Source: a virus. From it: a DNA stretch of 64,000 bases. A program made the translations under genes and the position numbers. Below, piece by piece: positions 1 through 64,000 of this stretch. The stretch is taken from IMG/VR virus record IMGVR_UViG_3300033996_001333, positions 3,389 through 67,388 of that record. One strand, 5' to 3'. The notes beneath the pieces are model-generated. The model had not been told where the DNA came from. It made no database searches and saw only the letters and a list, made by a program, of their open reading frames with translations. Each line of letters starts with the position of its first letter. The stretch's first letter is position 1.

Positions 1-348
1 TGTGACTCGAAGGGGTACTGCTGGTGGGGTAATGAAGCCATAGCTGGAAGTTCGCACCCGGTGTTTTCCTGTAGTTGCTGGAAATACTCTGCCAGGGTTG
101 GGGACGGCAGCCACTGGTTGCCCTACTACGCACTTCCTGTGGTACCTGCTCGCCCCAAGCTCTAAACTGGCACGGGTCACAAATCAGACGGCAAGCAGAC
201 CGACTCCACCTAAAAAGTATGCGAACTTTCTAAAAGTTTTCAGAAAAGTGGGTGGCTTGAGCGTCCCACTCCTCTTTTCACGAGCGTTTCCCCCAAGCTT
301 ACGACACAAATTTTCCAGTACTTAGTCTCTCAGACCCACTCACAAACG

Positions 349-807
349 ATGACCATTCAAACAAGACAAGCAGTTTTTGAAACCAACAGTTCAAGCACTC
401 ACTCACTCAGTATCTCTTCAAGTTCCACAGATCTCCTTGATACTTTGCCCTTGAACGAACAGGGGGAAGTGGTCCTCAATGGGGGCCAGTTTGGCTGGGA
501 AGTGGAAGACTACTCCGATGCGGGCACTAAGGCGAGTTACGCGGCCATTTACGTTTCCGAGTGGTCCGGGGAAAAGAGTGCGGAGTTCAAGGAAGTTCTT
601 GACACAGTGATCAAGCAGCAAACGGGTTGCTCAAACGTTGTATACGATTTATCTACAGACTGGTCTCACCCACGGGAAACATCGTACATCGACCACCAGT
701 CTGTTGAAGGGGGTCAGCTAGACTACTTGTTCGAAGACCCAGAACTTTTGCGACAGTTTATCTTTAACCCTCGCAGTGTCCTTCATACCGACAATGACAA
801 CTACTGA
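349..807 (+). CDS. hypothetical protein
   Basis: 152 aa ORF on + strand. No recognisable motif. Confidence 0.4.
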   Translation: MTIQTRQAVFETNSSSTHSLSISSSSTDLLDTLPLNEQGEVVLNGGQFGWEVEDYSDAGTKASYAAIYVSEWSGEKSAEFKEVLDTVIKQQTGCSNVVYDLSTDWSHPRETSYIDHQSVEGGQLDYLFEDPELLRQFIFNPRSVLHTDNDNY

Positions 808-1690
808 GACAGTCCTTCACGCGTACAAAAACGGTAACTGCAACGTTACTTTGTGGTCTGGCGGCACCAAGACTCGAGAGACTCTGGACGCAGACCACCC
901 TTGGGCAGAACACCCGGAAAGCATTGACATCAAGGTTACAAATTTTTGCGACCTTGCGTGCCCTTACTGCCACGAAAACTCCACTCTCGAAGGAAAGCAC
1001 GGGGATCTGAACCGCTTACTTACAGTTTTGGAGCCTTTACCACCGGGCGTAGAGCTGGCGATTGGGGGCGGGAACCCGCTATCCCACCCTGACCTTATCC
1101 CCTTCCTTCGAGAAGTTCGCAATAAGGGTTTGGTAGCCAATTTGACTGTGAATGAACGGCACCTGGAACCTTACCAGTTTCTTTTAGGGTATCTGAGAAG
1201 GAAGGACTTGGTAAAAGGGGTCGGAGTTTCTGTGACCGGTGCAAACCTGCCCCTGGTAAGACAATTCCTGAAAAACAACCCGCACACCGTGTTTCATGTG
1301 ATTGCTGGTGTGCACTCGCCCAGAGTTCTATCAGACCTAAGCACCCTCCCGAACAGCAAAACTCTTGTGCTTGGGTACAAAACCTTTGGCCGTGGTATCC
1401 AGTTCTACGGTAACAAGACCAAGAAGCTTCTTTCCGAATGGTACCGGGCCATCCCAACTTTCCTTGGAAAGATTCACTTATCGTTCGACAACCTTGCTGT
1501 GGAACAACTAAACATCAGAAGATTGCTCACGAACGAGGGTTGGTCAAAGTTTTACATGGGAGACGACGGTAGCTTCACAATGTACATCGACGCTGTCGAA
1601 GGCACGTACGCAAAAACAAGCAGGAGCAGCGAACGCACTCCGTTCGATAGCACGGACCTACTCACTTACTTCCAAAGTTTGTCCAAGTGA
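776..1690 (+). CDS. radical SAM domain protein
   Basis: CxxxCxxC motif (FCDLACPYCHEN) about 60 aa from the N-terminus, followed by a glycine-rich GGGNP stretch. 304 aa. Confidence 0.6.
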   Translation: MSFIPTMTTTETVLHAYKNGNCNVTLWSGGTKTRETLDADHPWAEHPESIDIKVTNFCDLACPYCHENSTLEGKHGDLNRLLTVLEPLPPGVELAIGGGNPLSHPDLIPFLREVRNKGLVANLTVNERHLEPYQFLLGYLRRKDLVKGVGVSVTGANLPLVRQFLKNNPHTVFHVIAGVHSPRVLSDLSTLPNSKTLVLGYKTFGRGIQFYGNKTKKLLSEWYRAIPTFLGKIHLSFDNLAVEQLNIRRLLTNEGWSKFYMGDDGSFTMYIDAVEGTYAKTSRSSERTPFDSTDLLTYFQSLSK

Positions 1691-1691
1691 A

Positions 1692-1739
1692 GGGACGGTT
1701 TTCCGCCCTTGTTTCTGCGCTGCGGATACGCTAAAGTTA
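1692..1739 (+). promoter_or_regulatory. intergenic hairpin-TATAGT element copy 1 (degenerate)
   Basis: GGGACGGTTTTCCGCCCTTGTTTCTGCGCTGCGGATACGCTAAAGT. GC hairpin plus T-tract plus second inverted repeat plus -10-like box. Confidence 0.5.
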
Positions 1740-1745
1740 TCCTGA

Positions 1746-2150
1746 ATGAAGCAGCAAAACACACAACCAACTCCAACCGACACAAAACAGATGAAAAAAG
1801 CTATTTACAAGTTCTTCTTCGATTGCGGACGAATGGGCGAGCTTGAGGGAATTTTCGTTGCCGAACCTCAAGAAGTCAAAAGGTTGATCGATAGCGGGAA
1901 AGAACTTTACTTCGGTGAAGTTCTCGGAAAGCACAGCGAAATTTCCGGAGTTGTCTCCGTGGAAAATTTCATCTTCGTAACAGATGAGGAAGAAATTGTA
2001 AACTTCTTCGAGATTCACGAGATGGCAACGGGCATTAACCCGCTTAGTTACTTCGAAGAAGAGGGTGCTGAGGATGACATTAATGAAGAGGACAGTGGTG
2101 GCGACGTTCTAAGCGAGGACCATTCTTTTGAGGGCTTCCCGTGGAACTAA
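1746..2150 (+). CDS. hypothetical acidic protein
   Basis: 134 aa with Glu/Asp-rich C-terminus. Follows element copy 1. Confidence 0.45.
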   Translation: MKQQNTQPTPTDTKQMKKAIYKFFFDCGRMGELEGIFVAEPQEVKRLIDSGKELYFGEVLGKHSEISGVVSVENFIFVTDEEEIVNFFEIHEMATGINPLSYFEEEGAEDDINEEDSGGDVLSEDHSFEGFPWN

Positions 2151-2365
2151 TCAACACTAAACTGATCGACAAGCTAAGGTCCGTAGCCTCGAAGCGCCAC
2201 CTTTTAGACCGAATGGACGAGCAGGGGGCATATGACTTTGACCTGAGCAACATAGACAGGGTGGACGACGCCTTTGACAGTGGATGCAAAGTCGGAGAGA
2301 TTTATTTTGCACGAGAACTTTGCACACTATTACGCATAGAGTACACAATTGAGTCCGACGACTGA
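2141..2365 (+). CDS. hypothetical protein
   Basis: 74 aa ORF. Start overlaps the upstream stop. Confidence 0.4.
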   Translation: MELINTKLIDKLRSVASKRHLLDRMDEQGAYDFDLSNIDRVDDAFDSGCKVGEIYFARELCTLLRIEYTIESDD

Positions 2366-2379
2366 CTTACTGACCCCCA

Positions 2380-2730
2380 ATGAGCAAACCCCAAACAACC
2401 TTCAGCAACCTCTTAAGCAAACTTCAAGGGCTTAGCCTCAAGCAAACTGGTTACTGGGTTGACGACCTTCCGGAAGACATCTACGAAAACTTCTTCTACG
2501 ACACCAACTACGAAGTTGTGGCTAGGGACTTAGACCTTGATAGGCACAGGTGGTACGAAATTTCCACAGAAGTGATCAAGATTCACGGGTCTTTCCTTGG
2601 AATACGCCAAGTTACCCATATGAAGAACGAAAACGACAGTGTCGGAGACGCTAGCTTCGTGTATCAATTCTTTGAAATGCAGGAGAAAACAGTGACTTCC
2701 TACGAAAAGGTGCCAGGCAAATGCCCTTAA
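2380..2730 (+). CDS. hypothetical protein
   Basis: 116 aa ORF. Confidence 0.45.
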   Translation: MSKPQTTFSNLLSKLQGLSLKQTGYWVDDLPEDIYENFFYDTNYEVVARDLDLDRHRWYEISTEVIKIHGSFLGIRQVTHMKNENDSVGDASFVYQFFEMQEKTVTSYEKVPGKCP

Positions 2731-3065
2731 TTTACGTCTCGGCACCTTACAACGACCGCGACCCTACTGTTGTAAAGTTTCGTATGAACGCGGTGACTTA
2801 CGAACTCGCACACCTTGCATCGAAAGGGTTAGTGGCATTCTCGCCGTTGCTTATGCACTTTGCCCTGAGTTCAGGTATCGACTTGCCTACCGACTACAAA
2901 TTCTGGGAAAACCAGTGCCTAACGCTGCTGAGTAAGTCCGACGAGCTCTACGTCTTAACCTTACCTGGTTGGTGTGAGTCCACTGGAGTTCAGTCCGAGA
3001 TCTCTTTCGCACAGCTAAAGGGATTACCTTTCTCTCTCCACATTCCTGCGCTTCTAGGCGGTTAA
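2721..3065 (+). CDS. hypothetical protein
   Basis: 114 aa ORF overlapping the upstream gene by 10 nt. Confidence 0.45.
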   Translation: MPLIYVSAPYNDRDPTVVKFRMNAVTYELAHLASKGLVAFSPLLMHFALSSGIDLPTDYKFWENQCLTLLSKSDELYVLTLPGWCESTGVQSEISFAQLKGLPFSLHIPALLGG

Positions 3066-3130
3066 CCGTTTGCTCGGGGACGGTTTCCCGGCTTGGTTTC
3101 TCGAAAAGAAAGGGCTATAATACCTATAGC
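3061..3130 (+). promoter_or_regulatory. intergenic hairpin-TATAAT element copy 2
   Basis: GTTAACCGTTTGCTCGGGGACGGTTTCCCGGCTTGG...GGGCTATAATACCTATAGCCC. Double motif plus -10-like box. Confidence 0.55.
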
Positions 3131-3138
3131 CCAAACAA

Positions 3139-3154
3139 CCCCCCCCCCCCCCCC
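3139..3154 (+). repeat. C16 homopolymer tract in the EF-Ts leader
   Basis: 16 consecutive C between the -10-like box and the ATG at 3162. No SD sequence. Confidence 0.9.
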
Positions 3155-3161
3155 AAGTAAC

Positions 3162-3770
3162 ATGTCTTCCACCCCTCCAACAATCCTACAAGTTAAGTCC
3201 CTGCGAGAAAAGACCGGTGCGGGCCTGATTCTCTGCAAAGAAGCACTCATTTTTTCTGACAGTGATGAGGCCGGTGCGATCACGTGGCTGCGGCAGAAAG
3301 GAGTCGCCCTGGCTGACGGCAAGATCGGTCGGAGCGCACGAGAAGGTACTGTGGGCAGCTACATTCACACTGGCGGTAAGGTTGGAGTCCTTATCGAGGT
3401 CAACTGCGAAACGGACTTTGTGGCCAAGTCCGAACCCTTTCAGGAACTTGTTCGAAATCTTTCGATGCAAATTGCAGCGTGCCCCTCTGTGTGCCACGTT
3501 TCAATCTTTGATATCCCTGAGGAGACTCTCCTTGAGGAGACTCGGATTGAGTCCGGAAAGGCAGACCTTGCGAAGAAGCCCGAGGCAATTCGAAACAAGA
3601 TCGTTGAGGGTCGTGTGGCAAAGCGATTCAGAGAGCTGTCTCTCATGGACCAGCCCTACATCAAAGACAACTCAATGAGTATCGAAACATACGTGAAGAA
3701 CTTCGCTGCAATAGTTGGCGAAAACATCGTTGTGAAGCGATTCGTACGTTTTGTCCTCGGCAGCTCTTGA
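3162..3770 (+). CDS. tsf: translation elongation factor Ts (EF-Ts) homolog
   Basis: LREKTGAGLILCKEAL matches the EF-Ts N-terminal UBA-like motif (LRERTGAGMMDCKKAL). GKVGVLIEVNCETDFVAKSEPFQ matches the EF-Ts core (ILEVNCQTDFVAK). The C-terminus matches KPExI..KIVEGR...LSLLxQPFI. The track ORF 3093 has an N-terminal extension through the poly-C tract that is probably not translated. Confidence 0.8.
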   Translation: MSSTPPTILQVKSLREKTGAGLILCKEALIFSDSDEAGAITWLRQKGVALADGKIGRSAREGTVGSYIHTGGKVGVLIEVNCETDFVAKSEPFQELVRNLSMQIAACPSVCHVSIFDIPEETLLEETRIESGKADLAKKPEAIRNKIVEGRVAKRFRELSLMDQPYIKDNSMSIETYVKNFAAIVGENIVVKRFVRFVLGSS

Positions 3771-3784
3771 GTCTCCTTAAACAA

Positions 3785-4051
3785 ATGTGGTGCCCAGCCC
3801 TTTTACCATTGTGGATGCGAATGCCCCTGCCTCCGAGGGGCAAAAGACTCGAAGAGCTTCGAGCTGAGACCCTAGCCCTGAAGGAGGAAGAACTTTCCCT
3901 GAAGGAGGAAGAACTTTCCTACCGAGAAGACACACTGAGGCTAAGAGCCGAAGAGCTGAGGCTAAGAGCCCAGACCCTGGCCCTTAAAGAGCTGGGGCTT
4001 GAAATTGAGTTAAACGAGTTAAACGAGTTGAAACAACCCCGAAAACAATGA
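3785..4051 (+). CDS. coiled-coil protein with internal tandem repeats
   Basis: Repeats EELSLKEEELS and LRLRAEELRLRAQ. The DNA has a 21-bp tandem duplication at 3878-3921 and 3x GAGTTAAAC at 4008-4035. Confidence 0.4.
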   Translation: MWCPALLPLWMRMPLPPRGKRLEELRAETLALKEEELSLKEEELSYREDTLRLRAEELRLRAQTLALKELGLEIELNELNELKQPRKQ

Positions 4052-4260
4052 ACATCGAACTTGCAACACCTGGAACACGAGTAGCCTACGTCCCACTTCA
4101 TGCCTCAGGATGCCTAGACCACTTTGACGTTGAGTACGGCACGGTATCCTCTCACAATGGTAAGAATGTTTTCGTAAAGTTCAACGAGGCAGTGTCCCGT
4201 TTTGGGTGGGACGGGGCTACATCTCAGGCTTGTGACCCTGCCGATTTAGTAAAGGTTTGA
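4048..4260 (+). CDS. hypothetical protein
   Basis: 70 aa. Start overlaps the upstream stop (ATGA). Confidence 0.4.
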   Translation: MNIELATPGTRVAYVPLHASGCLDHFDVEYGTVSSHNGKNVFVKFNEAVSRFGWDGATSQACDPADLVKV

Positions 4261-4354
4261 CCGATTAGCCCTTAGCGGGTTTCCCTGTCTTGTTCACGTT
4301 ACAAACACCCGCTACACTTAGTTATCATACTCCGAAAACAACCTGAGCTTAAGC

Positions 4355-4612
4355 ATGGACAAGCCTTTCCTCTTGATTGCCGGTGATCATTACTACCCTT
4401 CACAAGGGTCAGAAGATTGGATAGCTCGTTTTGAAACTGTGAGCGAGGCTAGAGAGCAAATCGAGTACGTTGATTGTCCACGATTCTTCAAGTCTGGCCC
4501 CATGAAAGGCCAACTAAAAAGCAACAACATAACCTACCGAATTAAGTGCAGCAAAGACCCAGACCAGGAGTACGACTGGTACGAGATTGTTGACGTAAGG
4601 GACTGGGATTGA
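4355..4612 (+). CDS. hypothetical protein
   Basis: 85 aa ORF. Confidence 0.45.
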   Translation: MDKPFLLIAGDHYYPSQGSEDWIARFETVSEAREQIEYVDCPRFFKSGPMKGQLKSNNITYRIKCSKDPDQEYDWYEIVDVRDWD

Positions 4613-4654
4613 AAACCGCTAGTAACACACGTAGACAAACCAGTAACTGGAAAA

Positions 4655-5797
4655 ATGACAATTACACGAAAAGAAATTGAAGACGGGATGATCCTGTTTT
4701 GCAAGTCAGGCAGCCACGCCTATGGCCTCAACACCGAGATGTCCGACTTGGACTTTAAGGGAATCTGTGTGGCGCCACAGCGGTTTTACACCACTCTCGA
4801 AACATTTGAGCAAAAGGATAAGGGGTGGGTAGGGGAGCAACAAGACGAGGGTGAGTTCAACTCTAGATTCCCTGAGTTAGATAACTCGGATTCAGTGGTG
4901 TACGGCATTCGCAGGTACCTGAGCTTGTTGCGGTCGCAAAACCCCAACATTTTGGAGATGCTCTGGCAGACTCCCGACAGCTACCTGTACCTTGACTTTC
5001 TGGGGCAGTCGCTAATTGACAACCGGAGGAAGCTAATTTCCAGGAGAATCTCTGGCACATTCGTTCAGTACGCAAGGTCCCAGATCAAGAAAATGGAGAC
5101 TCACCGCAAATGGCTCTTAAACCCTCCAACACGGCGACCGGAGTGGGAGGACTACGGTGTCTCTTCCCCGAGCTTAACCCCGTCTCAAATCGAGTCTTTC
5201 ATCGAGTACTTGTACTTGCTGATTAAAGACAGAATCGAGTACTACCAACCTTCAGTCGAGCTGTACGAGCTTCTCAACGACCGTGTTGATTGGAAAGGAA
5301 TTTTGAAGCAGAGTGTCTTACCGGAGGAGTGCTTCAATGAAACACAGAAAATCACGAGAGCAAGCGATGAGTACATGGCCCTTCTCCACTCAAGCCAACA
5401 GTACCGGTCAGATTTAAAACGGTGGAGTAATTACCAAGATTGGTTGACTAATCGGAATGTGAAGCGATCCGAAATTGAGCGGGCCTGTGGGTACGACGGG
5501 AAGAACGCCAGCCACTGTGTTCGACTTATGAAAATGGCCATTGAGGGAATGCGAACCGGAGAGCTTCTTGTGAATAGAAAGTTGGTTGGGGACGCAGATT
5601 TTCTTCTGGACATTAAGTACGGCAGGATTACGTATGACGAACTAAGCACAATTGTAACTCAGCTCTTTAAGGAGGCTGAGCACGTGGGGAAGAACGAGTG
5701 CGTCTTGCCGAACACGGTAGATGACCAACTCATCAACACTCTCTGTGCTGAGACTGTGGAAAAATTTCAAAGTCTCGGTTGTATTGAGAACCGGTGA
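4655..5797 (+). CDS. pol-beta-type nucleotidyltransferase (PF10127/RlaP-like)
   Basis: Near the N-terminus, GSHAYGLNTEMSDLDFKG matches the GS...DxD nucleotidyltransferase motif. 380 aa. Confidence 0.55.
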   Translation: MTITRKEIEDGMILFCKSGSHAYGLNTEMSDLDFKGICVAPQRFYTTLETFEQKDKGWVGEQQDEGEFNSRFPELDNSDSVVYGIRRYLSLLRSQNPNILEMLWQTPDSYLYLDFLGQSLIDNRRKLISRRISGTFVQYARSQIKKMETHRKWLLNPPTRRPEWEDYGVSSPSLTPSQIESFIEYLYLLIKDRIEYYQPSVELYELLNDRVDWKGILKQSVLPEECFNETQKITRASDEYMALLHSSQQYRSDLKRWSNYQDWLTNRNVKRSEIERACGYDGKNASHCVRLMKMAIEGMRTGELLVNRKLVGDADFLLDIKYGRITYDELSTIVTQLFKEAEHVGKNECVLPNTVDDQLINTLCAETVEKFQSLGCIENR

Positions 5798-6306
5798 GCG
5801 CAAGGGTAACATTTTCTGTGCGAATGCATACTACTCCCATGACAATTGAGACCGAAGCCGTCGAAAAAATTGAGTTGGTTTTCTCGCACATAAAAAACGT
5901 GCAAAGGAGCTGTTACAAGCTTGGCCTGAAGCTAATGAAACGCGGCGACATTGAGCTGGGGCGCAACTTAATCGCAAACGGGCAGATCCATGACAATTCA
6001 AAGTTTAAGGGAATTGAGTTTGCACACCTTTTTCATTCAGACCCCTTGCTGTCCGAAGTCGTAAAACACCATCAGTCAGTGAACCCGCACCACCCTGAAT
6101 ACTGGGGGAGCATTCACGACATGCCCAAAGTTTACGTCGCGGAGATGGTTTGCGATTGGTACGCAAGGTCCACCGAGTTCGGAACAGGAGTGAGAGAGTG
6201 GATTGACGACAAGGCAACCGAAAAGTTCGCCTTTACAGTTGAAGATCCCATCTACGCGACCATACAGGAAATGCTATCGTTACTCCTTGAGCCTTCCTTC
6301 GCCTGA
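5794..6306 (+). CDS. hypothetical protein, possibly HD-like
   Basis: GTG start overlapping the upstream stop. The His/Asp-rich region HSDP...HHQSVNPHHPEY is only a weak match. Confidence 0.35.
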   Translation: MSARVTFSVRMHTTPMTIETEAVEKIELVFSHIKNVQRSCYKLGLKLMKRGDIELGRNLIANGQIHDNSKFKGIEFAHLFHSDPLLSEVVKHHQSVNPHHPEYWGSIHDMPKVYVAEMVCDWYARSTEFGTGVREWIDDKATEKFAFTVEDPIYATIQEMLSLLLEPSFA

Positions 6307-6333
6307 CTCCTGCAATTTCTTGGCTAAACCAGA

Positions 6334-6398
6334 GGCGGTTAACCGCTTGCTCCGGGGCGGTTTCCCGGCTTGCTTCTGCTCGGCAGAAACGGTATAGT
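6334..6398 (+). promoter_or_regulatory. intergenic element copy 3 (double motif)
   Basis: GGCGGTTAACCGCTTGCTCCGGGGCGGTTTCCCGGCTTGCTTCTGCTCGGCAGAAACGGTATAGT. Confidence 0.6.
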
Positions 6399-6414
6399 AT
6401 TTACATGAGCAGCG

Positions 6415-6693
6415 GTGCTCAGACACTTAGCCCTCAACTCAGGAGATCCAATGGACTTTCAGGAATTTGTCGAATGGGCTTCTAACCAGCCTCAGACCCA
6501 GGGTATTCGGTGGGGTCAGCACCTTGTTAACCAGCTCATGAAGCTGAGCCCCACGGCTTATAGCCGAGTCCCAGAGGACCTAGACCCCTTCTACAGCGAC
6601 ACTCTTGTCCCAGGGTTCCTGGCCTTCCTGGGCGATAACTGGGGGAGTCTTACCACTCCGCTGTACCACCCTGAGATGGAGGAATGCGCTTAG
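6415..6693 (+). CDS. hypothetical protein
   Basis: 92 aa ORF downstream of element copy 3. Confidence 0.45.
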   Translation: MLRHLALNSGDPMDFQEFVEWASNQPQTQGIRWGQHLVNQLMKLSPTAYSRVPEDLDPFYSDTLVPGFLAFLGDNWGSLTTPLYHPEMEECA

Positions 6694-6869
6694 TCCCCCG
6701 GTCAAACAAAGCCAGGGCAGCCCTGGAAAAGTCTATGGGCGGTGACAGCGCCGTTCGGCTGGAAAAACGCACTGGCAACAAAGTACTTGTCTCTTCCAAG
6801 AGTGGGTACTGCGTGTGGGTCGACCTTTCGGGAGACCCGAACTGGGATCTTGTCCTTTAATCCTGCCCC

Positions 6870-7169
6870 ATGAAGTTTATACTGAGTTTAACCCTCTGCG
6901 CTCTATGCTTGTTTTCTTCGGCACAACCTGCTTTCGCCTACCACCCGGAAGGGTGGAGACCTTTCTGGTCAAAGGACGCCCAGAGAGTCACAGAGGAAAA
7001 CTGCAAGTTAGTCGCTGGAGCACAAAGTGTTGGGACACAAACTTGGGAGTTTCTCTACAAGTGCCCCAACGGTGACTCCTTCTGGTCCGAGGTTCTCATT
7101 CCATTCAACCCCACACTGCTTACTCCGCCCTTCTCATCAAATGGAAAAGCGTCACCAGACTCAGACTGA
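6870..7169 (+). CDS. small secreted protein
   Basis: N-terminal signal peptide MKFILSLTLCALCLFSSAQPAFA. 99 aa. Confidence 0.45.
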   Translation: MKFILSLTLCALCLFSSAQPAFAYHPEGWRPFWSKDAQRVTEENCKLVAGAQSVGTQTWEFLYKCPNGDSFWSEVLIPFNPTLLTPPFSSNGKASPDSD

Positions 7170-7356
7170 AGTCCCCTCGCAGACCTTGGGAGACCCCATA
7201 GCCCTGAGTAGCACAGTTGTGGATGGCCTCTGGATCCTGATAATTTTGGCACTATCCCTCTCTGCTCTATTCAGGGTCTCCCGAAGCAGGGTCTTTCGCC
7301 AGAAGTCCCGGTTTTGACTACACTAAAAACACTCTCCGGTAACTCCCGCAAAGTCC

Positions 7357-7542
7357 ATGGAACTCTATCGTAGTCTCACAGCTGAAGAAGAGGACTCTTT
7401 TCGTAGCTGGGCCAGGGAAAACTACGTCCCGTTTTCTGAGATAAAAGGATTCTGGCACCCTTCTGTGCAAGCAGAGTGTGTGCTGATAAACTCTCAAGCT
7501 GGCCAAGATTTCTCCACATCGGCTCTACTGAAGGAGTTTTGA
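7357..7542 (+). CDS. hypothetical protein
   Basis: 61 aa ORF. Confidence 0.35.
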   Translation: MELYRSLTAEEEDSFRSWARENYVPFSEIKGFWHPSVQAECVLINSQAGQDFSTSALLKEF

Positions 7543-7589
7543 CGGCATGCTCCGGTTTACTTTCACTTAGCACTAACTACACTGTTAAA

Positions 7590-7847
7590 ATGAGGCAATC
7601 CAGCCAACCCGACCCCCAGCTCACTCTGATGATCGAAGTTGATGACCTGCTTATGAAGTACCGAAAAGAGATACTCGAAACGAAGCAGGTTATCCCTTGG
7701 GCGGGTACGAAGGTTGGACCCTGCTACGCTGTTCCCCAGGACCAAATTGTAGGTGGGTTTGAGGGGCTGAAGAAAGAGCTTTTGGCGCTTTTAGTACGAA
7801 AATACGACGTGAAACCGATACTTACGGGGCTTGCCGCTCATGATTGA
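7590..7847 (+). CDS. hypothetical protein
   Basis: Internal ATG of track ORF 7476..7847. Coding-like composition. Confidence 0.4.
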   Translation: MRQSSQPDPQLTLMIEVDDLLMKYRKEILETKQVIPWAGTKVGPCYAVPQDQIVGGFEGLKKELLALLVRKYDVKPILTGLAAHD

Positions 7848-8037
7848 AGGGGACCTTGAAAAGTTGGTAGAAAATAGAGACATTCTGAGCTACTCTTACT
7901 CGGAGGTTAAAGGCTGCCAGGGTTCACATGGCGGAGAATACCTGCAACTCATTTTACCGTCCGGAGCTTGCATAGGGATAGGCTCCTGGTCAACACCCAC
8001 CCCTGAAACGAGTGGGCTAAGCATAGAAGTTTATTAG
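7831..8037 (+). CDS. hypothetical protein
   Basis: 68 aa ORF ending just before the ncRNA region. Confidence 0.35.
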   Translation: MPLMIEGDLEKLVENRDILSYSYSEVKGCQGSHGGEYLQLILPSGACIGIGSWSTPTPETSGLSIEVY

Positions 8038-8039
8038 GC

Positions 8040-8400
8040 GGACAGTCCTACCACACGACATTAAACTGGGTGTAGCTCTGGAAGATAGTGCCCTATACAG
8101 GGGTTCGAATCCCCTCACCTCCATTTGAGAACGTGACCGTCCCTTCTTCAACCTTCCGACTTACTGAGAAGGCAGGGTCACTGTGGGTTAAACTCCCACC
8201 TCTAGTCAAGGGGGTGCCATGGTCTCGCTAGGGTAAAGATGTCGCCTGAGTGAAAGCCGCTTGCATAAGCACAAAATAGACGCTAACAACATCGTCAAAT
8301 TCGAGAGGATTGCCGTTGCCGTTTGAGCAACCGCACTCTGACTCATAACTCGGGGGTTTCGGCCCCCTTACACCGCCAACTTTCCTAGCCAAAACAGCAC
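8040..8400 (+). ncRNA. ssrA: tmRNA (ssrA), circularly permuted two-piece type
   Basis: ORF-free 390-nt region. Acceptor piece: T-arm AGGGGTTCGAATCCCCT plus 3' acceptor strand CACCTCC at 8099-8123. Coding piece: GGGGGTGCCATGGTCTCGCTAGGG at 8210 resembles the tmRNA 5' end GGGGCUG.AAUGGUUUCGACG, and pairs with the 3' strand including a G3-U wobble. The tag ORF at 8282-8326, GCT AAC AAC ATC GTC AAA TTC GAG AGG ATT GCC GTT GCC GTT TGA, encodes (A)ANNIVKFERIAVAV*. Compare the Synechocystis tag ANNIVPFARKAAPVAA. Confidence 0.65.
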
Positions 8401-8428
8401 CCTACACTCCAACCCACGCTGAAACACT

Positions 8429-8797
8429 GTGAACCTTGAACTAAAGGCCCTTAGTCCTTCAGGAAAGAAAAAGGCCAAGAAACTAATGTTGGACCCCGTA
8501 GAAATACGAAACTACGGTGTATTTAACTGGGCAGATTTCAAAAGTTCAGAAGACTTCTACCGGTTTAAGGTGGAGTGGGACACACACCAGGTCATGCGGG
8601 AGATCTTGTCTGGTTTGAACACCGAAGAGGTCACCCCGAATCCGACGAGCGACGCGGGAATTAACTGGACGAACTTGTCCGAGTCTCAAGAGAAAGTATT
8701 TAAGAACTTTGCCTGCATCGTCCTTGACCTAAGGCAGAAAGTGGAAAACGCTGAAGAAGCGGCGAGAGGAGTTTCACGGAGGTTGGACCGAGTATGA
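8429..8797 (+). CDS. hypothetical protein
   Basis: 122 aa ORF. Confidence 0.45.
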   Translation: MNLELKALSPSGKKKAKKLMLDPVEIRNYGVFNWADFKSSEDFYRFKVEWDTHQVMREILSGLNTEEVTPNPTSDAGINWTNLSESQEKVFKNFACIVLDLRQKVENAEEAARGVSRRLDRV

Positions 8798-9029
8798 AGT
8801 TGTTGTTGCTGAGGGGCCAGACGGAAGAAGGTATATAGCCGAACAAATAGAGCTTTCGAACTCAGTTTGGGACTACGACAGAGAAAGTTGGTTAGTAACT
8901 GAGTTTGGTCCTAGAATTGGTTCCGATGTGTTGCCTTCAGATTGGTGGGACAAGGACGCCATAAACCACTGGGGACGTTCTCAAACTTACGACAATCTTG
9001 ATGCGTTTGCCATACTAGCATCCCACTAA
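8733..9029 (+). CDS. coding-like ORF without a canonical start; possible +1-frame continuation of 8429..8797
   Basis: Open frame YEVVVAEGPDGRRYIAEQIELSNSVWDYDRESW...DNLDAFAILASH* with no ATG or GTG. It overlaps the previous ORF in another frame. Confidence 0.3.
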   Translation, partial: GRKWKTLKKRREEFHGGWTEYEVVVAEGPDGRRYIAEQIELSNSVWDYDRESWLVTEFGPRIGSDVLPSDWWDKDAINHWGRSQTYDNLDAFAILASH

Positions 9030-9083
9030 GACTCCGACACGTTAACCCATCAGAACCAGGCAGGGGCCTAAATCAGTAGGAAA

Positions 9084-9779
9084 ATGAAGATCCAATCAAA
9101 ATTCAAGGACTACTACGACTATGTGGAGTATTTGTACTCTCAAGAAGGTGGTGACCCCTCGAACACTTACGTTCGCAAAGAGCTGTCACAGCCTGACCAA
9201 CCGGACTCTTCGAATGTGTACGTAAACGTCAACGAAACCGAACGCATACCAGAAGTACCCACCAGAAGAGACTACTACGGGGAGATCCTTCCGTGGGCGT
9301 TTAAGTGGTGCTCAGTTTGCGGAGAGCTGTACCTTCTTGTCTCAAAGATAAGTTTTACTCCTGATTGGAGACTAATTACAGAAGACCACCCCTCTCTGCG
9401 CATGGTACACAGCAGCCACCGAAGATGGTTCGAAGAAATTAGGATGGACGAAATATGGGGAGTTCCGAACAAAAGTTGTGTCGATATCTCAAGACAACTT
9501 CAGGTTCCCGTATTCGTGATAGAGCCCACTCCGAGGTTCAGCGGACTCAAAAAGTCGCCTCAAGTGGCCGTAAGTCGCGAGATCCCAATCCTTGGGAAGT
9601 TGGGATTCGCCTCAGCAATTCCGGCTGAGCAAATGTACCAAAATATATCAATGTTTATGGCCTCGCTGAGGGATAGCCCAGACAGTGTTCCGCCTGTGAG
9701 TGTATCGGACAAGGATCGACTCGTGCAGAAGGGGTTTGACGCTAAGATATCTTTTCGAGGAAAGTTCCCCCGTGCATAG
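9084..9779 (+). CDS. hypothetical protein
   Basis: 231 aa ORF. Confidence 0.5.
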   Translation: MKIQSKFKDYYDYVEYLYSQEGGDPSNTYVRKELSQPDQPDSSNVYVNVNETERIPEVPTRRDYYGEILPWAFKWCSVCGELYLLVSKISFTPDWRLITEDHPSLRMVHSSHRRWFEEIRMDEIWGVPNKSCVDISRQLQVPVFVIEPTPRFSGLKKSPQVAVSREIPILGKLGFASAIPAEQMYQNISMFMASLRDSPDSVPPVSVSDKDRLVQKGFDAKISFRGKFPRA

Positions 9780-9868
9780 CCCTTGCCCATGGTGCGAGAC
9801 TCTAACCCTTACCTTGGGTCTTATATCCACCCAAGCAAGCCCGCTCAAACAAGAACCATACAAGGAAA

Positions 9869-10730
9869 AATGACAACTTTCGACAAATGCCTCGGAGCCT
9901 TTATTGGCCTTGCGATCGGTGACGCGATGGGTGCGCCAGTGGAGTTCTCTCCACCGGGGACCTTTGAGACCGTCACAGGTTACCGAGCAGGGGGGCCCTT
10001 TAATCTGCCGTCAGGCTACTGGACGGACGACACATCGCAGGCTGTTTGCCTTGCCGAGTCTTTTATTCATTGCAATGGGCAGATCAATCTTGGAGACCAA
10101 ATGCGTCGGTACTCCAACTGGTACGAGTACGGAAGGAACAGCTCAACAGGTGTCTGTTTTGACATCGGCAATGGAACACTTCGTGCAATTGAGACTTTTC
10201 TCGTTGAGGGGTCTTTGAGTCTCTATCCGGAGAATTCGAAAGGAAACGGGTCTTTGATGCGTTTATCCCCCGTTTCTATTGTGTACCACAAGTCAAGTGA
10301 GCAGGACGCTGTAGCAGCGTGTGACGCGTCATCATCAACAACCCATGGCCACTTGGCATCCGACCTATGCAAAGATCTCGGTCGTTTGCTGCACCAATAC
10401 TTAAATGGCACGGGGGGAAAACCTGAAGTCTCGCCGGAGGGAATTGAAAATTCCGGGTACGCACCGAAGTCCTTAAACGCCGCACTCTACCACTTTGGGT
10501 CAACTTCGTCCTTTGAAGAGGCCATCCTGCAGGCTGTGAACTACGGGGACGACTCAGACACGGTTGCTGCGATTACGGGGCAGCTAGCAGGTGCTTACTA
10601 CGGTTACAAGGCTATTCCTAAGCGATGGGTTTCGGGGTTGCACGACAGCGAAAGACTTTTGCTCATAGCGAGCACTTTGTACGACCTTTCGTTTGGGACG
10701 GTTTCCCCCCTTGTTTCTACTCTGAAATAA
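9869..10730 (+). CDS. ADP-ribosylglycohydrolase (ARH/DraG family)
   Basis: GAFIGLAIGDAMGAPVEF, YWTDDTSQ, GNGSLMRLSPV and YGDDSDTVAAITGQLAGAYYG are ARH family signatures. Start taken at MTTFDK. Confidence 0.75.
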
Positions 10731-10738
10731 CGTATAAT
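10695..10738 (+). promoter_or_regulatory. intergenic element copy 4
   Basis: GGGACGGTTTCCCCCCTTGTTTCTACTCTGAAATAACGTATAAT. Overlaps the 3' end of the ARH gene. Confidence 0.5.
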
Positions 10739-10766
10739 ACCCTTACTTAAGCTCTCGAAACCGCAA

Positions 10767-11138
10767 ATGCATTTCTACGCGATCACACGCCGCGACCTTG
10801 ACCCTGCTCAGCAAGCTATTCAGGCGGCTCACGCACAAGTCGAGTTTGCGAGAGTACACCCTGATTCTTTAGCCCAAGACCACCCACCTTTCGTATGGCT
10901 ATCGGCTGAGAACAAGTGGGAGCTTTTGCAACTCTCGTGTGTTCTTCGGAGTTACGGACTCTCGGTGGTAGAATTTCACGATCCGGACTACAAGGGGTTT
11001 GACCCCAGTGCCCTAGCGTGCCTGGTCGACGAAGACCACCGTTATTTGCTCTCTGAGTTCCCTTTATGGGTTCCGTTCAGGACGCAGTGGTATAACTTTT
11101 CGGTGCCCGACCGCTTGGTGAACCACGCGGAGGGGTAA
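10767..11138 (+). CDS. hypothetical protein
   Basis: 123 aa ORF between the ARH and ART-like genes. Confidence 0.45.
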   Translation: MHFYAITRRDLDPAQQAIQAAHAQVEFARVHPDSLAQDHPPFVWLSAENKWELLQLSCVLRSYGLSVVEFHDPDYKGFDPSALACLVDEDHRYLLSEFPLWVPFRTQWYNFSVPDRLVNHAEG

Positions 11139-11147
11139 AGTACCTTA

Positions 11148-12368
11148 GTGCTTAGTTCGGTTGTACGAATGTACGGAGAAATTTCCCCCGATACCCTAGC
11201 GTTAATACACGACTTCACACGTTGTGTGAAACCGGACGGCGGGGTGTATGGTACAGCAGGACAGTGCCGCAAGGGGGTGGAGTCCGCAAAGGAAACTCGC
11301 AGCATTCGAAGAGAATCTGTTCTCAAGAATGTCAAGATTTACGAAAAGAATGACCCTGACGCTCTAAACAAGAATCTAAGGACTCTTGAGAGGATGTTCT
11401 TATCAAAGCCAGGGTACCGCACACCTCTCACAGAGAGTGCCCTCACCGCAATGCGATACCTTCGCCTAAAGTCCCACTTGGAGAAGAAGGCAGAGCAAAC
11501 ACAACAAAAGGGAGCCCTTCAGGATCAATACGAAGAATTAGTGAGAAACTCACCGAAGTACACGCAAACACCAGGATCGAGCAAACCTTTACCGAAAGCC
11601 TCGGTTGAGAAAGAGGTTGAGCTTCTCGAAAAGGAACTTGAAGCACTGAAGAAAAGAGTCCGAGTAATAGGGGAGCCTACCGACGACGTGTCAAGAGAGA
11701 AGCTTTTACACCTGCAAAAGGAAGGTATGGAGCTCGGTCGAACACTTTCGAGTGCTCGCAAGGGCACCTTGTTACCGCCGATTCTCACTTCTGTGTACGA
11801 ACGGCAAGGGTTCAATGCTCGACCGGAGGTTGTTGCAACGCGATCGGGACTGGAATCAAGAAAGGATATAGCCAGGAACCCTGACGGAAGACCAATTGTA
11901 GCTTATCGCGGTATAAGTTCAAATGAGTTTTCATTGCAGTTCAAAGGTGGTGGTCCCGAAGGAGACAAGCATTTTCCTGGTGGCGGAATTTATGGGAATG
12001 GGAGCTATTCTGCTTCTGCCCCTTTGTCTGGCAAGGTTAAGCATGATAAGTGGGCTCAAGACACGGCGAAGGACTACACGGGTGAAAGTGGGGATAAGTC
12101 AATAAGGGTTTCAGCCTTTGCATTCCGGTCTGACGCTCTACTCGTACAGTTTGAGGGGGACGGGAAGCAGTTTAAGCAGTGGGAAGGAGAGACCCTGCAG
12201 AAAGCAAGAGAGATTACGGGGTACGACCATCACGATGTGGGGTCAGCCGCTGCATCTCTGGGAATACATGCGTATAGAGTTCCACAGACCGATGGCCAAG
12301 ACTTCTGGGTTGTACTTAATCGGGGAGCAATTATCGTCGCAAACGACCCCGAATTAACACCGGACTAA
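11148..12368 (+). CDS. putative ADP-ribosyltransferase (Alt/Mod-like R-S-ExE candidate)
   Basis: The C-terminal half has AYRG (Arg), GSYSAS (STS-like) and QWEGE (ExE-like). The N-terminal half is coiled-coil. Confidence 0.4.
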   Translation: MLSSVVRMYGEISPDTLALIHDFTRCVKPDGGVYGTAGQCRKGVESAKETRSIRRESVLKNVKIYEKNDPDALNKNLRTLERMFLSKPGYRTPLTESALTAMRYLRLKSHLEKKAEQTQQKGALQDQYEELVRNSPKYTQTPGSSKPLPKASVEKEVELLEKELEALKKRVRVIGEPTDDVSREKLLHLQKEGMELGRTLSSARKGTLLPPILTSVYERQGFNARPEVVATRSGLESRKDIARNPDGRPIVAYRGISSNEFSLQFKGGGPEGDKHFPGGGIYGNGSYSASAPLSGKVKHDKWAQDTAKDYTGESGDKSIRVSAFAFRSDALLVQFEGDGKQFKQWEGETLQKAREITGYDHHDVGSAAASLGIHAYRVPQTDGQDFWVVLNRGAIIVANDPELTPD

Positions 12369-12369
12369 A

Positions 12370-12525
12370 ATGAACATCAACAACCCCACCACCAGTCGCA
12401 CTCTCGCGGCACTCATCCAGAACATTGCAGCGGATTCCCGCGAGCAGTTTCGACAGGATGCCGCCAAGGCCCCAGACATGAAAACCTTTCTGAAAGGGTT
12501 GAACCGATACAAATCAACTCTGTGA
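12370..12525 (+). CDS. small hypothetical protein (51 aa)
   Basis: ATG immediately after the upstream stop. Below the track size cutoff. Confidence 0.35.
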   Translation: MNINNPTTSRTLAALIQNIAADSREQFRQDAAKAPDMKTFLKGLNRYKSTL

Positions 12526-12913
12526 GACTTTCTTGCGGTGAGACTGCTTATGGCGAAGCAATGGAAAAGCTTTTCACAGCCCAGTGGAACATTCCTCAAG
12601 CAGCCGCTGCACTCGGAAAGCCAGCGAGCGAGGAAAGCTGGGAAGAAACGAAAGAATTATTCCGTGAGTATTGCTTGGAACACCCACCTATCGCCTTCAA
12701 CGCCGGGTAGTTTACCAACTCGAGAAAGCGATATACTGTGAAAGTCCTGAGACGTAAATACGTCGCCCGTTATGAGTGGGTTCCCTGTCTTCGCAGACAA
12801 GGTAGGACTCGGAGCCTAACATTGCGCTCTTAAATCAACTGTGCCGTGGGAAAACGCACCTTGAAACAGGTGAGTGACCGTTTCCTATACGGATGCCGAA
12901 TTCTCTTCAATAA

Positions 12914-13552
12914 ATGCTCAACCTTGCTACACTTGTGGCCGTCTCCCTCGTTGGAACTGCTGCAACCCCCTTCAGCAACACCGTTGCCGCTAGGGACATT
13001 GCCCCAGAAACAACTTTCGAATCGCGCTTCATTTGCACAGGCTGCGGTCCAATCAATTCTCTGCCAACTCTCGCTTACAAGCTCACACCAGAGCGTAGAG
13101 CCCTGTTAAACACCATTCGCTTCGCTGAAGGAACCTGGAAAGAAGGCCATAGTGATGGCTACCGGGTTGTATTTGGGGGTGGAACGGTGTCCACGCTAGA
13201 CAGACATCCAAATCAAGTACGTTACTCGCTGCGTTATGCTAGCGCAGCGGCAGGTGCCTACCAGTTCATGCCCGCCACTTGGCGAGAGGCGTCCATCAAA
13301 CTAGGTCTCAACGACTTCGGGCCAGCCAGCCAGGACCAGGCTGCTCTTTATTTGATTGACAGGCGCAACGCTCTCGGTCTAGTTGACGCGGGACGAATCA
13401 CTCCGACACTAGTATCAAAGCTCGCACCAGAATGGGCTTCCCTTCCAACTTACAATGGAAGCAGTTACTACGATCAGCCGGTCAAAACCTACGACAACCT
13501 TCGCCTCTTCTACGAAAACAACTTGGCGATGCTGCGCCAGGAGGAAGGTTGA
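12914..13552 (+). CDS. lambda R-type lytic transglycosylase endolysin with N-terminal signal/SAR segment
   Basis: AEGT, GYRVVFGGG, DRHP, AAGAYQFMPATW, LGLNDFGPASQDQAALYLIDRRNAL and WASLP align to lambda R (SEGT, GYDVIVGGE, SDHP, GAGRYQLLSRWW, LGLKDFSPKSQDAVALQQIKERGAL, WASLP). N-terminal hydrophobic MLNLATLVAVSLVGTAA. Confidence 0.75.
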   Translation: MLNLATLVAVSLVGTAATPFSNTVAARDIAPETTFESRFICTGCGPINSLPTLAYKLTPERRALLNTIRFAEGTWKEGHSDGYRVVFGGGTVSTLDRHPNQVRYSLRYASAAAGAYQFMPATWREASIKLGLNDFGPASQDQAALYLIDRRNALGLVDAGRITPTLVSKLAPEWASLPTYNGSSYYDQPVKTYDNLRLFYENNLAMLRQEEG

Positions 13553-13671
13553 TGGGCGGTTTCCCGAACTTTACCTTAGGCTCTTTACGAGTTATACTGG
13601 GGTCCAGCCCGAAACGGCTTCAGCTAGGAACACCTTCGCTGGGCCAACGGGCACTGAGCCGTGGTTGCGCA

Positions 13672-14061
13672 ATGCAACAAACACGGATGTTCAACTCTAC
13701 TTTATCCATGCGTCTTACAAGACTCGCTTCATTCTTCCTCGCTGCCGGACTTCTTTCCGGAGCCCCCGCTCAAGCCAAGCAGTGCGGTCAAGCCAGCTGG
13801 TACGGTCCAGGACTGTACGGAAACAAAACTGCCAACGGCGAGACCTACCGTCCTGGGACAATGACTGCTGCTCACCCCTACCTCCCCCTCGGGTCTTGGG
13901 TGCGAGTTGTCAATCGCGACAACGGTCTTATTGCCGACGTTCGCATTAACGACCGGGGACCGTTCGTTGGTGGACGAATCATCGACTTGGGACACGGATC
14001 TGCTCAACGCCTTCGAGTAACTGAGAGTGGACTCGCTAACGTTTGCATCACTCGCATTTAG
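13672..14061 (+). CDS. RlpA-like double-psi beta-barrel protein (secreted)
   Basis: GQASWYGPGLYGNKTANGETY...GSWVRVVNRDNG...VRINDRGPFVGGRIIDL is an RlpA/DPBB signature. Signal peptide present. Internal start of track ORF 13432. Confidence 0.65.
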   Translation: MQQTRMFNSTLSMRLTRLASFFLAAGLLSGAPAQAKQCGQASWYGPGLYGNKTANGETYRPGTMTAAHPYLPLGSWVRVVNRDNGLIADVRINDRGPFVGGRIIDLGHGSAQRLRVTESGLANVCITRI

Positions 14062-14068
14062 CCCCTTC

Positions 14069-14100
14069 GGGTGATGACCCTGGTTATCACCCTTTTCCTT
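14069..14100 (+). terminator. rho-independent terminator
   Basis: GGGTGATGACCCTGGTTATCACCC hairpin followed by TTTTCCTT. Confidence 0.55.
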
Positions 14101-14102
14101 AG

Positions 14103-14381
14103 TTGTCTTTCCCAATGATCTTCTACGATTCAGCCACCGCTCAACGATTTGGGACTCAATTGTGCGAAGCACGGCTTTCTCAGGGATGGTCCAAGCAGGA
14201 CATTGCGTTTGCCGCACAAATACCCGTAGAACTTCTTCGAAAGATTGAGCGTGGCTCCGAGGTAGACGTGGGATTTGTGGCAGATGTTGCAAAAGTGCTT
14301 GGGATTGTATTCACAATACTGCCTTTCCGTTCAACACCGTTTTTTACCGTCGAATGTAATTCTCTTGAGGTTAATCCATGA
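14103..14381 (+). CDS. XRE-family HTH protein
   Basis: LSQGWSKQDIAFAAQIPVELLRKIERG is HTH-like. Confidence 0.5.
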   Translation: MSFPMIFYDSATAQRFGTQLCEARLSQGWSKQDIAFAAQIPVELLRKIERGSEVDVGFVADVAKVLGIVFTILPFRSTPFFTVECNSLEVNP

Positions 14382-14623
14382 AAATGTTACAGCTTAAGCA
14401 GAAAGAACCCAACGGCTTCACCCTCTTAGAACTCGTAATTTGCGTCTCCATCACTCTCATACTCCTTTCTATTTCATCGAGTTTACTCTTTGGTAAAAGT
14501 CCGTACAGAATGAGTGACTGTGTTCGATCCGGGGGAAACTGGACCGAAGGCACGGAGAACGGCAGCCCTCTCGCTCTTTGCACTTATGGCCCTGGCCATG
14601 GCTCCACAAGTCCTGAGAACTAA
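14378..14623 (+). CDS. small membrane protein with prepilin-type N-terminal motif (alternatively holin/spanin-like)
   Basis: KEPNGFTLLELVICVSITLILLSI resembles the G/FTLIE class III signal of type IV pilins. Start overlaps the upstream stop (ATGA). Confidence 0.45.
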   Translation: MKMLQLKQKEPNGFTLLELVICVSITLILLSISSSLLFGKSPYRMSDCVRSGGNWTEGTENGSPLALCTYGPGHGSTSPEN

Positions 14624-14745
14624 CGCAACCACCGTAGTTGTAACTCTAAGAGGGTTAGCAAAGTTTTGCAAAGGTTCGCACCCTTACAACTACTTTCCGG
14701 GAATTGTAACCCGGTTCTGTACAGAAAACACACACAAAAACAAAC

Positions 14746-15312
14746 ATGACTTTTAAACTTATTGCCGCATTGGCAGTTGTCTCCTTCCTGTCAACTCCTG
14801 TAATGGCGTCCGAGGTTGGAAATTACGTCGGAGTTGGAGTGAATCTTAACCGCCAAGGCGTTGACGGTACTGAGTACACTTCGAATCGCACGGTCGCTGG
14901 TGTCGCAGTTCAGTCTCGGTTCCGTCTGAGCGAGCCATCCAAGGTATCCGCTTCTGTTCGCCCGTACTTTAACTTTGCGGCTGGACCGAACAGCCAAACT
15001 GGTACTGCCGCTGGTGTCCTTGGCACCGTTGATTTCTCCCTTACCGGACGCGAAGTTGCTGATTCGTATATGAGTGACACGAACCTTTACGTTGGTGTGG
15101 GGGGTCAATGGGCGTTGACAAACAACGGACAAGCCAATTACCAGACGAGCGTAGGCCAAGGTTCCCAGTTCCTCTTCGTTGCTGGTGTTGAGCGTTCCTT
15201 CTCGCCGTCCCTCGTCGGGTTCGCTGACGTGAAGTTCCCCACTCAAACGAATGGTGTTTCGGGGACGGCCTACGCACCTGTCGGCACCGTTGGCCTGGGA
15301 TTCAAGTTCTGA
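14746..15312 (+). CDS. outer-membrane beta-barrel protein (OmpA/OmpW-like)
   Basis: Signal peptide MTFKLIAALAVVSFLSTPVMA, alternating beta-strand pattern, C-terminal GLGFKF aromatic terminus. Confidence 0.55.
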   Translation: MTFKLIAALAVVSFLSTPVMASEVGNYVGVGVNLNRQGVDGTEYTSNRTVAGVAVQSRFRLSEPSKVSASVRPYFNFAAGPNSQTGTAAGVLGTVDFSLTGREVADSYMSDTNLYVGVGGQWALTNNGQANYQTSVGQGSQFLFVAGVERSFSPSLVGFADVKFPTQTNGVSGTAYAPVGTVGLGFKF

Positions 15313-15327
15313 TCCCCGTCTAATAAA

Positions 15328-15353
15328 AGGGAGGGTAACCCTCCCTCTTTCCT
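15328..15353 (+). terminator. rho-independent terminator
   Basis: AGGGAGGGTAACCCTCCCT followed by CTTTCCTT. Confidence 0.5.
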
Positions 15354-15366
15354 TCAAAACCACAAA

Positions 15367-15708
15367 ATGATCAACTTTCGACAGGACATAAAAGAACGAC
15401 TTGAGCGGTCTAAGTTGACAGAACTAGACCTTGAAGAAGCTTGTTGCAACTACGTTTATTTGCGGCTGGGTGTAAACCCTTGCATGTCACTTAAGCAGTA
15501 CTACGAGATGAAGGGAGTGTATGTAAACGACTACAGCGAGGATAGCGATGTCAATAAACCTCTTTGGGTGGAACAGATTCACCATGTCATGTCGTTTATA
15601 GAAATGACGCTGGCTGTTTCTGGCATGGTAAGCACTAAGGCGGACAGGCAAATAGACGAGATTTTTAGGGCGGCAGCAGAGGAACCCTCACGGGTTGCCC
15701 CCGATTAA
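15367..15708 (+). CDS. hypothetical protein
   Basis: 113 aa ORF. Confidence 0.45.
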   Translation: MINFRQDIKERLERSKLTELDLEEACCNYVYLRLGVNPCMSLKQYYEMKGVYVNDYSEDSDVNKPLWVEQIHHVMSFIEMTLAVSGMVSTKADRQIDEIFRAAAEEPSRVAPD

Positions 15709-15724
15709 ACATACGGTGGGTCAA

Positions 15725-15771
15725 GGGGACGGTTTCCCGCCCTTGTTTCTGCATCGCAGAAACGCTATATT
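15725..15771 (+). promoter_or_regulatory. intergenic element copy 5 (canonical)
   Basis: GGGGACGGTTTCCCGCCCTTGTTTCTGCATCGCAGAAACGCTATAT. Confidence 0.6.
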
Positions 15772-15794
15772 AAATCAGTTGAAGGACACCCGCA

Positions 15795-16163
15795 ATGACA
15801 AACCCGCAGTGGGACGACAAAGAGTACCGGGAAGCTTATATGGAAGCATCCATTGAGCAAGCGATTTCCTGGCAAGTAAAAATAAACAGGCAAAAGCGAG
15901 GTTTAACAAAACAACAACTTGCAGATAAGGCTGGAGTTAAAGTGGGAGTTATAGAGAGGTTAGAAGACCCCGAGATAAACGACCACAGCATCGATCTCCT
16001 GGTGAAAGTGGCCAAAGCTTTTGACTGTGCTCTGTCAATTAAACTAATTCCCTACGAGCAACTCGCGCAAGAAAGTCTCGATTTGTCCGAAGAGGCTCAG
16101 TATGCCCCACCCTTTCACACTCGCACCTACCCGTTAACCCACTCGCCGGAACAAACCCAATGA
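15795..16163 (+). CDS. XRE-family HTH protein
   Basis: RQKRGLTKQQLADKAGVKVGVIERLE is HTH-like. Confidence 0.5.
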   Translation: MTNPQWDDKEYREAYMEASIEQAISWQVKINRQKRGLTKQQLADKAGVKVGVIERLEDPEINDHSIDLLVKVAKAFDCALSIKLIPYEQLAQESLDLSEEAQYAPPFHTRTYPLTHSPEQTQ

Positions 16164-16426
16164 CACCCCTTAGAGACAGAATCCAAGTACTTACCAAGCA
16201 AAACCTCCAACAACTAATCGAAGACTACGAGCAGTTCGAGAGAGACGGGGCGATTGGAGACTGCTACCTTCGTTCAACTGCGAAAGAATTTGCAGAGTCT
16301 CTCGGGATACAGGTATCCGACGTGTTGTGGATGGATAGGGTCGCCTTCGAGGCATACCGTGAGCTTTTCTATCGAGTACTGCAGGACTTACCGTACGAGT
16401 GCAGCGGAAGTGGGTACAAGGTCTAG
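16160..16426 (+). CDS. hypothetical protein
   Basis: 88 aa. Overlaps the upstream stop. Confidence 0.45.
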   Translation: MTPLRDRIQVLTKQNLQQLIEDYEQFERDGAIGDCYLRSTAKEFAESLGIQVSDVLWMDRVAFEAYRELFYRVLQDLPYECSGSGYKV

Positions 16427-16440
16427 TTTTACCCCGTGCG

Positions 16441-16488
16441 CGGCGGGAAACCGTCCTTTACCCTCGCCCCTAAACAAGCTATAGTAAG
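16441..16488 (+). promoter_or_regulatory. intergenic element copy 6 (GC hairpin in inverted orientation)
   Basis: CGGCGGGAAACCGTCC...CTAAACAAGCTATAGT. Confidence 0.45.
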
Positions 16489-16507
16489 CTCACACCGTAA
16501 AACAACA

Positions 16508-17449
16508 ATGCACGTGACCGAAACTAAAGAGTATCAGAAAACAGAGCCGATTGAGGTTTACTCGAATCGCGACGGACAAAACCTGTACAAGATTTCAAAG
16601 ACCTCCTTTACGTTCAGTGCCGGTGAAAGGCAGGTCCGGTTGCACGACACTCCAACAAATTCGACTGACATTATCGTAGACGCAGACATACACAGCGGAG
16701 AAAGTTTCGCAGAACTTCTTCTGACTCTGTCGGCCATCAAAGACCTTCCTGTGCTGCGAAGTCTACAATTGGACATCCCGTACTTACCTTATAGCCGCCA
16801 AGACCGCCAGTGCGCTGAAGGGGAAGCGTTTTCGCTAAGAACTTTTGTAAAAGCTCTCGCCCCTTATCTTAAGGGAGTGTGCGACCGGGTGTACACATGG
16901 GACGTGCACAGCCACGTTGCAAATGAGCTCTTTCGAACCGAAATCGGCTGCGAGTTCAACAACCTACAACCCCAACTGTTTCTCCAGAAGTTCAAAGACC
17001 GGGGGCAAGAGTTTAGTGCTGAGACAATTGTGATTGCTCCGGATAAAGGTGCAGTCGAAAGAGCAACCCTCGTACAACAAACACTGGGGCTCCACTCTGT
17101 AGTGTACGCTACGAAAGTTCGCAACCCTGAAGACGGGCAAATCCTAAGGACGGAAGTTCCAGAAGACGTCAGTTACAAGGGCAAAAACCTTCTGATTGTG
17201 GACGACATCTGCGATGGCGGTCGCACCTTTATCGAACTCGCCAAGGTGCTACGTCAGTTCGACCCGTCTCGAATTGACCTCTATGTAACTCACGGAATTT
17301 TCTCCAAGGGTTTTAAGGTGTTTGGGAGCTTAATCGACAACTTTTTCGTTGCGAACTTGCTCCCGTATAAAGCCTTTTACCAAGAGTTACCCTCGTACTT
17401 GACCTACCTTCGTACCGAAAACTACCCCACCCCACGCAACCAACCATGA
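16508..17449 (+). CDS. ribose-phosphate pyrophosphokinase homolog (Prs-like, or ADP-ribose pyrophosphokinase Adps-like)
   Basis: IPYLPYSRQDRQ matches MPYxGYARQDR. LIVDDICDGGRT is the PRPP-binding loop. Stop overlaps the next ATG. Confidence 0.75.
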   Translation: MHVTETKEYQKTEPIEVYSNRDGQNLYKISKTSFTFSAGERQVRLHDTPTNSTDIIVDADIHSGESFAELLLTLSAIKDLPVLRSLQLDIPYLPYSRQDRQCAEGEAFSLRTFVKALAPYLKGVCDRVYTWDVHSHVANELFRTEIGCEFNNLQPQLFLQKFKDRGQEFSAETIVIAPDKGAVERATLVQQTLGLHSVVYATKVRNPEDGQILRTEVPEDVSYKGKNLLIVDDICDGGRTFIELAKVLRQFDPSRIDLYVTHGIFSKGFKVFGSLIDNFFVANLLPYKAFYQELPSYLTYLRTENYPTPRNQP

Positions 17450-18960
17450 AAATTTTTGCGCCCCACGCAACCGACTTTTACAAGACAGGACACCCTTCGC
17501 AAAACCCTGAAGGCACCGAAGTAATCTACGCCAACATGACGGCAAGGTCCGACCGTCTGGCGAACATGCCCGCTGACTTCGACCACAAGATCGTCGTGGC
17601 CAACATCCAGGGGACAATGAAATGGATGCTGAGGGATCTTTGGAATGAGACCTTTTTTCAGCAACCCAAGGCCAAGGTGTTGGACAAATACAAGCGGCGA
17701 ATGGACTCCTCGCTCGGAGAAGGTGTTGTCGGCACTGACCACATTGCTGAGCTTCACGACCTGGGTTACATGCCGCTGCATGTGAAGGCACTACCCGAGG
17801 GCAGCCGTGTTAACATCGGAGTGCCGTTTCTGACGGCGCAAAACACACACAATGAGTTTAAGTGGCTGGCCCCGTGGTTAACCAACTATGTCGAAACCGC
17901 CAAGTCGTCTGAGCTGTGGAAGGCCATCAACGTGGCAACCATCGCCTACGAGTTTCGCCGTCTTCTCGACCACTACGCTGAAACCACAGGGAGTAATCCG
18001 CAGTTTGTTGACTTTCAGGGGCACGACTTCTCCGCTCGCGGAGTCGGAGGCATTCACGATGCCGCTGCGCACCAAATCGGCCACCTTTTTTCCTTCAAGG
18101 GCACGGACACAATCCTTTCCATTGATTATTTGGAGGATTACTACGATTGCGGTTCCAATTTCATTGGGGGTAGTATTCCCGCTACGGAACACAGTGTGAC
18201 CTGCCTTGGCGGTCAAAGAAACGAATTAGAGACAATTCGTCGAATTATTACAAAAGTATACCCAACTGGGCCGGTCAGTGTAGTTTTTGACACTTGGAAC
18301 TACTGGGATGCACTGACTGTTATTGCACCCGCACTTAAGGAAGACATCTTAAATCGTCGTCCGAATTCTCAGGGCATCGCTAAGGTCGTATTCCGTCCCG
18401 ACAGTGGTGACCCTGAGAAAATCATCTGCGGTGACGCTGACGCTGAGCCAGGTAGCCGAGAGTACAAAGGTTCGCTTGAGCTTTTATGGGAGGTCTTCGG
18501 AGGAACGGTAAACGAGAAGGGTTTCAAGGTACTGAACCCTCGAGTTGGCTTAATTTACGGCGACTCAATCACTCTTCCACGGGCCAGGGCCATCCTGGAG
18601 CACATGAGGCAGCTTGGGTGGGCGTCCGAAAACATCGTGTTCGGTATCGGTTCCTACACCTATCAATACCATACACGGGACACGTTCGGTATCGCATACA
18701 AAACGACCTGGGGGCAAATTAACGGTGTCGCCGTTGAAACTATGAAGGACCCCATTACGGATCGCGGCACGAAAAAGTCGGCGTTGGGTCTACTGCGAGT
18801 TGAAAAGGATGGGGAGAACTTTGTTCTTCATCAACAGCAGACTCGTGAGCAAGAGCAGCGAGGCGAGCTTCGCACCGTGTTCTTAAACAGCGTGGTTTAC
18901 GGGGAGGATGTAAACTCACTGCCTAACATTCGTACTCGACTTCTCAACCCCGCAGCTTAG
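17446..18960 (+). CDS. nicotinamide phosphoribosyltransferase homolog (Nampt/NadV-like, or Namat-like)
   Basis: 504 aa. N-terminal TDFYKTGH (compare the Nampt TDSYK motif), internal FKGTDT. ATGA overlap with the Prs-like gene. Confidence 0.7.
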   Translation: MKIFAPHATDFYKTGHPSQNPEGTEVIYANMTARSDRLANMPADFDHKIVVANIQGTMKWMLRDLWNETFFQQPKAKVLDKYKRRMDSSLGEGVVGTDHIAELHDLGYMPLHVKALPEGSRVNIGVPFLTAQNTHNEFKWLAPWLTNYVETAKSSELWKAINVATIAYEFRRLLDHYAETTGSNPQFVDFQGHDFSARGVGGIHDAAAHQIGHLFSFKGTDTILSIDYLEDYYDCGSNFIGGSIPATEHSVTCLGGQRNELETIRRIITKVYPTGPVSVVFDTWNYWDALTVIAPALKEDILNRRPNSQGIAKVVFRPDSGDPEKIICGDADAEPGSREYKGSLELLWEVFGGTVNEKGFKVLNPRVGLIYGDSITLPRARAILEHMRQLGWASENIVFGIGSYTYQYHTRDTFGIAYKTTWGQINGVAVETMKDPITDRGTKKSALGLLRVEKDGENFVLHQQQTREQEQRGELRTVFLNSVVYGEDVNSLPNIRTRLLNPAA

Positions 18961-19059
18961 GCTTGGTACAAGGGGGTTTACACCCCCTGTTCCGGGGTAT
19001 AATTCTGAAAGAACTGACGTTCCCTCGTGCGATGGGGAAACACTTAAATCACCAAGGTC

Positions 19060-19650
19060 ATGGACTACAAGACAATCGCATACAAGAAAACCATTCTGGT
19101 TTTAAATGCCACGTACGAACCCTTGAACCAGACCTCGTGGCGAAGGGCTAGAGTGCTTGTATTGAAGGACAAGGCCCATGTCGTGTCCAGCCGCACCATT
19201 CGCCTAAAGACATACGTTAAGGTTCCCCAAGCCAAGATGGCAGCGGCGAAGCCCTCTCGCACCTTGATTCTAAAACGGGACAATCACACCTGCCAGTATT
19301 GCGAGTACTCCGGTCCTAAACTAACACTGGATCACGTTTTACCAAAGTCAAGAGGTGGCCAAGACACGTGGCAAAACCTTGTCACCAGCTGCCTTGAGTG
19401 CAACAATTGCAAGGACAATCGCACCCCGGAAGAGTGGGCGGTTGCCCTGAAGAAGGTGTTTTCGAAGGAAACCACGAATGTTTCTTCACTGCCTTTTAGC
19501 TGGGATAGCTTTCAGATTGGGATGATGGAAACCCGCGTCACTCGACGTGGCACCACTCTCGCCTCAAAACCGAAGGCACCTTACAGCAAAATGTCCGTTA
19601 CAATCAGCACGGCGGAAGTTGAAGAGTGGCGTGAGTACGTCTATGTCTGA
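19060..19650 (+). CDS. HNH endonuclease
   Basis: CQYCEY...LTLDHVLPKSRGG...WQNLVTSCLECNNCK is an HNH motif. Confidence 0.75.
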   Translation: MDYKTIAYKKTILVLNATYEPLNQTSWRRARVLVLKDKAHVVSSRTIRLKTYVKVPQAKMAAAKPSRTLILKRDNHTCQYCEYSGPKLTLDHVLPKSRGGQDTWQNLVTSCLECNNCKDNRTPEEWAVALKKVFSKETTNVSSLPFSWDSFQIGMMETRVTRRGTTLASKPKAPYSKMSVTISTAEVEEWREYVYV

Positions 19651-20020
19651 CTCTGGGCAGTGTATACGACACTCCCATGAGGACCTAAAGGGGACATCCT
19701 GGTGCGGGAGAACCCTTTGTAGCTCCGACTGGGTGTTTCAGAGTTTAGACCATGCTGCGTGCGCTCAAATGGGCGAGAGTTGCCAAGTTCCTTGCAAAAG
19801 GTGCCTAGAGACGGCTACGGAAGCATTGAGGGGGAGCTATACGCTACCCGCCCAGCAAAACAGCAACCCTGAGCAAACCACCCCGGACGACTCCATTCAT
19901 GGGCATAAGATACTTGGAGAACTACAGAGAATTGTAGACCTTATTGGGGAAGGGCAGGTTAGACTGGATTCCACAACACAAGATATCACCTATAGTAATC
20001 TTTGGGACCTTTACGACTGA
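19643..20020 (+). CDS. hypothetical protein
   Basis: Internal ATG of track ORF 19547 overlapping the HNH stop. Confidence 0.4.
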   Translation: MSDSGQCIRHSHEDLKGTSWCGRTLCSSDWVFQSLDHAACAQMGESCQVPCKRCLETATEALRGSYTLPAQQNSNPEQTTPDDSIHGHKILGELQRIVDLIGEGQVRLDSTTQDITYSNLWDLYD

Positions 20021-20027
20021 GTTCACC

Positions 20028-20306
20028 ATGTTAAATAAACGCCTACAAGAAATCCTAAGCCAGCACCCTGACGACTTCGAAGTTATCCTGGCTACTCGCA
20101 GAAAACACGGCTATTGCTTTGAGAACGAGTTTACTATAGACAACATGGAAGTAAATCATTGTAGCTATACCACAAAGTGGCAGAGTAACATCGATCACTA
20201 TTCCTTCGTATACACTATATGTCAGTATCGAGACGAAGTTGACGGTGAACTTGTTGACCTTGAAATTCCCATGGTAACAAAGAGAGTCATAGTTTTAGAG
20301 GCTTAG
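20028..20306 (+). CDS. hypothetical protein
   Basis: Internal ATG (MLNKRLQEIL) of track ORF 19944. Confidence 0.45.
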   Translation: MLNKRLQEILSQHPDDFEVILATRRKHGYCFENEFTIDNMEVNHCSYTTKWQSNIDHYSFVYTICQYRDEVDGELVDLEIPMVTKRVIVLEA

Positions 20307-20309
20307 TCT

Positions 20310-20492
20310 GTGCGAAAGGTTAAAGGAATAGTAAAGGGAGCGAAGTTGCTGGCTGAACTCACCCTGTACTTTGCCGTGGCGTGCGGATCAGCTTATGGTG
20401 CCTTGAGACAGGGTTGGCCACCCGAGATTCTGGCGGTGTCAGTAATTGCCGGCGGGTGGACTTACTTATTCTTGGACTCAGATGGCTACTAG
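20310..20492 (+). CDS. small membrane protein
   Basis: GTG start, two hydrophobic segments, 60 aa. Confidence 0.35.
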   Translation: MRKVKGIVKGAKLLAELTLYFAVACGSAYGALRQGWPPEILAVSVIAGGWTYLFLDSDGY

Positions 20493-20504
20493 CCCACATA
20501 CTCG

Positions 20505-20565
20505 ATTAACCGTTTGCTTTAGGGCGGTTCTCCGCCTTGTTTATGCTCCGAAAAAGCGGTAAAAT
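20505..20565 (+). promoter_or_regulatory. intergenic element copy 7 (double motif)
   Basis: GATTAACCGTTTGCTTTAGGGCGGTTCTCCGCCTTGTTTATGCTCCGAAAAAGCGGTAAAAT. Confidence 0.5.
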
Positions 20566-20592
20566 AACCAAGTAGCCAAGACCCATACAAAA

Positions 20593-21072
20593 ATGACACC
20601 TTCCCCTCTGTATAAATCCAGTGGTAGCTACTTTATTGACTTTCCACCCCTACCTGGAGAGGAGGAGGGATGCAATCACGTAGAAATATACGAGTACGAC
20701 CACTGTGAGTGGTTCTGGTTGAACGAGGAAGAACACTCGGGTCCTTGGGGTAGCCTCAAAGAAGCTGAAGGGTCAGCACGTGGAATTTACGCAAGCAAGT
20801 GTTTGGAGAGAGTTCGCAACGATCTAAAAGACGCTTTTGAGCCCTTTAATGGCGAATGCTTAGATGCGTCTAACGTGGAAACCCTCAAGGACTCTCTACG
20901 AGACGTGATTGTAAAGTACATCCCACTACCGTCTGTGCCAGTACTAAACTGGAAAGTTTTTTGCGACGATTCAAACAACTCTCCGCAAGATATCGGCAAT
21001 GGCGTGATAAACGTTACAATCATCTGCTCAACCTCAAGAACCAGTAAACACGAGACCCCAAATGACCAGTAA
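20593..21072 (+). CDS. hypothetical protein
   Basis: 159 aa ORF. Confidence 0.5.
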   Translation: MTPSPLYKSSGSYFIDFPPLPGEEEGCNHVEIYEYDHCEWFWLNEEEHSGPWGSLKEAEGSARGIYASKCLERVRNDLKDAFEPFNGECLDASNVETLKDSLRDVIVKYIPLPSVPVLNWKVFCDDSNNSPQDIGNGVINVTIICSTSRTSKHETPNDQ

Positions 21073-21183
21073 CAACGGAAATCAATCACCGTACACTCCA
21101 CGAAAACCAGTTTTACCGACACCGCCAGTAGTGCGGTCAAATAAGTCTAGCCCTTACGACGCAAGCGGGAGACCTAAAGCAGA

Positions 21184-21447
21184 ATGACACCAAATTCTCT
21201 TCAACTCACAATAAAAACATTTAACTACTGGAAGAATTGGATTTCGGTACCACAGGAAACTACCCTTTGGGCCCTCAATTGTGACACTGAAGGTCTTTTC
21301 TGGCACGACGGCCACCACGCAACTTTCTGGTACCTGCTGAGTGTTTCGTGGTATGCCATGAACGATAAGCTTTACGCTTACACCGGCTGCAAAGAACCTT
21401 TTGACGGGTTGCTTCAGGACTTTGATCTTGACGAATACTACTCCTGA
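21184..21447 (+). CDS. hypothetical protein
   Basis: 87 aa ORF. Confidence 0.45.
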   Translation: MTPNSLQLTIKTFNYWKNWISVPQETTLWALNCDTEGLFWHDGHHATFWYLLSVSWYAMNDKLYAYTGCKEPFDGLLQDFDLDEYYS

Positions 21448-21454
21448 CTTCACC

Positions 21455-21781
21455 ATGAACTTTCGAACCGCATGGCTTCGCTTTTACTACTCGGTAAAAG
21501 ACTCTTTCGATGTGTTGGAGTGTCCTGACGACTACGATCACAGTGAGTCAGCCTTACCTCCACATGTTGACTGCCGGTTTATCCACGTCAACTCGAGATC
21601 AGGTGCGCTAGGGAACTTTCGGTGGGTAAACTCAAACCCTTCCTCAGAGGGCTGTGTCAATACCTGGGGACGAATCATCTGGGCTGGACGATGGTCCCTG
21701 TTTGTTGTACCAGGTCGAATTCCCCGGTCCACGAGAAGCAAAAGACTCGAAGAGCTTCGGGCTCCGCGTTGGGGCGGTTAA
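21455..21781 (+). CDS. hypothetical protein
   Basis: Internal ATG (MNFRTAW). The 3' end runs into the intergenic element and contains the 24-mer shared with 3838-3862. Confidence 0.4.
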   Translation: MNFRTAWLRFYYSVKDSFDVLECPDDYDHSESALPPHVDCRFIHVNSRSGALGNFRWVNSNPSSEGCVNTWGRIIWAGRWSLFVVPGRIPRSTRSKRLEELRAPRWGG

Positions 21782-21839
21782 CCGTTTGCTCCGGGGCGGT
21801 TTCCCCGCCTTGCCTTTCCGAGAGGAAAGCGGTATACTT
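21772..21839 (+). promoter_or_regulatory. intergenic element copy 8 (double motif)
   Basis: GGCGGTTAACCGTTTGCTCCGGGGCGGTTTCCCCGCCTTGCCTTTCCGAGAGGAAAGCGGTATACT. Confidence 0.6.
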
Positions 21840-21866
21840 AACTTGTGACCCCCAAAGACTCTTCAA

Positions 21867-22025
21867 ATGGCACAGAAACTTTTCAAAGTTGAGCGGTACG
21901 AATTTGACTTTGTGCTGGTCGAAGACGCAAAACAGGCCAGAGACTTTGAGATCGGGGACAGCGACCCGACAAAGACTGTGACTGAGATCACAGAGATGTC
22001 TCCCGAACAAGAGGGGTTTAAATAG
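21867..22025 (+). CDS. small hypothetical protein (52 aa)
   Basis: MAQKLFKVERYEFDF... directly downstream of element copy 8. Confidence 0.35.
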   Translation: MAQKLFKVERYEFDFVLVEDAKQARDFEIGDSDPTKTVTEITEMSPEQEGFK

Positions 22026-22240
22026 AACCCGTGCGATGCTAGATCCCGCACTTGGGCTGACGAAACCTGCGGCGAATGGCTCAAGCGTACCGAAAGGGAC
22101 CGTCTTCGTGAGAAAGAAGCAGAGCAACTTGTAGGACTTGCCTTGTCTAAGCTTTCCTCAGTGGAGAAAGCCGCAGTTTTGGAATGGGCGTCGAAACAAC
22201 CTAAGGTCTGACCTTTGCTCTGGTAACCTACTACAAGAAA

Positions 22241-22483
22241 ATGCCCAACCCAACTAGCGAAATCTTCGACAAGATCCTAAGTTTCGACCCCCTTGATGCC
22301 GCCGAACGTTTAACCGGATATTTCTACAAAGAGAGCTCAGGAACAGTGTCCCTCGGAATGGCAATGGCTCAGGAACACAATCGTCTAAAGTCCCGAGCTC
22401 TGTCTGATGCCAACGACCGATTGAAGTGCAGAAGGCGATCCAAGGGCGGTTACCTTAAACCCACACAAAATTGTTCAACATAG
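22241..22483 (+). CDS. hypothetical protein
   Basis: 80 aa ORF. Confidence 0.4.
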   Translation: MPNPTSEIFDKILSFDPLDAAERLTGYFYKESSGTVSLGMAMAQEHNRLKSRALSDANDRLKCRRRSKGGYLKPTQNCST

Positions 22484-22526
22484 CTAGAGAAACCTTCAAC
22501 GAGACTCCAAGGTACACAGCCACCGA

Positions 22527-22931
22527 ATGAAACTCCTAACCCACCAGAGAAGCCACGACTCGAACCCACTAAGAGACGACTTTCTCTTCGACGACGGAAA
22601 CTTTTACCGCAGAGTAAGTCCGAGAGAGATACCACCAGAATGGCTCGAGTCCACAGGCTATGATATCCACGGGTATTACCCTATAGCCAACCCAAACAAA
22701 GTCAAAGATCTAGAAACAGCGTACCAACAGTGGTCATCACCCACTAATCCAGAGAGACAAACTTGCAAGCCTATGGCAACCCCTACGATAGACCCTCAGC
22801 AGATTCAGCAACTTATTGAGGCAATTCAACAGCTTTCCGCAAAGCTCGACGCCCTTTCAGTCGTTGACCACACCGTGGACAAGATAACGGATAGCATTCT
22901 CACGTACAGTCTGCTTTTCCCGAAGATTTGA
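22527..22931 (+). CDS. hypothetical protein
   Basis: 134 aa ORF. Confidence 0.45.
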   Translation: MKLLTHQRSHDSNPLRDDFLFDDGNFYRRVSPREIPPEWLESTGYDIHGYYPIANPNKVKDLETAYQQWSSPTNPERQTCKPMATPTIDPQQIQQLIEAIQQLSAKLDALSVVDHTVDKITDSILTYSLLFPKI

Positions 22932-22946
22932 CACTATGGGCCGCCA

Positions 22947-22993
22947 AGGGCGGTTACCCCCCCTTGTTTCTGCGCCGCAGAAACGCTATAGTA
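22947..22993 (+). promoter_or_regulatory. intergenic element copy 9 (canonical)
   Basis: GGGCGGTTACCCCCCCTTGTTTCTGCGCCGCAGAAACGCTATAGT. Confidence 0.6.
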
Positions 22994-23015
22994 GTTAGGT
23001 TGGAACCGAAGCACC

Positions 23016-23333
23016 ATGGAAAACCCCCCTGAGTATATCACGATTAAACAGACCTGCTTTCTGGACCACGAAACCACCTTCAGTGGGAAGTTTAGCGACA
23101 TAAAGAAAGCTCTTGACAAGCTCGAAAGAGATGGTTGGGAGGGTATTGAGCTTACTAGTGGGAAGTACGAGGGGTCTGATGTGTTCAATCTCTATAGGCA
23201 CCGCCTAGAAACAGACGAAGAGCGGGACAAAAGGGTGAAGGCTCTTGGTCAAAAGGCGAAAAAAGAAGCTATTGCAAAGGAAGTGCGGCGGCAAAGGTAC
23301 GAAACGTTAAGGAAGGAATTTGAAAAAGATTAG
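23016..23333 (+). CDS. hypothetical protein
   Basis: 105 aa with Lys/Glu-rich C-terminus. Confidence 0.45.
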   Translation: MENPPEYITIKQTCFLDHETTFSGKFSDIKKALDKLERDGWEGIELTSGKYEGSDVFNLYRHRLETDEERDKRVKALGQKAKKEAIAKEVRRQRYETLRKEFEKD

Positions 23334-23385
23334 TTGCCCCGCACCCCTTAACCCCTACCTAAGACACTCGACTATCTAATCTCGC

Positions 23386-23592
23386 ATGGACCCGAATCGC
23401 AACTCACTCGAAACCCTTCTCAAATTGCCAACTCACCGGCTGTTAACCTATTATCGTGCAAACTTTTCCAGCTTCGCCTACGACGAAGACGAAGAGGGTT
23501 CCGCAACTAAGCATTTTGAGCACCGAAAAGCCGCAATCAAGGAAGAGCTGGCACGTCGAGAGCATGTTTCTAGGGCTAAGACCCGCAACTGA
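23386..23592 (+). CDS. hypothetical protein
   Basis: 68 aa ORF. Confidence 0.4.
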   Translation: MDPNRNSLETLLKLPTHRLLTYYRANFSSFAYDEDEEGSATKHFEHRKAAIKEELARREHVSRAKTRN

Positions 23593-23633
23593 CCTGTTAC
23601 CCCTAAACTTCACATTCATCCCACTAGTGTAAA

Positions 23634-23867
23634 ATGGCAAGAATCACCGAAGAACAAGGTTTAAGCTTAGCTCAAGATGTTTGGATTGTTGACTTGCATG
23701 AGTCTGAGCGAGAATGGGGAAGCGAGTCCTGGTCCGAATTCTTCACGACTTTTGTGGAGGCCAACGAGCGGTATACTACAGTGAACGCCGTAAACCCTGC
23801 GGATCATGTTCCCGACTACTACATCGTTGCATCGAAGCCTCGCAAGGCCATCCCGCGTCTTACTTGA
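23634..23867 (+). CDS. hypothetical protein
   Basis: 77 aa ORF. Confidence 0.45.
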   Translation: MARITEEQGLSLAQDVWIVDLHESEREWGSESWSEFFTTFVEANERYTTVNAVNPADHVPDYYIVASKPRKAIPRLT

Positions 23868-23876
23868 CTACCTTGA

Positions 23877-23946
23877 GGGGCGGTTAACCCCCTTGCCCTA
23901 GGGCGGTTTACACCCTTGTTTCTGCTCTGCAGAAACGGTATAATTG
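23877..23946 (+). promoter_or_regulatory. intergenic element copy 10 (double motif)
   Basis: GGGGCGGTTAACCCCCTTGCCCTAGGGCGGTTTACACCCTTGTTTCTGCTCTGCAGAAACGGTATAAT. Confidence 0.6.
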
Positions 23947-23950
23947 GTTC

Positions 23951-24601
23951 GTGACCAAAGCACCCCAACCCATGAAGTCTCCCCCTGAATCAGTTACAGG
24001 AAAACTTTTGCTGAAGCCAGGGGACAGTGTGTTTGTTCCTGGAAAAATACTTAAAAATTCACCCGACGGTCGAACCTGGGGCACTGAAGTTCCTTACCTT
24101 CACTTTCGGAAGAGTCCAGTAAAAGACGGTCTCTACGTTGTGTCCGACATCTGGATGCACCCGAAAGCAACAGACCCGAACGTTCCATCCTCGTACTGCT
24201 ACACTCTGGTAAGAGTCCGTGAGGATCGAACCTGGACAAATGAACGGCGTAATCACAGAACACTAAGAAGCTGCTTCTCCCCGGAAGACATGTCAGAGAC
24301 AAAACTCCCGTACAACTGCCTCGACTGGGACCAGCTCCTTCGAGACCAAGTAGTTACGTCCTACGCGTACACCCCTGGTGAAAAGTTCGACATGGACGAG
24401 TTTAGAAAAGATCTGGGCCAAGTTCTTTACAAGCACAAGGTTACTCTGTCAGTAGACACGAAGTTCTCCGACGACTGGGACGAGCACGGCACAAACCACC
24501 TTGTTGTCCTCGCTAACGGGGAAATAAGGGGTGACCTTGGGTCTGACTTTCCAAAGCGGAGATCAGCGCCAGCCTGGGACAGTGGGAAACGAAATCGCTA
24601 G
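23951..24601 (+). CDS. hypothetical protein
   Basis: 216 aa ORF upstream of the RNA ligase. Confidence 0.5.
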   Translation: MTKAPQPMKSPPESVTGKLLLKPGDSVFVPGKILKNSPDGRTWGTEVPYLHFRKSPVKDGLYVVSDIWMHPKATDPNVPSSYCYTLVRVREDRTWTNERRNHRTLRSCFSPEDMSETKLPYNCLDWDQLLRDQVVTSYAYTPGEKFDMDEFRKDLGQVLYKHKVTLSVDTKFSDDWDEHGTNHLVVLANGEIRGDLGSDFPKRRSAPAWDSGKRNR

Positions 24602-24656
24602 TCCCAACCTTGCCCAGATAAACAAAACTCAACGGTCCCACCCACCTAAAGCTGTC

Positions 24657-25769
24657 ATGGAACCTTTAAACCTGCGCCACTTTCTAATCGACTGGTTAAA
24701 CTACCGGGTCGAGACTGCTTTTGAAGCACTTGCCGAGCACGACATTCGTGTTGCTCGCGACGAACGTTACCCTGCTCTTTTTAACTTGAAGTATGGCAGT
24801 GTAATGGCGGACAAGTCACTACCGATTGTTCGTGCCTGCCGTGGTGCCGTAGTCGAACTTGTTGACGATGGCACGGGCTCCCCGTACTTTCGGCTGGTTG
24901 CGTACGCCTTCGACCGCTTTTTCAACGTTGGCGAGGGGTATGCCGCTGAGATTGATTGGTCCACTGCCCGTGTAGCTGAGAAGTATGACGGGTCTCTGAT
25001 CAAGTTGTTCAACTATAAAGGAGAGTGGTTGGTATCAACATCGGGTTCAGTCGCTGGTTCTTCGGAAGTCGGGACCACGGGTCGCTCCTTCTCCGAGTTG
25101 TTTTGGCACGTTTTTAACGAAGTTGGATATGACCGGGCTGACCTCGACCCTTATTTTGTCTACGTCTACGAGTTGTGCCACAAAGACAACAAAATTGTTG
25201 TAGACTACGAGACTCCCTTACTACCTCTTCTGGCTGTTCGAAGCCGCTTTGACGATCTAAACGAAGTGGATCTCAAGCATTTTGAAAACCGCTTCAACAT
25301 CGCTCAGACCTACGACCTGCGCTCACATGAAGCTGTAACGCAGTTTGTAAACGACTCCTCTCGTGGTACCGCTGAAGGCGTAATTATTGTCGACGGAAAC
25401 GGAAACCGCCAGAAAGACAAGTCCAACGTCTATTGTCAGTTGCACAGGGTTAAAGGAAACGGCGAACCGGATTTCTCCGAGCTTTTCCTGAACGACGACT
25501 TGGAAGAGTTTCTGCTTCACTTTCCCGAGTATCGTGGGGGTTTTGACGTTCACCTGCGTTCCATCGAAGTGATGGAGAGTGCGGTGAGCGAGAACATGAG
25601 GGCTCACAACCATCTTAACCAGAAGGATTTCGCTCAAGCCGTACTTGCCGAGTCAAAAGAACTTTCTGGAGCATGCTTTGCGATTCGATCCGGCAAAGTC
25701 GGATCCTTTGCAGAGTGGCTCGAAGGTTTAACCCCGAAAAAGCTCGACGTTTTGCTCGGAATTTCCTGA
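24657..25769 (+). CDS. RNA ligase, T4 Rnl1-like
   Basis: AEKYDGSLIKLF is nucleotidyltransferase motif I (KxDG), like T4 Rnl1 KEDGSL. 370 aa taken from the internal ATG (MEPLNL). Confidence 0.65.
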   Translation: MEPLNLRHFLIDWLNYRVETAFEALAEHDIRVARDERYPALFNLKYGSVMADKSLPIVRACRGAVVELVDDGTGSPYFRLVAYAFDRFFNVGEGYAAEIDWSTARVAEKYDGSLIKLFNYKGEWLVSTSGSVAGSSEVGTTGRSFSELFWHVFNEVGYDRADLDPYFVYVYELCHKDNKIVVDYETPLLPLLAVRSRFDDLNEVDLKHFENRFNIAQTYDLRSHEAVTQFVNDSSRGTAEGVIIVDGNGNRQKDKSNVYCQLHRVKGNGEPDFSELFLNDDLEEFLLHFPEYRGGFDVHLRSIEVMESAVSENMRAHNHLNQKDFAQAVLAESKELSGACFAIRSGKVGSFAEWLEGLTPKKLDVLLGIS

Positions 25770-25805
25770 CTAGTCCCTTTCTCCTTGCGCACCTACCCGA
25801 GACAA

Positions 25806-26039
25806 ATGTACAAAGTCACATTCACAAACGCCCACCTCGAAAACAGCACCATCGAGTGCGATTATCTCATAGAACTAAGCGGTATTCCGGCAAAGGGAAG
25901 CACGTTGACACTAGAGCAAGTAACCTACCGTGTAGGCGATGCCCACTGGGTTATTAACTATGATGACAGCCCCATGAATAGAGGGAGGCACGCCGACGTT
26001 TCCGTACAGATTGAGTTGTTTCCCGTTCCCTTCAACTAA
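25806..26039 (+). CDS. hypothetical protein
   Basis: Internal ATG (MYKVTF) of track ORF 25785. Confidence 0.4.
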   Translation: MYKVTFTNAHLENSTIECDYLIELSGIPAKGSTLTLEQVTYRVGDAHWVINYDDSPMNRGRHADVSVQIELFPVPFN

Positions 26040-26050
26040 CCTGAGCCAAA

Positions 26051-26533
26051 ATGGCAAAGTCCCCTCACTACATCAACTCCAAAGGTGAAGAAATCGACTT
26101 CACAGTTCAAGTAGCCACTCGTCCGAATCTCCGAGACGGAATTTCGTATATGTTCCAATACCGTGGAAAGTCCATTCTTGAGCAGATGTTTGACAAGTGC
26201 GAAGTTGACTCTTCCGTAGAAGAATTTGACCTTGAGTACCCCGAACGATGGGCGAACTTGCTGGAGCTGAGGGCCATTCCTGATCGAATGCTGGTGTGCT
26301 TCCCCAACCTTAGAAAGGTATTCGTTCAAACCCACTCTGTTTACCTTATTCAGAGCGTGCATAGTGGCCACGTTTTTGTCGAACAACTAATAGATGCTGA
26401 CGGTAATAAAATAACTTACTACGACGAGGGAAACGCCACAGACTTGACAAAGCGATATTGCCCACCTAATCGAGAGTGTAAGGGACTCATGGTTGTGTCT
26501 CCCACTTCAGCTCAGTACATTCCAGGGGGTTGA
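26051..26533 (+). CDS. hypothetical protein
   Basis: 160 aa ORF. Confidence 0.5.
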   Translation: MAKSPHYINSKGEEIDFTVQVATRPNLRDGISYMFQYRGKSILEQMFDKCEVDSSVEEFDLEYPERWANLLELRAIPDRMLVCFPNLRKVFVQTHSVYLIQSVHSGHVFVEQLIDADGNKITYYDEGNATDLTKRYCPPNRECKGLMVVSPTSAQYIPGG

Positions 26534-26598
26534 GGGGGAAACCGCCCCGGAAAACGGCGGTTTCCACCCTTGTTTTCTTCGGAAAACAACGCTATAAT
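26534..26598 (+). promoter_or_regulatory. intergenic element copy 11 (double motif, first unit inverted)
   Basis: GGGGGAAACCGCCCCGGAAAACGGCGGTTTCCACCCTTGTTTTCTTCGGAAAACAACGCTATAAT. Confidence 0.55.
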
Positions 26599-26644
26599 AG
26601 GTTCGTGCAGGGGCAAACCCTCTCCAAACATTTCTCGATCCAAA

Positions 26645-26941
26645 ATGTCAATGCGAACCATCGTTAAAGGCTACCGGAGTCCCGAAGACCCTGAGCACCA
26701 AAAGCACCTTAAAGTCTTGAGGGTCTGTCGCGAGGTAGGAGTTTCTCTACCAGAAGAAACCTCTGAGTACTTTGGATCCTACGAGCCAGAGTGTATTGAC
26801 CCCGACAGCACCTTGGAGGTTGAAGTACCGTTTGTACCGTTTCGACAAGTTCATCCGATTGAGGGCGTACACGGATACGAGGTTGTAGTGAGCGAAATTC
26901 CAAAGGGGGTGCACAAAATCCGCTTCGAAAACAGCTACTAG
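26645..26941 (+). CDS. hypothetical protein
   Basis: Internal ATG (MSMRTIV) of track ORF 26570. Confidence 0.45.
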   Translation: MSMRTIVKGYRSPEDPEHQKHLKVLRVCREVGVSLPEETSEYFGSYEPECIDPDSTLEVEVPFVPFRQVHPIEGVHGYEVVVSEIPKGVHKIRFENSY

Positions 26942-27387
26942 GGTCCCCCTTTCCTTTTCCACCCCTACCCACCCCAGCTCAATGTTCTTTCTCTTTACCG
27001 CAGCATACGCCAGCACCTGCTGTGGAGCCTACTGTGCTCTTCTTGAAAGGAAGTACCTATCCGGCAGTTCAGCTTTGTTAGCATGGGTGTGGCCGATAAC
27101 CGCATTGGTCTTCGTTTCACGCAAGGTTTTCTTAGCAATTGTTGACTAGTGCAACCCACTCCAAAAATGACGACTCTAACAATCTGTCTGAGAAGCGGCA
27201 ACCAACTGCGCCTTCCCCACATCCAAGACTGGAAGATTCGCACTGTAAGTAAGAAAGTTGCGTATTTGGAAAAAGAGGGGTCGGTTTGCAAACTTGCTCC
27301 CTTACCCGAAACTTATTATTGATAGCATAGATCTTTCGCAGATTGAAGCGATCACCTCCACCTAGCCATCCGAAAGCCCAAAGCGAG

Positions 27388-28026
27388 ATGAACCCGCAAC
27401 TTTCAAACAAAGTCAACAGCTTGTGGGGTCTTGGCCTCTTTGCGGCTGCAAGAGAGTATACGACTACTCTGAAAAGCCGCTGCGACAGAAAAGTCAGCGA
27501 GGTTCCATACTTTCTCTGGAAAAGCTGGGCGCTGACGGAGGCGTTCGAGGCTGGCGCTGTTTTTGCTCTTTCACGTGGAAGGCTCTTGTCTCTATCCCAG
27601 CTGGAACTGTACCTTGGGCTTAAGAACCAGTTCGACGAGTTTCCTCGCAGCGACTACAACGACCTGGACTTGTACGGCATTAAGACAGACTTAGGGAGAC
27701 TCGATGTGAAAACCGCAACGAAAGAACTGCTAAGAAACCTAAAGCCACGCTGTGATTACTGGCGTCCTTTTCCTTTCTCCAACCTGTGGCACGGTTGGGC
27801 GTTAATGGAAGCCTACAAAGATGGGGCAGTGTTTGCAGTTAGCGACGGGAGTTTCACTTCCTTAGGAAACTTCCATGAGCATCACAATAAGTACACGAGG
27901 TACCTGCGACTCAGAGAAAAAGTCTCTGGAGTGCCTTGTGCGGAGCAAACCTTTTTCTACATAAACCCTCTTAAAACGGGAGGGCTTGAAGCTCAATCCA
28001 CGTGCGAGTGGTCCCTCCCTTTGTAG
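27388..28026 (+). CDS. hypothetical protein with internal duplication
   Basis: Two homologous halves: FLWKSWALTEAFEAGAVFALSRG and NLWHGWALMEAYKDGAVFAVSDG. Confidence 0.45.
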   Translation: MNPQLSNKVNSLWGLGLFAAAREYTTTLKSRCDRKVSEVPYFLWKSWALTEAFEAGAVFALSRGRLLSLSQLELYLGLKNQFDEFPRSDYNDLDLYGIKTDLGRLDVKTATKELLRNLKPRCDYWRPFPFSNLWHGWALMEAYKDGAVFAVSDGSFTSLGNFHEHHNKYTRYLRLREKVSGVPCAEQTFFYINPLKTGGLEAQSTCEWSLPL

Positions 28027-28035
28027 TAAACTCCA

Positions 28036-28404
28036 TTGAAAATGTCAGAGATCAAAGTTGTAAACAAGTACCACTTGGGGCGAGAGACGAAGCCCCCCGA
28101 GGGTGTTGTACGCCGAGCAATTCACCGTGGAACTGCCCTTGGTAATCCGCTGCCGATGAAGGACTCTAGCCAGGTCGAGAGAGACCGCGTCTGCGATGGT
28201 TACGAAGAGTGGTTGCCTCCAAGGCTACTTCAGAAAGGTGCCGAACTTGCGCAGTTTCAAGAGTTGCTCGCGATTGTTCAAGATCCGAGCGTGAAGTCCC
28301 TGGAGCTAATTTGCTTTTGTGCGCCAAAGCGTTGTCACGGAGACACTGTGAAGAGACTACTTGAGCTTTCCTCTGCCCCTCTGCATGGTCCTGAGGACCC
28401 ATAG
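28036..28404 (+). CDS. DUF4326-like protein
   Basis: LICFCAPKRCHGDTV resembles the DUF4326 C.CAP..CHGD motif. Confidence 0.45.
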   Translation: MKMSEIKVVNKYHLGRETKPPEGVVRRAIHRGTALGNPLPMKDSSQVERDRVCDGYEEWLPPRLLQKGAELAQFQELLAIVQDPSVKSLELICFCAPKRCHGDTVKRLLELSSAPLHGPEDP

Positions 28405-28447
28405 GGCGGTTTCCCCCTTGCCCTTTTTCGTAATAAAAGGTATAGTA
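28404..28447 (+). promoter_or_regulatory. intergenic element copy 12 (short)
   Basis: GGGCGGTTTCCCCCTTGCCCTTTTTCGTAATAAAAGGTATAGT. Confidence 0.5.
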
Positions 28448-28469
28448 TTAATGTGACTCCCCCGAAGCA

Positions 28470-28697
28470 ATGACAATTGATGAAACGAACCTTCTTTATG
28501 CAAAGGCAAAACTACGAAAAGACGGTGTTTACTCTTTTCATGGGAATTACTGGGCAGTCAAAGACAGACAGTTTGTCGCCTTTATGGACCTCGCAGGAGT
28601 GTGCTATCAAAGGTTTAGTTCATTTAACGTTTTAATTGCACATTTTGAGTCTTACGGTCGAAGAAAGAAATTAAGGGAGTGGTTGCTCTCCCAATAG
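28470..28697 (+). CDS. hypothetical protein
   Basis: 75 aa ORF. Confidence 0.4.
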   Translation: MTIDETNLLYAKAKLRKDGVYSFHGNYWAVKDRQFVAFMDLAGVCYQRFSSFNVLIAHFESYGRRKKLREWLLSQ

Positions 28698-28726
28698 CCC
28701 ATTCAGTCTCACCTTTACCACAAAAC

Positions 28727-29749
28727 ATGACCACTTCAACATCGGCTCCTAACATTCGCACTGCTCTAGTTAGGCTAATCGAGGTGGCTGAAGCCACAGC
28801 TGACTCCTTCAACATCGGCTTAATGAATGACGCCATTGATGCAGCTACCGCTGCACTAAATGCCGAGCCGAGTGAGAATGTGCCAATTCCAGACCATGCG
28901 AGCATGCTCGCTTTCGCATGTGGCCGTGAGCCCTGGGCAACATGGCTGAAATCTGGAGGCTCCCTGGAATCGGCTCACCTTGAGCTGTCTGATCTGATGC
29001 TGGCTGTTCTTGCCCGATGGGGCCAATCCACCCCGCCAGCGCCGGAGCCGGGGGAGGTGGCGGGGGTTGCGGAATGGATGAACAAGCGTGGACAGACGGC
29101 AGACCTAGGAGTAAAGGATTGGTATTTCCGCTCTGCCACCCTGCTCCAGCAGCAGGCTGCCGAGCTGGCTGCCCTGCGGATTGCGCATGAGGCGGATCAA
29201 GGGAAAGTGGAAGAGACTGTCGATGCCTTGGTAAAAGCTGAGGCCACCTTGACAGATGTAGTTGAGGGAGAGTCCCCCGTTGATTGCGGTCCCAGCAATG
29301 ATCATAATTATTTTGCCGAACAATGTGGTCACCTTGAAGCAGGTCTTGAAAAATGTGAAGAACTCCTGGAAAGTATACGGTCAGTGATCAAGAGACATGA
29401 AATCGGAAAGCATAGCCCATCAAACGGCTTAGAGTCAGTATCAGTATCCGAGCGGCTGCCAGGAAGAGAGGATTGTGATAATGAGGGACGCTGCTGGTGG
29501 TTGATGCAACCCCTTGCGGCTACGGCTTCACCGTCCTGGGTGTTTGGTTTATCTTCCATTAAAGATGATCAGGGTGGAGTATTTTTCCAAACCCACTGGC
29601 TCCCCCACGATGCCATTCCTCTACCTCAGAATGTGGGAGTGCTATCTTCAGATGGCGGATATGAAGCGGGAAATATGTGGGTGGGCCACACTCGCCCCAA
29701 CAGTGACGCCAGTGGGGTTGAGCAAGCAGCTACCAGGGGAGAAGGATGA
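28727..29749 (+). CDS. hypothetical protein
   Basis: Internal ATG (MTTSTSAPNIRTAL). About 340 aa. Confidence 0.5.
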   Translation: MTTSTSAPNIRTALVRLIEVAEATADSFNIGLMNDAIDAATAALNAEPSENVPIPDHASMLAFACGREPWATWLKSGGSLESAHLELSDLMLAVLARWGQSTPPAPEPGEVAGVAEWMNKRGQTADLGVKDWYFRSATLLQQQAAELAALRIAHEADQGKVEETVDALVKAEATLTDVVEGESPVDCGPSNDHNYFAEQCGHLEAGLEKCEELLESIRSVIKRHEIGKHSPSNGLESVSVSERLPGREDCDNEGRCWWLMQPLAATASPSWVFGLSSIKDDQGGVFFQTHWLPHDAIPLPQNVGVLSSDGGYEAGNMWVGHTRPNSDASGVEQAATRGEG

Positions 29750-30396
29750 GGGAGTCTAATTTCCACCGGAAACACCTTGTTTCTAAGGACTTTTCGGGGT
29801 CCGATATGCCTTACAGCACTTTCTTCGGGTCCAAACTCTGGCGTGTTGATTTCAGCTTCACTGACTTAACTGGTGCTGACTTTAGGCACTCCCTCATTCG
29901 CCGTTGCAACTTTAATGGTGCTATACTCAAAGGTGCTTTGTTTGATGGGTGTAGATTCGGGGCACTCAAATCTTCTTTTGTGGGTACCACCCTACCCCAC
30001 CTTGGGGGTATTCCAGTCCAGGGGGCATTTCATGCTTATACGATAGCCGACTCTGGCTTGATTAGACTTGTTGTCCCTGCAGACGCCAGACGAGGGGTTA
30101 GTCTTCAGGGGTGTAAGTGGGTGTCTCATGCAAGAGTTTGCGAAGGCTCCGGAAGGTGCTGGGGTGTCGTTCACAGAGGGGTGTACAAAAGAGCAAAGTA
30201 TATTAAGGGGGAAGTTTCATCCCCTGGGTGGAATATAGTCGTCTTCCTAACCAGGGGTGAAGCACTTGACGCTTTGGAGGAAGCCGCACGATTCAGTGTG
30301 CTGAAGCCTTACCCGTTGGATTTTGAAGGGAGCTACGGGGACTGGGAGAGCAGAAGGCGGCTTCCCCTACTTGCCTCCGTGGATCAAACGAGCTAA
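29746..30396 (+). CDS. hypothetical protein with pentapeptide-repeat-like segment
   Basis: FSFTDLTGADFRHSLIRRCNFNGAILKGALFDGCRFG. ATGA overlap with the upstream gene. Confidence 0.45.
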   Translation: MRESNFHRKHLVSKDFSGSDMPYSTFFGSKLWRVDFSFTDLTGADFRHSLIRRCNFNGAILKGALFDGCRFGALKSSFVGTTLPHLGGIPVQGAFHAYTIADSGLIRLVVPADARRGVSLQGCKWVSHARVCEGSGRCWGVVHRGVYKRAKYIKGEVSSPGWNIVVFLTRGEALDALEEAARFSVLKPYPLDFEGSYGDWESRRRLPLLASVDQTS

Positions 30397-30405
30397 ACTT
30401 ACCTC

Positions 30406-30735
30406 ATGAATAAGAAAGTTAAAAAGCGACTCCAATCGCGCGTCCAACGTGAAGTTTTCGACTTCTCGCACCCTCTGGACCTGGGCAAAGTGGTACGCAA
30501 AATTAAGAAGAATAGGAGAGCCATTCAGGCGCTCCGGGCTTTTCACTTTGCTTACGACCCAGACAGAAGGAGCGGCGAGGAAACCTATGGCTACACGAGT
30601 CTAGAAAGCATCGAGTCAAGCCTTGAGTATATTTGTGATCGCTGGGGCTGCGCCTTTCGCTTAACTTGGCTCCTCGGAGTCCCGAACGCGGTAGCCAACC
30701 TAAAGAGTCCCCCAAGTTATCGAAATGACGTCTAA
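30406..30735 (+). CDS. hypothetical protein
   Basis: 109 aa ORF. Confidence 0.45.
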   Translation: MNKKVKKRLQSRVQREVFDFSHPLDLGKVVRKIKKNRRAIQALRAFHFAYDPDRRSGEETYGYTSLESIESSLEYICDRWGCAFRLTWLLGVPNAVANLKSPPSYRNDV

Positions 30736-31036
30736 TCCCACAAAAGTTCTTCAGACTGAAATTGAGTCCCTCTTAAAATCTCTGAAAAAAGACATTCAAA
30801 ACGACTATCGTGCTTACGAAGAAGACACCCTTCCAGGGATTTTGGTGACGATTGGTGCCGATTTGAACGATGACGGTTCCTTCTCTTGGGGTTTCCAAAC
30901 CGGAGACAACAGCTATACTGGAGGAGCTTACGGCTTCCCCCACTGGGCAGTAGTCGGTCTCTATCGCCGAAGCAACTGCCGTGCTCTTGCGCAAGACGTC
31001 GTAGAGCAGATAACTGCGGAGTCAAACTTCAAGTAG
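30725..31036 (+). CDS. hypothetical protein
   Basis: 103 aa ORF. Confidence 0.45.
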   Translation: MTSNPTKVLQTEIESLLKSLKKDIQNDYRAYEEDTLPGILVTIGADLNDDGSFSWGFQTGDNSYTGGAYGFPHWAVVGLYRRSNCRALAQDVVEQITAESNFK

Positions 31037-31073
31037 CCCAACCTCTTACAACCCTAACCACACCCCGAGTAAA

Positions 31074-31433
31074 ATGCCCTGCCGTGACCCTTTTTATGAT
31101 GTGCCTCACCACGACTTCCGCTCTCCTAAGAGCGAGAGTGCCGGAGAACAAGCAAAGGACAACTTGCGCCTGTACGGTGTGTCCGTAAGCGACGCGGAAC
31201 TTCCTGGAGCGCTCATGGAAATTTCATGCTATGCGTTCACTGAGCTTGAAAAAACAAGGGATGTTTTTGATGTGCACGTCCTAGATTTGGAGCTAGACCC
31301 GGTTCCCCCTGTTTACCAGGAATGGTGGGCCAATCACAAGTTACGAGATGCTGAGCGAATGAAGGTAGTTAAGGAAATTGCCTTGGCCAAGTTGACTGAG
31401 GAGGAGAAAAGAGCCTTAGGACTTTGCACGTAA
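31074..31433 (+). CDS. hypothetical protein
   Basis: 119 aa ORF. Confidence 0.45.
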   Translation: MPCRDPFYDVPHHDFRSPKSESAGEQAKDNLRLYGVSVSDAELPGALMEISCYAFTELEKTRDVFDVHVLDLELDPVPPVYQEWWANHKLRDAERMKVVKEIALAKLTEEEKRALGLCT

Positions 31434-31485
31434 CTACGTGGTTGTTCCCTGGCCCCTTACCCCCTGATCCCCCAGCACGCTAATC

Positions 31486-31896
31486 ATGCAAACCGAGACC
31501 CAATTCCGTGAAAATATAGGTAAGCTTAGAGTGCTAGAAGACGGCTGGCTTGACGGCGAGTGCAAAGCCCCTTCGAAAGAGCTTTTGGATTGGTTCGAAA
31601 GCTGGGTGTTTGATTTTTTCTACAAGAACTTCCCTCCAAACTCGTACCCAACGGTCTTTTCAGGCTGTGATGGTGGTCTCGAACTTGAGTGGTTGACTTC
31701 CGGTTTATGCCCCTCACTCGATATCGATCCCTGTTATGTAACCAACAAGCAACCCGCATGGTTTCACATGATTGACCCGTATTCCCCTGAAGGTTACTTT
31801 GAACTTTACGTTAGTCTAGATGACCCTGCGGACCGGGAATGGGTCGGGAAGCTACGAGAAGTTCTAGCACAACCTACTCAAAAAACAATCAAATGA
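31486..31896 (+). CDS. hypothetical protein
   Basis: 136 aa ORF. Confidence 0.45.
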   Translation: MQTETQFRENIGKLRVLEDGWLDGECKAPSKELLDWFESWVFDFFYKNFPPNSYPTVFSGCDGGLELEWLTSGLCPSLDIDPCYVTNKQPAWFHMIDPYSPEGYFELYVSLDDPADREWVGKLREVLAQPTQKTIK

Positions 31897-32270
31897 CAAT
31901 CATTTACGCTGTTATAGACTTCTACGGGACAGAAGAAGCCGAGGTAGTGGGCTTATTCTCGACCATGAAACTCGCTGAGGACCTAAAAAAGGAACTTCCC
32001 TACTCGGAAATCAAAGAGTACTTCTTGGATCCTCTTACGGAAAACCCCCCTGGGCAAGAGTTCTGGTTTGTGAAAGTAGTGTCTGGTGAGGTTAAAGAGT
32101 GTTACTCTGTGGGCGCTTGTTGCGGCGCTATTCCACCCCCGAGAGAACTCCGTATCAGTTCTAAAGGGGAACTCATAAGCACGACGCACTGTTGGGCGAA
32201 CGACGAAAAACAAGCCAAGTCAATTTCCCTAAACGATTATTTTGTGCAGACTTGCACAATAACGGATTAG
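31893..32270 (+). CDS. hypothetical protein
   Basis: Internal ATG (MTIIYAV). ATGA overlap with the upstream gene. Confidence 0.45.
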   Translation: MTIIYAVIDFYGTEEAEVVGLFSTMKLAEDLKKELPYSEIKEYFLDPLTENPPGQEFWFVKVVSGEVKECYSVGACCGAIPPPRELRISSKGELISTTHCWANDEKQAKSISLNDYFVQTCTITD

Positions 32271-32291
32271 ACGACTACTTTACTGGAACAA

Positions 32292-32858
32292 ATGAACAAA
32301 CTAAGATCAATTACTGATAAGGTATTAAGAGTTGGCTGGGAGGACAGTGCCCGTGGCGGAAGGCGACCCTTTCGCTTATCCGTGTGGATTGAAGACACAC
32401 TACATTGGTGGAAAACGGGAGAGTCAACGATTCACTGTGTGAATGGGCTTAAACATCACCGGGTTTTTCTGAGTGCCACGGGAGCCCCGCACACGGCACC
32501 GCTTGATGCACCTTTCACTAGACGGGGAGAGGAAAGGCCACCCCTTAATACAAGTCTGATCACGGTGATGGAAGATAGCATTTCGAGACTAGAGCAAATG
32601 ACGAGAGACACGAGAGAGAAAACGGCTCGAATTCGTGAGGAAACAGCGATAATTGAAGAGGAGACCGCCCAGTTTCGGGAGCACACAGAACGGCTTAAGG
32701 AAGAAAATTCAAGACTGCGGGAGGAGGTTCGCCTTAAGCAGATTCAGCGCCGTGAGCGGAGGATAAAAAGGGAAAGGGAAGCGGAGGACAGGTTGCAAAG
32801 CATTGAGCTAAGACTGCAAAAATTGGAGGATGCCCTCGAAAAGCCATTCGCAGGGTAA
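32292..32858 (+). CDS. coiled-coil protein
   Basis: C-terminal heptad-rich REKTARIREETAIIEEETAQFREHTERLKEENSRLREE. Confidence 0.45.
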   Translation: MNKLRSITDKVLRVGWEDSARGGRRPFRLSVWIEDTLHWWKTGESTIHCVNGLKHHRVFLSATGAPHTAPLDAPFTRRGEERPPLNTSLITVMEDSISRLEQMTRDTREKTARIREETAIIEEETAQFREHTERLKEENSRLREEVRLKQIQRRERRIKREREAEDRLQSIELRLQKLEDALEKPFAG

Positions 32859-32895
32859 GCGACCTTTCGAGTTGTTAGGGTCGTGCAAAGTTTTA

Positions 32896-32960
32896 GGGGG
32901 CAAACCGCCCTAAACGTTCTGTTTTCCGTCTTGTTTCTGCGGGGCAGAAACGGTATACTA
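32896..32960 (+). promoter_or_regulatory. intergenic element copy 13
   Basis: GGGGGCAAACCGCCCTAAACG...CTTGTTTCTGCGGGGCAGAAACGGTATACT. Confidence 0.55.
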
Positions 32961-32985
32961 AATGAGTTGAGTTCCCCCAAAAACA

Positions 32986-33225
32986 ATGGATTCCACTAAC
33001 GCATCCGATTTGCTTACAACGCTTGAAAACCGTGTCTTGCACGAGAACGAGAAGCGAGGGGAAGCAGAGGCGAAAGCCGAACGTTTCGCTCACGCACTCG
33101 TAACCGTTTTGGATGGAGTGCAAGACCACGAACTGCAGATCATGACGGGTCTGTGTGAAGCCGACTGCAACGAGATAGCTCGCACTCGCTCTGAGGCTGC
33201 CACTCTTGTTCGTGTGCGTCTCTGA
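32986..33225 (+). CDS. hypothetical protein
   Basis: 79 aa ORF. Confidence 0.4.
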   Translation: MDSTNASDLLTTLENRVLHENEKRGEAEAKAERFAHALVTVLDGVQDHELQIMTGLCEADCNEIARTRSEAATLVRVRL

Positions 33226-33316
33226 GGGGGTAACCGGTTGCCCTGGGGCGGTTTACCCCCTTGCCCTTCCGAAGGGAAAACGGTATAGTTACTTCAGTCC
33301 ACTTGAGCAACCATGT
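33226..33316 (+). promoter_or_regulatory. intergenic element copy 14 plus conserved leader
   Basis: GGGGGTAACCGGTTGCCCTGGGGCGGTTTACCCCCTTGCCCTTCCGAAGGGAAAACGGTATAGTTACTTCAGTCCAC...GCAACCATG. Leader shared with 36876, 37186 and 51340. Confidence 0.55.
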
Positions 33317-33417
33317 TTCCCCTGAACGACCTTTCCGCACTTCACAGCATCTTCTTCACGTTGCTTGGTCTGGTTTCATTGATTCTTGTCCTCAATCGGC
33401 CCCAAACCCGAGCTTGA
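33313..33417 (+). CDS. small hydrophobic peptide (34 aa)
   Basis: MFPLNDLSALHSIFFTLLGLVSLILVLNRPQTRA. ATG at the conserved ...GCAACCATG leader. Confidence 0.3.
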   Translation: MFPLNDLSALHSIFFTLLGLVSLILVLNRPQTRA

Positions 33418-33455
33418 CTCCCTCCACAAATTCCCCCGTCTCATTACCAAACAAA

Positions 33456-33917
33456 ATGACTCTTACGGCACAAGCGGTCCGGCATGCCCAGGCAATCGCG
33501 TTAGACACCAACCCTGGCCTTCCCGCCTTACCTTTCATTCCTGCTACTTGGCTCCCGTCCGACGGCCTTTCTCCTGATCAGCAGGAGGCTAACCTGCTAC
33601 ATGTGGCCTTGTGGGTGGTCGAACGCGATTTGCACAACTTTGATATGGATCAGTGGCACGCCGCCTGGGTTCACTTGTTTGGTGTAGCTCGCAGGGGCTC
33701 CCTGCACATGCTCAACGCATGTGGAACTATCCACTGCATCGCCGGTTTCAGCCAGTTGATGGCGGGTCAGATGGGGTTTGAGCTCACCCCCTGTCTCGCT
33801 GGGACTCGATTGCTTGGTGCAGAAGCCGCATGCCACTTTCGGGACAGCAACGAAGATGGCCTTGCATTCCTTAAAGAGGTGATTGCTCGTAACTCCGCCA
33901 CGTCATTTTCACTATGA
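33456..33917 (+). CDS. paralog A of the LPxLPHIP/CGTVHC family (unknown function)
   Basis: LPALPFIPATW...EANLLHVALWVVERD...CGTIHCIAGFSQLMAG...FLKEVIARNS. One of four paralogs. Confidence 0.55.
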   Translation: MTLTAQAVRHAQAIALDTNPGLPALPFIPATWLPSDGLSPDQQEANLLHVALWVVERDLHNFDMDQWHAAWVHLFGVARRGSLHMLNACGTIHCIAGFSQLMAGQMGFELTPCLAGTRLLGAEAACHFRDSNEDGLAFLKEVIARNSATSFSL

Positions 33918-34363
33918 ACACGATTCTCACCAGGCTTGCCGTTGATTCTATTCGTCACGCCCTGGCCTTGAACACCGGCCCCGGCATTCCACGGCTACCA
34001 CACATTCCAAACAACCTGCTGACGGACATTCTGTTCCCGAAACAGCGGGAGGAAAATCTTTTATTCCTTTCCCTGTGGGTGATTGAGAGAGACTCACATA
34101 ATCTTGAAATGAGTACTTGGCATGCGGATGCCAAGACAGGCTACACAGGAGTCGTAACCCTTCAAAACTGTGGCGAGGTCCATTGCATTTCGGGATTCGC
34201 ACAAGTTATGTGTGGTGAAAAGGGCTTCTTCATGTACCCTGGATTTGTTGGTCGCTTGCTACTTGGGGACGAAGCAGGCACGCACTTCACTGACAGCAAC
34301 GCCGACGCACTTTGCTTCCTTCGCCGAGTTATTTCACGTAATTCCCCTGGTGCTAGTGCTTGA
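33914..34363 (+). CDS. paralog B of the LPxLPHIP/CGTVHC family
   Basis: IPRLPHIPNNL...ENLLFLSLWVIERD...CGEVHCISGFAQVMCG...FLRRVISRNS. ATGA overlap with paralog A. Confidence 0.55.
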   Translation: MNTILTRLAVDSIRHALALNTGPGIPRLPHIPNNLLTDILFPKQREENLLFLSLWVIERDSHNLEMSTWHADAKTGYTGVVTLQNCGEVHCISGFAQVMCGEKGFFMYPGFVGRLLLGDEAGTHFTDSNADALCFLRRVISRNSPGASA

Positions 34364-34370
34364 AACAAGA

Positions 34371-34673
34371 ATGGAAACCGAAAACCTAAACCTGCGGTCT
34401 TTGTGCCGCAAGCAACAAATTGCACTTGCAGTGTTGCGGTCAATGTGCAATTCACAGACGGGCCACCTAGTACTTGAGAATTGGGAGCCAACACTCGACG
34501 ATCTCGACCGCCGTGTGGATGCAGCACTGGCTGAGGTCCCTGCCCCAGGAGACAACTTTCCTGAGAAAACCGGCTTCTTTCGCAAGGCGAAGAATGCAGT
34601 TTTCGACTTTCTGTGCGGCTTCAATCTCCATGACAATGGTGATTGCTACAGGGCAACAACCCACCCACGTTAA
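34371..34673 (+). CDS. hypothetical protein
   Basis: Internal ATG (METENLNLRSL) of track ORF 34170. Confidence 0.4.
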   Translation: METENLNLRSLCRKQQIALAVLRSMCNSQTGHLVLENWEPTLDDLDRRVDAALAEVPAPGDNFPEKTGFFRKAKNAVFDFLCGFNLHDNGDCYRATTHPR

Positions 34674-34737
34674 ACTACGGGTGTAAACTACGACCCGTGA
34701 GACCCTGCTCACTTAAAAACAACGAACCTTAAACAAA

Positions 34738-35148
34738 ATGACTACCTCTACCGAAACACGTCCGAGCACTCAGGCAAGTTCACTAACCATCCCTAGTCTC
34801 CCGCACATTCCAGAAAGTTGGGACATTGTGCTTTCCCCTGAACAACAAGGAGAGAACTTACGGCACGTTGCACTCTGGATTGTGGAGCGTGACTTGGATA
34901 ACTTCAATATGTTTGCGTACCACCTGAATGGGGACTACACCAATTACTGGGAGGGAATAAACACCAGTAACTGCGGTACGGTTCACTGCATCGGAGGTTT
35001 CTCACAAGTTATGTGTGGAGAACTGGGCTTCACTGTCCACCCTCGGATTGCAGGAAACAGGCTGTTAGGAGAAGAGGCCGAAAGCCACTTCTCGGACACC
35101 ACTGAAGACGGTCTTGCTTTCCTTCGGGAAGTGATCGCTCGCGGTTAG
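34738..35148 (+). CDS. paralog C of the LPxLPHIP/CGTVHC family
   Basis: IPSLPHIPESW...ENLRHVALWIVERD...CGTVHCIGGFSQVMCG...FLREVIARG. Confidence 0.55.
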   Translation: MTTSTETRPSTQASSLTIPSLPHIPESWDIVLSPEQQGENLRHVALWIVERDLDNFNMFAYHLNGDYTNYWEGINTSNCGTVHCIGGFSQVMCGELGFTVHPRIAGNRLLGEEAESHFSDTTEDGLAFLREVIARG

Positions 35149-35149
35149 T

Positions 35150-35368
35150 ATGCAACGAAACTACCCCTTCAGTCGAAAACACCGTCACCCGAAGGGGTCT
35201 CGGTGGGTCGAGGTGAAAGATGGGCTGAGGCTAACCCCAAATGAGAAGCTCATTCGTAAGCTGGACAAAGAGCGGGGTTCCCCCGAAGAGGTTACGCCAG
35301 TTGAAATACAAGTCTCATTAGGGCTTGTCCTCGTGGTGCTACTTTCGGTGCTTTATCTATTCGGTTGA
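35150..35368 (+). CDS. small protein with C-terminal transmembrane segment
   Basis: ...VSLGLVLVVLLSVLYLFG at the C-terminus. 72 aa. Confidence 0.4.
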   Translation: MQRNYPFSRKHRHPKGSRWVEVKDGLRLTPNEKLIRKLDKERGSPEEVTPVEIQVSLGLVLVVLLSVLYLFG

Positions 35369-35517
35369 TTCCCCCAGTTTGTCACATTAAATTCGACACA
35401 GTTTACCTCCCCATCGAAGACGCAATTTCTGCCGCCGCAGACTGGTGAGAACTATCAACCTGAAATCGACGGGCACTCTCTCATTAGGGTTTTATCGGTC
35501 GTTTCTCCGTAGCATAA

Positions 35518-35567
35518 GGGCAGGGCGGTTTCCCCCCTGCCTTTCCGGAAGGAAAGCGGTAAACTAA
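35518..35567 (+). promoter_or_regulatory. intergenic element copy 15
   Basis: GGGCAGGGCGGTTTCCCCCCTGCCTTTCCGGAAGGAAAGCGGTAAACT. Confidence 0.55.
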
Positions 35568-35586
35568 ACTAGTTCAAAGCACTCAG

Positions 35587-35916
35587 ATGAATCTCGCTCA
35601 GCTCGAAAAGAGCATCCCCAACAGTTACACTCTAACAATTTCAAAGTCCCTAAAGAGGGACCAGGGCGACTGGTGGGACCGCTGGACCTGGGCCTTAAAC
35701 AGCAGCGACAAACTCTACGAATCCCCCTGGTTCGGCTTCTCAACGTTACACGAAGTTCTCGAGGATCTTTCCACTCACCTTGAGCTTTACTCCGAGCTTT
35801 TTCAGAGCGACACGGCACACAAGGAAGAAACGGAAGAGGTGCTCACAGATGGCGAGCTCGATGAGCTTGTTAGGTGTTTGTCCTATCAGGACCCCGAACC
35901 CCGAATATCTAACTAG
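35587..35916 (+). CDS. hypothetical protein
   Basis: 109 aa ORF. Confidence 0.45.
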   Translation: MNLAQLEKSIPNSYTLTISKSLKRDQGDWWDRWTWALNSSDKLYESPWFGFSTLHEVLEDLSTHLELYSELFQSDTAHKEETEEVLTDGELDELVRCLSYQDPEPRISN

Positions 35917-35947
35917 CTTACCTTAAACCGCACCCCTAAACCTGAAA

Positions 35948-36838
35948 ATGACAGTCACACTGAAAGCCACTCATCTTGTAAACGAGGGAAGCTACCTTGT
36001 TCAGAGGAGCCGTCACAATGGCCTTGAGGTAGATGGAATCCCTATAACAACAAACACTTTCGTTGTGTCGGATCTATCGACCATCCTCAATGTTAACGTA
36101 ATTCCCGCCACAATTACGCATTACACGGGAGAGAATGGCGACACGATGCCAGTTGAATCTTTTAGGAGGGAGAAAGAATACCTTAGCTCCAAAGGTTTTC
36201 CGGAAGAGGGGTACTCAAGCTGCTACATCTTTGAGAATCTCGACGACGAATTTACCTATAAGCGTTTTATCCAAAGGTGGAAGCCGGTGTACGGCGTGTC
36301 ACGAACGGTAAAGGAGCCTGTCACAGTTGAATTGACGGAAGTTCGGACCGACTCCGGCGACCCAGACATTCAGTCTATGTGGAACTCTCCGCAATGCGCA
36401 ACCAAGGCACACCTATACACCTTAGACCGCAATGCGATTTCTCTCCGAGACTTCAAAGCTTGTTGCGAAGCTCATGGCTTAGACTACAATATCCCGTCCC
36501 ACAGCGGTATTCGATTTGCAAAGATCGACGGGAAGTACGCCGGGTTTGACGACATGGACTTTTCCAAGTCTCCCCCTTTCATTGGTACTCTCGACCAGTG
36601 CAAAGCAGAAAAGTTGTCTCTTTACAAGAGGGTGACGAATACTATCAAACTATACATTGCGAAGTATAGGACGAAACCCGCACTGAAAAACGCTGCAGAG
36701 GTTCTATCCGATCTAGACACCATTTGGGTCTTGGTACAGAAAGCCACACCCATGAAAGCCTCTCGCGACAATCACACTGCCGCACTCGCCGCAATCAGTA
36801 AGCTGCAGACCTCGGTTCGTGAGGAGTTGTTGGACTAA
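35948..36838 (+). CDS. hypothetical protein
   Basis: 296 aa ORF. Confidence 0.5.
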   Translation: MTVTLKATHLVNEGSYLVQRSRHNGLEVDGIPITTNTFVVSDLSTILNVNVIPATITHYTGENGDTMPVESFRREKEYLSSKGFPEEGYSSCYIFENLDDEFTYKRFIQRWKPVYGVSRTVKEPVTVELTEVRTDSGDPDIQSMWNSPQCATKAHLYTLDRNAISLRDFKACCEAHGLDYNIPSHSGIRFAKIDGKYAGFDDMDFSKSPPFIGTLDQCKAEKLSLYKRVTNTIKLYIAKYRTKPALKNAAEVLSDLDTIWVLVQKATPMKASRDNHTAALAAISKLQTSVREELLD

Positions 36839-36907
36839 GGCGGTTCACCCCCTTGCCTTCCCGGCAGGAAAGCGATATAGTTACTTCAGTCCACGCACGC
36901 AACCATG
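36838..36907 (+). promoter_or_regulatory. intergenic element copy 16 plus conserved leader
   Basis: GGCGGTTCACCCCCTTGCCTTCCCGGCAGGAAAGCGATATAGTTACTTCAGTCCACGCACGCAACCATG. Confidence 0.55.
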
Positions 36908-37123
36908 ACCTTCGACCCTCAAGCAGAAGCACGCTCAATGCTGCTTTGTTGGGAAAAGTACTACGTTATTCCACCTAACACTAAAACACTTCGAGATTGC
37001 GCTGAGCATGGCGCTACACACTGCGCCTACGGCTGGCCAAAGTTTCCGGACCCCAGATGGAACAGTGAGCAGATCGAAGCGTATCTTGCTGCCTACTGCT
37101 CTGCCCCGCATAGTCCGTGCTGA
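36905..37123 (+). CDS. hypothetical protein (duplicated N-terminus M-T/A-F-x-PQAEA)
   Basis: The first ~25 codons are near-identical in DNA to the gene at 37217. Confidence 0.45.
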   Translation: MTFDPQAEARSMLLCWEKYYVIPPNTKTLRDCAEHGATHCAYGWPKFPDPRWNSEQIEAYLAAYCSAPHSPC

Positions 37124-37148
37124 GGCACACCCACCGATCCCTTTCTTT

Positions 37149-37219
37149 GGGGCGGTTTACCCCCTTTCTTTCTCGAAGAGAAAGCGGTATAGTTACTTCA
37201 GTCCACGCACGCAACCATG
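37149..37219 (+). promoter_or_regulatory. intergenic element copy 17 plus conserved leader
   Basis: GGGGCGGTTTACCCCCTTTCTTTCTCGAAGAGAAAGCGGTATAGTTACTTCAGTCCACGCACGCAACCATG. Confidence 0.55.
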
Positions 37220-37492
37220 GCCTTCCACCCTCAAGCAGAAGCCGATCTCGAAGCACTTTGGCTGGGGCTTCCCGAAGAAACCCGAAGCAAGGTTGAGAAG
37301 ATGCCCGCAGGTTTGCGAGATTCTTTTCTGAAGTTGGCCCACTCCTATGCACTTTCCGCCTACGAACTTGGATCTCGGCGATCCAGGCAAGACTGCCACC
37401 GGGCTATTTTACTTGTGGCTGAGAAGGTGCATCCCGACAGCAACTTGGAAAGTTTTCTGGAGCCTGACTACGGAATGGTGCCCCGTGCGTAG
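37217..37492 (+). CDS. hypothetical protein (duplicated N-terminus)
   Basis: MAFHPQAEADLEAL. Shares promoter, leader and start with the gene at 36905. Confidence 0.45.
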   Translation: MAFHPQAEADLEALWLGLPEETRSKVEKMPAGLRDSFLKLAHSYALSAYELGSRRSRQDCHRAILLVAEKVHPDSNLESFLEPDYGMVPRA

Positions 37493-37528
37493 ATCTACCA
37501 ACGAACCAATGAATCTTAGCAAAGTTTT

Positions 37529-37783
37529 TTGAATTTCCGCTACCCCCTGAACCGAAGCAAAGCCGTGATCAACCCTAAGCCACCGATAACAGATGCGCAA
37601 AGTAACATGTTAAGGCTTATTGAACGCAGCACGGACTCAGGGGACGGATGGCGCTCAGTGTCTAGCCTCCTTTGGAATCTAGTGGTGGAGCAAAGCCATC
37701 CAGAACTAACTGAGTTGGATCAAGAAAACAAGCGGGTCCGGTTTACACCGGAAGGACTCATTGTGATGAAGTATTTGCCATGA
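37529..37783 (+). CDS. hypothetical protein
   Basis: 84 aa ORF. Confidence 0.35.
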   Translation: MNFRYPLNRSKAVINPKPPITDAQSNMLRLIERSTDSGDGWRSVSSLLWNLVVEQSHPELTELDQENKRVRFTPEGLIVMKYLP

Positions 37784-38034
37784 CTCTTGAGTCACCAATT
37801 CTTAATCTTGCAGAGTTTCTCGGCAAAGAAGTTATCATTCTGCTACGCAACGGTCCTACACAAGCCGGAGTTATTATACCTTCTTCGATTGAGTTGCTGC
37901 CATGGGGCTGGATGACCGGGTTGTACCCCTACTCCATAGACTCAGCTCCAGCTCTTACTTGGACCGGCACAGGTCGGTGGGATATTATTGATGAACACGA
38001 GTACGACATTATGAAAATTGATCTAAAAAACTGA
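37780..38034 (+). CDS. hypothetical protein
   Basis: 84 aa. ATGA overlap with the upstream gene. Confidence 0.4.
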   Translation: MTLESPILNLAEFLGKEVIILLRNGPTQAGVIIPSSIELLPWGWMTGLYPYSIDSAPALTWTGTGRWDIIDEHEYDIMKIDLKN

Positions 38035-38044
38035 ATGAGAAACA

Positions 38045-38600
38045 ATGATTGAGGCTAAAGGGGCAATGAAAGTGTACACAGGAATTGGGGGGCGAGAGAC
38101 ACCTGGTCCGATTCTGGCACTTATGGGCCGAATTTCGGCAAGGATGGACCGTCTAGGATTCACACTGCGCTCGGGTGGTGCAGACGGGGCTGACTCAGCT
38201 TTTGAGGAACACTCTACGAGAAAAGAGATATTTCTCCCGTACAACGGCTTTAATGGAAGGCACCACGATGGCGTATCCTACTTTGACTACCTTTTGTGTC
38301 CAGGACGAGAGCTAGCTCAAGAAAGCGTGGAGCGGTTCCACCCCGCACCCTCTCGGCTCTACGGTAAGGGGCGAAAGTTAATGGCTAGGAACGCGATGCA
38401 AGTCCTAGGGAGAGACTGCAAGAGCCCAACAGACGTGGTAATTTGCTGGACAAAAACGGTAAGGATGTCGGTGGAACTTCGCAGGGGATTCGCATCGCTA
38501 GGTTTCACAACATTCCTATCCTTAACCTTGGCAACTCGGCCACAGAGACCTATCTCACTGCTTTCACAGACGATTCCGACTCGCCTTTTGTACTTCCTTA
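38045..38600 (+). CDS. SLOG-family protein (DUF2493/DprA-like), apparently frame-shifted
   Basis: YTGIGGRETP...LRSGGADGADSAFEE is a DUF2493/SLOG motif. Near 38452-38456 (CAAAAAC) the coding signal moves to the -1 frame, which reads ...GKDVGGTSQGIRIARFHNIPILNLGNSATETYLTAFTDDSDSPFVLP*. The track ORF tail beyond about 38470 reads as non-coding. Confidence 0.45.
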
Positions 38601-38666
38601 GGGCGGTTTCCCGGTTATCCTGGGGCGGTTTCCCCGTTTGTTTTCCAGACGGAAAACGCTATAGTA
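38601..38666 (+). promoter_or_regulatory. intergenic element copy 18 (double motif)
   Basis: GGGCGGTTTCCCGGTTATCCTGGGGCGGTTTCCCCGTTTGTTTTCCAGACGGAAAACGCTATAGT. Confidence 0.55.
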
Positions 38667-38708
38667 TGTTTATACGGGACAAAACCCGCAATCCATCCCT
38701 CAGACAAA

Positions 38709-38987
38709 ATGGCATTCACATCCGAAGGAACAATCGAGATCGACCTTCCCGAGTTATGGGAATGGGTTCACGACAACTATCTCCCTGTCCCCAGGGGGTC
38801 TGAGGTACGTTATGGGGTGCCCCGCATCAACCGTGGGAACTCCGTCATGGAAATTGACTTTGCGGCTGCTACCGAGTGCGATCCGGCGGATTGGGCGGTG
38901 AAGCCGAAGGCGGTGACCCAGTGGGATTCTACTGGCGCTGCACCAACTGAGGGTCCTACCGAGGGGGGGAGCTCAACATACCATTGA
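38709..38987 (+). CDS. hypothetical protein
   Basis: 92 aa. The 3' end contains a G7 tract at 38963-38969. Confidence 0.45.
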   Translation: MAFTSEGTIEIDLPELWEWVHDNYLPVPRGSEVRYGVPRINRGNSVMEIDFAAATECDPADWAVKPKAVTQWDSTGAAPTEGPTEGGSSTYH

Positions 38988-38988
38988 G

Positions 38989-39138
38989 CTGCGTGTATCG
39001 CAAAACTTTTATGACGTGGTGACCCTTCTTGCAAAGACTGACGGTATAAGTAAAGCCGACGTCATAAGAAGGGCTGTGGAGCTATTCGCCAGAGAGGCAG
39101 CCGAAGAGCTCCAGAGAACTCACCCACTTAACAACTAA
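38989..39138 (+). CDS. ribbon-helix-helix (CopG/Arc-like) domain, no canonical start
   Basis: ELRVSQNFYDVVTLLAKTDGISKADVIRRAVELFAREAAEEL is a classic RHH pattern. It lies in the +1 frame relative to 38709..38987, immediately after the G7 tract. Confidence 0.4.
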   Translation: MRVSQNFYDVVTLLAKTDGISKADVIRRAVELFAREAAEELQRTHPLNN

Positions 39139-39159
39139 AAACAAACACCCTAAGGAAAA

Positions 39160-40281
39160 ATGGCAAACATCGAACGCAAACTCGCCTCCGTCCGACAAGT
39201 AACGGAGATTCGCCCAATCCCGGACGCCGACGCAATTGAGTGCGCCATCGTGGGAGGTGGCTGGCCCGTTGTCGTGAAGAAGGGGGAGTTCCAAGCTGGC
39301 GATCTTGCAATCTACTTCGAGATTGACTCGTGGATCCCCCACGGGCTTGCCCCGTTCTTGTCAAAGGGGAAGGAACCAAGGGAGTACAATGGAGTGAAGG
39401 GGGAAAGGTTGAAAACCGTCCGGCTCCGTGGCCAAGTCTCTCAGGGTCTCCTACTTCGCTTCTCGGACATCTCTCCAAGCTTCTACGTTGTTTCGCTAGC
39501 TGAACCTTATGGGGGGAGGGGATCTCTCCGAGTTGATGAGTGTGTGTGGGAAGAAGGCGAAGATTTCACTCTAGAGTTTGGCATTCAGAAATGGGAGGCC
39601 ACGGTCCCCGCTTGCCTTGCCGGACAAGTGCGTGGAAACTTCCCGAGTTTTTTGGTTAAGAGTGACCAAGAGAGATGTCAAAATATCGTGAGAAAAATCT
39701 TCGAGGAGCACAAGGAGGAAACCTACGAAGTATCCTTGAAGCTGGACGGGTCTTCCTGCACCATTTATGCCCGAGACGGGGACAGTGGCGTGTGTAGCCG
39801 CAACCTAGACCTTAAGGAAACAGAAGGAAACAGCTTCTGGAAGGCTGCTCGAGAACAAGGTGTAATCGACGCCTTGCTGTCCTATAATAAGGAAACCGGT
39901 CGCAACATTGCTCTTCAGATGGAGCTGTGCGGTGAAGGAATTCAAGGAAACCAAGAAGGAATCAAAGGACAACGGCTTTTTCTTTTTGACGTCTTCGACA
40001 TCGACACTCAGACCTACATGAAGCCGGGGCAGCGACTTGTTTTCCTTGACGAGGTTTTGACTGAGCTTGGGGCCAAGTTGGAACACACTCCCATTATTGA
40101 CCTTCGAACTTACGTTGCCGGACGATTCGCCAACCTTGACGAGCTACTTGCTTATGCAGATGGTCCGTCTATGAACCCAAAAGTCAAGCGTGAAGGTGTG
40201 GTGTTCAAATCGTACGACTCCGCGTTCTCCTTCAAGGCCATTAGCAACGAGTGGTTGCTGTGGAAAGGGAAGAAAGGGTGA
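39160..40281 (+). CDS. RNA ligase, DraRnl/DRB0094-like (Rnl5 family)
   Basis: N-terminal KLASVRQVTEIRPIPDADAIECAIVGGGWPVVVKKGEFQAGDLAIYFEIDSWIP resembles the DRB0094-family N-domain. Motif I candidate VSLKLDGSS (KxDG). Confidence 0.55.
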   Translation: MANIERKLASVRQVTEIRPIPDADAIECAIVGGGWPVVVKKGEFQAGDLAIYFEIDSWIPHGLAPFLSKGKEPREYNGVKGERLKTVRLRGQVSQGLLLRFSDISPSFYVVSLAEPYGGRGSLRVDECVWEEGEDFTLEFGIQKWEATVPACLAGQVRGNFPSFLVKSDQERCQNIVRKIFEEHKEETYEVSLKLDGSSCTIYARDGDSGVCSRNLDLKETEGNSFWKAAREQGVIDALLSYNKETGRNIALQMELCGEGIQGNQEGIKGQRLFLFDVFDIDTQTYMKPGQRLVFLDEVLTELGAKLEHTPIIDLRTYVAGRFANLDELLAYADGPSMNPKVKREGVVFKSYDSAFSFKAISNEWLLWKGKKG

Positions 40282-40299
40282 GGGTGAATTGCCCCTTAA

Positions 40300-40343
40300 G
40301 GGCGGTTTCCCGCCCTTGTTTCTCCGGGGGCAAAACGCTATAA
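40300..40343 (+). promoter_or_regulatory. intergenic element copy 19 (canonical)
   Basis: GGGCGGTTTCCCGCCCTTGTTTCTCCGGGGGCAAAACGCTATAAT. Confidence 0.6.
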
Positions 40344-40376
40344 TAAATGAGTCAGTTCACCCCGCACTAAACCTAA

Positions 40377-40649
40377 ATGTCCGCCCCAACCTCGTATGAG
40401 TACCCTCAGGGCACTACTCCCGAAGCGATTGAAGCCTTTCGCACCATCTGGTGTCAAACACCCGAAGACGACATCCGCTTAGGTCCCGTCTTTGAAATAT
40501 TCCTGAAGGGGTTTGTTGCCGGTCGGATTTCCATATTTGAGCAACTTTCCTACGGCATCTCGGACTTGGACGAGAGGGTTGAGGACCTGGAGCGATTCCG
40601 AAACGCAACCGCAAATTACGACTCGTTCGGCGACTACACACGACAATAA
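40377..40649 (+). CDS. hypothetical protein
   Basis: 90 aa ORF. Confidence 0.45.
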   Translation: MSAPTSYEYPQGTTPEAIEAFRTIWCQTPEDDIRLGPVFEIFLKGFVAGRISIFEQLSYGISDLDERVEDLERFRNATANYDSFGDYTRQ

Positions 40650-40762
40650 AGCCACTATTCCAAACTCTCCTGACCTAACCTTAGTTGTAGCTGTACGTTA
40701 TTCACATACGGCTCAGTACGCCCTACGGTTACACTCTCCGGTCCAAACCGCAAATCTCAAAA

Positions 40763-40975
40763 ATGGAACTACTTGCCATAGCCCTGTTCAGTGTAGCCAT
40801 CGGTGCCATAGGCTACACCTGCGATCGACGAGACTGGAACGGGGGCTTCTGCAGGGAGTCCGGTAAACCGTGGGTTCAGTTTGACACCGCAAGCGATGGC
40901 TCCCGAGGATATAGGGACGGGTCTGATAACTACATTTGGATTTCTTATCCCGTCGACCACTCGAAAGTTTCCTAG
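40763..40975 (+). CDS. hypothetical protein
   Basis: 70 aa with N-terminal hydrophobic segment. Confidence 0.4.
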   Translation: MELLAIALFSVAIGAIGYTCDRRDWNGGFCRESGKPWVQFDTASDGSRGYRDGSDNYIWISYPVDHSKVS

Positions 40976-41023
40976 TGCCCTCAACCGTGCCATTTCAACT
41001 CCCCATATACACAACCACCCCAA

Positions 41024-41326
41024 ATGATAAATCCAGAAGACCGAATCTTGTTCGACCCTCTCACTGAAACTTTCACGTATCCTGACGGGATTCAAGAAAC
41101 CCTGGCCCAATACAAACGACGAACTTACCAGTTCGAGTACATTCGCAATCTCCAGAGTGCACTCGAAGAACTTAAGGTTCTTTACCAAAACCCTGGCTGC
41201 ATGACCAAATCCGAGTACGAAAAGGCCAAAGAGAAAATCCAGGACGAGTTCGACTACTGGGAACTCAACCTTTTCATCGAGTACGACGATGACGACTTTG
41301 GTAGTTCACCTAAGTATCCGCATTAA
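41024..41326 (+). CDS. hypothetical protein
   Basis: 100 aa ORF. Confidence 0.45.
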   Translation: MINPEDRILFDPLTETFTYPDGIQETLAQYKRRTYQFEYIRNLQSALEELKVLYQNPGCMTKSEYEKAKEKIQDEFDYWELNLFIEYDDDDFGSSPKYPH

Positions 41327-41359
41327 CACAAAACTCTGGCTAACTCATCACTCGTCAAA

Positions 41360-41527
41360 ATGTCTCCACTACTCTCCGCGCTCATCTGGATGTTTATAAT
41401 GTGGGTGTCCATATTTTTGGGTCTCGTACGTTACAGGGAAAATAAACTAGGGTGGGCTTCCTTTAATTTTTTGACCACCGTATTAGCACTTTGCAACCTT
41501 ATAGGTTTGCTTCTGAAACCCAATTAA
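41360..41527 (+). CDS. small membrane protein (55 aa)
   Basis: MSPLLSALIWMFIMWVSIFLGLV... has two hydrophobic segments. Below the track cutoff. Confidence 0.35.
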   Translation: MSPLLSALIWMFIMWVSIFLGLVRYRENKLGWASFNFLTTVLALCNLIGLLLKPN

Positions 41528-41531
41528 CCGT

Positions 41532-42041
41532 ATGAGTACACTTTATAGGGCCAACGGAGACCTGTTAGTGCTGGCTCGCAAGGGTCAGTTTGACATAATT
41601 GTCCACGGCGCCAATTGTTTTAATAAGATGGCTTCAGGCATCGCGGGGCAAATAAGCCGTGAGCACCCTGAAGCAGCGAACGTTGACCTTTCCACTCGGG
41701 CAGGGGACCGGGGCAAACTCGGTCGTTTTACCATGGCACAGGTTCAAGGGAGCGGTAACCATACTTTCTACATTGTCAACGCATATACTCAGTACTCGTA
41801 CGGAAGGGGCAAAGACATTTTCGAGTATGACTTTTTCCGAGACTTTCTCAAAAGTTTTCAAACTTTTTTAAGGAGCGGCGCCATGGCTGCGCCACTGGAC
41901 GGGAAGTTTGCGGTAGGATTCCCATACATTGGGTGCGGTCTCGCTGGCGGAGACGAAGAAAAGATAGTGAATATGCTCGAAAGTTTTTCCGGATCGTGCC
42001 ACGATATTGCGGAAGTCACTCTCGTACGGTACGTGCGATGA
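41532..42041 (+). CDS. macro domain protein (ADP-ribose binding/hydrolase)
   Basis: IVHGANCFNKMASGIAGQI and GFPYIGCGLAGGD match the macro-domain patterns VNAAN...GGGVA.AI and FP.I.tGi.G. Confidence 0.65.
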   Translation: MSTLYRANGDLLVLARKGQFDIIVHGANCFNKMASGIAGQISREHPEAANVDLSTRAGDRGKLGRFTMAQVQGSGNHTFYIVNAYTQYSYGRGKDIFEYDFFRDFLKSFQTFLRSGAMAAPLDGKFAVGFPYIGCGLAGGDEEKIVNMLESFSGSCHDIAEVTLVRYVR

Positions 42042-42216
42042 CCTCTCTGCAGTGGTTAAACATCGCCTCGTGTGCTGCTCGTCGCCTCTTTGGCCTACGA
42101 CTTCAAGGGTCGTCCACTGCCGAGTCTCAGACCGGAGAGAAAGCAACTATAGACATGGCGCTGTCCAAGGCGAATTTAAGATCGTATTTCCAGCCGAACA
42201 GCACAAGATGACAGTT

Positions 42217-42262
42217 GGGGGCGGTTTCCACCCTTTGCTTTTCGGGGTAAATGGGCTATACT
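42217..42262 (+). promoter_or_regulatory. intergenic element copy 20
   Basis: GGGGGCGGTTTCCACCCTTTGCTTTTCGGGGTAAATGGGCTATACT. Confidence 0.5.
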
Positions 42263-42317
42263 AGCTTTAGGGAGTTCACCCTCTACAACGAACTCCTAGA
42301 AACCTTTCTCAAAGAAA

Positions 42318-42638
42318 ATGAAAACCTTTCTTGAACCCTTGCGCAGAGTCAACTACGTGGTTGTTGGTAACAGAGCCGTGGACGCGGCACTGACTACGAT
42401 TGCGTGGTCCGTTCTCCTTTTTGGCCTTGCGGGCAAGGCTGCTAAGGCTCTAAGACCCCACCTTGTCGTTGCCCTGAAGGCACTGCTTAATGCCCTGGAG
42501 GAGCCACCGTCACCGGTCCAACCCCTTGCTCTTGCAGAGTCTCCTGCGCCATCCCCGGTTGTCTCAGCACCTGCTGTCGCCAGAAAAAGGCCCACCCGTC
42601 GCGAGCCTGCACAACACAAAGGATTTCTACGTGGCTAA
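42318..42638 (+). CDS. hypothetical protein
   Basis: 106 aa, Ala/Pro-rich. Confidence 0.4.
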   Translation: MKTFLEPLRRVNYVVVGNRAVDAALTTIAWSVLLFGLAGKAAKALRPHLVVALKALLNALEEPPSPVQPLALAESPAPSPVVSAPAVARKRPTRREPAQHKGFLRG

Positions 42639-42682
42639 GGGCGGTTTCCCGCCCTTGCCTTTCAGACGGAAAAACGCTATAG
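42639..42682 (+). promoter_or_regulatory. intergenic element copy 21 (canonical)
   Basis: GGGCGGTTTCCCGCCCTTGCCTTTCAGACGGAAAAACGCTATAGT. Confidence 0.6.
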
Positions 42683-42689
42683 TTATATC

Positions 42690-43427
42690 ATGAATAACGT
42701 TACTTCCAATTTTGCCTTCATCGGCGACCTACACTCTCAGAGAAAGCCCCTGCTCAAAGCACTCGATTATTGCCGAGGAGCAAATTGCACACCAATTTTC
42801 CTCGGCGACCTTTTTGACTCTCGCATGGAAACAAGCGACAGTGTGGGTGTGTACAAAGCCGTTCGGCAAGCCGTGGAAGAAGGGGCGATTGTGCTTCGAA
42901 GCAACCACCAAAACAAGCTGGAGCGTTACGCTCGCGGGAACAACGTGGTTCTTAAAGAGGGCTTTGAGCGTACTGTGCAAGACTTCTCAGACGCAGGTAT
43001 CCCTATTGAGGAAGTCTCTGCCTGGCTGGAAACTTTTCCCTACGGGGTTGCCTTGCGAGATTCCAGAGGGACAGAGTACCGTTGTGCTCACGCGATGTTT
43101 CCGAAGTGGGTTCTTGTTCCGCCGTCTTACACAGGAGTATACCGTGTGAATGAGGTTACGAGAAAAGCCAAGGACTACATGCTATTTGGTCCTCGCCGTC
43201 CCGGTGCGGTGTACCCTCAAGATGAGACTCGTGTCTTTTGGTGGGAAGAGGAATGCGATCGGACCTGGGTTCGTGTCGCAGGGCACTACCACCACGTTCA
43301 CACGAGCGAGAAGAGCCTGGTTCTCGACGGTCAGATGGGTGGCAGCACTCAGAAAAGTTTTGACCCGGCGCACGCTCGCCTCTGTGTGTGGAACCTGGAA
43401 GAACAGACCCTTGTTCAGTTTGCTTAG
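42690..43427 (+). CDS. calcineurin-like metallophosphoesterase
   Basis: FIGDLHSQ...IFLGDLFDSR...SNHQN matches the GDxHG / GDxxDRG / GNH(E/D) pattern. Confidence 0.6.
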   Translation: MNNVTSNFAFIGDLHSQRKPLLKALDYCRGANCTPIFLGDLFDSRMETSDSVGVYKAVRQAVEEGAIVLRSNHQNKLERYARGNNVVLKEGFERTVQDFSDAGIPIEEVSAWLETFPYGVALRDSRGTEYRCAHAMFPKWVLVPPSYTGVYRVNEVTRKAKDYMLFGPRRPGAVYPQDETRVFWWEEECDRTWVRVAGHYHHVHTSEKSLVLDGQMGGSTQKSFDPAHARLCVWNLEEQTLVQFA

Positions 43428-43445
43428 TCTCCCAACCCTTAACTT

Positions 43446-43670
43446 ATGAACCCCAACCCCTACGACACTGCCTTACATGGTAAGGCGTTTTCCCTTGGCG
43501 ATGCGATTCAGACTCGACTATGGGACCTTTCCGTGCAATGTCATCTCCTCCTTGATCGCGGACAGTTTGACCTCGTAAGGTTACTCCAAGCTGAGGGCGA
43601 AGCTCTCGCTCAGGCATACGAAAACCAAGAACCCTTCCTTGTAACACACTTTAACCGGAATGAAAGCTGA
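43446..43670 (+). CDS. hypothetical protein
   Basis: 74 aa ORF. Confidence 0.4.
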   Translation: MNPNPYDTALHGKAFSLGDAIQTRLWDLSVQCHLLLDRGQFDLVRLLQAEGEALAQAYENQEPFLVTHFNRNES

Positions 43671-44004
43671 CAGAGTAGTTCGAGGCGGCAAAGTCGCCGT
43701 TTTATATAGCCCAGGCTTTGGCGCTGGTTGGAGCACATGGAACTCCAGTGATGGTGAGGGTACCGACGGTCTCGAAAACTTTCTGTTGTTCGACCCCACC
43801 CTGGTGCACATGGTTGAAGACGACCGCCGAGACTCCATTCCAGAGTACGTTGAGTCCGTTTATCCTGACTCCCACTTTTATGGCGGCGGCGCGAGACAAC
43901 TTTCAATTTACTGGGTACCTGAAGGGGTTATGTTTAAGGTTACGGAATACGACGGGTCTGAGTCCCTTGAGTTTCGTGACGCTGAAGACTGGAAAATTGC
44001 TTAG
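43660..44004 (+). CDS. hypothetical protein
   Basis: 114 aa ORF. Confidence 0.45.
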   Translation: MKADRVVRGGKVAVLYSPGFGAGWSTWNSSDGEGTDGLENFLLFDPTLVHMVEDDRRDSIPEYVESVYPDSHFYGGGARQLSIYWVPEGVMFKVTEYDGSESLEFRDAEDWKIA

Positions 44005-44025
44005 TTGCCTACCCTGTAACCCCAC

Positions 44026-44187
44026 ATGCTAATACGAGTTCTTGGTGTCGCTGCTGGCATGTCCCTACTTCTGCTCATTCTTCTTTTGAGGGGACTTCCA
44101 GTGGTGTTCTTCCTTAAAATTGTACCGCTAGCACTCCTCCTTGGTGTCGCAGTTGCGTTTATTTACGCCGGCATTTCTCCGGATTAA
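44026..44187 (+). CDS. small membrane protein (53 aa)
   Basis: MLIRVLGVAAGMSLLLLILLLRGLPVVFFLKIVPLALLLGVAVAFIYAG. Confidence 0.35.
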   Translation: MLIRVLGVAAGMSLLLLILLLRGLPVVFFLKIVPLALLLGVAVAFIYAGISPD

Positions 44188-44204
44188 CACTCGCTCTTTT
44201 AATT

Positions 44205-44360
44205 ATGGAAACCGTCACGATTTCAAAAACCGAATACGAAAGATTAGTTGAAGGGCAACTTGAACTCAACGCTCTTCATCAATTTGGGGTTGATAACTGG
44301 TGTTGGTACGATGACGCCGTTAGTTCAATTCAAGAAGAAGAAGAAAATGATGAGCCCTAG
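44205..44360 (+). CDS. small acidic protein (51 aa)
   Basis: METVTISKTEYERLVEGQLELNALHQFGVDNWCWYDD... Confidence 0.3.
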   Translation: METVTISKTEYERLVEGQLELNALHQFGVDNWCWYDDAVSSIQEEEENDEP

Positions 44361-44401
44361 ACTCATCTTTTAACCACAACACCCACTCTCAAACTTCTAT
44401 T

Positions 44402-45220
44402 ATGTCACTCGCAAAAATTGGTATCGGCGTTGGTGCCGGTGCTCTCCTTCTCGCCCTCACCGCTGGTCAGTTCACTACGATCAACACCGGTGAAAACGGG
44501 CTCTATGTCGGTTTCGACGGCCAAGTGAAAAACGAGGTTCTGACACCAGGCATTAAGTACGACGGGTTCGGATCCATTAAGGTGTTCAACACCCGAAAGA
44601 TCACGGTAACTGCAAACGACCTTCGCCCGAAGACCAAGGACAACACCATCATGAAAGAGATGGATGTTACTGTAACATACAGCATCAACCCTAACTCCCT
44701 TTACGAGTTCTTCACCAACTACGATCTGACTAATCACGGGATTGCCGAAAATGGTCAGCTTCAATTAATGTCCAGCTACATTTCCAGGTTGATTACATCC
44801 GCCGTAAATCAGTCTGTCGATGAGTTCCCCGCACTAGCTGTAAACAGCAGCCTGGAACAGATTCAAGACACAATCAAAACCAACCTGTCCGAAGCTCTTC
44901 GAAAGAACGGCCTTGACGGTAAAATAACCGTCGACTCCATCATCGTAGGCAAAGCTGACTTACCAGACGAATTGGTGGCGTCGGTGAATCGTGTAGTTGC
45001 CGCCCAATCTGGTTTAAAAGAGCAGCAAGTTAAGACTGAAACGGCTCAACTTAAGGCCGAGGAAAACAAGGCACTGGCGTCCACAGTGACTTCGCAGTCT
45101 CTTGAGTACCAACGTCTTGAGGTTCTCCGTGAAGCCATGAAAAACGGCAGTATTCAAAAGATTCTGATTAACGGTGCCAACGTGCTCTCCCTATCCGAGG
45201 GTGTTTTTAACTCGAAGTGA
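44402..45220 (+). CDS. SPFH/Band 7 (prohibitin/HflC-like) domain protein
   Basis: N-terminal transmembrane segment followed by INTGENGLYVGFDGQVKNEVLTPGIKY...ITVTANDLRPKTKDNTIMKEMDVTVTYSI. Confidence 0.6.
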   Translation: MSLAKIGIGVGAGALLLALTAGQFTTINTGENGLYVGFDGQVKNEVLTPGIKYDGFGSIKVFNTRKITVTANDLRPKTKDNTIMKEMDVTVTYSINPNSLYEFFTNYDLTNHGIAENGQLQLMSSYISRLITSAVNQSVDEFPALAVNSSLEQIQDTIKTNLSEALRKNGLDGKITVDSIIVGKADLPDELVASVNRVVAAQSGLKEQQVKTETAQLKAEENKALASTVTSQSLEYQRLEVLREAMKNGSIQKILINGANVLSLSEGVFNSK

Positions 45221-45231
45221 GTGTGGTCCGG

Positions 45232-45283
45232 GGGTAAGGACGGGAAACCGCCCCTTGCTTCCCCGTAGCAAACACGCTAGTAT
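45232..45283 (+). promoter_or_regulatory. intergenic element copy 22 (GC hairpin inverted)
   Basis: GGGGGTAAGGACGGGAAACCGCCCCTTGCTTCCCCGTAGCAAACACGCTAGTATT. Confidence 0.5.
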
Positions 45284-45340
45284 TACCTTACATTGACCCG
45301 CGCATTGGCGCCATAGCCCACAGGAAACCGCAAAGAAAAC

Positions 45341-45730
45341 ATGGGAATGTACACAGAGATTTACGTCAACGTTGACCTCAAAGCATCGACACCTGACGAC
45401 GTCATTACCGTTCTCAAGGCAATGTGCGGAAAGCTTGACAAGGAGGCGGAAAGAGATGCCCTGAAGGACCTTCCAGACCGCTGGGGTCAGCTTTTCAGTG
45501 ACGGCAGCTATTACACTCCACGAACACACTGCAAGTTCCTAGAACAAGACACGATCTCAAAGCAGTGGGCACTCCTAGGAAAAGGCGACATTAAGAACTA
45601 CCGGGGAGAAATTCAGGAGTTCTTTGAATGGATTTCGCCGTGGGTAGACGGCAATAAGGGTGACTTTATTGGCTACTCACGGTACGAGGAAGACCAACAA
45701 CCGCAACTCTACTTCTTGACAAAACAATGA
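45341..45730 (+). CDS. hypothetical protein
   Basis: 129 aa ORF. Confidence 0.5.
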   Translation: MGMYTEIYVNVDLKASTPDDVITVLKAMCGKLDKEAERDALKDLPDRWGQLFSDGSYYTPRTHCKFLEQDTISKQWALLGKGDIKNYRGEIQEFFEWISPWVDGNKGDFIGYSRYEEDQQPQLYFLTKQ

Positions 45731-45936
45731 ACTTCGACAACTTTGGCCAAATTTGGAACGAGTCCCTTGGCCGATTCACAAAGTCCGGGCGCGACGCCAT
45801 TCACGAAACGAAAATTGAGGAATGGGTAGATAGGGGCATTGACCTTGCCTTTGACCCTTCCTTCTGGGAAGGTATGGTTCGTGAAGCCGTAGAACGTCTT
45901 CAAGAAGAGATCGCAGGTACGGACAACCTGCGCTGA
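45727..45936 (+). CDS. hypothetical protein
   Basis: 69 aa. ATGA overlap with the upstream gene. Confidence 0.4.
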   Translation: MNFDNFGQIWNESLGRFTKSGRDAIHETKIEEWVDRGIDLAFDPSFWEGMVREAVERLQEEIAGTDNLR

Positions 45937-45985
45937 TTGCACCGCCGTCCGACCCAAACTCCTGATCAACCAACCCCGCAAAACC

Positions 45986-46489
45986 ATGGGACTTGACTCC
46001 TACCTTTACGCTGAGAAATACCTTGGCAACTACGACCATTCGTCCGACGAAGAAAAAGAAACGTATAACAAGATTGTAACAGCTTTGGGTCTGACCGACT
46101 TTGCAGCCGTTGGGCGCAACAGTCTTTACACGCGAGTCGAAGTTGCTTACTGGCGTAAAGCCAACCACATTCACAAGTTTTTTGTGGATCTATCTGAGGG
46201 AGAAGACAACTGCGAAGACATTGATGTTGGCCGAGACGACTTGGTAGAACTTCTCTCTCGGTGCAAAAAACTCCTCGAAAGTAGGGACACCCCTGCGGAA
46301 ACAAACACAGTAAACCCTGCGGAGATCCTACCCACCGAAGGGGGATTCTTCTTCGGCTCGACAGACTACGGTGAGAATTACTACGCCGACCTTGAACACA
46401 CAGTCAAAGTCCTGGAGAAAGTCCTCAACCACCCTGCGATTCCTGAAGGGGACTACAGTTGGAGATTCGTGTACCGGGCCTCCTGGTAG
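45986..46489 (+). CDS. hypothetical protein
   Basis: 167 aa ORF. Confidence 0.5.
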   Translation: MGLDSYLYAEKYLGNYDHSSDEEKETYNKIVTALGLTDFAAVGRNSLYTRVEVAYWRKANHIHKFFVDLSEGEDNCEDIDVGRDDLVELLSRCKKLLESRDTPAETNTVNPAEILPTEGGFFFGSTDYGENYYADLEHTVKVLEKVLNHPAIPEGDYSWRFVYRASW

Positions 46490-46648
46490 TTCCCAGGATT
46501 TACTGCGTTAGGTTTTAACTATGCTTGGGTGTCGATGGCTCAGCAACCTTTGAGGATTTCCTCCACCATTTGACCATCGAGTCCTTACCCATAGCGCAAA
46601 GTTGATACAGCTTTAATTTGTATCCAAACAAACAATCAACTTGAGAAA

Positions 46649-48133
46649 ATGACAACGCCATCCTTTTTAAACGCACTCGAAAACGAGTTTAACCAAACCA
46701 TCACCGCTAACGGTGCAAAGGCATACAAGTCCACCGAGTCTAAGTGCCTGGACCTCTTTGGAAAGATTGCAGCTTGCCGTGACAACATCAGCGAAGCAAC
46801 TCGCCTATTCAATCTTGCTTATGCCGAAAACCCTGAGACCGCAACTCGAATCCTGTTTTGGGCACGCGACATTCGTGGGGGCCAGGGAGAGCGAAAGATC
46901 TTTCGAGAAGTTTTTAAGGAACTCGTCCTCAATGACGCTGCAATTGGTGCCAGGCTAGTTAGCCTGATTCCACAGTACGGTCGCTGGGATGATGTGGTAG
47001 CCCTCGACGGTACCTTAGTTTGGGGCATCGCACTCGAAGCAATTAAGGCACAACTGAACGCCGACCTAAATACGGAAGTTGGAAAGTCAGTGTCACTTCT
47101 GGCAAAGTGGCTGCCTTCCATTAACGCTTCCAGCCAGGACTCTAAGAGGATTGGCCGAAAAATTGCCGAAGCAATGGGTTGGACCGAGAGACAGTACCGC
47201 AAGGCACTGACTGCCCTCAGGACCCAAGTCAAAATTGTTGAGCAGCCAATGTGTGCTCGTGAGTGGGAAAGCATTGACTATAGCAAGTTGCCTTCTCGGG
47301 CCGGCTTTATGTACCGTAAAGCTTTCGTCAAGCGCGACGGCAACCGCTACCAATCCTACCTTGACTCGGTAGAAAAAGGTGAGGCAAAAATCAATGCCGG
47401 TACGATCTACCCTTACGAGATCGTGCACAAGTACCTTTACGGGGGCGATAGGAGTGATCAAACCTTAAACTTAATGTGGGAAGCTCTACCCAACTACATG
47501 GAAGGAGAGCAGCTGAACGGCCTGGTAATTGCCGACGTCTCAGGATCAATGGGAAACAACGGCGGCATGCCCATGGCGGTTTCAATCTCGCTGGCGATGT
47601 ACATCGCTGAGCGTAACACCGGGGCATGGAAGGATAAGTTCCTAACCTTCTCCGGAAGTCCGCAGTTGCAGTCGGTTACAGGGAGAAACGTTGCTGAGCG
47701 TGTTAGTAACCTTAGTCGGGCCGACTGGGGTGCGAATACAGACCTGCAAGCAGTCTTCAATCTTGTGTTGGCTACCGCAACGAGGAACCATATTCCTGAG
47801 GGGGAAATGCCGCGCAAGCTCATCATTGTCTCAGACATGCAGTTTGATTCCTGCTGCAGAAACAACTCAGTGACAAACTTTGAGGCGGTGCGAATCAAGT
47901 ATGCTCAAGCAGGGTATTCCTTGCCGGAACTTGTCTTCTGGAATGTTAGCTCTAGCGGCAACGTACCTATGAAAATGCATGATACGGGGACTTGCCTGGT
48001 CTCCGGATGCAGCCCTTCAATCCTGAAAGCTGTGCTTACTGGCGGGGTAATTACGCCTGTAGGGGTTATGCGTGACGCTGTTTACACTGAAAGGTACGAC
48101 GCTGTCGGTGCCGTATTTGCTGAAGGAGCATGA
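46649..48133 (+). CDS. vWA/MIDAS protein with N-terminal helical TROVE/DUF2828-like region (Ro60-like architecture)
   Basis: C-terminal LVIADVSGSMGNNGGMPMAVSISLAMYIAE carries the vWA MIDAS motif DxSGS. The helical N-terminal 300 aa and the 494-aa size fit DUF2828/Ro60-like proteins. Confidence 0.5.
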   Translation: MTTPSFLNALENEFNQTITANGAKAYKSTESKCLDLFGKIAACRDNISEATRLFNLAYAENPETATRILFWARDIRGGQGERKIFREVFKELVLNDAAIGARLVSLIPQYGRWDDVVALDGTLVWGIALEAIKAQLNADLNTEVGKSVSLLAKWLPSINASSQDSKRIGRKIAEAMGWTERQYRKALTALRTQVKIVEQPMCAREWESIDYSKLPSRAGFMYRKAFVKRDGNRYQSYLDSVEKGEAKINAGTIYPYEIVHKYLYGGDRSDQTLNLMWEALPNYMEGEQLNGLVIADVSGSMGNNGGMPMAVSISLAMYIAERNTGAWKDKFLTFSGSPQLQSVTGRNVAERVSNLSRADWGANTDLQAVFNLVLATATRNHIPEGEMPRKLIIVSDMQFDSCCRNNSVTNFEAVRIKYAQAGYSLPELVFWNVSSSGNVPMKMHDTGTCLVSGCSPSILKAVLTGGVITPVGVMRDAVYTERYDAVGAVFAEGA

Positions 48134-48315
48134 TCTGGATCAAATTGCCGGGTGCCCTCTGCATCGTTCTGCAAACCGTTTTCATAACTTTGAAGGTAGC
48201 GGGTCAGGTTTCCTGGCCCTGGCTCACAGTGCTTTCACCGACCCTTGTGCCAATTTTTCTACTTGGGTCGGGAGCCCTTTGGATGATTCTTCAACTACTT
48301 TCGCATGAGAAATAA
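48130..48315 (+). CDS. small membrane protein
   Basis: Two hydrophobic helices. ATGA overlap with the upstream gene. Confidence 0.4.
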   Translation: MIWIKLPGALCIVLQTVFITLKVAGQVSWPWLTVLSPTLVPIFLLGSGALWMILQLLSHEK

Positions 48316-48318
48316 CTA

Positions 48319-48507
48319 ATGTTTGAGAATCTCGCAGTTTCGTTAATGACAGCCCAGGGTCTCCTCCTCGGGTTGAAATTAACGGGGCAAATAACCTGGC
48401 CATGGCTCTCAGTGTTTAGCCCAATCGTAATCTTAGGCTCTGTGTCCATTTTGTCACTCATTCTGCTTCTGCTACTGTCGAATTTGTATGCAAGGTCAAC
48501 CAAGTGA
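48319..48507 (+). CDS. small membrane protein (paralog of the previous)
   Basis: VSLMTAQGLLLGLKLTGQITWPWLSVFSPIVILGS resembles ITLKVAGQVSWPWLTVLSPTLVPIFLLGS in the preceding ORF. Confidence 0.4.
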   Translation: MFENLAVSLMTAQGLLLGLKLTGQITWPWLSVFSPIVILGSVSILSLILLLLLSNLYARSTK

Positions 48508-48760
48508 ATCGCATAGCGAGTGGGCTCCCTTTTCCTCTTCTTTGCGGGAGGAGTACGACAGTCTTGTAGAAAACTTACGAAGTCGTGGCCTAGACAATGT
48601 TATTTCTTGGGAGAACTTTCTAAGAGACTTCACACCCTTAGTTGGACACGAAATACCAACCGAGTACCGCCATTACGACGTAAGAGTGTCGGAAGATGGT
48701 GAAGTTATCGAGTTGTACAAGGGGACTCGACGAGTAACAAATTTGAGCCAGGGCGGTTAA
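48488..48760 (+). CDS. hypothetical protein
   Basis: 90 aa ORF. Confidence 0.4.
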   Translation: MQGQPSESHSEWAPFSSSLREEYDSLVENLRSRGLDNVISWENFLRDFTPLVGHEIPTEYRHYDVRVSEDGEVIELYKGTRRVTNLSQGG

Positions 48761-48808
48761 CCGCCCCTAGCGGTTCGGTTTTCACCCTTTCCTTCGCTCA
48801 GCAAAACC
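48751..48808 (+). promoter_or_regulatory. intergenic element copy 23 (double motif)
   Basis: GGGCGGTTAACCGCCCCTAGCGGTTCGGTTTTCACCCTTTCCTTCGCTCAGCAAAACCGCTATAGT. Confidence 0.55.
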
Positions 48809-48822
48809 GCTATAGTTCACGT

Positions 48823-49272
48823 ATGGAAAACACCCCAGTATACAGCATCTTCTCGGGGATACCTCCTTTCTCAGTTAGCCCTAAAGCAATGTGGAAGTTT
48901 AACAAACCCCTGAGTCAATTGCGCTCCTTTCGTGACAGTTTACTGAGGGACGACCAACACACCTACGCCGCAAGGCTTGGAGAAATTGTGGAGTCCCTCG
49001 AAGAGTGGTATGAAGGTTCCATGGAGTCGAGCGAAGAGGTAGAGGGGGCTGAGGGAGTAGGTGGCTTTGAGGAGTTAAGCAAAGTGTACAGAGAGGCAAA
49101 CTCAATCTACGAGTCTAAGCTCTCCGATGAAGCCAAGTATGACCTTATTTTCTCCAAGAAGATATCGCAAAAAGTCCCCTTCTCGTGGTACGACCCTGAC
49201 ACATCTTACGAGGAGGACGTAAGGTACTTTATGAACGCCTTTCGAGAGTACATGGGTGATTCTCCGCGATAG
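48823..49272 (+). CDS. hypothetical protein
   Basis: 149 aa ORF. Confidence 0.5.
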   Translation: MENTPVYSIFSGIPPFSVSPKAMWKFNKPLSQLRSFRDSLLRDDQHTYAARLGEIVESLEEWYEGSMESSEEVEGAEGVGGFEELSKVYREANSIYESKLSDEAKYDLIFSKKISQKVPFSWYDPDTSYEEDVRYFMNAFREYMGDSPR

Positions 49273-49399
49273 GTGCCGTGCGGGATCTCTGCTTGAGTCC
49301 GTTTACCCCTAGCACTTCCAACCTATGATACGGATGTGGAGCTCAAGGTTCCACTCCTCGCCCCCTTAACCTCCACCCAGCAAAGCGGTGCGAAAAAAC

Positions 49400-49521
49400 C
49401 GAAGAGTAGCCAAGTGGTTAGGCAGCGGTAATGCAAAAAGATTACCTAGCTTAGGTAATTCAGCAACTACCCAATACGCAAAAGGAACCGCCATACGCAA
49501 GTTCGAATCTTGCCTCTTCGA
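49400..49521 (+). tRNA. tRNA-like gene with about 50-nt insertion in the anticodon region
   Basis: Acceptor CGAAGAG/CTCTTCG, D-arm GCC-AAGTGGTTA-GGC, T-arm GCAAG-TTCGAAT-CTTGC, variable CATAC. The anticodon-stem-like helix GCGGT/ACCGC encloses 57 nt. Anticodon undetermined. Confidence 0.4.
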
Positions 49522-49683
49522 CTTTGCCTTCGGCAAACATAGATAGTTCAGCGATTTACCCTAACTCTCTTGGGAAAAACAACTATCTAGCTAAACCCAA
49601 ACTTTATCCCCATAATGATAGTAAAAGACCTTTATTCTCGATCCAAGTAATTTGCCAAGCAAACTTAGATAGAACAAAAAGAT

Positions 49684-49929
49684 ATGACACCCACTGAAGC
49701 AGGTTTTGACGGTGACAAGGGCATACGACTAGGAATGACAAACATGCAGGGCGGTGGATTGTACCGGCTTCCACGGAGTAAAACTGCACCCACAAACTCC
49801 CAAAACAAATCGTTAAAGAACATGCTGGTCTGGCATTACCCTGACGACAGCGACTCTAAGCTCTTGTTCTGTAACTCTGACGGAGAGTGGTTTAACTTAA
49901 CCTTTGAACCCATTAACATTGGAGAGTAG
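49684..49929 (+). CDS. hypothetical protein
   Basis: 81 aa ORF between the tRNA-like genes. Confidence 0.4.
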   Translation: MTPTEAGFDGDKGIRLGMTNMQGGGLYRLPRSKTAPTNSQNKSLKNMLVWHYPDDSDSKLLFCNSDGEWFNLTFEPINIGE

Positions 49930-49985
49930 CTCAAGGGCTAAGAAAAACTTTCAGTATCGCTCCAGGTAGTTTTCGGAGCAAATAC

Positions 49986-50097
49986 GGGACCGTAGCTCAA
50001 CTGGTAGAGCACGAAAAGTTATCTTGACAAAGATACATCAGCAATTAAATTACCTCTTTTAAAGGCGCGGTTGCAGGTTCGAGTCCTGCCGGTCCCA
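49986..50097 (+). tRNA. tRNA-like gene with about 40-nt insertion in the anticodon region
   Basis: Acceptor GGGACCG/CGGTCCC, TA, D-arm GCTC-AACTGGTA-GAGC, T-arm GCAGG-TTCGAGT-CCTGC. 61 nt lie between the D-arm and the T-arm where 21-22 are expected. Confidence 0.4.
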
Positions 50098-50111
50098 TTC
50101 CCATTTTTGCT

Positions 50112-50654
50112 ATGACTAACAGCAAGACCTCATTTCTCCTAACTCAAAACCACCTGAAACTGCTGAGAAGAATGCACGTTGGGTGGAGCAACTGTGAATT
50201 CGGTGCTCCGGAAATAGACCCGAAAAGACCGTATGGCAACAGTTGGGTTATCGGAGACATACACGAAATTCTGACTGGAGAAGACCTAGAAGAATTGACC
50301 GAGTCACAGGAAGAGGAGTACAGGCAACTTCACGAACAAACTCAAACAGCCCTCCAAATCATTCTCTCTACGGGGAAGTTTGAGGAAGGTTTGTACATGC
50401 TTACTGAACCGTATTCTTCTACATGGGTGCGGAAAGCCATGATCAATTCCATGGCCTACAAAGACTACACAGCCAGTATGGTCTTCGATACTGAAGACAA
50501 GATTATTGTTGGTCGTGTCCTAGACATCGACGACATTATCTCGTTTCACGGCGAAACGATAGCTGAATTTGAATCCAACTTTCATGCAGCCATCGAAGAC
50601 TATCTAGCCGCATCCCAGGAACTTGGCTCTTCGCCGGAAAAGCCCGCAAGTTAA
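50112..50654 (+). CDS. hypothetical protein flanked by tRNA 3'-end repeats
   Basis: 180 aa. Begins 15 nt after the tRNA-like gene and is followed by a 28-nt copy of the tRNA 3' end. Confidence 0.5.
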   Translation: MTNSKTSFLLTQNHLKLLRRMHVGWSNCEFGAPEIDPKRPYGNSWVIGDIHEILTGEDLEELTESQEEEYRQLHEQTQTALQIILSTGKFEEGLYMLTEPYSSTWVRKAMINSMAYKDYTASMVFDTEDKIIVGRVLDIDDIISFHGETIAEFESNFHAAIEDYLAASQELGSSPEKPAS

Positions 50655-50662
50655 GGTACTTC

Positions 50663-50690
50663 GAGTGTCTAAGGTTCGGTTTCAGGTTCG
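50663..50690 (+). repeat. partial duplicate of the tRNA 3' end (direct repeat of 50069-50097)
   Basis: TCAGGTTCGAGTCCCGCCGGTTCCA resembles GCAGGTTCGAGTCCTGCCGGTCCCA. No matching 5' acceptor strand upstream. Confidence 0.5.
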
Positions 50691-50720
50691 AGTCCCGCCG
50701 GTTCCATTTTCACACGAACA

Positions 50721-50918
50721 ATGAACAGAGTTTCAATTGCGATCTTGGCGCTTTGCACCGCTTTATCTGGCAACGAGGCATTGTGCAAGACTCAAGTGGT
50801 AGTAACAGGCAGGAACGCAGAAGAAGTACAAAGAAATGCGTTCAGGGCCAAAATGAGCTACCCGCTCAGACCGGTGAAATGTAGTCAACGGTGCTCTCAA
50901 TTGCGGGAAAGAGACTGA
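50721..50918 (+). CDS. small secreted protein
   Basis: Signal peptide MNRVSIAILALCTALSGNEA. 65 aa. Confidence 0.4.
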   Translation: MNRVSIAILALCTALSGNEALCKTQVVVTGRNAEEVQRNAFRAKMSYPLRPVKCSQRCSQLRERD

Positions 50919-50942
50919 GGTTCGGGTCTTAGCTCCAGAGGA

Positions 50943-50987
50943 AGGGCGGTTTACCCCCTTGCCTGTCTGAAAGAAAGGCGGTATGAT
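50943..50987 (+). promoter_or_regulatory. intergenic element copy 24
   Basis: GGGCGGTTTACCCCCTTGCCTGTCTGAAAGAAAGGCGGTATGAT. Confidence 0.5.
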
Positions 50988-51010
50988 TATAGGGTAGCCG
51001 AGCAAGTCCA

Positions 51011-51289
51011 ATGGAGCAGCCCACAAATCTCTCTCCCGAAGCACAAGCAATTCGTGCTCAAGCCATCAATGCGTATTGGAGCAGGGCTAGAACCGAAGTT
51101 GATCTGATTGTAGCAGCCGCTCTTCGCGCTGCCGCTGACCAGGTTGTTCCCGAGGATTACGCTTCTTTCACTGGGAATACAGAGTGGGACAATGGTCTAG
51201 AAGCAAGGAACGACTCTGTCCGTGAGTCCCTCCTTGGTATTGCCGCTGAGCTAGAGAGTCGATTCACTAGCTCGATCCAAGAGCGGTAA
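51011..51289 (+). CDS. hypothetical protein
   Basis: 92 aa ORF. Confidence 0.45.
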   Translation: MEQPTNLSPEAQAIRAQAINAYWSRARTEVDLIVAAALRAAADQVVPEDYASFTGNTEWDNGLEARNDSVRESLLGIAAELESRFTSSIQER

Positions 51290-51379
51290 ACCGTTTTCCT
51301 CGGGCGGTTTACCCCCCTTTCCTTTCCGACAGGAAAGCGGTATAGTTATTTCAGTCCAAGCAACCCCTCACAAACCATG
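51285..51379 (+). promoter_or_regulatory. intergenic element copy 25 plus conserved leader
   Basis: GGTAAACCGTTTTCCTCGGGCGGTTTACCCCCCTTTCCTTTCCGACAGGAAAGCGGTATAGTTATTTCAGTCCAAGCAACCCCTCACAAACCATG. Confidence 0.55.
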
Positions 51380-52204
51380 CCCGCTTTCGCCATCACCAAC
51401 GACCTTAACTGGTCCGTCTCCCCAAGGCCCACGGCATCGCTTAACTCCCAGGGAGTCTGGGTTGCGGATCCAGACCGCAAAGCGATACACCGGGACGACA
51501 CCGACGAACGCCTCGGATATGTTTCCACCGGGTACGAGGTGGTGCAAAATGCCCAGCTTCTCCAGATGATCAACCCTATGGTTGAAGAGGGGCTTCTGGT
51601 AGTGGAAAACATGGGATACTTGGCTCACGGGGCCAAGGTGTTTGCCCAGGCGAAAATCAACCAGGAGTTTCGTGTAGTTGGCGAGGACTACAACGCCTAC
51701 ATTACTCTTCTGAATGGGCACACGGGAAACGCCTCCGTGGCCATCGGTCCGGTTGCCACTCGCGTAATTTGCGGCAACACTTTTTCGATGGCTTACTCTA
51801 ACATCGGAGAAAAATTCCGCCACTCTTCCGGAGTGAACGAGCGGGTTTTGGCGAGCACCGCAGTTCTTGACTACGTTAACGGGGCGATGAAGAAGTACTC
51901 CGAGAGCGTTGAAACCATCGCAAGTGCAACTTGCACTTCAACCCAATTCCGTGCCTTCCTTGAGGCAACTTACAAGAAAGAAGCGGACAAAATGCGCAAT
52001 GTCAACGTTCTCAACGACCTGTTTTACAATGGGGCGGGAAACGAAGGGCGTACCTTTTACGATGCCATGAATGCGGTTACGGACTTTAGTTCCAATCGTA
52101 GTCGAAAGAGCGAGACCGGACGCTTCGGTTACGCAAACTTCGGTCAAGGCGCAACCATCAACCAGCGGGCCATGGAAGTAGCCCTTGAAATGGCTACTGT
52201 CTAA
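51377..52204 (+). CDS. DUF932-like phage/plasmid protein
   Basis: 275 aa. Overall pattern (...YVSTGYEVVQN...GAKVFAQAKINQEF...) recalls the DUF932/TIGR03299 family. Low certainty. Confidence 0.4.
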   Translation: MPAFAITNDLNWSVSPRPTASLNSQGVWVADPDRKAIHRDDTDERLGYVSTGYEVVQNAQLLQMINPMVEEGLLVVENMGYLAHGAKVFAQAKINQEFRVVGEDYNAYITLLNGHTGNASVAIGPVATRVICGNTFSMAYSNIGEKFRHSSGVNERVLASTAVLDYVNGAMKKYSESVETIASATCTSTQFRAFLEATYKKEADKMRNVNVLNDLFYNGAGNEGRTFYDAMNAVTDFSSNRSRKSETGRFGYANFGQGATINQRAMEVALEMATV

Positions 52205-52228
52205 CTAGCGAGTGTCGGGCCCAGGGGT

Positions 52229-52277
52229 GGGGGCGGTCTCCCGCCTTGCCCCCCTGCCGTGCACATGCTAAAGTTAG
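52229..52277 (+). promoter_or_regulatory. intergenic element copy 26 (degenerate)
   Basis: GGGGGCGGTCTCCCGCCTTGCCCCCCTGCCGTGCACATGCTAAAGT. Confidence 0.4.
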
Positions 52278-52304
52278 TCAGCTAACCCTAAACCTCAACC
52301 CTCA

Positions 52305-52550
52305 ATGAAGTACCGCATTCGAGAAGAAATCCGTACCGAAAACGGTGAAAGGATTAGCCGGTTCTACTGCGAACACAGGTTCCTGTGGTTATGGTGGGAC
52401 ACTTTTATCCACTATGGAAGTGTAGATGATGAAGACGAAATAGGTAAAAGGACAACGATTTATTTTAATACAAAACAAGAAGCGCTAAAGGCTTTGCGCG
52501 ATCATCTTCAGCCCCCAAAGTTAACAGAAGTGAGATTTCACGAAGTATGA
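52305..52550 (+). CDS. hypothetical protein
   Basis: 81 aa ORF. Confidence 0.45.
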   Translation: MKYRIREEIRTENGERISRFYCEHRFLWLWWDTFIHYGSVDDEDEIGKRTTIYFNTKQEALKALRDHLQPPKLTEVRFHEV

Positions 52551-52837
52551 GACCCGCAAACCTTTGCTTTAACGCTGTCGTAGGCCTTATGTCCATTACT
52601 GCGGCACTCGGACTAGTAATTCTAGTGGTGGCGGCAATTGACGTGGCCATCCGTAGAGCCGATGAGAATACCTCCAAGACTGAGAGAGAAGAAGCGAAGG
52701 TCTTAGCCGAAAAGTGCAAGCTGGTGAGTAACTCAGTTCGTGCAGACCCGTACATAACCGAGAGGCCCCTAAGCCTCCACATTTGCAACGACCAGGGGGT
52801 CTCAACTTATTTTGTAACGCGTAAGCCGTTCCCCTAA
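52547..52837 (+). CDS. membrane protein
   Basis: N-terminal transmembrane helix. ATGA overlap with the upstream gene. Confidence 0.45.
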   Translation: MRPANLCFNAVVGLMSITAALGLVILVVAAIDVAIRRADENTSKTEREEAKVLAEKCKLVSNSVRADPYITERPLSLHICNDQGVSTYFVTRKPFP

Positions 52838-52909
52838 AGTTGCTTAGCGAGGGAAACCCCTCACCGTTCCCCTTTTTCCAAACAAACTACTGTATTTTCG
52901 AACGAAACA

Positions 52910-53461
52910 ATGACCTCAGCAACTTGCACCGAAGCACTGACGCCAGCTGAAGCCACTCGGGTTGCTCACCGGATGTGCACATCACAAGGGCTCCCTCCGC
53001 TCCCGCATATCCCGGCGAATTTCCTACTCGCCCTTGACGCCTTAGAGGAGTGCACGTACAGAAACGTAGAAGACTTGGGAGGGTTGACACCCGAACAACA
53101 GGAAGCCAATCTCCTCCATGTCGCACTATGGATTGTTGAGCGCGACCGGAAAAACCTCCACATGGAGAGGTGGCACAAGCTCTGGTTTGACATTTCCCCA
53201 ACAACTTACGAAGACTGGTGCTTCTACGAGGAACCTTCGAACGAAGCCGGTTTTCACACGTGCGGGACCGTCCACTGTCTGGCGGGCTTCGCGCAGGTTA
53301 TGGGGGGGATTGGTGCTTTTGCTCTCACACCTGACGAAGCGGGAGAGGTGCTTCTCGGATCGAATGCAGCAGGCCACTTCTTCGACACTGACGAACAAGC
53401 ACTTGTTTTCCTGGAACAAGTTATTGAACGTAATTCCCATTCAGTACCCCCCACTGAGTAG
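52910..53461 (+). CDS. paralog D of the LPxLPHIP/CGTVHC family
   Basis: LPPLPHIPANF...EANLLHVALWIVERD...CGTVHCLAGFAQVMGG...FLEQVIERNS. A fourth copy 18 kb from the A-C cluster. Confidence 0.55.
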   Translation: MTSATCTEALTPAEATRVAHRMCTSQGLPPLPHIPANFLLALDALEECTYRNVEDLGGLTPEQQEANLLHVALWIVERDRKNLHMERWHKLWFDISPTTYEDWCFYEEPSNEAGFHTCGTVHCLAGFAQVMGGIGAFALTPDEAGEVLLGSNAAGHFFDTDEQALVFLEQVIERNSHSVPPTE

Positions 53462-53462
53462 T

Positions 53463-53756
53463 ATGAAAATCACGTATAACGCACCGTCGAAAGTTGAACG
53501 CACCGTCAAACTTAACGAGTCCGATTTCCCGCCCCTTTATGGCGCGATCCGAGACTGTTTCCTGCAGAGACTTAAATCTTTCGGCTTGTCCAACCCGTTC
53601 TTCCCCTTTGAGTACGAAGCGATCGAGTTCTGTCGCACGGCGGGAGTTGATACGACTAATCGCATAGACGTGGTCGAATTCTTTGAGACGCTTCTTTTGA
53701 GGGGAACCCCGGAAGTTTCAAACATTTCGGAGGAAGATGAAAACGGCAATCACTAG
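53463..53756 (+). CDS. hypothetical protein
   Basis: Internal ATG (MKITYNAPSK). Confidence 0.4.
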   Translation: MKITYNAPSKVERTVKLNESDFPPLYGAIRDCFLQRLKSFGLSNPFFPFEYEAIEFCRTAGVDTTNRIDVVEFFETLLLRGTPEVSNISEEDENGNH

Positions 53757-54180
53757 CTTAAGGGTGGCCGAGAAGGTTTCGGTGCAGTCGGGAGACTTCC
53801 CCGACATCCCCTATCTTATTGTCAACCTAACATGGAAAGTATCCCCCAACAGCACGCACTTTCAGTGGTTTCTCGACGATACGAAAGATATCGTGCAGCA
53901 GTTAAGCGTCGTAAATCCTGAAAAATGGGACGACCCGTTCTCACTATTCGAAATAGAATTTGAAAAAGTTTGGATTCCGCACGGAGATAGGTGGAAGTAC
54001 ATTCCAAAGTTCAACACTTTCTGGTACAAGGATTACGTTTCAGACTGCCCGGTCGTTAGGGCCACCTTAAAAGAGCTCGAACACTTTCAGCAGAGGGAAG
54101 AGTTTTCGTCGGAGTACCGGTTTTTTGATGAGAGTATTTTGTACAAGCATCTCTCGGTCTTGTGCACCTTTACGGACTGA
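53737..54180 (+). CDS. hypothetical protein
   Basis: 147 aa ORF. Confidence 0.45.
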   Translation: MKTAITSLRVAEKVSVQSGDFPDIPYLIVNLTWKVSPNSTHFQWFLDDTKDIVQQLSVVNPEKWDDPFSLFEIEFEKVWIPHGDRWKYIPKFNTFWYKDYVSDCPVVRATLKELEHFQQREEFSSEYRFFDESILYKHLSVLCTFTD

Positions 54181-54518
54181 TCCGGGTAAATTACACTATA
54201 CAGACCTTTCGCAGAGCAACGTTGGAACAAACGAATAAAGAGCCAGAATGTTGCCGCAGAAGTTTCGGCGCATCCTTGATTGACACAGCTAAACGAATGC
54301 TGGAAGATCCGTCGTTCGCCCCTCGCCAAGTGGCAAAGGACCGACTCGCACTTTGTGAGAGCAACGTGTGCGGATCCTTTGAAGAAAAAAGTTCAACCTG
54401 TGACGAGTGCGGATGCTTTCTTCCCGCTAAGACAACCATGGCAAACATGCGGTGCCCGCGAGACTACTGGGTTGAGTGGGTGAGAGGGGAGTCCAATGAC
54501 GCGGGAGAGGGGGCTTAA
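54162..54518 (+). CDS. Cys-rich hypothetical protein (possible zinc ribbon)
   Basis: CESNVCGSFEEKSSTCDECGC...MRCPRDYW. Confidence 0.35.
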   Translation: MHLYGLIRVNYTIQTFRRATLEQTNKEPECCRRSFGASLIDTAKRMLEDPSFAPRQVAKDRLALCESNVCGSFEEKSSTCDECGCFLPAKTTMANMRCPRDYWVEWVRGESNDAGEGA

Positions 54519-54580
54519 GTCAGGGGTGCCTTGCAGATAAGGTTTACTCCCCCTTGTGGAACGCTATTCTAAACGTGAAA

Positions 54581-54652
54581 GCCCTGGTAGCTCAGTGGAA
54601 GAGCACTGTCCTTCTAAGACACCGGTCGTGGGTTCGAATCCCCCTCAGGGCG
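54581..54652 (+). tRNA. tRNA-Arg (anticodon UCU)
   Basis: GCCCTGG-TA-GCTC-AGTGGAA-GAGC-A-CTGTC-CTTCTAA-GACAC-CGGTC-GTGGG-TTCGAAT-CCCCC-TCAGGGC-G. 72 nt, one mismatch each in the anticodon and T stems. Confidence 0.6.
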
Positions 54653-54696
54653 TCGGTTGCCTTTGCAGCCACACTAAACAACAACAACAATACAAA

Positions 54697-54861
54697 ATGG
54701 CAAATCTTTCTCTAGTTGATCGTGCCGCACGAATTAGCAACAAAAGCCCCAGGGGAGCAAAGCTCCTTCTGAAGCTCAGCGAGGCAATCACCGGCACTGA
54801 AGTTCAAAGGGCCCTTGACGAATTTGACTTGGCGTTCGGAGTTCAAACTCCCTCTGTCTGA
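54697..54861 (+). CDS. small hypothetical protein (54 aa)
   Basis: MANLSLVDRAARISNK... with an A-rich start context. Within track ORF 54556. Confidence 0.35.
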   Translation: MANLSLVDRAARISNKSPRGAKLLLKLSEAITGTEVQRALDEFDLAFGVQTPSV

Positions 54862-54903
54862 GCTTTACCTTGGGTTCCATCCCACACGGTGGTTCCCTTT
54901 CCT

Positions 54904-54992
54904 GGGCGTGTGGTGTACGGTGCACAGGGACCCTTATACAGTCCTCTCCGGCAGATTACCGGCTAGTTAGGGTTCGACTCCCTACACGCCTA
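54904..54992 (+). tRNA. class II-like tRNA (long variable arm), anticodon uncertain (possibly UAU)
   Basis: Acceptor GGGCGTG/CACGCCT, T-arm AGGG-TTCGACT-CCCT, variable hairpin CCGG-CAGATTA-CCGG. The anticodon stem GGACC/AGTCC has a 31-39 mismatch. 89 nt. Confidence 0.45.
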
Positions 54993-55082
54993 CTTAGTTT
55001 CAAGTCCTCGAAAACTCGTTAAAGAACACACCCACAGGTCATATCCGGTGAACGACACAGGAGTGGCCCACCACGGTGACAA

Positions 55083-55167
55083 GGAAGAGTGGCTGAGCGG
55101 CCGAAAGCAGCAGCTTCGAACACTGTAGAGGGTTAAACCTCCGGGGGTTCAAATCCCCCCTCTTCCG
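55083..55167 (+). tRNA. tRNA-Ser (anticodon CGA)
   Basis: GGAAGAG-TG-GCTGAGCGGCCGAAAGC, a class II D-arm aligning to E. coli tRNA-Ser. Anticodon loop TTCGAAC, variable arm GAGGGTTAAACCTC, T-arm GGGGG-TTCAAAT-CCCCC, acceptor CTCTTCC. Confidence 0.6.
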
Positions 55168-55234
55168 TTTACGGTTTCCCCTTTGAACACATAGAGGTTC
55201 AACGGCGCTAAAGAAACCGTTATACACATGCAAA

Positions 55235-55576
55235 ATGACAATTAAAGACAAACCGGAATTCGTGAATGAAGTAATTTCACGGGTGATTAACAACGCACCA
55301 ATAAGCGAAGTTCTCCGCGTATACTCTCTCTCCGTGAAAGCGGCAATTGACGAACTTGACGACGACGGCTTCTTTCAGGCCGTGCTTAACGCGGGGTACA
55401 CAGACCTGATTGAAAAGTACGCTGACTTAGACGACCTTGACGAATTTGTTGAGGGTTTCTCGGGTAGTGAGGGAAGTGTGGTCTACGAGAACACAGGAAG
55501 GTCGGAAGTTCAAAGTGCTCTTGACGAGCTTAACCTTGACGTTGGTCTGTGCCTGGACGAATGTTCCCCTTCCTAG
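55235..55576 (+). CDS. hypothetical acidic protein
   Basis: 113 aa ORF. Confidence 0.45.
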   Translation: MTIKDKPEFVNEVISRVINNAPISEVLRVYSLSVKAAIDELDDDGFFQAVLNAGYTDLIEKYADLDDLDEFVEGFSGSEGSVVYENTGRSEVQSALDELNLDVGLCLDECSPS

Positions 55577-55755
55577 ACGAGACTGACTGGCTTTTGCCTC
55601 TGAGGCAAGCGTCCTTTTTAGCAGAGAAGCGCGCACTATCCTTGGAAAGTCGCGTAAGAGAACTGAGGCGAACTAAGCGGAAACTGAGGCAGAGGAGAGT
55701 AGAGCTACAGAAAGAAGAGTCTCAGATTCTGCGGGCTATACTTAAAACCCGGTGA
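55549..55755 (+). CDS. hypothetical basic protein
   Basis: 68 aa, Arg/Lys-rich C-terminus. Confidence 0.35.
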   Translation: MPGRMFPFLDETDWLLPLRQASFLAEKRALSLESRVRELRRTKRKLRQRRVELQKEESQILRAILKTR

Positions 55756-55756
55756 A

Positions 55757-55803
55757 AGGGGACGGTTTCCACCCTTGCCTTTCTGGATCAAAGGGGCTAT
55801 AAT
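55757..55803 (+). promoter_or_regulatory. intergenic element copy 27
   Basis: GGGGACGGTTTCCACCCTTGCCTTTCTGGATCAAAGGGGCTATAAT. Confidence 0.55.
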
Positions 55804-55833
55804 GGGTGTGTAAGCGAGCTTAGTTCTTCAAGT

Positions 55834-56358
55834 ATGAAGCGTGCCATCAAAATTGACGGCAAGGTTACCGTCCCCAATTTCACTATTGAAAAACTCCTGC
55901 GGTCGGTGTCAGAAGACGCAGCGGGCACCAGTAGGTCCGACCCACGGTTGTGGACTCTCGGCGATGTCGGGTCCAAGCCAGTGCCGGACTGGCTTCGCTC
56001 CACTTTGCAAGAGGCACTTTTGCTTCTAAATCGTGCAGAACAGCAATACAGGTTTCCATCCCCGACTGAAAATATGCGTCGCGAGGGCGCCACGGTTGTG
56101 TACGGGAAAGGGTCCGTAGGTTCGCACGAAGACTACGAAATGACTGGTTTGTCTCTCTTGGTTTTTCTCGGGGGGCACACCCCTGACGACGAAGCACCCT
56201 ACGGCAGCCAGCTCATATCTGAAGGCGAATTTTACGCTGGCGGAAAAATGACATTGATGAGGCCAGGGGACGCGCTAGTTTTTGACGATAGGAAAACGCA
56301 CTCTTGGATGGCCAACGGCTGCTGGTTCTTTATCGTTAGCCCCCTCAACAAAGTTTAG
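55834..56358 (+). CDS. hypothetical protein
   Basis: 174 aa ORF. Confidence 0.5.
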   Translation: MKRAIKIDGKVTVPNFTIEKLLRSVSEDAAGTSRSDPRLWTLGDVGSKPVPDWLRSTLQEALLLLNRAEQQYRFPSPTENMRREGATVVYGKGSVGSHEDYEMTGLSLLVFLGGHTPDDEAPYGSQLISEGEFYAGGKMTLMRPGDALVFDDRKTHSWMANGCWFFIVSPLNKV

Positions 56359-56359
56359 T

Positions 56360-56569
56360 ATGCCAAAACTTCTCCCACTTAATTCTTTCGTCGAACAAGT
56401 TGCACAACATTCCTTTAACAACTGGGATGGTGGCGGAGACGGCAGAATTGCGGACTTATTTTGGCCTGCGATTATCTACGGTGTGCCTGAAGTTGATTTA
56501 GAAAGGAAGGTTAGGGCAAAGTTTCAGGACATAAAAGCTGAGTATAACGAAAGATTCATCTTCAACTAA
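56360..56569 (+). CDS. hypothetical protein
   Basis: Internal ATG (MPKLLPLNSF). Confidence 0.4.
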   Translation: MPKLLPLNSFVEQVAQHSFNNWDGGGDGRIADLFWPAIIYGVPEVDLERKVRAKFQDIKAEYNERFIFN

Positions 56570-56587
56570 CCAACCGACAAGTGAAAG

Positions 56588-57193
56588 GTGCCGAAAAGTA
56601 TTCTCTGCCAAATTAACCCCCGAGGGCGCCTACAAAAACCTGAAACACTTCAGGAGTACGGAAAGCTTCGGGACTACATGATTCAAAGGCCCTGGGAGTC
56701 GCTCAGTGACGGGGACTTCATTGAGCTAGTTACCGAGAAAGGTTGCACCTTTTACGGTTGCCTGTTCAAAGGACTCGACCTCATGGAACTTCAGTATCAG
56801 CGTTTGTGCTGGCATACGCAAACTCTCATTGGAGTGGACTTTGACAAGTGCGAAGTTCACCCCGAGAAAATGGTCAAGCTTTACACTGAGCTAGGCTACA
56901 AGCCTTGGCTCGCTTACCGAACGTTTTCTGACGGCCAACACCTTGGAAAAAGCTCCTACCGGCTCCTGTGGAAAGTTGACGTGAATCTAAATGTTTCCTA
57001 CGAAGAAACTCATGGCTTTATCAAAGCACTTGCCGCGTTAGCTGGGAAAGGGGTGGCGGACAAGCATAGCATGGACCCTAGCCGAATGTGGCAAGGTTCT
57101 CGAAAGGGATACGTGCACTACGACCCTGACGCCCCTTTGCTCGACCTGACGGGGCATCCGGTCCCGAAAACACCTAAAACACCTGACACTTAG
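56588..57193 (+). CDS. hypothetical protein
   Basis: 201 aa with a GTG start. Confidence 0.45.
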   Translation: MPKSILCQINPRGRLQKPETLQEYGKLRDYMIQRPWESLSDGDFIELVTEKGCTFYGCLFKGLDLMELQYQRLCWHTQTLIGVDFDKCEVHPEKMVKLYTELGYKPWLAYRTFSDGQHLGKSSYRLLWKVDVNLNVSYEETHGFIKALAALAGKGVADKHSMDPSRMWQGSRKGYVHYDPDAPLLDLTGHPVPKTPKTPDT

Positions 57194-57202
57194 AAAACAT
57201 CT

Positions 57203-57706
57203 GTGAAAACCGCTGTAACGTTTGGTCGGTTTAACATTGGTCATCCTGGCCACGTTGAGCTAGTTAAAAAGTTACTCACCCTCGGTTCGACCGCTAAAGT
57301 ATATGTGTCCGTGGGGAGAAAGAACAACGATTGGGACCTTCGAGTTTTACTTCTGCGAACGCTATGCCGCCAAGCAAGCATTGACCTGAGTAGGGTATCA
57401 TTTCTAAAGGCCATCGATCCCTATGCGGGGTTGTCAGATGTGCTAAAAAGCAGGAAGCCAAGCGAGGTGGTTCTCGTTCTGGGGTCTGACCAAGCTTCAC
57501 TCGGACTGCAACTTTCGCACTGCTTTGGTGTTTCTTTTCACGAGAACGAACGAAGTGGTTCGAGCACGGCACTAAGAAAGGTTTTAGACCAAGGCAAAAC
57601 TCCTGCGCCTTTCCAGGGAAACAGGTACGCTTTTAAACTTGCAACACTCTTGAGGCACAATGAAAAGTTCCGAAAAGCTCAAAGAAAAGTTAAGGCGTCT
57701 GCTTAA
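57203..57706 (+). CDS. cytidylyltransferase-fold nucleotidyltransferase, NMN adenylyltransferase (NadM)-like
   Basis: TFGRFNIGHPGHVELVKK resembles the (H/T)xGH motif GRFQPFHxGH of NadM-type NMNAT. GTG start. Confidence 0.5.
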   Translation: MKTAVTFGRFNIGHPGHVELVKKLLTLGSTAKVYVSVGRKNNDWDLRVLLLRTLCRQASIDLSRVSFLKAIDPYAGLSDVLKSRKPSEVVLVLGSDQASLGLQLSHCFGVSFHENERSGSSTALRKVLDQGKTPAPFQGNRYAFKLATLLRHNEKFRKAQRKVKASA

Positions 57707-57881
57707 GGGCTGCCCTGGCGTCAAAGTGGGTGCGTCATGGCCCTGGAACGACCTGGAGTTTAGAGAGATTGCCTGGGTGGTTCAAGACTATGTGAACAAC
57801 AGTGGGGACGTTGTGAATGAGGACCCTCTTCATGAGTGGGTTGAAGAGTATAACTTTTTCCGGTCTGAGACCAAAAGCTAA
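57660..57881 (+). CDS. hypothetical protein
   Basis: 73 aa ORF. Confidence 0.35.
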   Translation: MKSSEKLKEKLRRLLKGCPGVKVGASWPWNDLEFREIAWVVQDYVNNSGDVVNEDPLHEWVEEYNFFRSETKS

Positions 57882-57887
57882 AGTTGG

Positions 57888-57950
57888 CCGGTAAACCGCT
57901 TGTCCTTGGGCGGTTTCCCGCCTTGCCCTGACGAGGAATAACGGTATAAT
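57888..57950 (+). promoter_or_regulatory. intergenic element copy 28 (double motif)
   Basis: CCGGTAAACCGCTTGTCCTTGGGCGGTTTCCCGCCTTGCCCTGACGAGGAATAACGGTATAAT. Confidence 0.55.
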
Positions 57951-57956
57951 ATAAAT

Positions 57957-58421
57957 ATGGAAAACAACCTCGAAGCATATGTGATGGTCGGTGCCCCTGG
58001 CTCCGGTAAGTCAACCCATGTGGCTAAGCTACTAGAGCTTCACCCAGATGCCGTTGTACTTTCCGGCGATGAAATCCGCGCCGAGCTCTACGGGAACGCG
58101 GACATTCAGGGAAATTACGTAGAAATCCACGACCGCATGCTTGAGATTCTGGAGGAGAGTGTCGGTCGCACCGTGATTATGGACGGAACACATTACAGGG
58201 CAGCTTACCGCAAGGAAGCAGTTGCCATGCTAAACTCGTACGGTTACTGCAAAATCACCGCTGTTGTCCTTGACAAGCCTCTCGCCGTTTGCTTGCGGCA
58301 AAATGCCTCTCGCGACCGCAAGGTTCCGGAAGAAGTAATTGAGCGCATGCACGCCTCCTTACAAGCTTCCCTCAAGAATATCACCAACGAACCCTTCCAC
58401 CGTACTGACTTTGTATACTGA
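57957..58421 (+). CDS. P-loop polynucleotide kinase-like protein (T4 Pnk kinase-domain-like)
   Basis: VMVGAPGSGKST Walker A motif. 154 aa, about the size of the Pnk kinase module. Confidence 0.55.
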   Translation: MENNLEAYVMVGAPGSGKSTHVAKLLELHPDAVVLSGDEIRAELYGNADIQGNYVEIHDRMLEILEESVGRTVIMDGTHYRAAYRKEAVAMLNSYGYCKITAVVLDKPLAVCLRQNASRDRKVPEEVIERMHASLQASLKNITNEPFHRTDFVY

Positions 58422-58425
58422 CGAA

Positions 58426-59133
58426 ATGATAACTTACGACGAAAAGTTACACCCAGGTGACGTAGTTGCCCTTGGTGACATTCACGCGACCTGGACTCTT
58501 TTCGAACAATTTCTAAATTGGGTGAAAGGGTCTCAAGCCACCGTCATACTTTTAGGTGACATGATTGATCGTGGTAGGGGCGACCTGAAAGTTTTGGAGT
58601 ATACGAAAAAGCTCCTCGACGATCCGGAAAGTTGGGGGCTTCAAGCCTTTTATGCCCTGATGGGGAACCACGAGAGGATGTTTCTTGACGCCCTTGACGA
58701 CCCAAGTAGTTACGCTCTGTGGATTCAAAACGGCGGAAACTATGACCAGGTGGGTGAGATGGAAAGAAAGCATAAGGAGTGGATTCGGGAGCTGCCCTTA
58801 TACATGACAATTGCGGACACTCTCTTCATTCACGCGGGGATCTACCCCGGTCACGACCCTGCAAAGCTCATTGTCGATGGAAGGGGGGAGGCACTGCTAT
58901 GGATTCGTCAACCTTTCTTGACCTATGGGCCGGAATTCGAAGGGTGGAACCCGAGACTGAAGAAAGTTGTTCACGGGCATACTCCCACCAACTTCGAAGA
59001 GCCCCCACAGGACTATATCCCGATTGTGATGGGGCAACGCGTAAATATTGACACATGCGCATACTCCAAGCCAAAGGGTCGCCTAACCGCTTACAACGTT
59101 ACTCGAAATACTTTTCACCAGTTCTCACGGTAA
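58426..59133 (+). CDS. calcineurin-like metallophosphoesterase (lambda phosphatase/Pnkp phosphoesterase-like)
   Basis: VVALGDIHATW...ILLGDMIDRGRG...MGNHE matches GDxHG / GDxxDRG / GNHE. Confidence 0.65.
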   Translation: MITYDEKLHPGDVVALGDIHATWTLFEQFLNWVKGSQATVILLGDMIDRGRGDLKVLEYTKKLLDDPESWGLQAFYALMGNHERMFLDALDDPSSYALWIQNGGNYDQVGEMERKHKEWIRELPLYMTIADTLFIHAGIYPGHDPAKLIVDGRGEALLWIRQPFLTYGPEFEGWNPRLKKVVHGHTPTNFEEPPQDYIPIVMGQRVNIDTCAYSKPKGRLTAYNVTRNTFHQFSR

Positions 59134-59176
59134 CCTTACAAGGACTAGTATAGAGCCAAGTTCCGACACCAAAACA

Positions 59177-60061
59177 ATGAAACTGCTTCTCGTAGACACA
59201 TCTGCACTATTTTATCGCTCTCGATCAGCTCTCTGTCGAGCTATGGGTGAAATGGTTACGAGCTATGGAGCTCCAGTAACTGGGACTTATGGGTTTTGCA
59301 ACGCCTTACTTGCCGTGATGGCTCAGTACGAGTACGATTGCGTAGTTCCTTGTACAGATAAAGGTGGAAACTTTCGCAAGAAAGAATCCGGTACTTATAA
59401 GGCGAACCGAGAAAAAGCCAGCGTTGAGCACTACTCCGACCTTTCCCTCCTGGTTGAAGACGTCCTTCCAGCTCTTGGCTTTTCGCCAGTGGGTGCCCAG
59501 GGTTTTGAGGCGGACGATGTTGTAGCCCATATTTCTCGTAACTCTCCTGGATATAGTGAAGTTCACATTTTGACTTGCGACAAGGACTTGCTTCAGCTTG
59601 TCAACGACAGAGTAAAGGTACTGCTTTTCAACTCAGCTAAGAAAATGGAGCTGGTTGACATTGAGGGGGTTAAAGGGCACTTCGGTGTTCCCCCCTCAGA
59701 CGTCAAGTTCTTCAAGGCTTTGTCTGGGGACTCCTCAGATAACATATCAGGTGTCTCCGGCGTTGGCCCGAAAACCGCTGTGAAGATAATCCAAGAGTGC
59801 CACACCAGCGGTACAAACTCAGAGCTGTCGCTCACCGATCGAATCGCGTTCCATCCTAAGGTGGTTTCAACTGCGTCCACATTCTTTAGTAACCTTCGCT
59901 TGGTCACTCTTGAGAACGACGTCCCCGACATGTCGTGGTACGCCTCTTCACCGCCGTCTGAACAGAGTGTAAAAGCAGTCTTTGAGGGCTTAGAGTTCAA
60001 GTCATACTTAAAGCCAGCACGGTTGAGCAAGATTCTGGAAACACTCAAGGTTGTTTCGTAG
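59177..60061 (+). CDS. 5'-3' exonuclease / flap endonuclease (T4 RNase H-like)
   Basis: MKLLLVDTSALFYRS, FEADDVVAHI and ILTCDKDLLQLV align to T4 RNase H. H3TH motif GVSGVGPKTAVKII. Confidence 0.7.
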   Translation: MKLLLVDTSALFYRSRSALCRAMGEMVTSYGAPVTGTYGFCNALLAVMAQYEYDCVVPCTDKGGNFRKKESGTYKANREKASVEHYSDLSLLVEDVLPALGFSPVGAQGFEADDVVAHISRNSPGYSEVHILTCDKDLLQLVNDRVKVLLFNSAKKMELVDIEGVKGHFGVPPSDVKFFKALSGDSSDNISGVSGVGPKTAVKIIQECHTSGTNSELSLTDRIAFHPKVVSTASTFFSNLRLVTLENDVPDMSWYASSPPSEQSVKAVFEGLEFKSYLKPARLSKILETLKVVS

Positions 60062-60338
60062 GACGAATAACTACCGATCACACCTTCGGACCATGAAATA
60101 CCCACGTGTCCGCCCCAGACTCACTTACCTCCGCATCCTTGGAAATATTGCGTTGGTAGTTGGACAATTTGTTTTGCTTTTCTTGGACCGCAAGGTGGGC
60201 CTATTAATTCTGATTACAGGGAGCACTCTGAGCCTTCCATTCTTTGTAAAGAAAAAGCAGTGGGATGTGGTAGCTGTCATCGTAGTAGGAATTACCCTGA
60301 ACGTCTTTGGGCTAATACACAATCCAGTCCCTAACTAG
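60051..60338 (+). CDS. membrane protein
   Basis: Three hydrophobic segments. 95 aa. Confidence 0.4.
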   Translation: MFRRTNNYRSHLRTMKYPRVRPRLTYLRILGNIALVVGQFVLLFLDRKVGLLILITGSTLSLPFFVKKKQWDVVAVIVVGITLNVFGLIHNPVPN

Positions 60339-60353
60339 TCCTTGTGGGAGAGT

Positions 60354-60420
60354 GGGCGGTTAGCCCTCCTTCATGGGGCGGTTTTCGCCCTTTGTTTCTG
60401 CCTCGCAGAAACGGTATAGT
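60354..60420 (+). promoter_or_regulatory. intergenic element copy 29 (double motif)
   Basis: GGGCGGTTAGCCCTCCTTCATGGGGCGGTTTTCGCCCTTTGTTTCTGCCTCGCAGAAACGGTATAGT. Confidence 0.6.
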
Positions 60421-60422
60421 AA

Positions 60423-60860
60423 ATGTATGGAAAACGACTCAGTCCGCTCCAAACTTGGACCCCGCCAAAAGGGCCGAAAACGAAAAGGCAGGGCCAAGCC
60501 CCAAGCTCTTCGCCAAGCGAGAGCTCGCCGCGCCAGCCTCCTTCAAAAGTTGACCCCTCAGTCCCACCCGCAAGCAAAGCAATGACCTGCACCCCTGCCA
60601 CTGAGAAGAGTGAAACTAATGCTTCTGCCCTTGCGTCTGAGTACAACGGGGTTTGGGCGTCTGTTCACGATGCCCGAAAGAAGCTTATCCAAGCGAACTG
60701 CCCCTCTCGCGGTACTAGGGATGAGGAAGCATGGGAGTTATTCTGCGAGGAACGGGAAGCGGCTCTTGAAAAGCTCAGGCAAGTAGAGGACTACCTCATG
60801 GACTTGGCTTTCCAGTACTCCTGCGAAGCTTCTCGCAACCTTTCTGTGGAGCATGTGTAG
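60423..60860 (+). CDS. hypothetical protein (the first 50 codons overlap an alternative basic 52-aa ORF 60428..60586 in another frame)
   Basis: The C-terminal half is coding-like. The N-terminal part is low-complexity. The alternative frame encodes MENDSVRSKLGPRQKGRKRKGRAKPQALRQARARR... Confidence 0.35.
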   Translation: MYGKRLSPLQTWTPPKGPKTKRQGQAPSSSPSESSPRQPPSKVDPSVPPASKAMTCTPATEKSETNASALASEYNGVWASVHDARKKLIQANCPSRGTRDEEAWELFCEEREAALEKLRQVEDYLMDLAFQYSCEASRNLSVEHV

Positions 60861-60863
60861 GAC

Positions 60864-61193
60864 ATGGAAAACAGCAACTTAAGCAAAATTAAGCCGAAAC
60901 TGCGAACGAACGGCAGAGTCTCGGGGAACTTCGGAAGGAACAAAATCCAAGGTAAACTAGGAACCCTGGACATCAGCTCTGAGGTACTGAACAAGGAAAA
61001 CCTGCAGATCCCAAACCGGGCCGCAGTTTACGAGCGACTCGAACAAGCCTATAATACCACCACGGACCCTAAACTTAGGGCCACCCTGGCTGAAATGCTT
61101 AGAAAGCGAAAAGCTACGGTCCGAGTCAGAGATGTGACGAAAACCAGCAAACCACGATCAGACTACTGGGATGAGGTCAACCGTGTTCGATAA
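60864..61193 (+). CDS. hypothetical protein
   Basis: 109 aa ORF. Confidence 0.45.
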   Translation: MENSNLSKIKPKLRTNGRVSGNFGRNKIQGKLGTLDISSEVLNKENLQIPNRAAVYERLEQAYNTTTDPKLRATLAEMLRKRKATVRVRDVTKTSKPRSDYWDEVNRVR

Positions 61194-61422
61194 ACCTGCC
61201 CCGTACAAGTCACCCCTTCGAGTTGGGTTTAACTTCCCATCGTTCGTAACCTACAAGTGCCCCACTACGGATGTACTCGTGGGAAAAGTTTACAAAAATG
61301 CCGAAGGAAAGTGGTATCTTACCTCTTCGTACCTAAGGTGGCAACCAATCGAGGTTTTCACTAAGATAGGGGGCTTTCTCTTCCTAAACCAACTTCACAA
61401 GAGGCGACACCATACCCAATGA
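61171..61422 (+). CDS. hypothetical protein
   Basis: 83 aa ORF. Confidence 0.4.
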   Translation: MRSTVFDKPAPYKSPLRVGFNFPSFVTYKCPTTDVLVGKVYKNAEGKWYLTSSYLRWQPIEVFTKIGGFLFLNQLHKRRHHTQ

Positions 61423-61541
61423 AACCAACAAACCCCACTCGAACACTCAACCATCTGAACCTTGTTAAGAAGGGTACCCAGAAGAGGGTGGCACTCTACA
61501 AGGCTCAGCTTGAAATGGCCAAAAAACCACAATCCTAACCC

Positions 61542-61805
61542 ATGAGCCATACTTCCGCGATTACACAGGTCTTTACACAAGGTGAAGGTGAAGAAATTCA
61601 CCGTTCGGTGAGTCTCCCCAACTCAGACTGGCTCGTTTTAGCTCAGTGTGCCGAAGCCTTTTCCTCCACCTTTAGGGCACAAGCGAGTCAGGTAGTTGCC
61701 ACTTATGTGACACGTGGACAGCTTGATTTGGCTGTGAGCGAGGCAGCGAAAATGAACATATTGCTTCAACAGCTAGACAGCATTCACATTGCCCTTATGT
61801 CGTGA
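61542..61805 (+). CDS. hypothetical protein
   Basis: 87 aa ORF. Confidence 0.4.
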   Translation: MSHTSAITQVFTQGEGEEIHRSVSLPNSDWLVLAQCAEAFSSTFRAQASQVVATYVTRGQLDLAVSEAAKMNILLQQLDSIHIALMS

Positions 61806-62203
61806 CGCCTAAAAATAACCCCTTAGTGGTGTTTGATATTGACATGACACTCACGAGTGAGTGGTATTACGAAGACAATGTTGCAACGCTTCGAGCCAAT
61901 TTGCCACTCGTTCAACTTGCAGTATCTCTAGCTGTATCCGGTGTTACAATCCTTATATCCACTGCTCGCCCAAATCGTCTTCGAGCCGACTCAGAAAACT
62001 GGCTACAAAGTGTGGGTGTTAAGTTCGACGCCTTATACATGAGAGAGGACGGGGACGATCGCCCCGACCACTACGTTAAGACCGAGCAAGCTCTCGCAAT
62101 TATTGAAGATTTCGGACGTCCTTCACTTTGGTACGACGACAACCAAGACAACTGTAAAGTTGTGAGAGAACTTGGGATTCCTTGTGTTCAGGTTATGCAA
62201 TGA
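61802..62203 (+). CDS. HAD-superfamily phosphatase (Pnk 3'-phosphatase-like)
   Basis: VVFDIDMTLTS is the DxDxT HAD motif I. GTG start overlapping the upstream stop. Confidence 0.55.
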   Translation: MTPKNNPLVVFDIDMTLTSEWYYEDNVATLRANLPLVQLAVSLAVSGVTILISTARPNRLRADSENWLQSVGVKFDALYMREDGDDRPDHYVKTEQALAIIEDFGRPSLWYDDNQDNCKVVRELGIPCVQVMQ

Positions 62204-62246
62204 TTCATACACACTCGCACCACCCCCTAGGAAAAGAAGAGACATA

Positions 62247-62612
62247 ATGGCTACCATGGCCGAAATGAGCTTCCACCTACCTAATGTCGTGCCAGAGAGA
62301 CAGGAGCTTGTTGCAAACCTTATGGTAGAGCAACTTCGTGGTGCTTCCCACCTGCCAAAACAACACCCTCAACGCCAAACAACAACCATGAAAATTGATT
62401 CCGTTATTTCTGTTTCACTTCCTCGCGAGACATGGTCGCTCATAAACGACCTTCTCAAGGAGAAGCAAGCGTCTTTCGAACGTGACATTGACCGAGTGGA
62501 CGACATCGGTAGGGCTGACTACGCTCAAGTTCTAATTGATTGCGCCGAGCAATGCAAGCAAGCATCAGACGAAATCTGTTTAGCACATTCCCTGGCGTCT
62601 TTCGACCTTTGA
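62247..62612 (+). CDS. hypothetical protein
   Basis: Internal ATG (MATMAEMSF). Confidence 0.4.
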   Translation: MATMAEMSFHLPNVVPERQELVANLMVEQLRGASHLPKQHPQRQTTTMKIDSVISVSLPRETWSLINDLLKEKQASFERDIDRVDDIGRADYAQVLIDCAEQCKQASDEICLAHSLASFDL

Positions 62613-62668
62613 GCACAGACGCTGAGCGGAGCTCAACTTCCAGGTTAGTACCCCAACCCTTCAGTCAA

Positions 62669-62977
62669 ATGTTGTCCACTGACACACGACTCCAGCTACA
62701 AGATATTGCCGACCGTATCTCAAGACACGAGGAGATTTCCCTTAAGGAGATTTCCCTTATTCAGAAATGGTCAGACCACAATCGCCACGCCTACGAGATC
62801 CTTCAGAAAGCACGTCGGAGGGCAATCTCGGGGGAGCCTGAGCCGGGGTCTCTCGACGAACTTATCGACGGGATGAACCTCGGCTTTGCGGATCCTTCCT
62901 CTCATTTAGTTGGACCCCAATCCCCAGACGATCTTGCAAACTTTTTCAGGGCGCCTCCGTGGCTGAGACATGACTAA
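62669..62977 (+). CDS. hypothetical protein with 15-bp tandem repeat
   Basis: Internal ATG. GAGATTTCCCTTAAG GAGATTTCCCTTATT at 62731-62762 encodes EISLKEISLI. Confidence 0.35.
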   Translation: MLSTDTRLQLQDIADRISRHEEISLKEISLIQKWSDHNRHAYEILQKARRRAISGEPEPGSLDELIDGMNLGFADPSSHLVGPQSPDDLANFFRAPPWLRHD

Positions 62978-63145
62978 GGGCCATGGTACTTCTGAGACAT
63001 GGGCAGAGGCCAAGCTCGAGACTTTAGATCCCACGACCCCATGGTACGAGTTTCTCTCCTACTGTGAAGCTTGTCGAAGCTTAAACGTGAAAGCGTCTGT
63101 AGGTCGCTTCACCCGTTACCAAAACTATATTCAAACAATTTCGCT

Positions 63146-63949
63146 ATGAGTTACACAGGACAGTTAATAACCTTTGAAGGTCTTGACGGCTGCGGAAAAA
63201 CAACTCAGCTTAAGGCTGTTTCTGAGTGGCTTTCGAGCAGTGGTCAATTACCTGGGGGGGTGAAAGTTGTCACAACTCGAGAGCCAGGATGTTTACCAGG
63301 TGTGCGAGACTTGCTTAAGGACCCTAAGGCTGCGATCACACCGAAAGCCGAACTTTTACTGCTCATGGCCGACCGGGCTCAGCACGTTGCAACAGTAATA
63401 ATGCCGGAGCTAGAAAAGGGCAACTGGGTGTTATGCGACCGATTTTACGCAAGCACCTTAGCCTATCAAGGGTGGGGACGAGGTTTGGGATCTGAAGCGG
63501 TAGAGAAAGCCCACGAACTTGCCTGCGGAGTCTTGTACCCTGACTTAGAACTGTTTTTCGACGTTCCCGTTGATGAGTCTATGAGACGGCTCTCAAGGCG
63601 AGAAAACGACGGGCTGACTGTCCGAGACAGATTTGAGCGGTCAGAACGACCTTTTTTCGACCGTTTGCTTACAGGGTTTCAAACCCCTAACGAACAACTG
63701 GGACTGAAATGTTACCCCGTGGTTACAATCGACGGGTGTCAAACGGTTGACGAGGTTACTCAGGAATGCATACGACAAGTGTCCAAGCTTTTACCACGTG
63801 AGGAGAACTTCACGAATGTGCCACCGTGCCGAGCAAAAGATCCTGAGTTTTGGTACGACACTTCTAAAGAAACTTACAAAGTTCGGCTTGAGCGGGAGAC
63901 CTCATGGAGTCAGCCACGATCTTGCAAGACTGACGAAAAACTTTGTTAA
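63146..63949 (+). CDS. tmk: thymidylate kinase with C-terminal extension
   Basis: ITFEGLDGCGKTTQ is the Tmk P-loop. Start at the internal ATG (MSYTGQ). 267 aa, about 60 aa longer than a typical Tmk. Confidence 0.65.
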   Translation: MSYTGQLITFEGLDGCGKTTQLKAVSEWLSSSGQLPGGVKVVTTREPGCLPGVRDLLKDPKAAITPKAELLLLMADRAQHVATVIMPELEKGNWVLCDRFYASTLAYQGWGRGLGSEAVEKAHELACGVLYPDLELFFDVPVDESMRRLSRRENDGLTVRDRFERSERPFFDRLLTGFQTPNEQLGLKCYPVVTIDGCQTVDEVTQECIRQVSKLLPREENFTNVPPCRAKDPEFWYDTSKETYKVRLERETSWSQPRSCKTDEKLC

Positions 63950-64000
63950 AACTTCCACATTTGATATGAAACCTTTTCTACACGGGAGGATACATGCCAG

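Follow-up and report, generated by a model that had tools for sequence, protein, structure and literature searches.

The closest known kind of element to the one described here is the PeSL (promoter-early stem-loop), known from the T4-like phages RB49/phi1, T4/PST and KVP40/nt-1 (Arbiol et al. 2010, PMC2839356; Comeau et al. 2014, PMC4122927), and it is the only experimentally characterised class with this architecture. In nt-1/KVP40, a PeSL reads A3-4G3-loop-C3T3-4 followed by TTGYVH-N17-TAWWAT. We analysed a 64,000-nucleotide stretch of DNA (the window) from an uncultured cyanophage, in which 30-31 copies of a composite intergenic unit of 45-65 bp precede gene blocks. All the copies are on the + strand, and they span positions 1693 to 60420. 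As in PeSLs, a putative sigma70-type early promoter with a 17-bp spacer directly follows a G(n)-loop-C(n) stem-loop, many copies in direct orientation are scattered among small accessory genes and ORFans, partial units consist of the stem-loop and -35 only, and indels between close relatives have their junctions inside the elements. Promoter activity, terminator activity and mini-circles have been measured for PeSLs. The window elements also differ from PeSLs in lacking an AT-rich upstream region and in having a stem-loop whose loop and left arm are conserved in sequence. What is new relative to PeSLs is the non-T4 lineage, a covarying hairpin inside the promoter spacer, a second dyad at a phased distance of 22 bp, a lack of Shine-Dalgarno sequences, and predicted leaderless starts, with about a quarter of the window-type copies placing ATG at the predicted start site.

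The window phage is related to the Aokuangvirus S-CBWM1 and has relatives of up to 277 kb. Its DNA polymerase is polymerase-gamma-like and is 57% identical to that of Synechococcus phage S-CBWM1. This cultured relative carries 17 homologous elements, of which we found no earlier description in the literature that could be searched. Fifteen of the 17 lie in the first 41 kb, among small genes and tRNAs, none lies in the structural modules, and one stands directly upstream of a phage sigma-factor gene. As in the window, a dyad (GGGGCGG-TAAA/GAAA-CCGCCC) abuts the -35, the spacer is 17 bp, the -10 is of the form TAnnnT, some copies have tandem dyads 21-22 bp apart, and the elements are concentrated in the early small-gene/tRNA region. 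The S-CBWM1 elements differ in their -35 (TTTACA) and -10 (TAAGCT or TAAAGT), in the lack of a consistent spacer palindrome, in a longer conserved upstream flank (CCTGGGGAGGGG), and in a loop that is mostly in the opposite orientation.

Results and discussion

A sequence-only reading of the window had described about 29 repeated intergenic units, and these prove to be real. A position matrix built from the copies, as that reading had proposed, identifies 31 + strand sites above a threshold of 12 bits, compared with a single site on the - strand. Likewise, CGSTATART is observed 13 times in the window against 0.55 expected, and GGGCGGTTTCCCGCCC with no more than 3 mismatches 29 times against 0.59 expected. 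The order within the unit is an optional distal dyad, a proximal dyad, a -35 hexamer, a 17-bp spacer and CG(C/G)TATAGT, which holds the -10 hexamer. All four originally described parts are present, with corrections needed to the dyad, the -35, the start distance and the distal unit. The statement that nearly every larger gap carries a copy was too strong, as about half to two thirds of the window gaps of at least 60 bp do so under a crude gene model, and some of the others are occupied by a tmRNA, by tRNAs or by degenerate copies. Most copies begin between -9 and +25 nt relative to the upstream stop codon. The copies in the window are as follows.

1693..1737, + strand, element: proximal dyad GGACGGTTTTCCGCCC, -35 TTGTTT, spacer palindrome, -10 TAAAGT; 32.9 bits
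3057..3121, + strand, element: distal dyad GGCGGTTAACCG, whose TAA terminates ORF 2721-3065, proximal dyad, -35, -10 TATAAT; upstream of an EF-Ts-like gene
6334..6398, + strand, element: both dyads (distal, proximal), spacer stem CTTCTGC/GCAGAAA, -10 TATAGT; 34.5 bits
10696..10738, + strand, weaker copy: -10 TATAAT; 18.8 bits
13554..13598, + strand, degenerate element: GGGCGGTTTCCCGAAC, -35 TTTACC, 17 bp, TATACT
15727..15771, + strand, element: 9-bp spacer hairpin (-10.2 kcal/mol), -10 TATATT
16441..16485, + strand, element: inverted-orientation dyad GGCGGGAAACCGTCC, -35 TTTACC, -10 TATAGT
20501..20565, + strand, element: degenerate distal unit, proximal dyad GGGCGGTTCTCCGCC, -10 TAAAAT
21773..21838, + strand, element: distal dyad, whose TAA terminates ORF 21401-21781, spacer stem CTTTCC/GGAAAG, -10 TATACT
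22948..22992, + strand, element nearest the consensus: 9-bp spacer hairpin, -10 TATAGT; 40.6 bits
23878..23944, + strand, element: distal dyad, -10 TATAAT, GTG at +7
26532..26598, + strand, element: inverted distal dyad, spacer stem TTTTC/GAAAA, -10 TATAAT
28404..28446, + strand, element: left partner in the recombination deleting 28423-30355 in relative L103
30356..30399, + strand, element: weak dyad, -10 TAAACT, ATG at +7; right partner in the deletion seen in L103
32895..32959, + strand, element: only an inverted distal dyad, 9-bp spacer hairpin, -10 TATACT
33225..33289, + strand, element: distal unit, spacer palindrome CCCTTC-C-GAAGGG, -10 TATAGT; 39.6 bits
35523..35565, + strand, element: spacer stem CTTTCC/GGAAAG, -10 TAAACT
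36838..36881, + strand, element: -10 TATAGT; leader paralogous to the leaders of copies 37193 and 33289
37150..37193, + strand, element: spacer stem TTTCTC/GAGAAA, -10 TATAGT
38601..38665, + strand, element: distal unit; the L001 orthologue has a different promoter core (conversion-like swap)
40300..40344, + strand, element: perfect dyad GGGCGGTTTCCCGCCC; L001 synteny break at the element's first base
42219..42262, + strand, element: -10 TATACT
42639..42683, + strand, element: perfect dyad, -10 TATAGT; ATG of a 245-aa ORF at +7, predicted leaderless
45238..45283, + strand, element: inverted dyad GGACGGGAAACCGCCC, poor -10 (TAGTAT)
48751..48816, + strand, element: perfect distal palindrome GGGCGGTTAACCGCCC, whose TAA terminates ORF 48488-48760, degenerate proximal dyad, ATG at +7
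50944..50987, + strand, element: left partner in the recombination deleting 50991-51301 in L070, L115 and L117
51282..51346, + strand, element: distal unit; right partner of the 50991-51301 deletion (L070, L115, L117)
52231..52274, + strand, weaker copy: -10 TAAAGT; 20.1 bits
55760..55803, + strand, element: -10 TATAAT
57887..57950, + strand, element: distal unit, -10 TATAAT; ATG of a 154-aa ORF at +7
60354..60420, + strand, element: distal unit, 9-bp spacer hairpin, -10 TATAGT

The composite pattern was found in 105 stretches on about 40 viral contigs, and in 596 Gb of bacterial genomes it was no more frequent than chance. Pooling the window with related viral contigs gave a set of 196 unique copies. 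We favor, at a probability of about 0.7, the reading that these are PeSL-type early cassettes in which a sigma70-type promoter is combined with an insulating dyad and with recombination between units. Each would be a self-contained early-expression unit of a lytic cyanophage. The location of the elements in S-CBWM1 points to early timing, as do the early-type genes in the window, which encode a T7 gp5.9-like RecBCD inhibitor, Pnkp, RNA ligases, NAMPT, PRPP synthetase and ADP-ribosylglycohydrolase. Each promoter would drive one to a few small genes, with roles in counter-defence, RNA repair and NAD salvage.

The downstream two thirds of the unit would make a strong sigma70-family promoter, and host RNA polymerase with the primary sigma factor most likely reads it directly after infection. 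The -35 hexamer is TTGYYT, and the distance from it to TATAGT is 17 bp in nearly every copy and 16 bp in a few. This hexamer is what had been described as CTTG plus a T-run, a sequence that exists and that we recast as a promoter part. Among the 196 pooled copies, 185 have G at -14 and 189 have a purine 7 nt after the -10. These signals bear out the sigma70 -10 that had been raised as an alternative, and on this geometry we classify the unit as a predicted sigma70-type promoter, not a T7-class one. The box had been said to end 10-25 nt before the start codon, which does not hold throughout, as the distance peaks sharply at +7 (6 intervening nt), with further peaks at +24/25 and +31/33. Counting only start codons that open an ORF of at least 40 codons, we observed one exactly at +7 in 54 of the 196 copies, 48 of them ATG. 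Leaderless mRNAs are therefore predicted for about a quarter of the cassettes, a feature overlooked earlier. Such promoters would initiate on the A of the ATG, while the others would yield short leaders without a Shine-Dalgarno sequence.

Upstream of the promoter, the dyad resembles an intrinsic (Rho-independent) terminator in that a G/C-rich dyad just past the upstream stop codon is followed by a U-rich stretch. The mean RNA folding energy of the dyad region is -8.9 kcal/mol, compared with -5.9 for shuffles, and 142 of the 196 pooled copies have 5-6 T in the 8 nt from the -35 onward. Unlike in intrinsic terminators, however, the stems are mostly short or mismatched, the U-tract has interruptions (UUGYYU), sequence is conserved in the loop and one arm, and the dyad is never without a promoter in the window. 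The hairpin described earlier is present as a dyad, with consensus GGGCGGTTT(C/A)CC(C/G)(C/G)C, but it is a perfect GGGCGG/CCGCCC in only 11 of 168 scorable copies. With the pairing register held fixed, which is approximate owing to C-run indels, 131 of the 168 have a C.C mismatch as the central pair. Few copies pass a generic terminator scan, and in most copies the dyad is a poor canonical terminator. The anatomy nonetheless fits the terminator-promoter cassette that had been proposed and its architecture matches that of PeSLs (PMC2839356, PMC4122927), by analogy with which the dyad, although imperfect in most copies, would most likely attenuate or terminate incoming transcription from the upstream cassette, so that each cassette would be insulated. 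The dyad abuts the -35 and is followed by the U-rich -35 and spacer.

A less likely alternative is that the dyads are operator or activator sites and not terminators. A dimeric protein, whether phage-encoded, virion-carried or from the host, would bind GGCGG-N4-CCGCC at sites that share one helix face and have their centres about 43.5 and 65.5 bp before the start, and would activate or later shut off the whole set of early promoters, or alternatively guide recombination between cassettes. The conserved part of the dyad is its left half and loop, GGGCGGTTT, and among orthologues the dyad core diverges as little as the -10 (3.4% each, the lowest value, compared with 5.9% overall and 12.8% in the spacer loop, the highest), while changes in one arm are uncompensated in the other. 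No gene end in the window carries the dyad by itself, and its loop and left arm are conserved like the -10, a pattern that sequence-specific recognition fits better than a simple hairpin does. The dyad also abuts the -35 in every copy, and does so in S-CBWM1, where the -35, spacer and -10 differ. The optional distal dyad, GGCGGTTAACCG, occurs in 12-13 of 30 window copies. It precedes the proximal dyad by exactly 22 bp in 54 of 83 pooled cases and by 22 ± 1 bp in 80, much as the tandem dyads of S-CBWM1 are spaced. The tandem transcription-factor sites proposed earlier may be real, given the conserved GGGCGGTTT and this phasing. The distal dyad is the extra half-unit that had been noted in about half of the copies, although only some distal units have the CTTGC tail then ascribed to it. 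Two HTH_3 proteins are encoded in the window, and the PeSL authors themselves speculated on a protein that binds the GGGG...CCCC motif. Against this, no candidate protein is linked to the site, an activator overlapping the -35 is not obviously needed where a good -35 is present, and the dyad serves either way round, is G/C-rich and precedes a U-rich tract, as terminator stems do. Moreover, the G(n)-loop-C(n) stem-loops of T4-like PeSLs terminate in reporter assays (PMC2839356). The two roles of the dyad can coexist.

As to the polymerase, it is rather unlikely that the host core enzyme reads the units with a phage-encoded sigma factor, which would make them middle-class instead of immediate-early and the dyad a part of the recognition element. 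The S-CBWM1 annotation includes two sigma factors, and the YYT end of the -35 and the G of TATAGT consistently depart from TTGACA/TATAAT. However, TTG, a 17-bp spacing, G at -14 and TATAnT, together with a purine at +7, are the hallmark of the primary sigma factors (group 1), the promoters serve early-type genes, and the small phage sigmas characterised so far (T4 gp55, SPO1 gp28 and gp34) recognise, to our knowledge, quite different motifs. Since one S-CBWM1 element precedes a sigma-factor gene, the element would lie upstream of sigma in any cascade. The suggested search for a single-subunit RNA polymerase or sigma-like factor found neither domain among the 136 window ORFs.

The cassettes also appear to be recombination points, which had been overlooked. 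Relative L103 is without window positions 28423-30355, and L070, L115 and L117 are without 50991-51301. At each junction a hybrid element is found, and orthologous copies show swaps of the promoter core or the dyad. Synteny breakpoints fall at elements in 8 of 59 cases, compared with 2.07 expected under a uniform null (p about 0.001), while a null restricted to non-coding DNA gives 7 of 25 against 15.6% (p about 0.08), a weak enrichment. The units are near-identical direct repeats, and phage recombination acting on pairs of them would therefore delete, insert and convert gene cassettes. That the repeats are mainly selfish or neutral scars of such events, short homologous linkers spread and homogenised by gene conversion, is unlikely. 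The hybrid junctions and core swaps do attest to frequent recombination and conversion, and the palindromes could be kept perfect by templated quasi-palindrome correction, a type of mutation established in T4 and E. coli, and not by selection for structure. Yet this reading accounts for the spread of copies and not for their promoter likeness. It is at odds with the strict + orientation, the placement just before ORFs with a start-codon peak at +7, the purifying selection exactly on the -35, -14, -10 and dyad-core positions, and the retention of the architecture in S-CBWM1 despite diverged sequence.

The 17-bp spacer often contains a covarying palindrome, with a stem of 5-9 bp and a loop of 3-4 nt. 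The early promoters of phage N4 are hairpins, and those of its virion RNA polymerase share with the units a short hairpin whose loop is 3 nt long. Promoters read by a single-subunit phage RNA polymerase in a structure-dependent way, either N4-like with recognition of the spacer hairpin or T7/SP6-like with a CTATAG core, as had been suggested from the likeness of TATAG to T7-class positions -4 to +1, are disfavoured and very improbable, given that no RNA polymerase domain was found in the window ORFs and no phage RNA polymerase is annotated in S-CBWM1, that the canonical -35/-10 includes a conserved TTG 17 bp upstream with no role in T7-class promoters, that the purine/ATG peak lies at +7 from TATAGT and not at the G of TATAG, and that the hairpin is missing in more than half of the copies and has its loop centre near -24, not -11.

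The cassette model that we favor gives the spacer hairpin no role. The covariation reported for this second inverted repeat holds statistically, although at least 5 contiguous pairs are formed in only 44% of the 196 pooled copies. Its score is 0.348, compared with 0.204 ± 0.011 in 500 shuffles, none of which reached 0.348, a statistic that kinship among copies can inflate. Likewise, 68% of cells pair, compared with 47-54% in slid registers.

A composite element repeated between genes

The composite intergenic repeat that the sequence-only reading had described is borne out by its frequency. The motif CGSTATART matches the window 13 times, on the + strand only, against an expectation of 0.55, and GGGCGGTTTCCCGCCC (three mismatches or fewer) matches 29 times against an expectation of 0.59. 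For a more sensitive count, we built a matrix of 32 columns from the copies, with the final base of the TATAGT box as anchor, and refined it by iteration; at a cut-off of 12 bits, it detects 31 sites on the + strand and 1 on the - strand. With one degenerate copy included, the window total is 30-31 units within positions 1693-60420, with a median distance of 1.9 kb between units. This corresponds to 30-31 copies per 60 kb, in a sequence in which the majority of ORFs have no Pfam match. Two or three further copies are decayed.

13554-13598: degenerate copy, added to the matrix sites
4274-4318: decayed copy
18970-19003: decayed copy
49301-49329: decayed copy

The elements begin about 0-25 nt 3' of the preceding stop codon, and an Rfam scan of the window revealed no known RNA family at them. 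In at least 4 cases, the TAA in the loop of the distal dyad (GGCGGT-TAA-CCG) is itself the stop codon of the upstream ORF (3063-3065, 21779-21781, 48758-48760 and 51287-51289), so that the cassette provides a stop codon to any gene joined to it.

Promoter core and predicted start sites

Aligned on the box, the unit consists of an optional distal dyad, a proximal dyad, TTG(Y)(Y)T, a 17-bp spacer, and CG(C/G) with TATAGT. We observed TTGYYT-N17-TATAGT in about 30 window copies and in a pooled set of 196 non-identical copies from the window and related viral contigs. TTG-N3 and TATAGT, with 17 bp between them, are spaced as in sigma70-family promoters. The pooled copies show three more features, none of which was in the matrix seed: in 185 of 196, a G 2 bases 5' of the -10 hexamer, which corresponds to -14 in an extended -10; in 189 of 196, a purine precisely 7 nt past the hexamer; and in 54 of 196 (with ATG in 48), a start codon at the same +7 position that opens an ORF of at least 40 codons. 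Sigma70-family promoters initiate about 7 nt past the -10 hexamer. From the geometry, the -14 G, the +7 purine and the +7 start codon, we thus take the 3' two thirds of the unit to be a promoter, likely of the sigma70 type (probability about 0.85). That it is read by the host polymerase with its primary sigma is probable as well, with somewhat less confidence in the identity of the sigma factor than in the promoter type. Generic promoter and terminator scans gave chance-level counts and caught only some of the elements, and they are uninformative for so degenerate a -35.

The predicted transcripts would be leaderless in about one quarter of cases, and the remainder would carry short A/C-rich leaders without Shine-Dalgarno sequences. 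Shine-Dalgarno-like tetramers precede 11.8% of window ORFs and are not enriched relative to random positions (16%). In the window ORF listing, the ORFs starting at 30406, 42690, 48823 and 57957 open at +7 of an element, and none of them has an upstream in-frame start. Three paralogous ORFs open with MEN... at +7 of the elements whose last bases are 48816, 57950 and 60420. At the last of these, the ATG at 60427 is out of frame with a long 145-aa ORF starting at 60423 (window 60420-60860), a conflict that a sequencing error, a frameshift or a recently changed start may explain.

Phased dyads upstream of the promoter

A G3CG2-loop-C-rich dyad adjoins the -35 in every copy. The consensus of this proximal dyad is (AA)GGGCGG-TTT(C/A)-CC(C/G)(C/G)C(TT), and that of the optional distal dyad is GGCGG-TTAA-CCG. 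Where both are present, the distal dyad lies 22 bp 5' of the proximal one in 54 of 83 cases and 21-23 bp from it in 80 of 83.

By analogy and position, a role of the dyad as a terminator or insulator is plausible, at a little under an even chance. The dyad has a mean RNA folding energy of -8.9 kcal/mol, compared with -5.9 kcal/mol in shuffles, with 108 of 196 copies at or below -8 kcal/mol, and a T-rich stretch (5-6 T in the 8 nt from the -35) follows it in 142 of 196 copies. Of about 20 elements in a 40-kb stretch, only 4-5 passed a generic terminator scan, and many stems are mismatched. A perfect six-pair dyad is found in only 11 of 168 copies; the central pair is C.C in 131 of 168, in a fixed register that is approximate owing to C-run indels; and changes such as GGACGG are uncompensated in the other arm. 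The left arm with the loop, GGGCGGTTT, diverges by 3.4% among orthologues, equal to the -10, while the right arm is C-rich only, and the dyad is found in both orientations (inverted at 16441 and 45238). This pattern of conservation fits a protein-binding site equally well, a role to which we would give rather better than one chance in three, and neither role precludes the other. Two ORFs with an HTH_3 (XRE-type) domain, found by a batch Pfam scan of 1-32267 that did not resolve their individual positions, are candidate dyad-binding regulators.

No dyad stands alone as a terminator in the window; a promoter or a proximal dyad is always adjacent. RNAfold joins the distal and proximal dyads of some copies into one long hairpin, but the complementarity of the loops (6, compared with 4.6 expected) is no more than expected, indicating that this hairpin is a by-product of two near-palindromes. 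Orthologues of several elements differ by a single C in the C-run of their proximal dyad (for example at window 10708-10713, 35535-35540, 36851-36855 and 37163-37167), which shifts the dyad by 1 bp relative to the -35; either slippage or an assembly artefact would produce this variation.

A covarying hairpin in the promoter spacer

Pairing within the spacer was evaluated in 150 distinct spacers, with 500 shuffles of the 3' partners. Paired cells amount to 68.4%; the figure is 58.1 ± 0.8% after shuffling of the 3' partners and 47-54% in slid registers. The covariation score is 0.348, compared with 0.204 ± 0.011 in the shuffles, none of which (0 of 500) reaches it, and 178 cells are changed on both sides, compared with 102 in the shuffles, although kinship of the copies inflates these statistics. 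A separate permutation test on the covariation agrees. At least 6-8 stem types occupy the same place in the spacer, among them TTTCTGC/GCAGAAA, CTTTCC/GGAAAG, TTTCTC/GAGAAA, TTTTC/GAAAA, CCCTTC/GAAGGG, TTTCGC(T)/(A)GCGAAA and TTTGC/GCAAA. The loop is the part of the unit that varies most among orthologues (12.8%, compared with 5.9% overall), and only 44% of copies have an uninterrupted stem of 5 pairs or more. A search for compensatory changes between orthologues yielded few informative substitutions. The strength of the spacer hairpin correlates neither with that of the dyad nor with the presence of the distal unit.

Judged by its covariation, the spacer hairpin is a real structural constraint. 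Candidate explanations are an RNA hairpin of read-through transcripts, whose U-rich 5' arm would double as the U-tract of a terminator; a DNA structure that modulates the promoter; and upkeep by quasi-palindrome-templated correction.

Phage lineage and the polymerase that probably reads the elements

Megablast of 16 kb of the window against 50,697 phage records gave no match, and the 45-nt consensus gave only chance matches to cultured phages. An exact-pattern scan recovered relatives with nucleotide identities of 92-95%; these are uncultured viral contigs, which reach 277 kb in length. In the 277-kb contig, a topoisomerase II gene adjoins a gene for a gamma-like DNA polymerase that is 57% identical to that of S-CBWM1, a cultured Synechococcus phage (Aokuangvirus), and 34% identical to that of S-TIM5. 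This polymerase matches only 11 phage records, all of them cyanophages outside the T4-like group (S-CBWM1, TIM5-like phages including S-TIM5, A-HIS1/A-HIS2 and Mic1), indicating that the phage is a large non-T4-like cyanophage. A T4-like phage, suspected from NAMPT, RnlA and a 62% match to Synechococcus phage B3, is ruled out by the same polymerase.

We located the composite pattern GGGCGGTTT-N25-28-CGSTATAGT in 105 stretches belonging to about 40 viral contigs, many of which have several copies. Its matches in bacterial and archaeal genomes (596 Gb) numbered only 44, all single and scattered over unrelated taxa, which is chance level. Thus, the element belongs to the phage clade and not to the host genome.

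The homologous unit of S-CBWM1 reads (CCTGGGGA)GGGGCGG-TAAA/GAAA-CCGCCC, followed by TTTACA, 17 bp and TAAGCT, TAAAGT or TATAGT, with tandem dyads 21-22 bp apart in some copies. Fifteen of its 17 units lie in the first 41 kb, a region of small genes and tRNAs upstream of the topoisomerase and polymerase, and 0 of 17 lie in structural modules; one unit is directly 5' of a phage sigma-factor gene, and another serves a minus-strand kinase gene. From this we infer both timing and enzyme: the distribution is that expected of early promoters read by the host holoenzyme, and phage sigma factors would take over later. The S-CBWM1 annotation contains two sigma factors and no RNA polymerase. Pfam searches found neither an RNA polymerase nor a sigma domain in the 136 window ORFs, and a search of related viral contigs for a sigma-factor homologue gave S-CBWM1 only.

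Within the window ORFs and the S-CBWM1 annotation, a scope smaller than this phage's whole genome, two other promoter classes are rejected. In N4-type promoters, a hairpin with a 5-7 bp stem has the centre of its 3-nt loop about 11 nt before the start, and a giant virion RNA polymerase reads them. Here the hairpin is present in less than half of the copies, its loop centre lies about 24 nt, not about 11 nt, from the predicted start, and no giant ORF was seen in the window. The T7/SP6-class single-subunit polymerase considered in the sequence-only reading fails in that the purine/ATG signal lies 7 nt past TATAGT, not at the G of TATAG, and no gene or domain for such a polymerase was found.

Recombination at the elements

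Alignment of the window with related viral loci revealed 59 distinct breakpoints, 8 of which lie within 10 bp of an element, compared with 2.07 expected at random positions (p about 0.001). The enrichment is weak when only non-coding positions are considered (7 of 25, compared with 15.6%; p about 0.08). The convincing evidence for recombination lies in the sequences themselves. Locus L103 lacks window 28423-30355 (three ORFs), and its junction joins the dyad of the element starting at 28404 to the promoter core of the element starting at 30356. Likewise, loci L070, L115 and L117 lack 50991-51301 (one ORF), and at their junction elements 50944 and 51302 are combined into a hybrid. Between orthologues, the promoter core or the dyad has been replaced wholesale by a version from another locus, as at 38665 in L001 (the 277-kb relative), 48816 in L056 and 30399 in L058. 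These hybrid junctions and swaps indicate that the direct-repeat cassettes mediate gain, loss and conversion of gene blocks; the junctions establish the cassettes as recombination substrates.

In the 277-kb relative, about 2.4 kb of unrelated sequence (L001 3393-5823, compared with window 39648-40299) replaces the 3' third of the RNA ligase gene region (window 39160-40281) and ends exactly at the first base of the element starting at 40300. This could be a mobile gene insertion or a cassette replacement.

Relation to the stem-loop cassettes of T4-like phages

Promoter-early stem-loop cassettes (PeSLs) were reported first from RB49/phi1 and then from T4/PST and KVP40/nt-1; they consist of a poly-G/poly-C stem-loop and, just 3' of it, a sigma70-like early promoter whose spacer is 17 bp, and are dense in hyperplastic regions of small accessory genes (PMC2839356, PMC4122927). 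'Half' units of stem-loop and -35 occur, deletions have crossovers inside the elements, and recombination between flanking elements yields excised mini-circles (PMC2839356, PMC4122927). The nt-1/KVP40 consensus, A3-4G3-loop-C3T3-4 with TTGYVH-N17-TAWWAT (PMC2839356, PMC4122927), is strikingly near that of the window. The window elements share with PeSLs a sigma70-like promoter with a 17-bp separation of -35 and -10, the G-rich/C-rich stem-loop directly 5' of it, many intergenic copies among small genes and ORFans, and crossovers inside elements between close relatives (two clean hybrid junctions). Thus, the terminator-promoter cassette of the sequence-only reading was essentially right in kind, given this PeSL-type architecture and behaviour. 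RB49 PeSLs showed promoter and terminator activity in lacZ fusions (PMC2839356), and such activities are predicted for the present elements.

There are also clear differences. PeSLs have so far been described from T4-like, Tevenvirinae-type genomes, whereas the window phage is not T4-like, and the T4-like cyanophage S-PM2 has no comparable density of them (PMC4503421). Unlike the PeSLs of T4-like phages, the window elements are G/C-rich upstream, with no AT-rich region there, and no Shine-Dalgarno sequence follows their promoters. They are further set apart in that about a quarter of them have their ATG at the start site, that the spacer holds a covarying hairpin, that a second dyad lies in phase with the first, and that the loop and left arm of the dyad are conserved in sequence. 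We conclude that the element is a PeSL-type mobile regulatory cassette with two unexplained additions, the spacer hairpin and the phased dyad. Such cassettes would be new for this lineage and host group, as far as the searchable literature goes: it contains no description of them in the S-CBWM1/TIM5 lineage (the S-TIM5 and S-CBWM1 genome papers lie outside it), and a TIM5-like genomics paper mentions neither promoters nor regulatory motifs.

The PeSL-type design of these large cyanophages, which form an unrelated lineage and have a cultured member in S-CBWM1, would mean that promoter/stem-loop cassettes that drive and shuffle accessory genes are not peculiar to T4-like phages. The elements also provide an early-promoter consensus that can be put to the test in a little-studied group of viruses of picocyanobacteria, and can serve as cassette-boundary marks for annotating counter-defence genes in metagenomic phage contigs. 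Leaderless mRNAs are predicted to be widespread in this phage, whose genes have no ribosome-binding sites. The spacer hairpin and the phased second dyad could show how early transcription is gated or cassettes are exchanged. It is a long shot that the two act jointly, with the phased, conserved dyads docking a dedicated phage protein and the covarying -35/-10 hairpin serving as a functional DNA or RNA structure. In such an arrangement, the protein may coordinate the whole early regulon or catalyse cassette exchange, and a cruciform or hairpin could tie the promoter to supercoiling or single-strandedness during genome entry; alternatively, the hairpin could be an RNA element deciding the fate of read-through transcripts. 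If true, this arrangement together with starts on ATG would constitute a new early-expression logic in hosts without Shine-Dalgarno use.

Other cargo of the phage

The window encodes NAMPT and PRPP synthetase, two RNA ligases and a Pnkp-like protein, a Ro/TROVE-like DUF2828 protein, an ADP-ribosylglycohydrolase, a T7 gp5.9-like RecBCD inhibitor, and an EF-Ts homologue, tRNAs and a permuted tmRNA.

3093-3770, + strand: EF-Ts ORF (Pfam EF_TS, 6e-30), served by the element at 3057-3121
8034-8417, + strand: permuted (two-piece) tmRNA (Rfam RF04321, 67.9 bits; ARAGORN tag peptide ANNIVKFERIAVAV)
49986-50097, + strand: 112-nt tRNA match (Rfam), uncalled by ARAGORN, possibly with an intron
54581-54652, + strand: tRNA-Arg(tct) (Rfam/ARAGORN)
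54904-54993, + strand: tRNA-Ile(tat) (Rfam/ARAGORN)
55083-55167, + strand: tRNA-Ser(cga) (Rfam/ARAGORN)

Permuted tmRNAs are typical of picocyanobacteria and alphaproteobacteria. The tmRNA with its tag and the absence of Shine-Dalgarno sequences presumably fit a picocyanobacterial host; the tmRNA, an unusual cargo for a phage, is a hint to that host. EF-Ts homologues are, to our knowledge, uncommon in phages, and the leader of the present one contains a run of 16 C (3139-3154). Relatives (L084:1199-2683, L097:7319-9079 and L066) carry adjacent genes for topoisomerase II and the polymerase-gamma-like DNA polymerase, and genes for a T4-type large terminase and a Tet/JBP-type dioxygenase, the latter pointing to possible hypermodification of DNA bases.

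What the first reader, a model, noticed from the sequence alone, without database searches (positions are those of the whole stretch)
3139..3770. Phage-encoded EF-Ts homolog preceded by a C16 homopolymer in its leader
A virus-encoded tsf is unusual. RNA phages borrow host EF-Ts, but DNA phages rarely carry their own.

The gene sits behind one of the conserved TATAAT/TATAGC boxes. Its 5' leader consists largely of 16 consecutive C residues (3139-3154) ending 7 nt before the ATG, with no Shine-Dalgarno sequence.

Poly-C tracts of this length are hypermutable by slipped-strand mispairing, as in the Bordetella fim promoters. They can also modulate transcription or translation. A C-rich leader could alternatively be a binding site for a C-tract-binding protein.

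The protein is short (about 200 aa), like cyanobacterial or organellar EF-Ts.
Basis: partly seen in the sequence, partly recalled or inferred. Interest (0 to 1): 0.65.

Follow-up and report, generated by a model that had tools for sequence, protein, structure and literature searches.

The report
Phage EF-Ts gene with poly-C leader
A large freshwater phage, probably one that infects cyanobacteria, carries its own intact copy of the translation factor EF-Ts; the run of 16 C's in front of the gene is a recent, length-unstable expansion that probably matters little, and phage EF-Ts genes have been reported before.

Summary
C16 lies at 3139-3154, 7 nt before the ATG at 3162, and is followed by a 202-aa ORF ending at 3770.

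**The gene.** The ORF is a genuine EF-Ts.
- It scores above the TIGR00116 cutoff.
- It matches Thermus EF-Ts end to end in sequence and predicted fold.
- The TDFV motif and the listed EF-Tu contact residues are kept.
- dN/dS is 0.06-0.2.
- It belongs to a phage-only clade (100/100 bootstrap) that is sister to cyanobacterial EF-Ts. The clade sits on contigs up to 282 kb, has no rpsB upstream and no phage EF-Tu was found.

Phage EF-Ts was already reported in huge phages (Al-Shayeb 2020).

**The setting.** The gene sits behind one of about 20 conserved sigma70-like promoter units. The missing Shine-Dalgarno is the norm in this genome.

**The C tract.**
- It is strain-specific. Three other assemblies are otherwise identical over 3.6-6.6 kb (one has two mismatches at its contig end) and carry C15, C15 and C18.
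- A 95%-identical relative has C5; 98%-identical relatives have a mixed 17-nt C-rich stretch.
- It lies in the 5' UTR, so it changes neither promoter spacing, reading frame nor predicted mRNA folding.

The best reading is a host-EF-Tu exchange factor that supports translation during infection, with a hypermutable tract that is probably near-neutral.

The parts
3074..3091 (+). G+C-rich hairpin (TCGGGGACGGTTTCCCGG) that opens the conserved promoter unit; terminator-like element after the upstream DUF1937 gene
   Evidence: Terminator-like hit. The same GGGnCGGTTTCCnCC element precedes about 20 promoters in the window.
3081..3121 (+). Conserved phage promoter unit: CGGTTTCC..CTTGGTTTC-N-GAAAG..TATAAT
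   Evidence: The pattern CGGTTTMC-N22-36-TAWRNT gives 22 matches against 0.19 expected. The same unit lies upstream of tsf in relatives L007, L017, L032 and L029.
3093..3098 (+). -35-like hexamer TTGGTT, 17 nt upstream of the -10 box
   Evidence: Read from the sequence. The position is conserved as CTTG(Y)(Y) in the other units.
3116..3121 (+). -10 box TATAAT
   Evidence: The other units have TATAAT or TATAGT at the same place.
3112..3132 (+). Perfect 8-bp inverted repeat GGGCTATA-ATACC-TATAGCCC that embraces the -10 box. It is unique to this promoter and shared only with the closest strains.
   Evidence: Single match within 3 mismatches in the window. Present in L001, L002 and L007; degenerate in L017, L032 and L029.
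3139..3154 (+). C16 homopolymer in the predicted 5' UTR (about +10 to +26 if transcription starts about 7 nt after the -10 box)
   Evidence: Lengths are 15, 15 and 18 in otherwise near-identical assemblies and 5 in a 95%-identical strain.
3162..3770 (+). tsf: 202-aa minimal (Thermus-type) elongation factor Ts, stop codon included
   Evidence: Family and sequence matches. Predicted fold. Clade alignment and tree. Purifying selection.

Best explanation
Window 3162-3770 encodes a functional, minimal-architecture EF-Ts: an N-terminal UBA-like domain plus one core domain, with no C-terminal helix.

**Origin.** It belongs to a phage-specific clade that split from the cyanobacterial EF-Ts lineage. 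Large freshwater phages carry it (contigs up to 277-282 kb). Their likely hosts are cyanobacteria.

**Expression.** The gene is transcribed from one of about 20 copies of a conserved sigma70-type promoter unit. Like the phage's other genes, it is translated without a Shine-Dalgarno sequence, from a short, unstructured, A/C-rich leader.

**Mechanism (inferred).** The protein binds host EF-Tu, since no phage EF-Tu was found. It uses the conserved TDFV wedge to eject GDP. A higher EF-Ts:EF-Tu ratio would keep EF-Tu·GTP·aa-tRNA supplied during infection. It would work alongside the phage's tmRNA, tRNAs and RNA-repair enzymes.

**The C16 run.** It is a recent, strain-specific slipped-strand expansion of a C5 run in that leader.
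- It is hypermutable in length.
- It lies between the -10 box and the start codon, so it does not act as a classical on/off switch.
- It is most likely neutral, or at most a mild modulator of expression.

**Shown:** gene identity, fold, conservation, clade structure, promoter family, and tract polymorphism and position. **Inferred:** exchange activity on host EF-Tu, the transcription start site, and the neutrality of the tract.
For: **Identity.**
- Pfam EF_TS, E = 3.8e-30.
- TIGR00116, 145 bits against a cutoff of 104.
- Thermus EF-Ts 1AIP_C, E = 1e-44 over residues 7-195 of 196.
- AlphaFold model with pLDDT 86. TM 0.72-0.75 to 1AIP; core domain rmsd 1.8 A to 1TFE.

**Contact residues** named in PMC3747624, mapped through the 1EFU_B alignment:
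- D80/F81 -> D85/F86
- I125/G126 -> V185/G186
- H147 -> H69
- I151 -> V74
- K166 -> R98
- M170 -> M102
- A174 -> A106
- V234 -> I167

Most of these are invariant across the clade alignment.

**Selection.** dN/dS is 0.06-0.21 against five relatives.

**Clade.**
- Phage proteins are monophyletic in 100/100 bootstraps.
- Cellular cyanobacteria are monophyletic in 92/100.
- The two groups together are supported in 100/100.
- The best cellular hits are all cyanobacterial at 53-61% identity; others are 52% or less.

**Phage context.**. Cyanobium has rpsB-tsf.

**No phage EF-Tu.** No contig appears in both the EF-Ts list and the EF-Tu list.

**Promoter family.**

**SD-less genome.**

**The tract.**
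- It is the only difference over 5-6.6 kb between the window and L001 or L002.
- L007 has C5. L017 and L032 have CCCCCTCTACCACACCT.
- A second lineage independently has C8 where its sister has CCTCCC.
- Predicted folding is unchanged between C5 and C16.

**Prior hypothesis.** Al-Shayeb et al. proposed that phage elongation factors maintain translation efficiency (PMC7162821).
Against: - No biochemical or expression data exist. Exchange activity, the partner EF-Tu and the transcription start are all inferred.
- The whole phage clade has two substitutions in the otherwise very conserved N-terminal motif: TGAGMM**D**CK**K**AL becomes TGAGMM**L**CK**E**AL. It also lacks the C-terminal module that contacts EF-Tu domain I in E. 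coli. Affinity or specificity could therefore differ from a housekeeping EF-Ts.
- The host is not proven. The nearest isolate link is a single gene, 62% identical to Synechococcus phage B3.
- The EF-Tu absence test relied on a few peptide patterns and on incomplete contigs.
- Neutrality of the tract is not shown. All four long alleles are at least 15 nt and persisted across several samples, which could reflect selection.
Confidence: 0.7

Rival explanations
1. The C tract is a phage contingency locus. Slippage produces a population with different leader lengths, and these tune EF-Ts dosage. The effect could come from a G-quadruplex or polymerase slippage on the G16 template strand, or from altered 30S/S1 loading on the leader. 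The result would be bet-hedging across hosts or conditions.
For: - Length is the only variable site in 5-6.6 kb of otherwise identical DNA from independent samples.
- Long alleles of 15-18 nt persist in at least four assemblies.
- C-run growth recurs in the tsf leader of a second lineage.
- Contingency loci have been described in phages (PMC12633550).
- With C16 the spacer from -10 to ATG is 40 nt; with C5 it is 29 nt. The modal range for this promoter family is 21-32 nt.
- Own inference: 15 G is the minimum for a G3N1G3N1G3N1G3 quadruplex.
Against: - The tract is not between -35 and -10 and not in the ORF, so no known switch geometry applies.
- Predicted mRNA structure is identical with C5 and C16; the first 65 nt or so are unpaired.
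- Close relatives keep an intact, purifying-selected tsf with C5 or with no tract.
- Variation of 15-18 nt cannot be told apart from sequencing or assembly slippage. One contig breaks at the tract.
Confidence: 0.17
2. The phage EF-Ts is a specialised EF-Tu binder rather than a simple booster. It might shield or sequester host EF-Tu from EF-Tu-targeting defences. Alternatively it might recruit EF-Tu into a phage complex, as Qbeta replicase does with host EF-Tu and EF-Ts.
For: - The clade has its own changes in the EF-Tu-binding N-terminal helix (D->L, K->E) and has lost the C-terminal module.
- EF-Tu is cleaved by Lit and by type IV Thoeris, and is built into Avs7 (PMC13581612).
- The gene lies among candidate counter-defence and RNA-repair genes: NAMPT with PRPP synthetase, an ADP-ribosylglycohydrolase, Rnl1- and Rnl2-like ligases, RlaP, and a Ro-like protein.
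Against: - All catalytic and contact residues for nucleotide exchange are kept under strong purifying selection. A mere decoy would not need this.
- Thermus EF-Ts is a normal exchange factor with the same truncated architecture.
- No partner gene is conserved next to tsf across lineages.
Confidence: 0.1
3. The 15-18 nt length differences are purely technical (library PCR, Illumina homopolymer error, assembler choice). The real tract has one fixed length.
For: - Long G/C homopolymers are error-prone in short-read data (own knowledge).
- L003 ends 17 nt upstream of the tract, with two mismatches at the contig end.
- Only consensus assemblies were available, not reads.
Against: - The difference between C5 (L007), C8 (L023, L024) and C15-18 is too large to be technical, and the flanks match.
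- Tracts shorter than typical assembly k-mers are normally resolved by read majority (own knowledge).
- Two independent assemblies agree on 15.
Confidence: 0.25
4. The true start is the TTG at 3093. This would give a 225-aa protein whose N-terminal extension reads the C tract as poly-proline, so tract length would switch the extension in and out of frame.
For: the ORF listing reports a 225-aa ORF at 3093-3770 that is in frame through C16.
Against: - C15 and C18 alleles put the TTG out of frame, yet the downstream protein is identical.
- The TTG lies in the -35 hexamer, upstream of the -10 box.
- Every homologue starts at the position of ATG 3162.
Confidence: 0.02

Closest known systems
Translation elongation factors encoded by huge phages (Al-Shayeb et al. 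2020, Nature 578:425; PMC7162821)
   Same: - A dsDNA phage with a very large genome carries EF-Ts together with tRNAs and a tmRNA.
- The proposed role is to maintain translation efficiency during infection.
   Different: - This is a distinct, well-populated clade of cyanobacterial ancestry, found in freshwater phages up to about 280 kb.
- It is 202 aa and lacks the C-terminal helix.
- The closest huge-phage record in the INPHARED set (LR756511) matches only residues 10-106, at 35% identity.
Thermus thermophilus EF-Ts (PDB 1AIP, 1TFE)
   Same: - Same length class (196 vs 202 aa) and the same end point (...RFxRFxLG).
- Same domain order and the TDFV motif.
- 44% identity, TM 0.72-0.75.
   Different: - Thermus Cys190, which forms the inter-subunit disulphide (own knowledge), is Val in the phage protein.
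- Dimerisation of the phage protein is untested.
Cyanobacterial EF-Ts (for example Cyanobium, Microcoleus, Moorena; about 219 aa, in an rpsB-tsf operon)
   Same: Nearest cellular relatives at 53-63% identity, and sister group in the tree.
   Different: - The cellular proteins carry the C-terminal EGIEKxESNFAEEVAAQ helix and the MMDCKKAL motif, and lie directly after rpsB.
- The phage gene is an orphan with its own promoter.
Qbeta (Leviviridae) replicase, which uses host EF-Tu and EF-Ts
   Same: A phage depends on the EF-Tu/EF-Ts pair (PDB 3MMP and 3AGP appear among the hits; PMC13581612).
   Different: - Qbeta borrows the host proteins as polymerase subunits.
- Here a DNA phage encodes its own EF-Ts, and no polymerase link is seen.
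Homopolymer contingency loci (Bordetella fim poly-C promoters; Campylobacter phage and T2/T4 repeat tracts, PMC12633550)
   Same: A long G/C homopolymer whose length differs between near-identical genomes.
   Different: - Known switches sit between -35 and -10 or inside an ORF.
- This tract sits in the 5' UTR, where no switch mechanism is established.
Poly(C) tracts in cardiovirus and aphthovirus 5' UTRs (own knowledge, not checked here)
   Same: A viral 5' leader that contains a length-variable poly(C) run.
   Different: - Those are RNA viruses of eukaryotes, with tracts of 60-400 nt.
- They are bound by host poly(rC)-binding proteins.
- There is no evidence of homology or of a shared mechanism.

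Membership tests
Elongation factor Ts (TIGR00116 / PF00889) | Profile score above the curated family cutoff | tested here: met
   TIGR00116 equivalog scores 145.3 bits against a cutoff of 104.05. PF00889 scores 105.5 bits against 27.
Elongation factor Ts (TIGR00116 / PF00889) | N-terminal three-helix UBA-like domain with the LRxxTGAG motif | tested here: met
   - L14, R15, T18, G19 and A20 are invariant in the clade alignment.
- The model has helices at 8-18, 22-31 and 36-45.
- UBA domains, including that of mitochondrial EF-Ts, appear in the fold search.
- PF25025 scores only 20.6 bits, below its 33.2 cutoff.
Elongation factor Ts (TIGR00116 / PF00889) | TDFV motif (Asp80/Phe81 wedge that displaces Mg2+ from EF-Tu) | tested here: met
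   T84-D85-F86-V87 are present and invariant in all 27 aligned sequences. The role of the motif is taken from PMC3747624 and PMC5770160.
Elongation factor Ts (TIGR00116 / PF00889) | Core-domain residues that contact EF-Tu domains I and III | tested here: met
   All eight residues listed in PMC3747624 are identical or conservatively replaced in the 1EFU_B alignment.
Elongation factor Ts (TIGR00116 / PF00889) | EF-Ts core fold | tested here: met
   Foldseek to 1AIP gives E = 5.5e-17 and TM 0.72/0.75. To 1TFE the rmsd is 1.8 A over 143 columns.
Elongation factor Ts (TIGR00116 / PF00889) | C-terminal module that contacts EF-Tu domain I (present in E. coli and cyanobacteria; not universal) | tested here: not met
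   It is absent from every member of the phage clade. It is also absent from Thermus EF-Ts and several other cellular EF-Ts, so it is not a defining feature.
Elongation factor Ts (TIGR00116 / PF00889) | Guanine-nucleotide exchange activity on EF-Tu | not testable with these tools
   This needs purified protein and an EF-Tu·GDP exchange assay.
Auxiliary translation genes of large phages | The gene lies on a phage genome, not on a host fragment | tested here: met
   - 36 IMG/VR contigs carry a relative, including contigs of 277 and 279 kb.
- A syntenic ENA contig is 282 kb long.
- Neighbours are syntenic phage genes, including a T4 Y07C family member, RlaP and DUF5662.
- PHROG hits.
- There is no rpsB upstream, unlike in Cyanobium.
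Phase-variable homopolymer (contingency locus) | Homopolymer long enough for slipped-strand mispairing | tested here: met
   C16.
Phase-variable homopolymer (contingency locus) | Length polymorphism among otherwise identical genomes | tested here: inconclusive
   Lengths of 15, 15, 16 and 18 occur with no other difference from the window in L001 and L002, and only two contig-end mismatches in L003. Only consensus assemblies were available, so a technical origin cannot be excluded. C5 against C15+ between strains is real.
Phase-variable homopolymer (contingency locus) | The tract is placed where its length changes expression (promoter spacer or ORF) | tested here: not met
   The tract is 17 nt downstream of the -10 box and 7 nt upstream of the ATG. 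There is no predicted structural effect.
Phase-variable homopolymer (contingency locus) | Reversible phenotypic switching | not testable with these tools
   This needs reporter assays or infection experiments.

The most novel reading that the evidence does not exclude
The phage-clade EF-Ts may be a specialised EF-Tu-binding protein rather than a simple booster. The clade has D->L and K->E changes in the N-terminal EF-Tu-binding helix and lacks the C-terminal module. It might hold host EF-Tu in a complex that resists EF-Tu-targeting abortive-infection systems (Lit-like proteases, type IV Thoeris caspase-like cleavage, Avs7). The hypermutable 5'-UTR C tract would then give the phage population a spread of EF-Ts dosages as a bet-hedging device.
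Probability: 0.07. Interest if true: 0.8.

Novelty: new member of a known kind. Interest (0 to 1): 0.4.

Why it matters
- It gives a concrete, testable example of a phage-encoded elongation-factor gene. The clade is conserved, under purifying selection, and of clear cyanobacterial ancestry in abundant freshwater phages.
- The protein is small (202 aa) and has a solved structural homologue. That makes it a convenient case for asking whether viral translation factors really boost host translation or do something else with EF-Tu.
- The C tract comes as a natural allelic series (C5, C8, C15-18, or a mixed 17-mer) in front of one gene. This is a ready-made experiment on whether 5'-UTR homopolymers affect expression in SD-independent translation.
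- Neither point overturns current understanding.

Tried and rejected
**Searches that found nothing.**
- Megablast of window 2000-6000 against 50,697 phage records gave no match.
- Exact or gapped pattern scans for the C-tract leader in IMG/VR and in JGI metagenome contigs gave no match. More tract alleles therefore could not be collected that way. The alleles came instead from exact-protein look-ups and a protein-pattern scan.
- The 13 tblastn hits for EF-Ts in the phage collection are mostly short fragments, or records that look like host DNA (for example a Salmonella record and 3-5 kb 'phage' fragments). They were not used as evidence.

**Weak link.**
- Synechococcus phage B3 shares only 2 of 114 window ORFs within the 41-kb region examined, so kinship with Kyanoviridae isolates is weak.

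**Ideas rejected.**
- *Host contamination or misassembly.* Rejected because of synteny in more than ten phage contigs, the absence of rpsB, and a monophyletic phage clade.
- *TTG-3093 N-terminal extension.* It is frame-incompatible with the C15 and C18 alleles.
- *Two-colour Illumina poly-G artefact.* The tract is internal, is flanked by matching sequence on both sides, and occurs in four assemblies.
- *Rho-utilisation site.* Poly(C) is the best Rho ligand, but cyanobacteria lack Rho (own knowledge), so this is unlikely if the host is cyanobacterial.
- *Leader hairpin or riboswitch.* Rfam finds nothing at the locus and the folding z-scores are positive.
Full report
**1. The observation**

The sequence reads ...GGGCTATAATACCTATAGCCCAAACAA-C16-AAGTAAC-ATG.
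- The C run occupies 3139-3154.
- The ATG is at 3162 and the stop codon ends at 3770, giving 202 aa.
- This is the only homopolymer longer than 7 nt in 64 kb.
- A C12 never arises in 100 dinucleotide-preserving shuffles.
- No SD core lies in the leader.

**2. The gene is a real EF-Ts**

Sequence and fold evidence:
- Pfam EF_TS, E = 3.8e-30.
- NCBIfam TIGR00116 (tsf, equivalog), 145.3 bits against a cutoff of 104.05.
- The best solved relative is Thermus thermophilus EF-Ts from the EF-Tu·EF-Ts complex (1AIP_C). E = 1e-44, aligned over residues 7-195 of 196.
- An AlphaFold2 model (pLDDT 86) matches 1AIP with TM 0.72-0.75. It matches the 1TFE core with rmsd 1.8 A.

I mapped the EF-Tu contact residues listed in PMC3747624 through the alignment to E. 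coli EF-Ts 1EFU_B:

| E. coli EF-Ts | Phage protein |
|---|---|
| D80 / F81 (TDFV wedge) | D85 / F86 |
| I125 / G126 | V185 / G186 |
| H147 | H69 |
| I151 | V74 |
| K166 | R98 |
| M170 | M102 |
| A174 | A106 |
| V234 | I167 |

R12 and K23 of the N-terminal domain correspond to R15 and K26 (own numbering of the E. coli sequence). Most of these positions are invariant across 27 aligned homologues.

dN/dS against five relatives is 0.06-0.21.

**3. It is phage-borne and belongs to a phage-specific clade**

Where the protein occurs:
- The exact protein occurs on several metagenomic contigs.
- Homologues at 94-98% identity lie on IMG/VR viral contigs of 88, 190 and 277 kb.
- Homologues at 77-79% identity lie on contigs of 201, 279 and 282 kb, with conserved neighbours: radical SAM, tsf, a T4 Y07C family gene, RlaP and DUF5662.
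- More distant members (59-65%) sit in other phage contexts, next to Thg1, a Ro-like protein, RNR, a SegE homing endonuclease and an RNA ligase.

What else the window encodes:
- NAMPT with PRPP synthetase.
- An ADP-ribosylglycohydrolase.
- Rnl1- and Rnl2-like RNA ligases.
- A Ro/TROVE-like protein.
- A 5'-3' exonuclease and a thymidylate kinase.
- Three or four tRNAs and a permuted tmRNA.
- Almost all genes are on one strand.

Contrast with cells: in Cyanobium, tsf follows rpsB directly. No phage context has rpsB.

Tree (neighbour-joining with 100 bootstraps):
- The roughly 200-aa phage proteins are monophyletic (100/100).
- Cellular cyanobacterial EF-Ts are monophyletic (92/100).
- The two groups are sisters (100/100).

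Across one genome per GTDB species, the best cellular matches are all cyanobacterial at 53-61% identity. Other phyla reach 52% or less. No cellular genome carries the phage type.

Features of the phage clade:
- All members end at ...RFVRFVLGxx.
- They lack the EGIEKxESNFAEEVAAQ helix of cyanobacterial EF-Ts.
- They share TGAGMM**L**CK**E**AL in place of TGAGMM**D**CK**K**AL.

Thermus EF-Ts has the same truncated end, so the architecture is compatible with normal function.

None of the EF-Ts-bearing viral contigs appears among 61 viral loci with an EF-Tu relative. This test is pattern-limited. The partner is therefore presumably host EF-Tu.

**4. Host**

The evidence is indirect.
- The EF-Ts has cyanobacterial ancestry.
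- The tmRNA is permuted and its tag begins ANNIV. I recall this as typical of picocyanobacteria, but did not check it here.
- The genome ignores Shine-Dalgarno sequences.
- The Ro-like protein is 62% identical to one in the 245-kb Synechococcus phages B3 and B23 (Kyanoviridae). There it is likewise followed by tRNA-Arg(TCT) and tRNA-Ile(TAT).
- Only 2 of 114 window ORFs hit the 41-kb B3 segment examined.
- B3 and B23 gave no tsf hit.

**5. Promoter and leader**

- The TATAAT at 3116-3121 is part of a unit of about 45 nt: G+C hairpin GGGnCGGTTTCCnCC, then CTTGYY (-35-like), then a small TTTC-N-GAAA palindrome, then CGGTATA(A/G)T.
- A pattern for this unit gives 22 matches against 0.19 expected. 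About 20 are on the + strand in front of genes.
- The spacer from the -10 box to the ATG is most often 21-32 nt. It is 40 nt for tsf with C16 and would be 29 nt with C5.
- Only 10 of 114 genes have an SD core at -18 to -4, against an 11.6% background.
- Leaders are A/C-rich and G-poor: G 16%, C 29%, A 34%.
- C4-C5 runs occur in several other leaders.
- The first 65 nt or so of the predicted tsf mRNA are unpaired whether the tract is C5, C16 or the 17-mer of relatives.

So 'no SD' and 'C-rich leader' are properties of this phage as a whole, not of this gene.

**6. The C tract**

| Locus | Relation to the window | Sequence at the tract position |
|---|---|---|
| Window | - | C16 |
| L001 | 0 mismatches in 6,610 bp; one gap, the tract | C15 |
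| L002 | 0 mismatches in 4,980 bp; one gap, the tract | C15 |
| L003 | 2 mismatches at the contig end; contig stops 17 nt upstream of the tract | C18 |
| L007 | 95% aa identity, same promoter and hairpin | C5 |
| L017, L032 | 98% aa identity | CCCCCTCTACCACACCT |
| L029 | 94% aa identity | CCCCTCAAACCTG |
| L023, L024 | 78% aa identity | C8 (sisters L018 and L019 have CCTCCC) |
| L004, L009, L012 | 74-79% aa identity | no tract and no dedicated promoter |

What this shows:
- The tract is a recent expansion of a short C run in a fast-evolving, C-rich leader.
- Its length is by far the most variable character of the locus.
- It is dispensable for maintaining the gene.

Limits: I cannot separate biological slippage from sequencing or assembly error for the 15-18 nt range.

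Position: the tract lies after the -10 box and before the ATG. The Bordetella fim mechanism (promoter spacer) and the ORF-frameshift mechanism of phage contingency loci (PMC12633550) therefore do not apply.

The upstream TTG-3093 ORF reads the tract as prolines. It is out of frame in the C15 and C18 alleles and lies in the -35 element, so it is not a real start.

**7. Interpretation**

Most likely, the phage makes its own EF-Ts to act on host EF-Tu and keep ternary-complex supply high. It would work with the phage's tmRNA, tRNAs and RNA-repair genes. This is the role proposed for phage elongation factors by Al-Shayeb et al., who already listed EF-G, EF-Tu and EF-Ts among huge-phage genes (PMC7162821).

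The C tract is probably near-neutral.

Less likely readings:
- The tract is a dosage rheostat.
- The protein is a specialised EF-Tu shield against EF-Tu-targeting defences (Lit, type IV Thoeris, Avs7; PMC13581612).

**8. Verdict**

This is a real feature and a new member of a known kind. It is of moderate interest as an experimental handle. It is not a surprise to specialists.

Noticed in passing
window 8034-8417 (+): Phage-encoded permuted (two-piece) tmRNA. ARAGORN gives the tag peptide ANNIVKFERIAVAV, and Rfam RF04321 scores 67.9 bits at 8068-8326. From memory, the start of the tag resembles picocyanobacterial tags, which would be a possible host clue.
   Followed up: partly
window, about 20 sites on the + strand (e.g. 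6358, 10699, 15730, 21797, 23904, 26558, 28407, 33249, 37153, 38626, 40303, 42642, 51305, 55763, 57911): A highly conserved promoter unit of about 45 nt: G+C hairpin GGGnCGGTTTCCnCC, CTTGYY, a TTTC-N-GAAA mini-palindrome, then CGGTATA(A/G)T. The pattern gives 22 matches against 0.19 expected. Two units (42642, 57911) place the ATG 6 nt after the -10 box, which implies leaderless mRNAs.
   Followed up: partly
window, all 114 predicted genes: The genome does not use Shine-Dalgarno sequences: 8.8% of genes have an SD core against an 11.6% background. Leaders are A/C-rich and G-poor, and position -1 is G in only 5% of genes.
   Followed up: partly
window 49986-50097, 54581-54652, 54904-54993, 55083-55167 (+): A tRNA cluster: Arg(TCT), a 90-nt Ile(TAT) and Ser(CGA). 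There is also a 112-nt Rfam tRNA hit that ARAGORN does not call, possibly an intron-containing or otherwise unusual tRNA. The order Ro-like gene, then tRNA-Arg(TCT), then tRNA-Ile(TAT) is shared with Synechococcus phage B3.
   Followed up: partly
window 3785-4051 (+): The small ORF directly after tsf is built from short tandem duplications: CCCTGAAGGAGGAAGAACTTTCC x2, GAGGCTAAGAGCC x2 and GAGTTAAAC x2. It encodes a coiled-coil-like LKEEELS / LRLRAEE repeat protein with no Pfam hit.
   Followed up: no
window 9783-10730, 16436-18960, 24531-25769, 39160-40281, 46649-48133, 4655-5797: A set of NAD-salvage and RNA-repair or candidate counter-defence genes: an ADP-ribosylglycohydrolase, PRPP synthetase with NAMPT, Rnl1-like and Rnl2-like RNA ligases, a Ro/TROVE-like DUF2828 protein, and an RlaP nucleotidyltransferase.
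   Followed up: partly
window 3112-3132 (+): A perfect 8-bp inverted repeat, GGGCTATA-ATACC-TATAGCCC, encloses the tsf -10 box. It is unique in the window and present only in the closest strains (L001, L002, L007). It could be an operator-like site or a chance product of the fast-evolving promoter.
   Followed up: partly
window 2715-2914 versus L007, L017, L029: Alignments of close relatives to the window all break across about 200 bp inside the DUF1937 gene just upstream of tsf. This suggests a small replaced or mosaic segment there.
   Followed up: no
L024 2768 and 3180; L023 2768: Related phages carry other homopolymers downstream of tsf (A11 or A9, and C9). This hints that slippage-prone runs are not rare in this phage group.
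   Followed up: no
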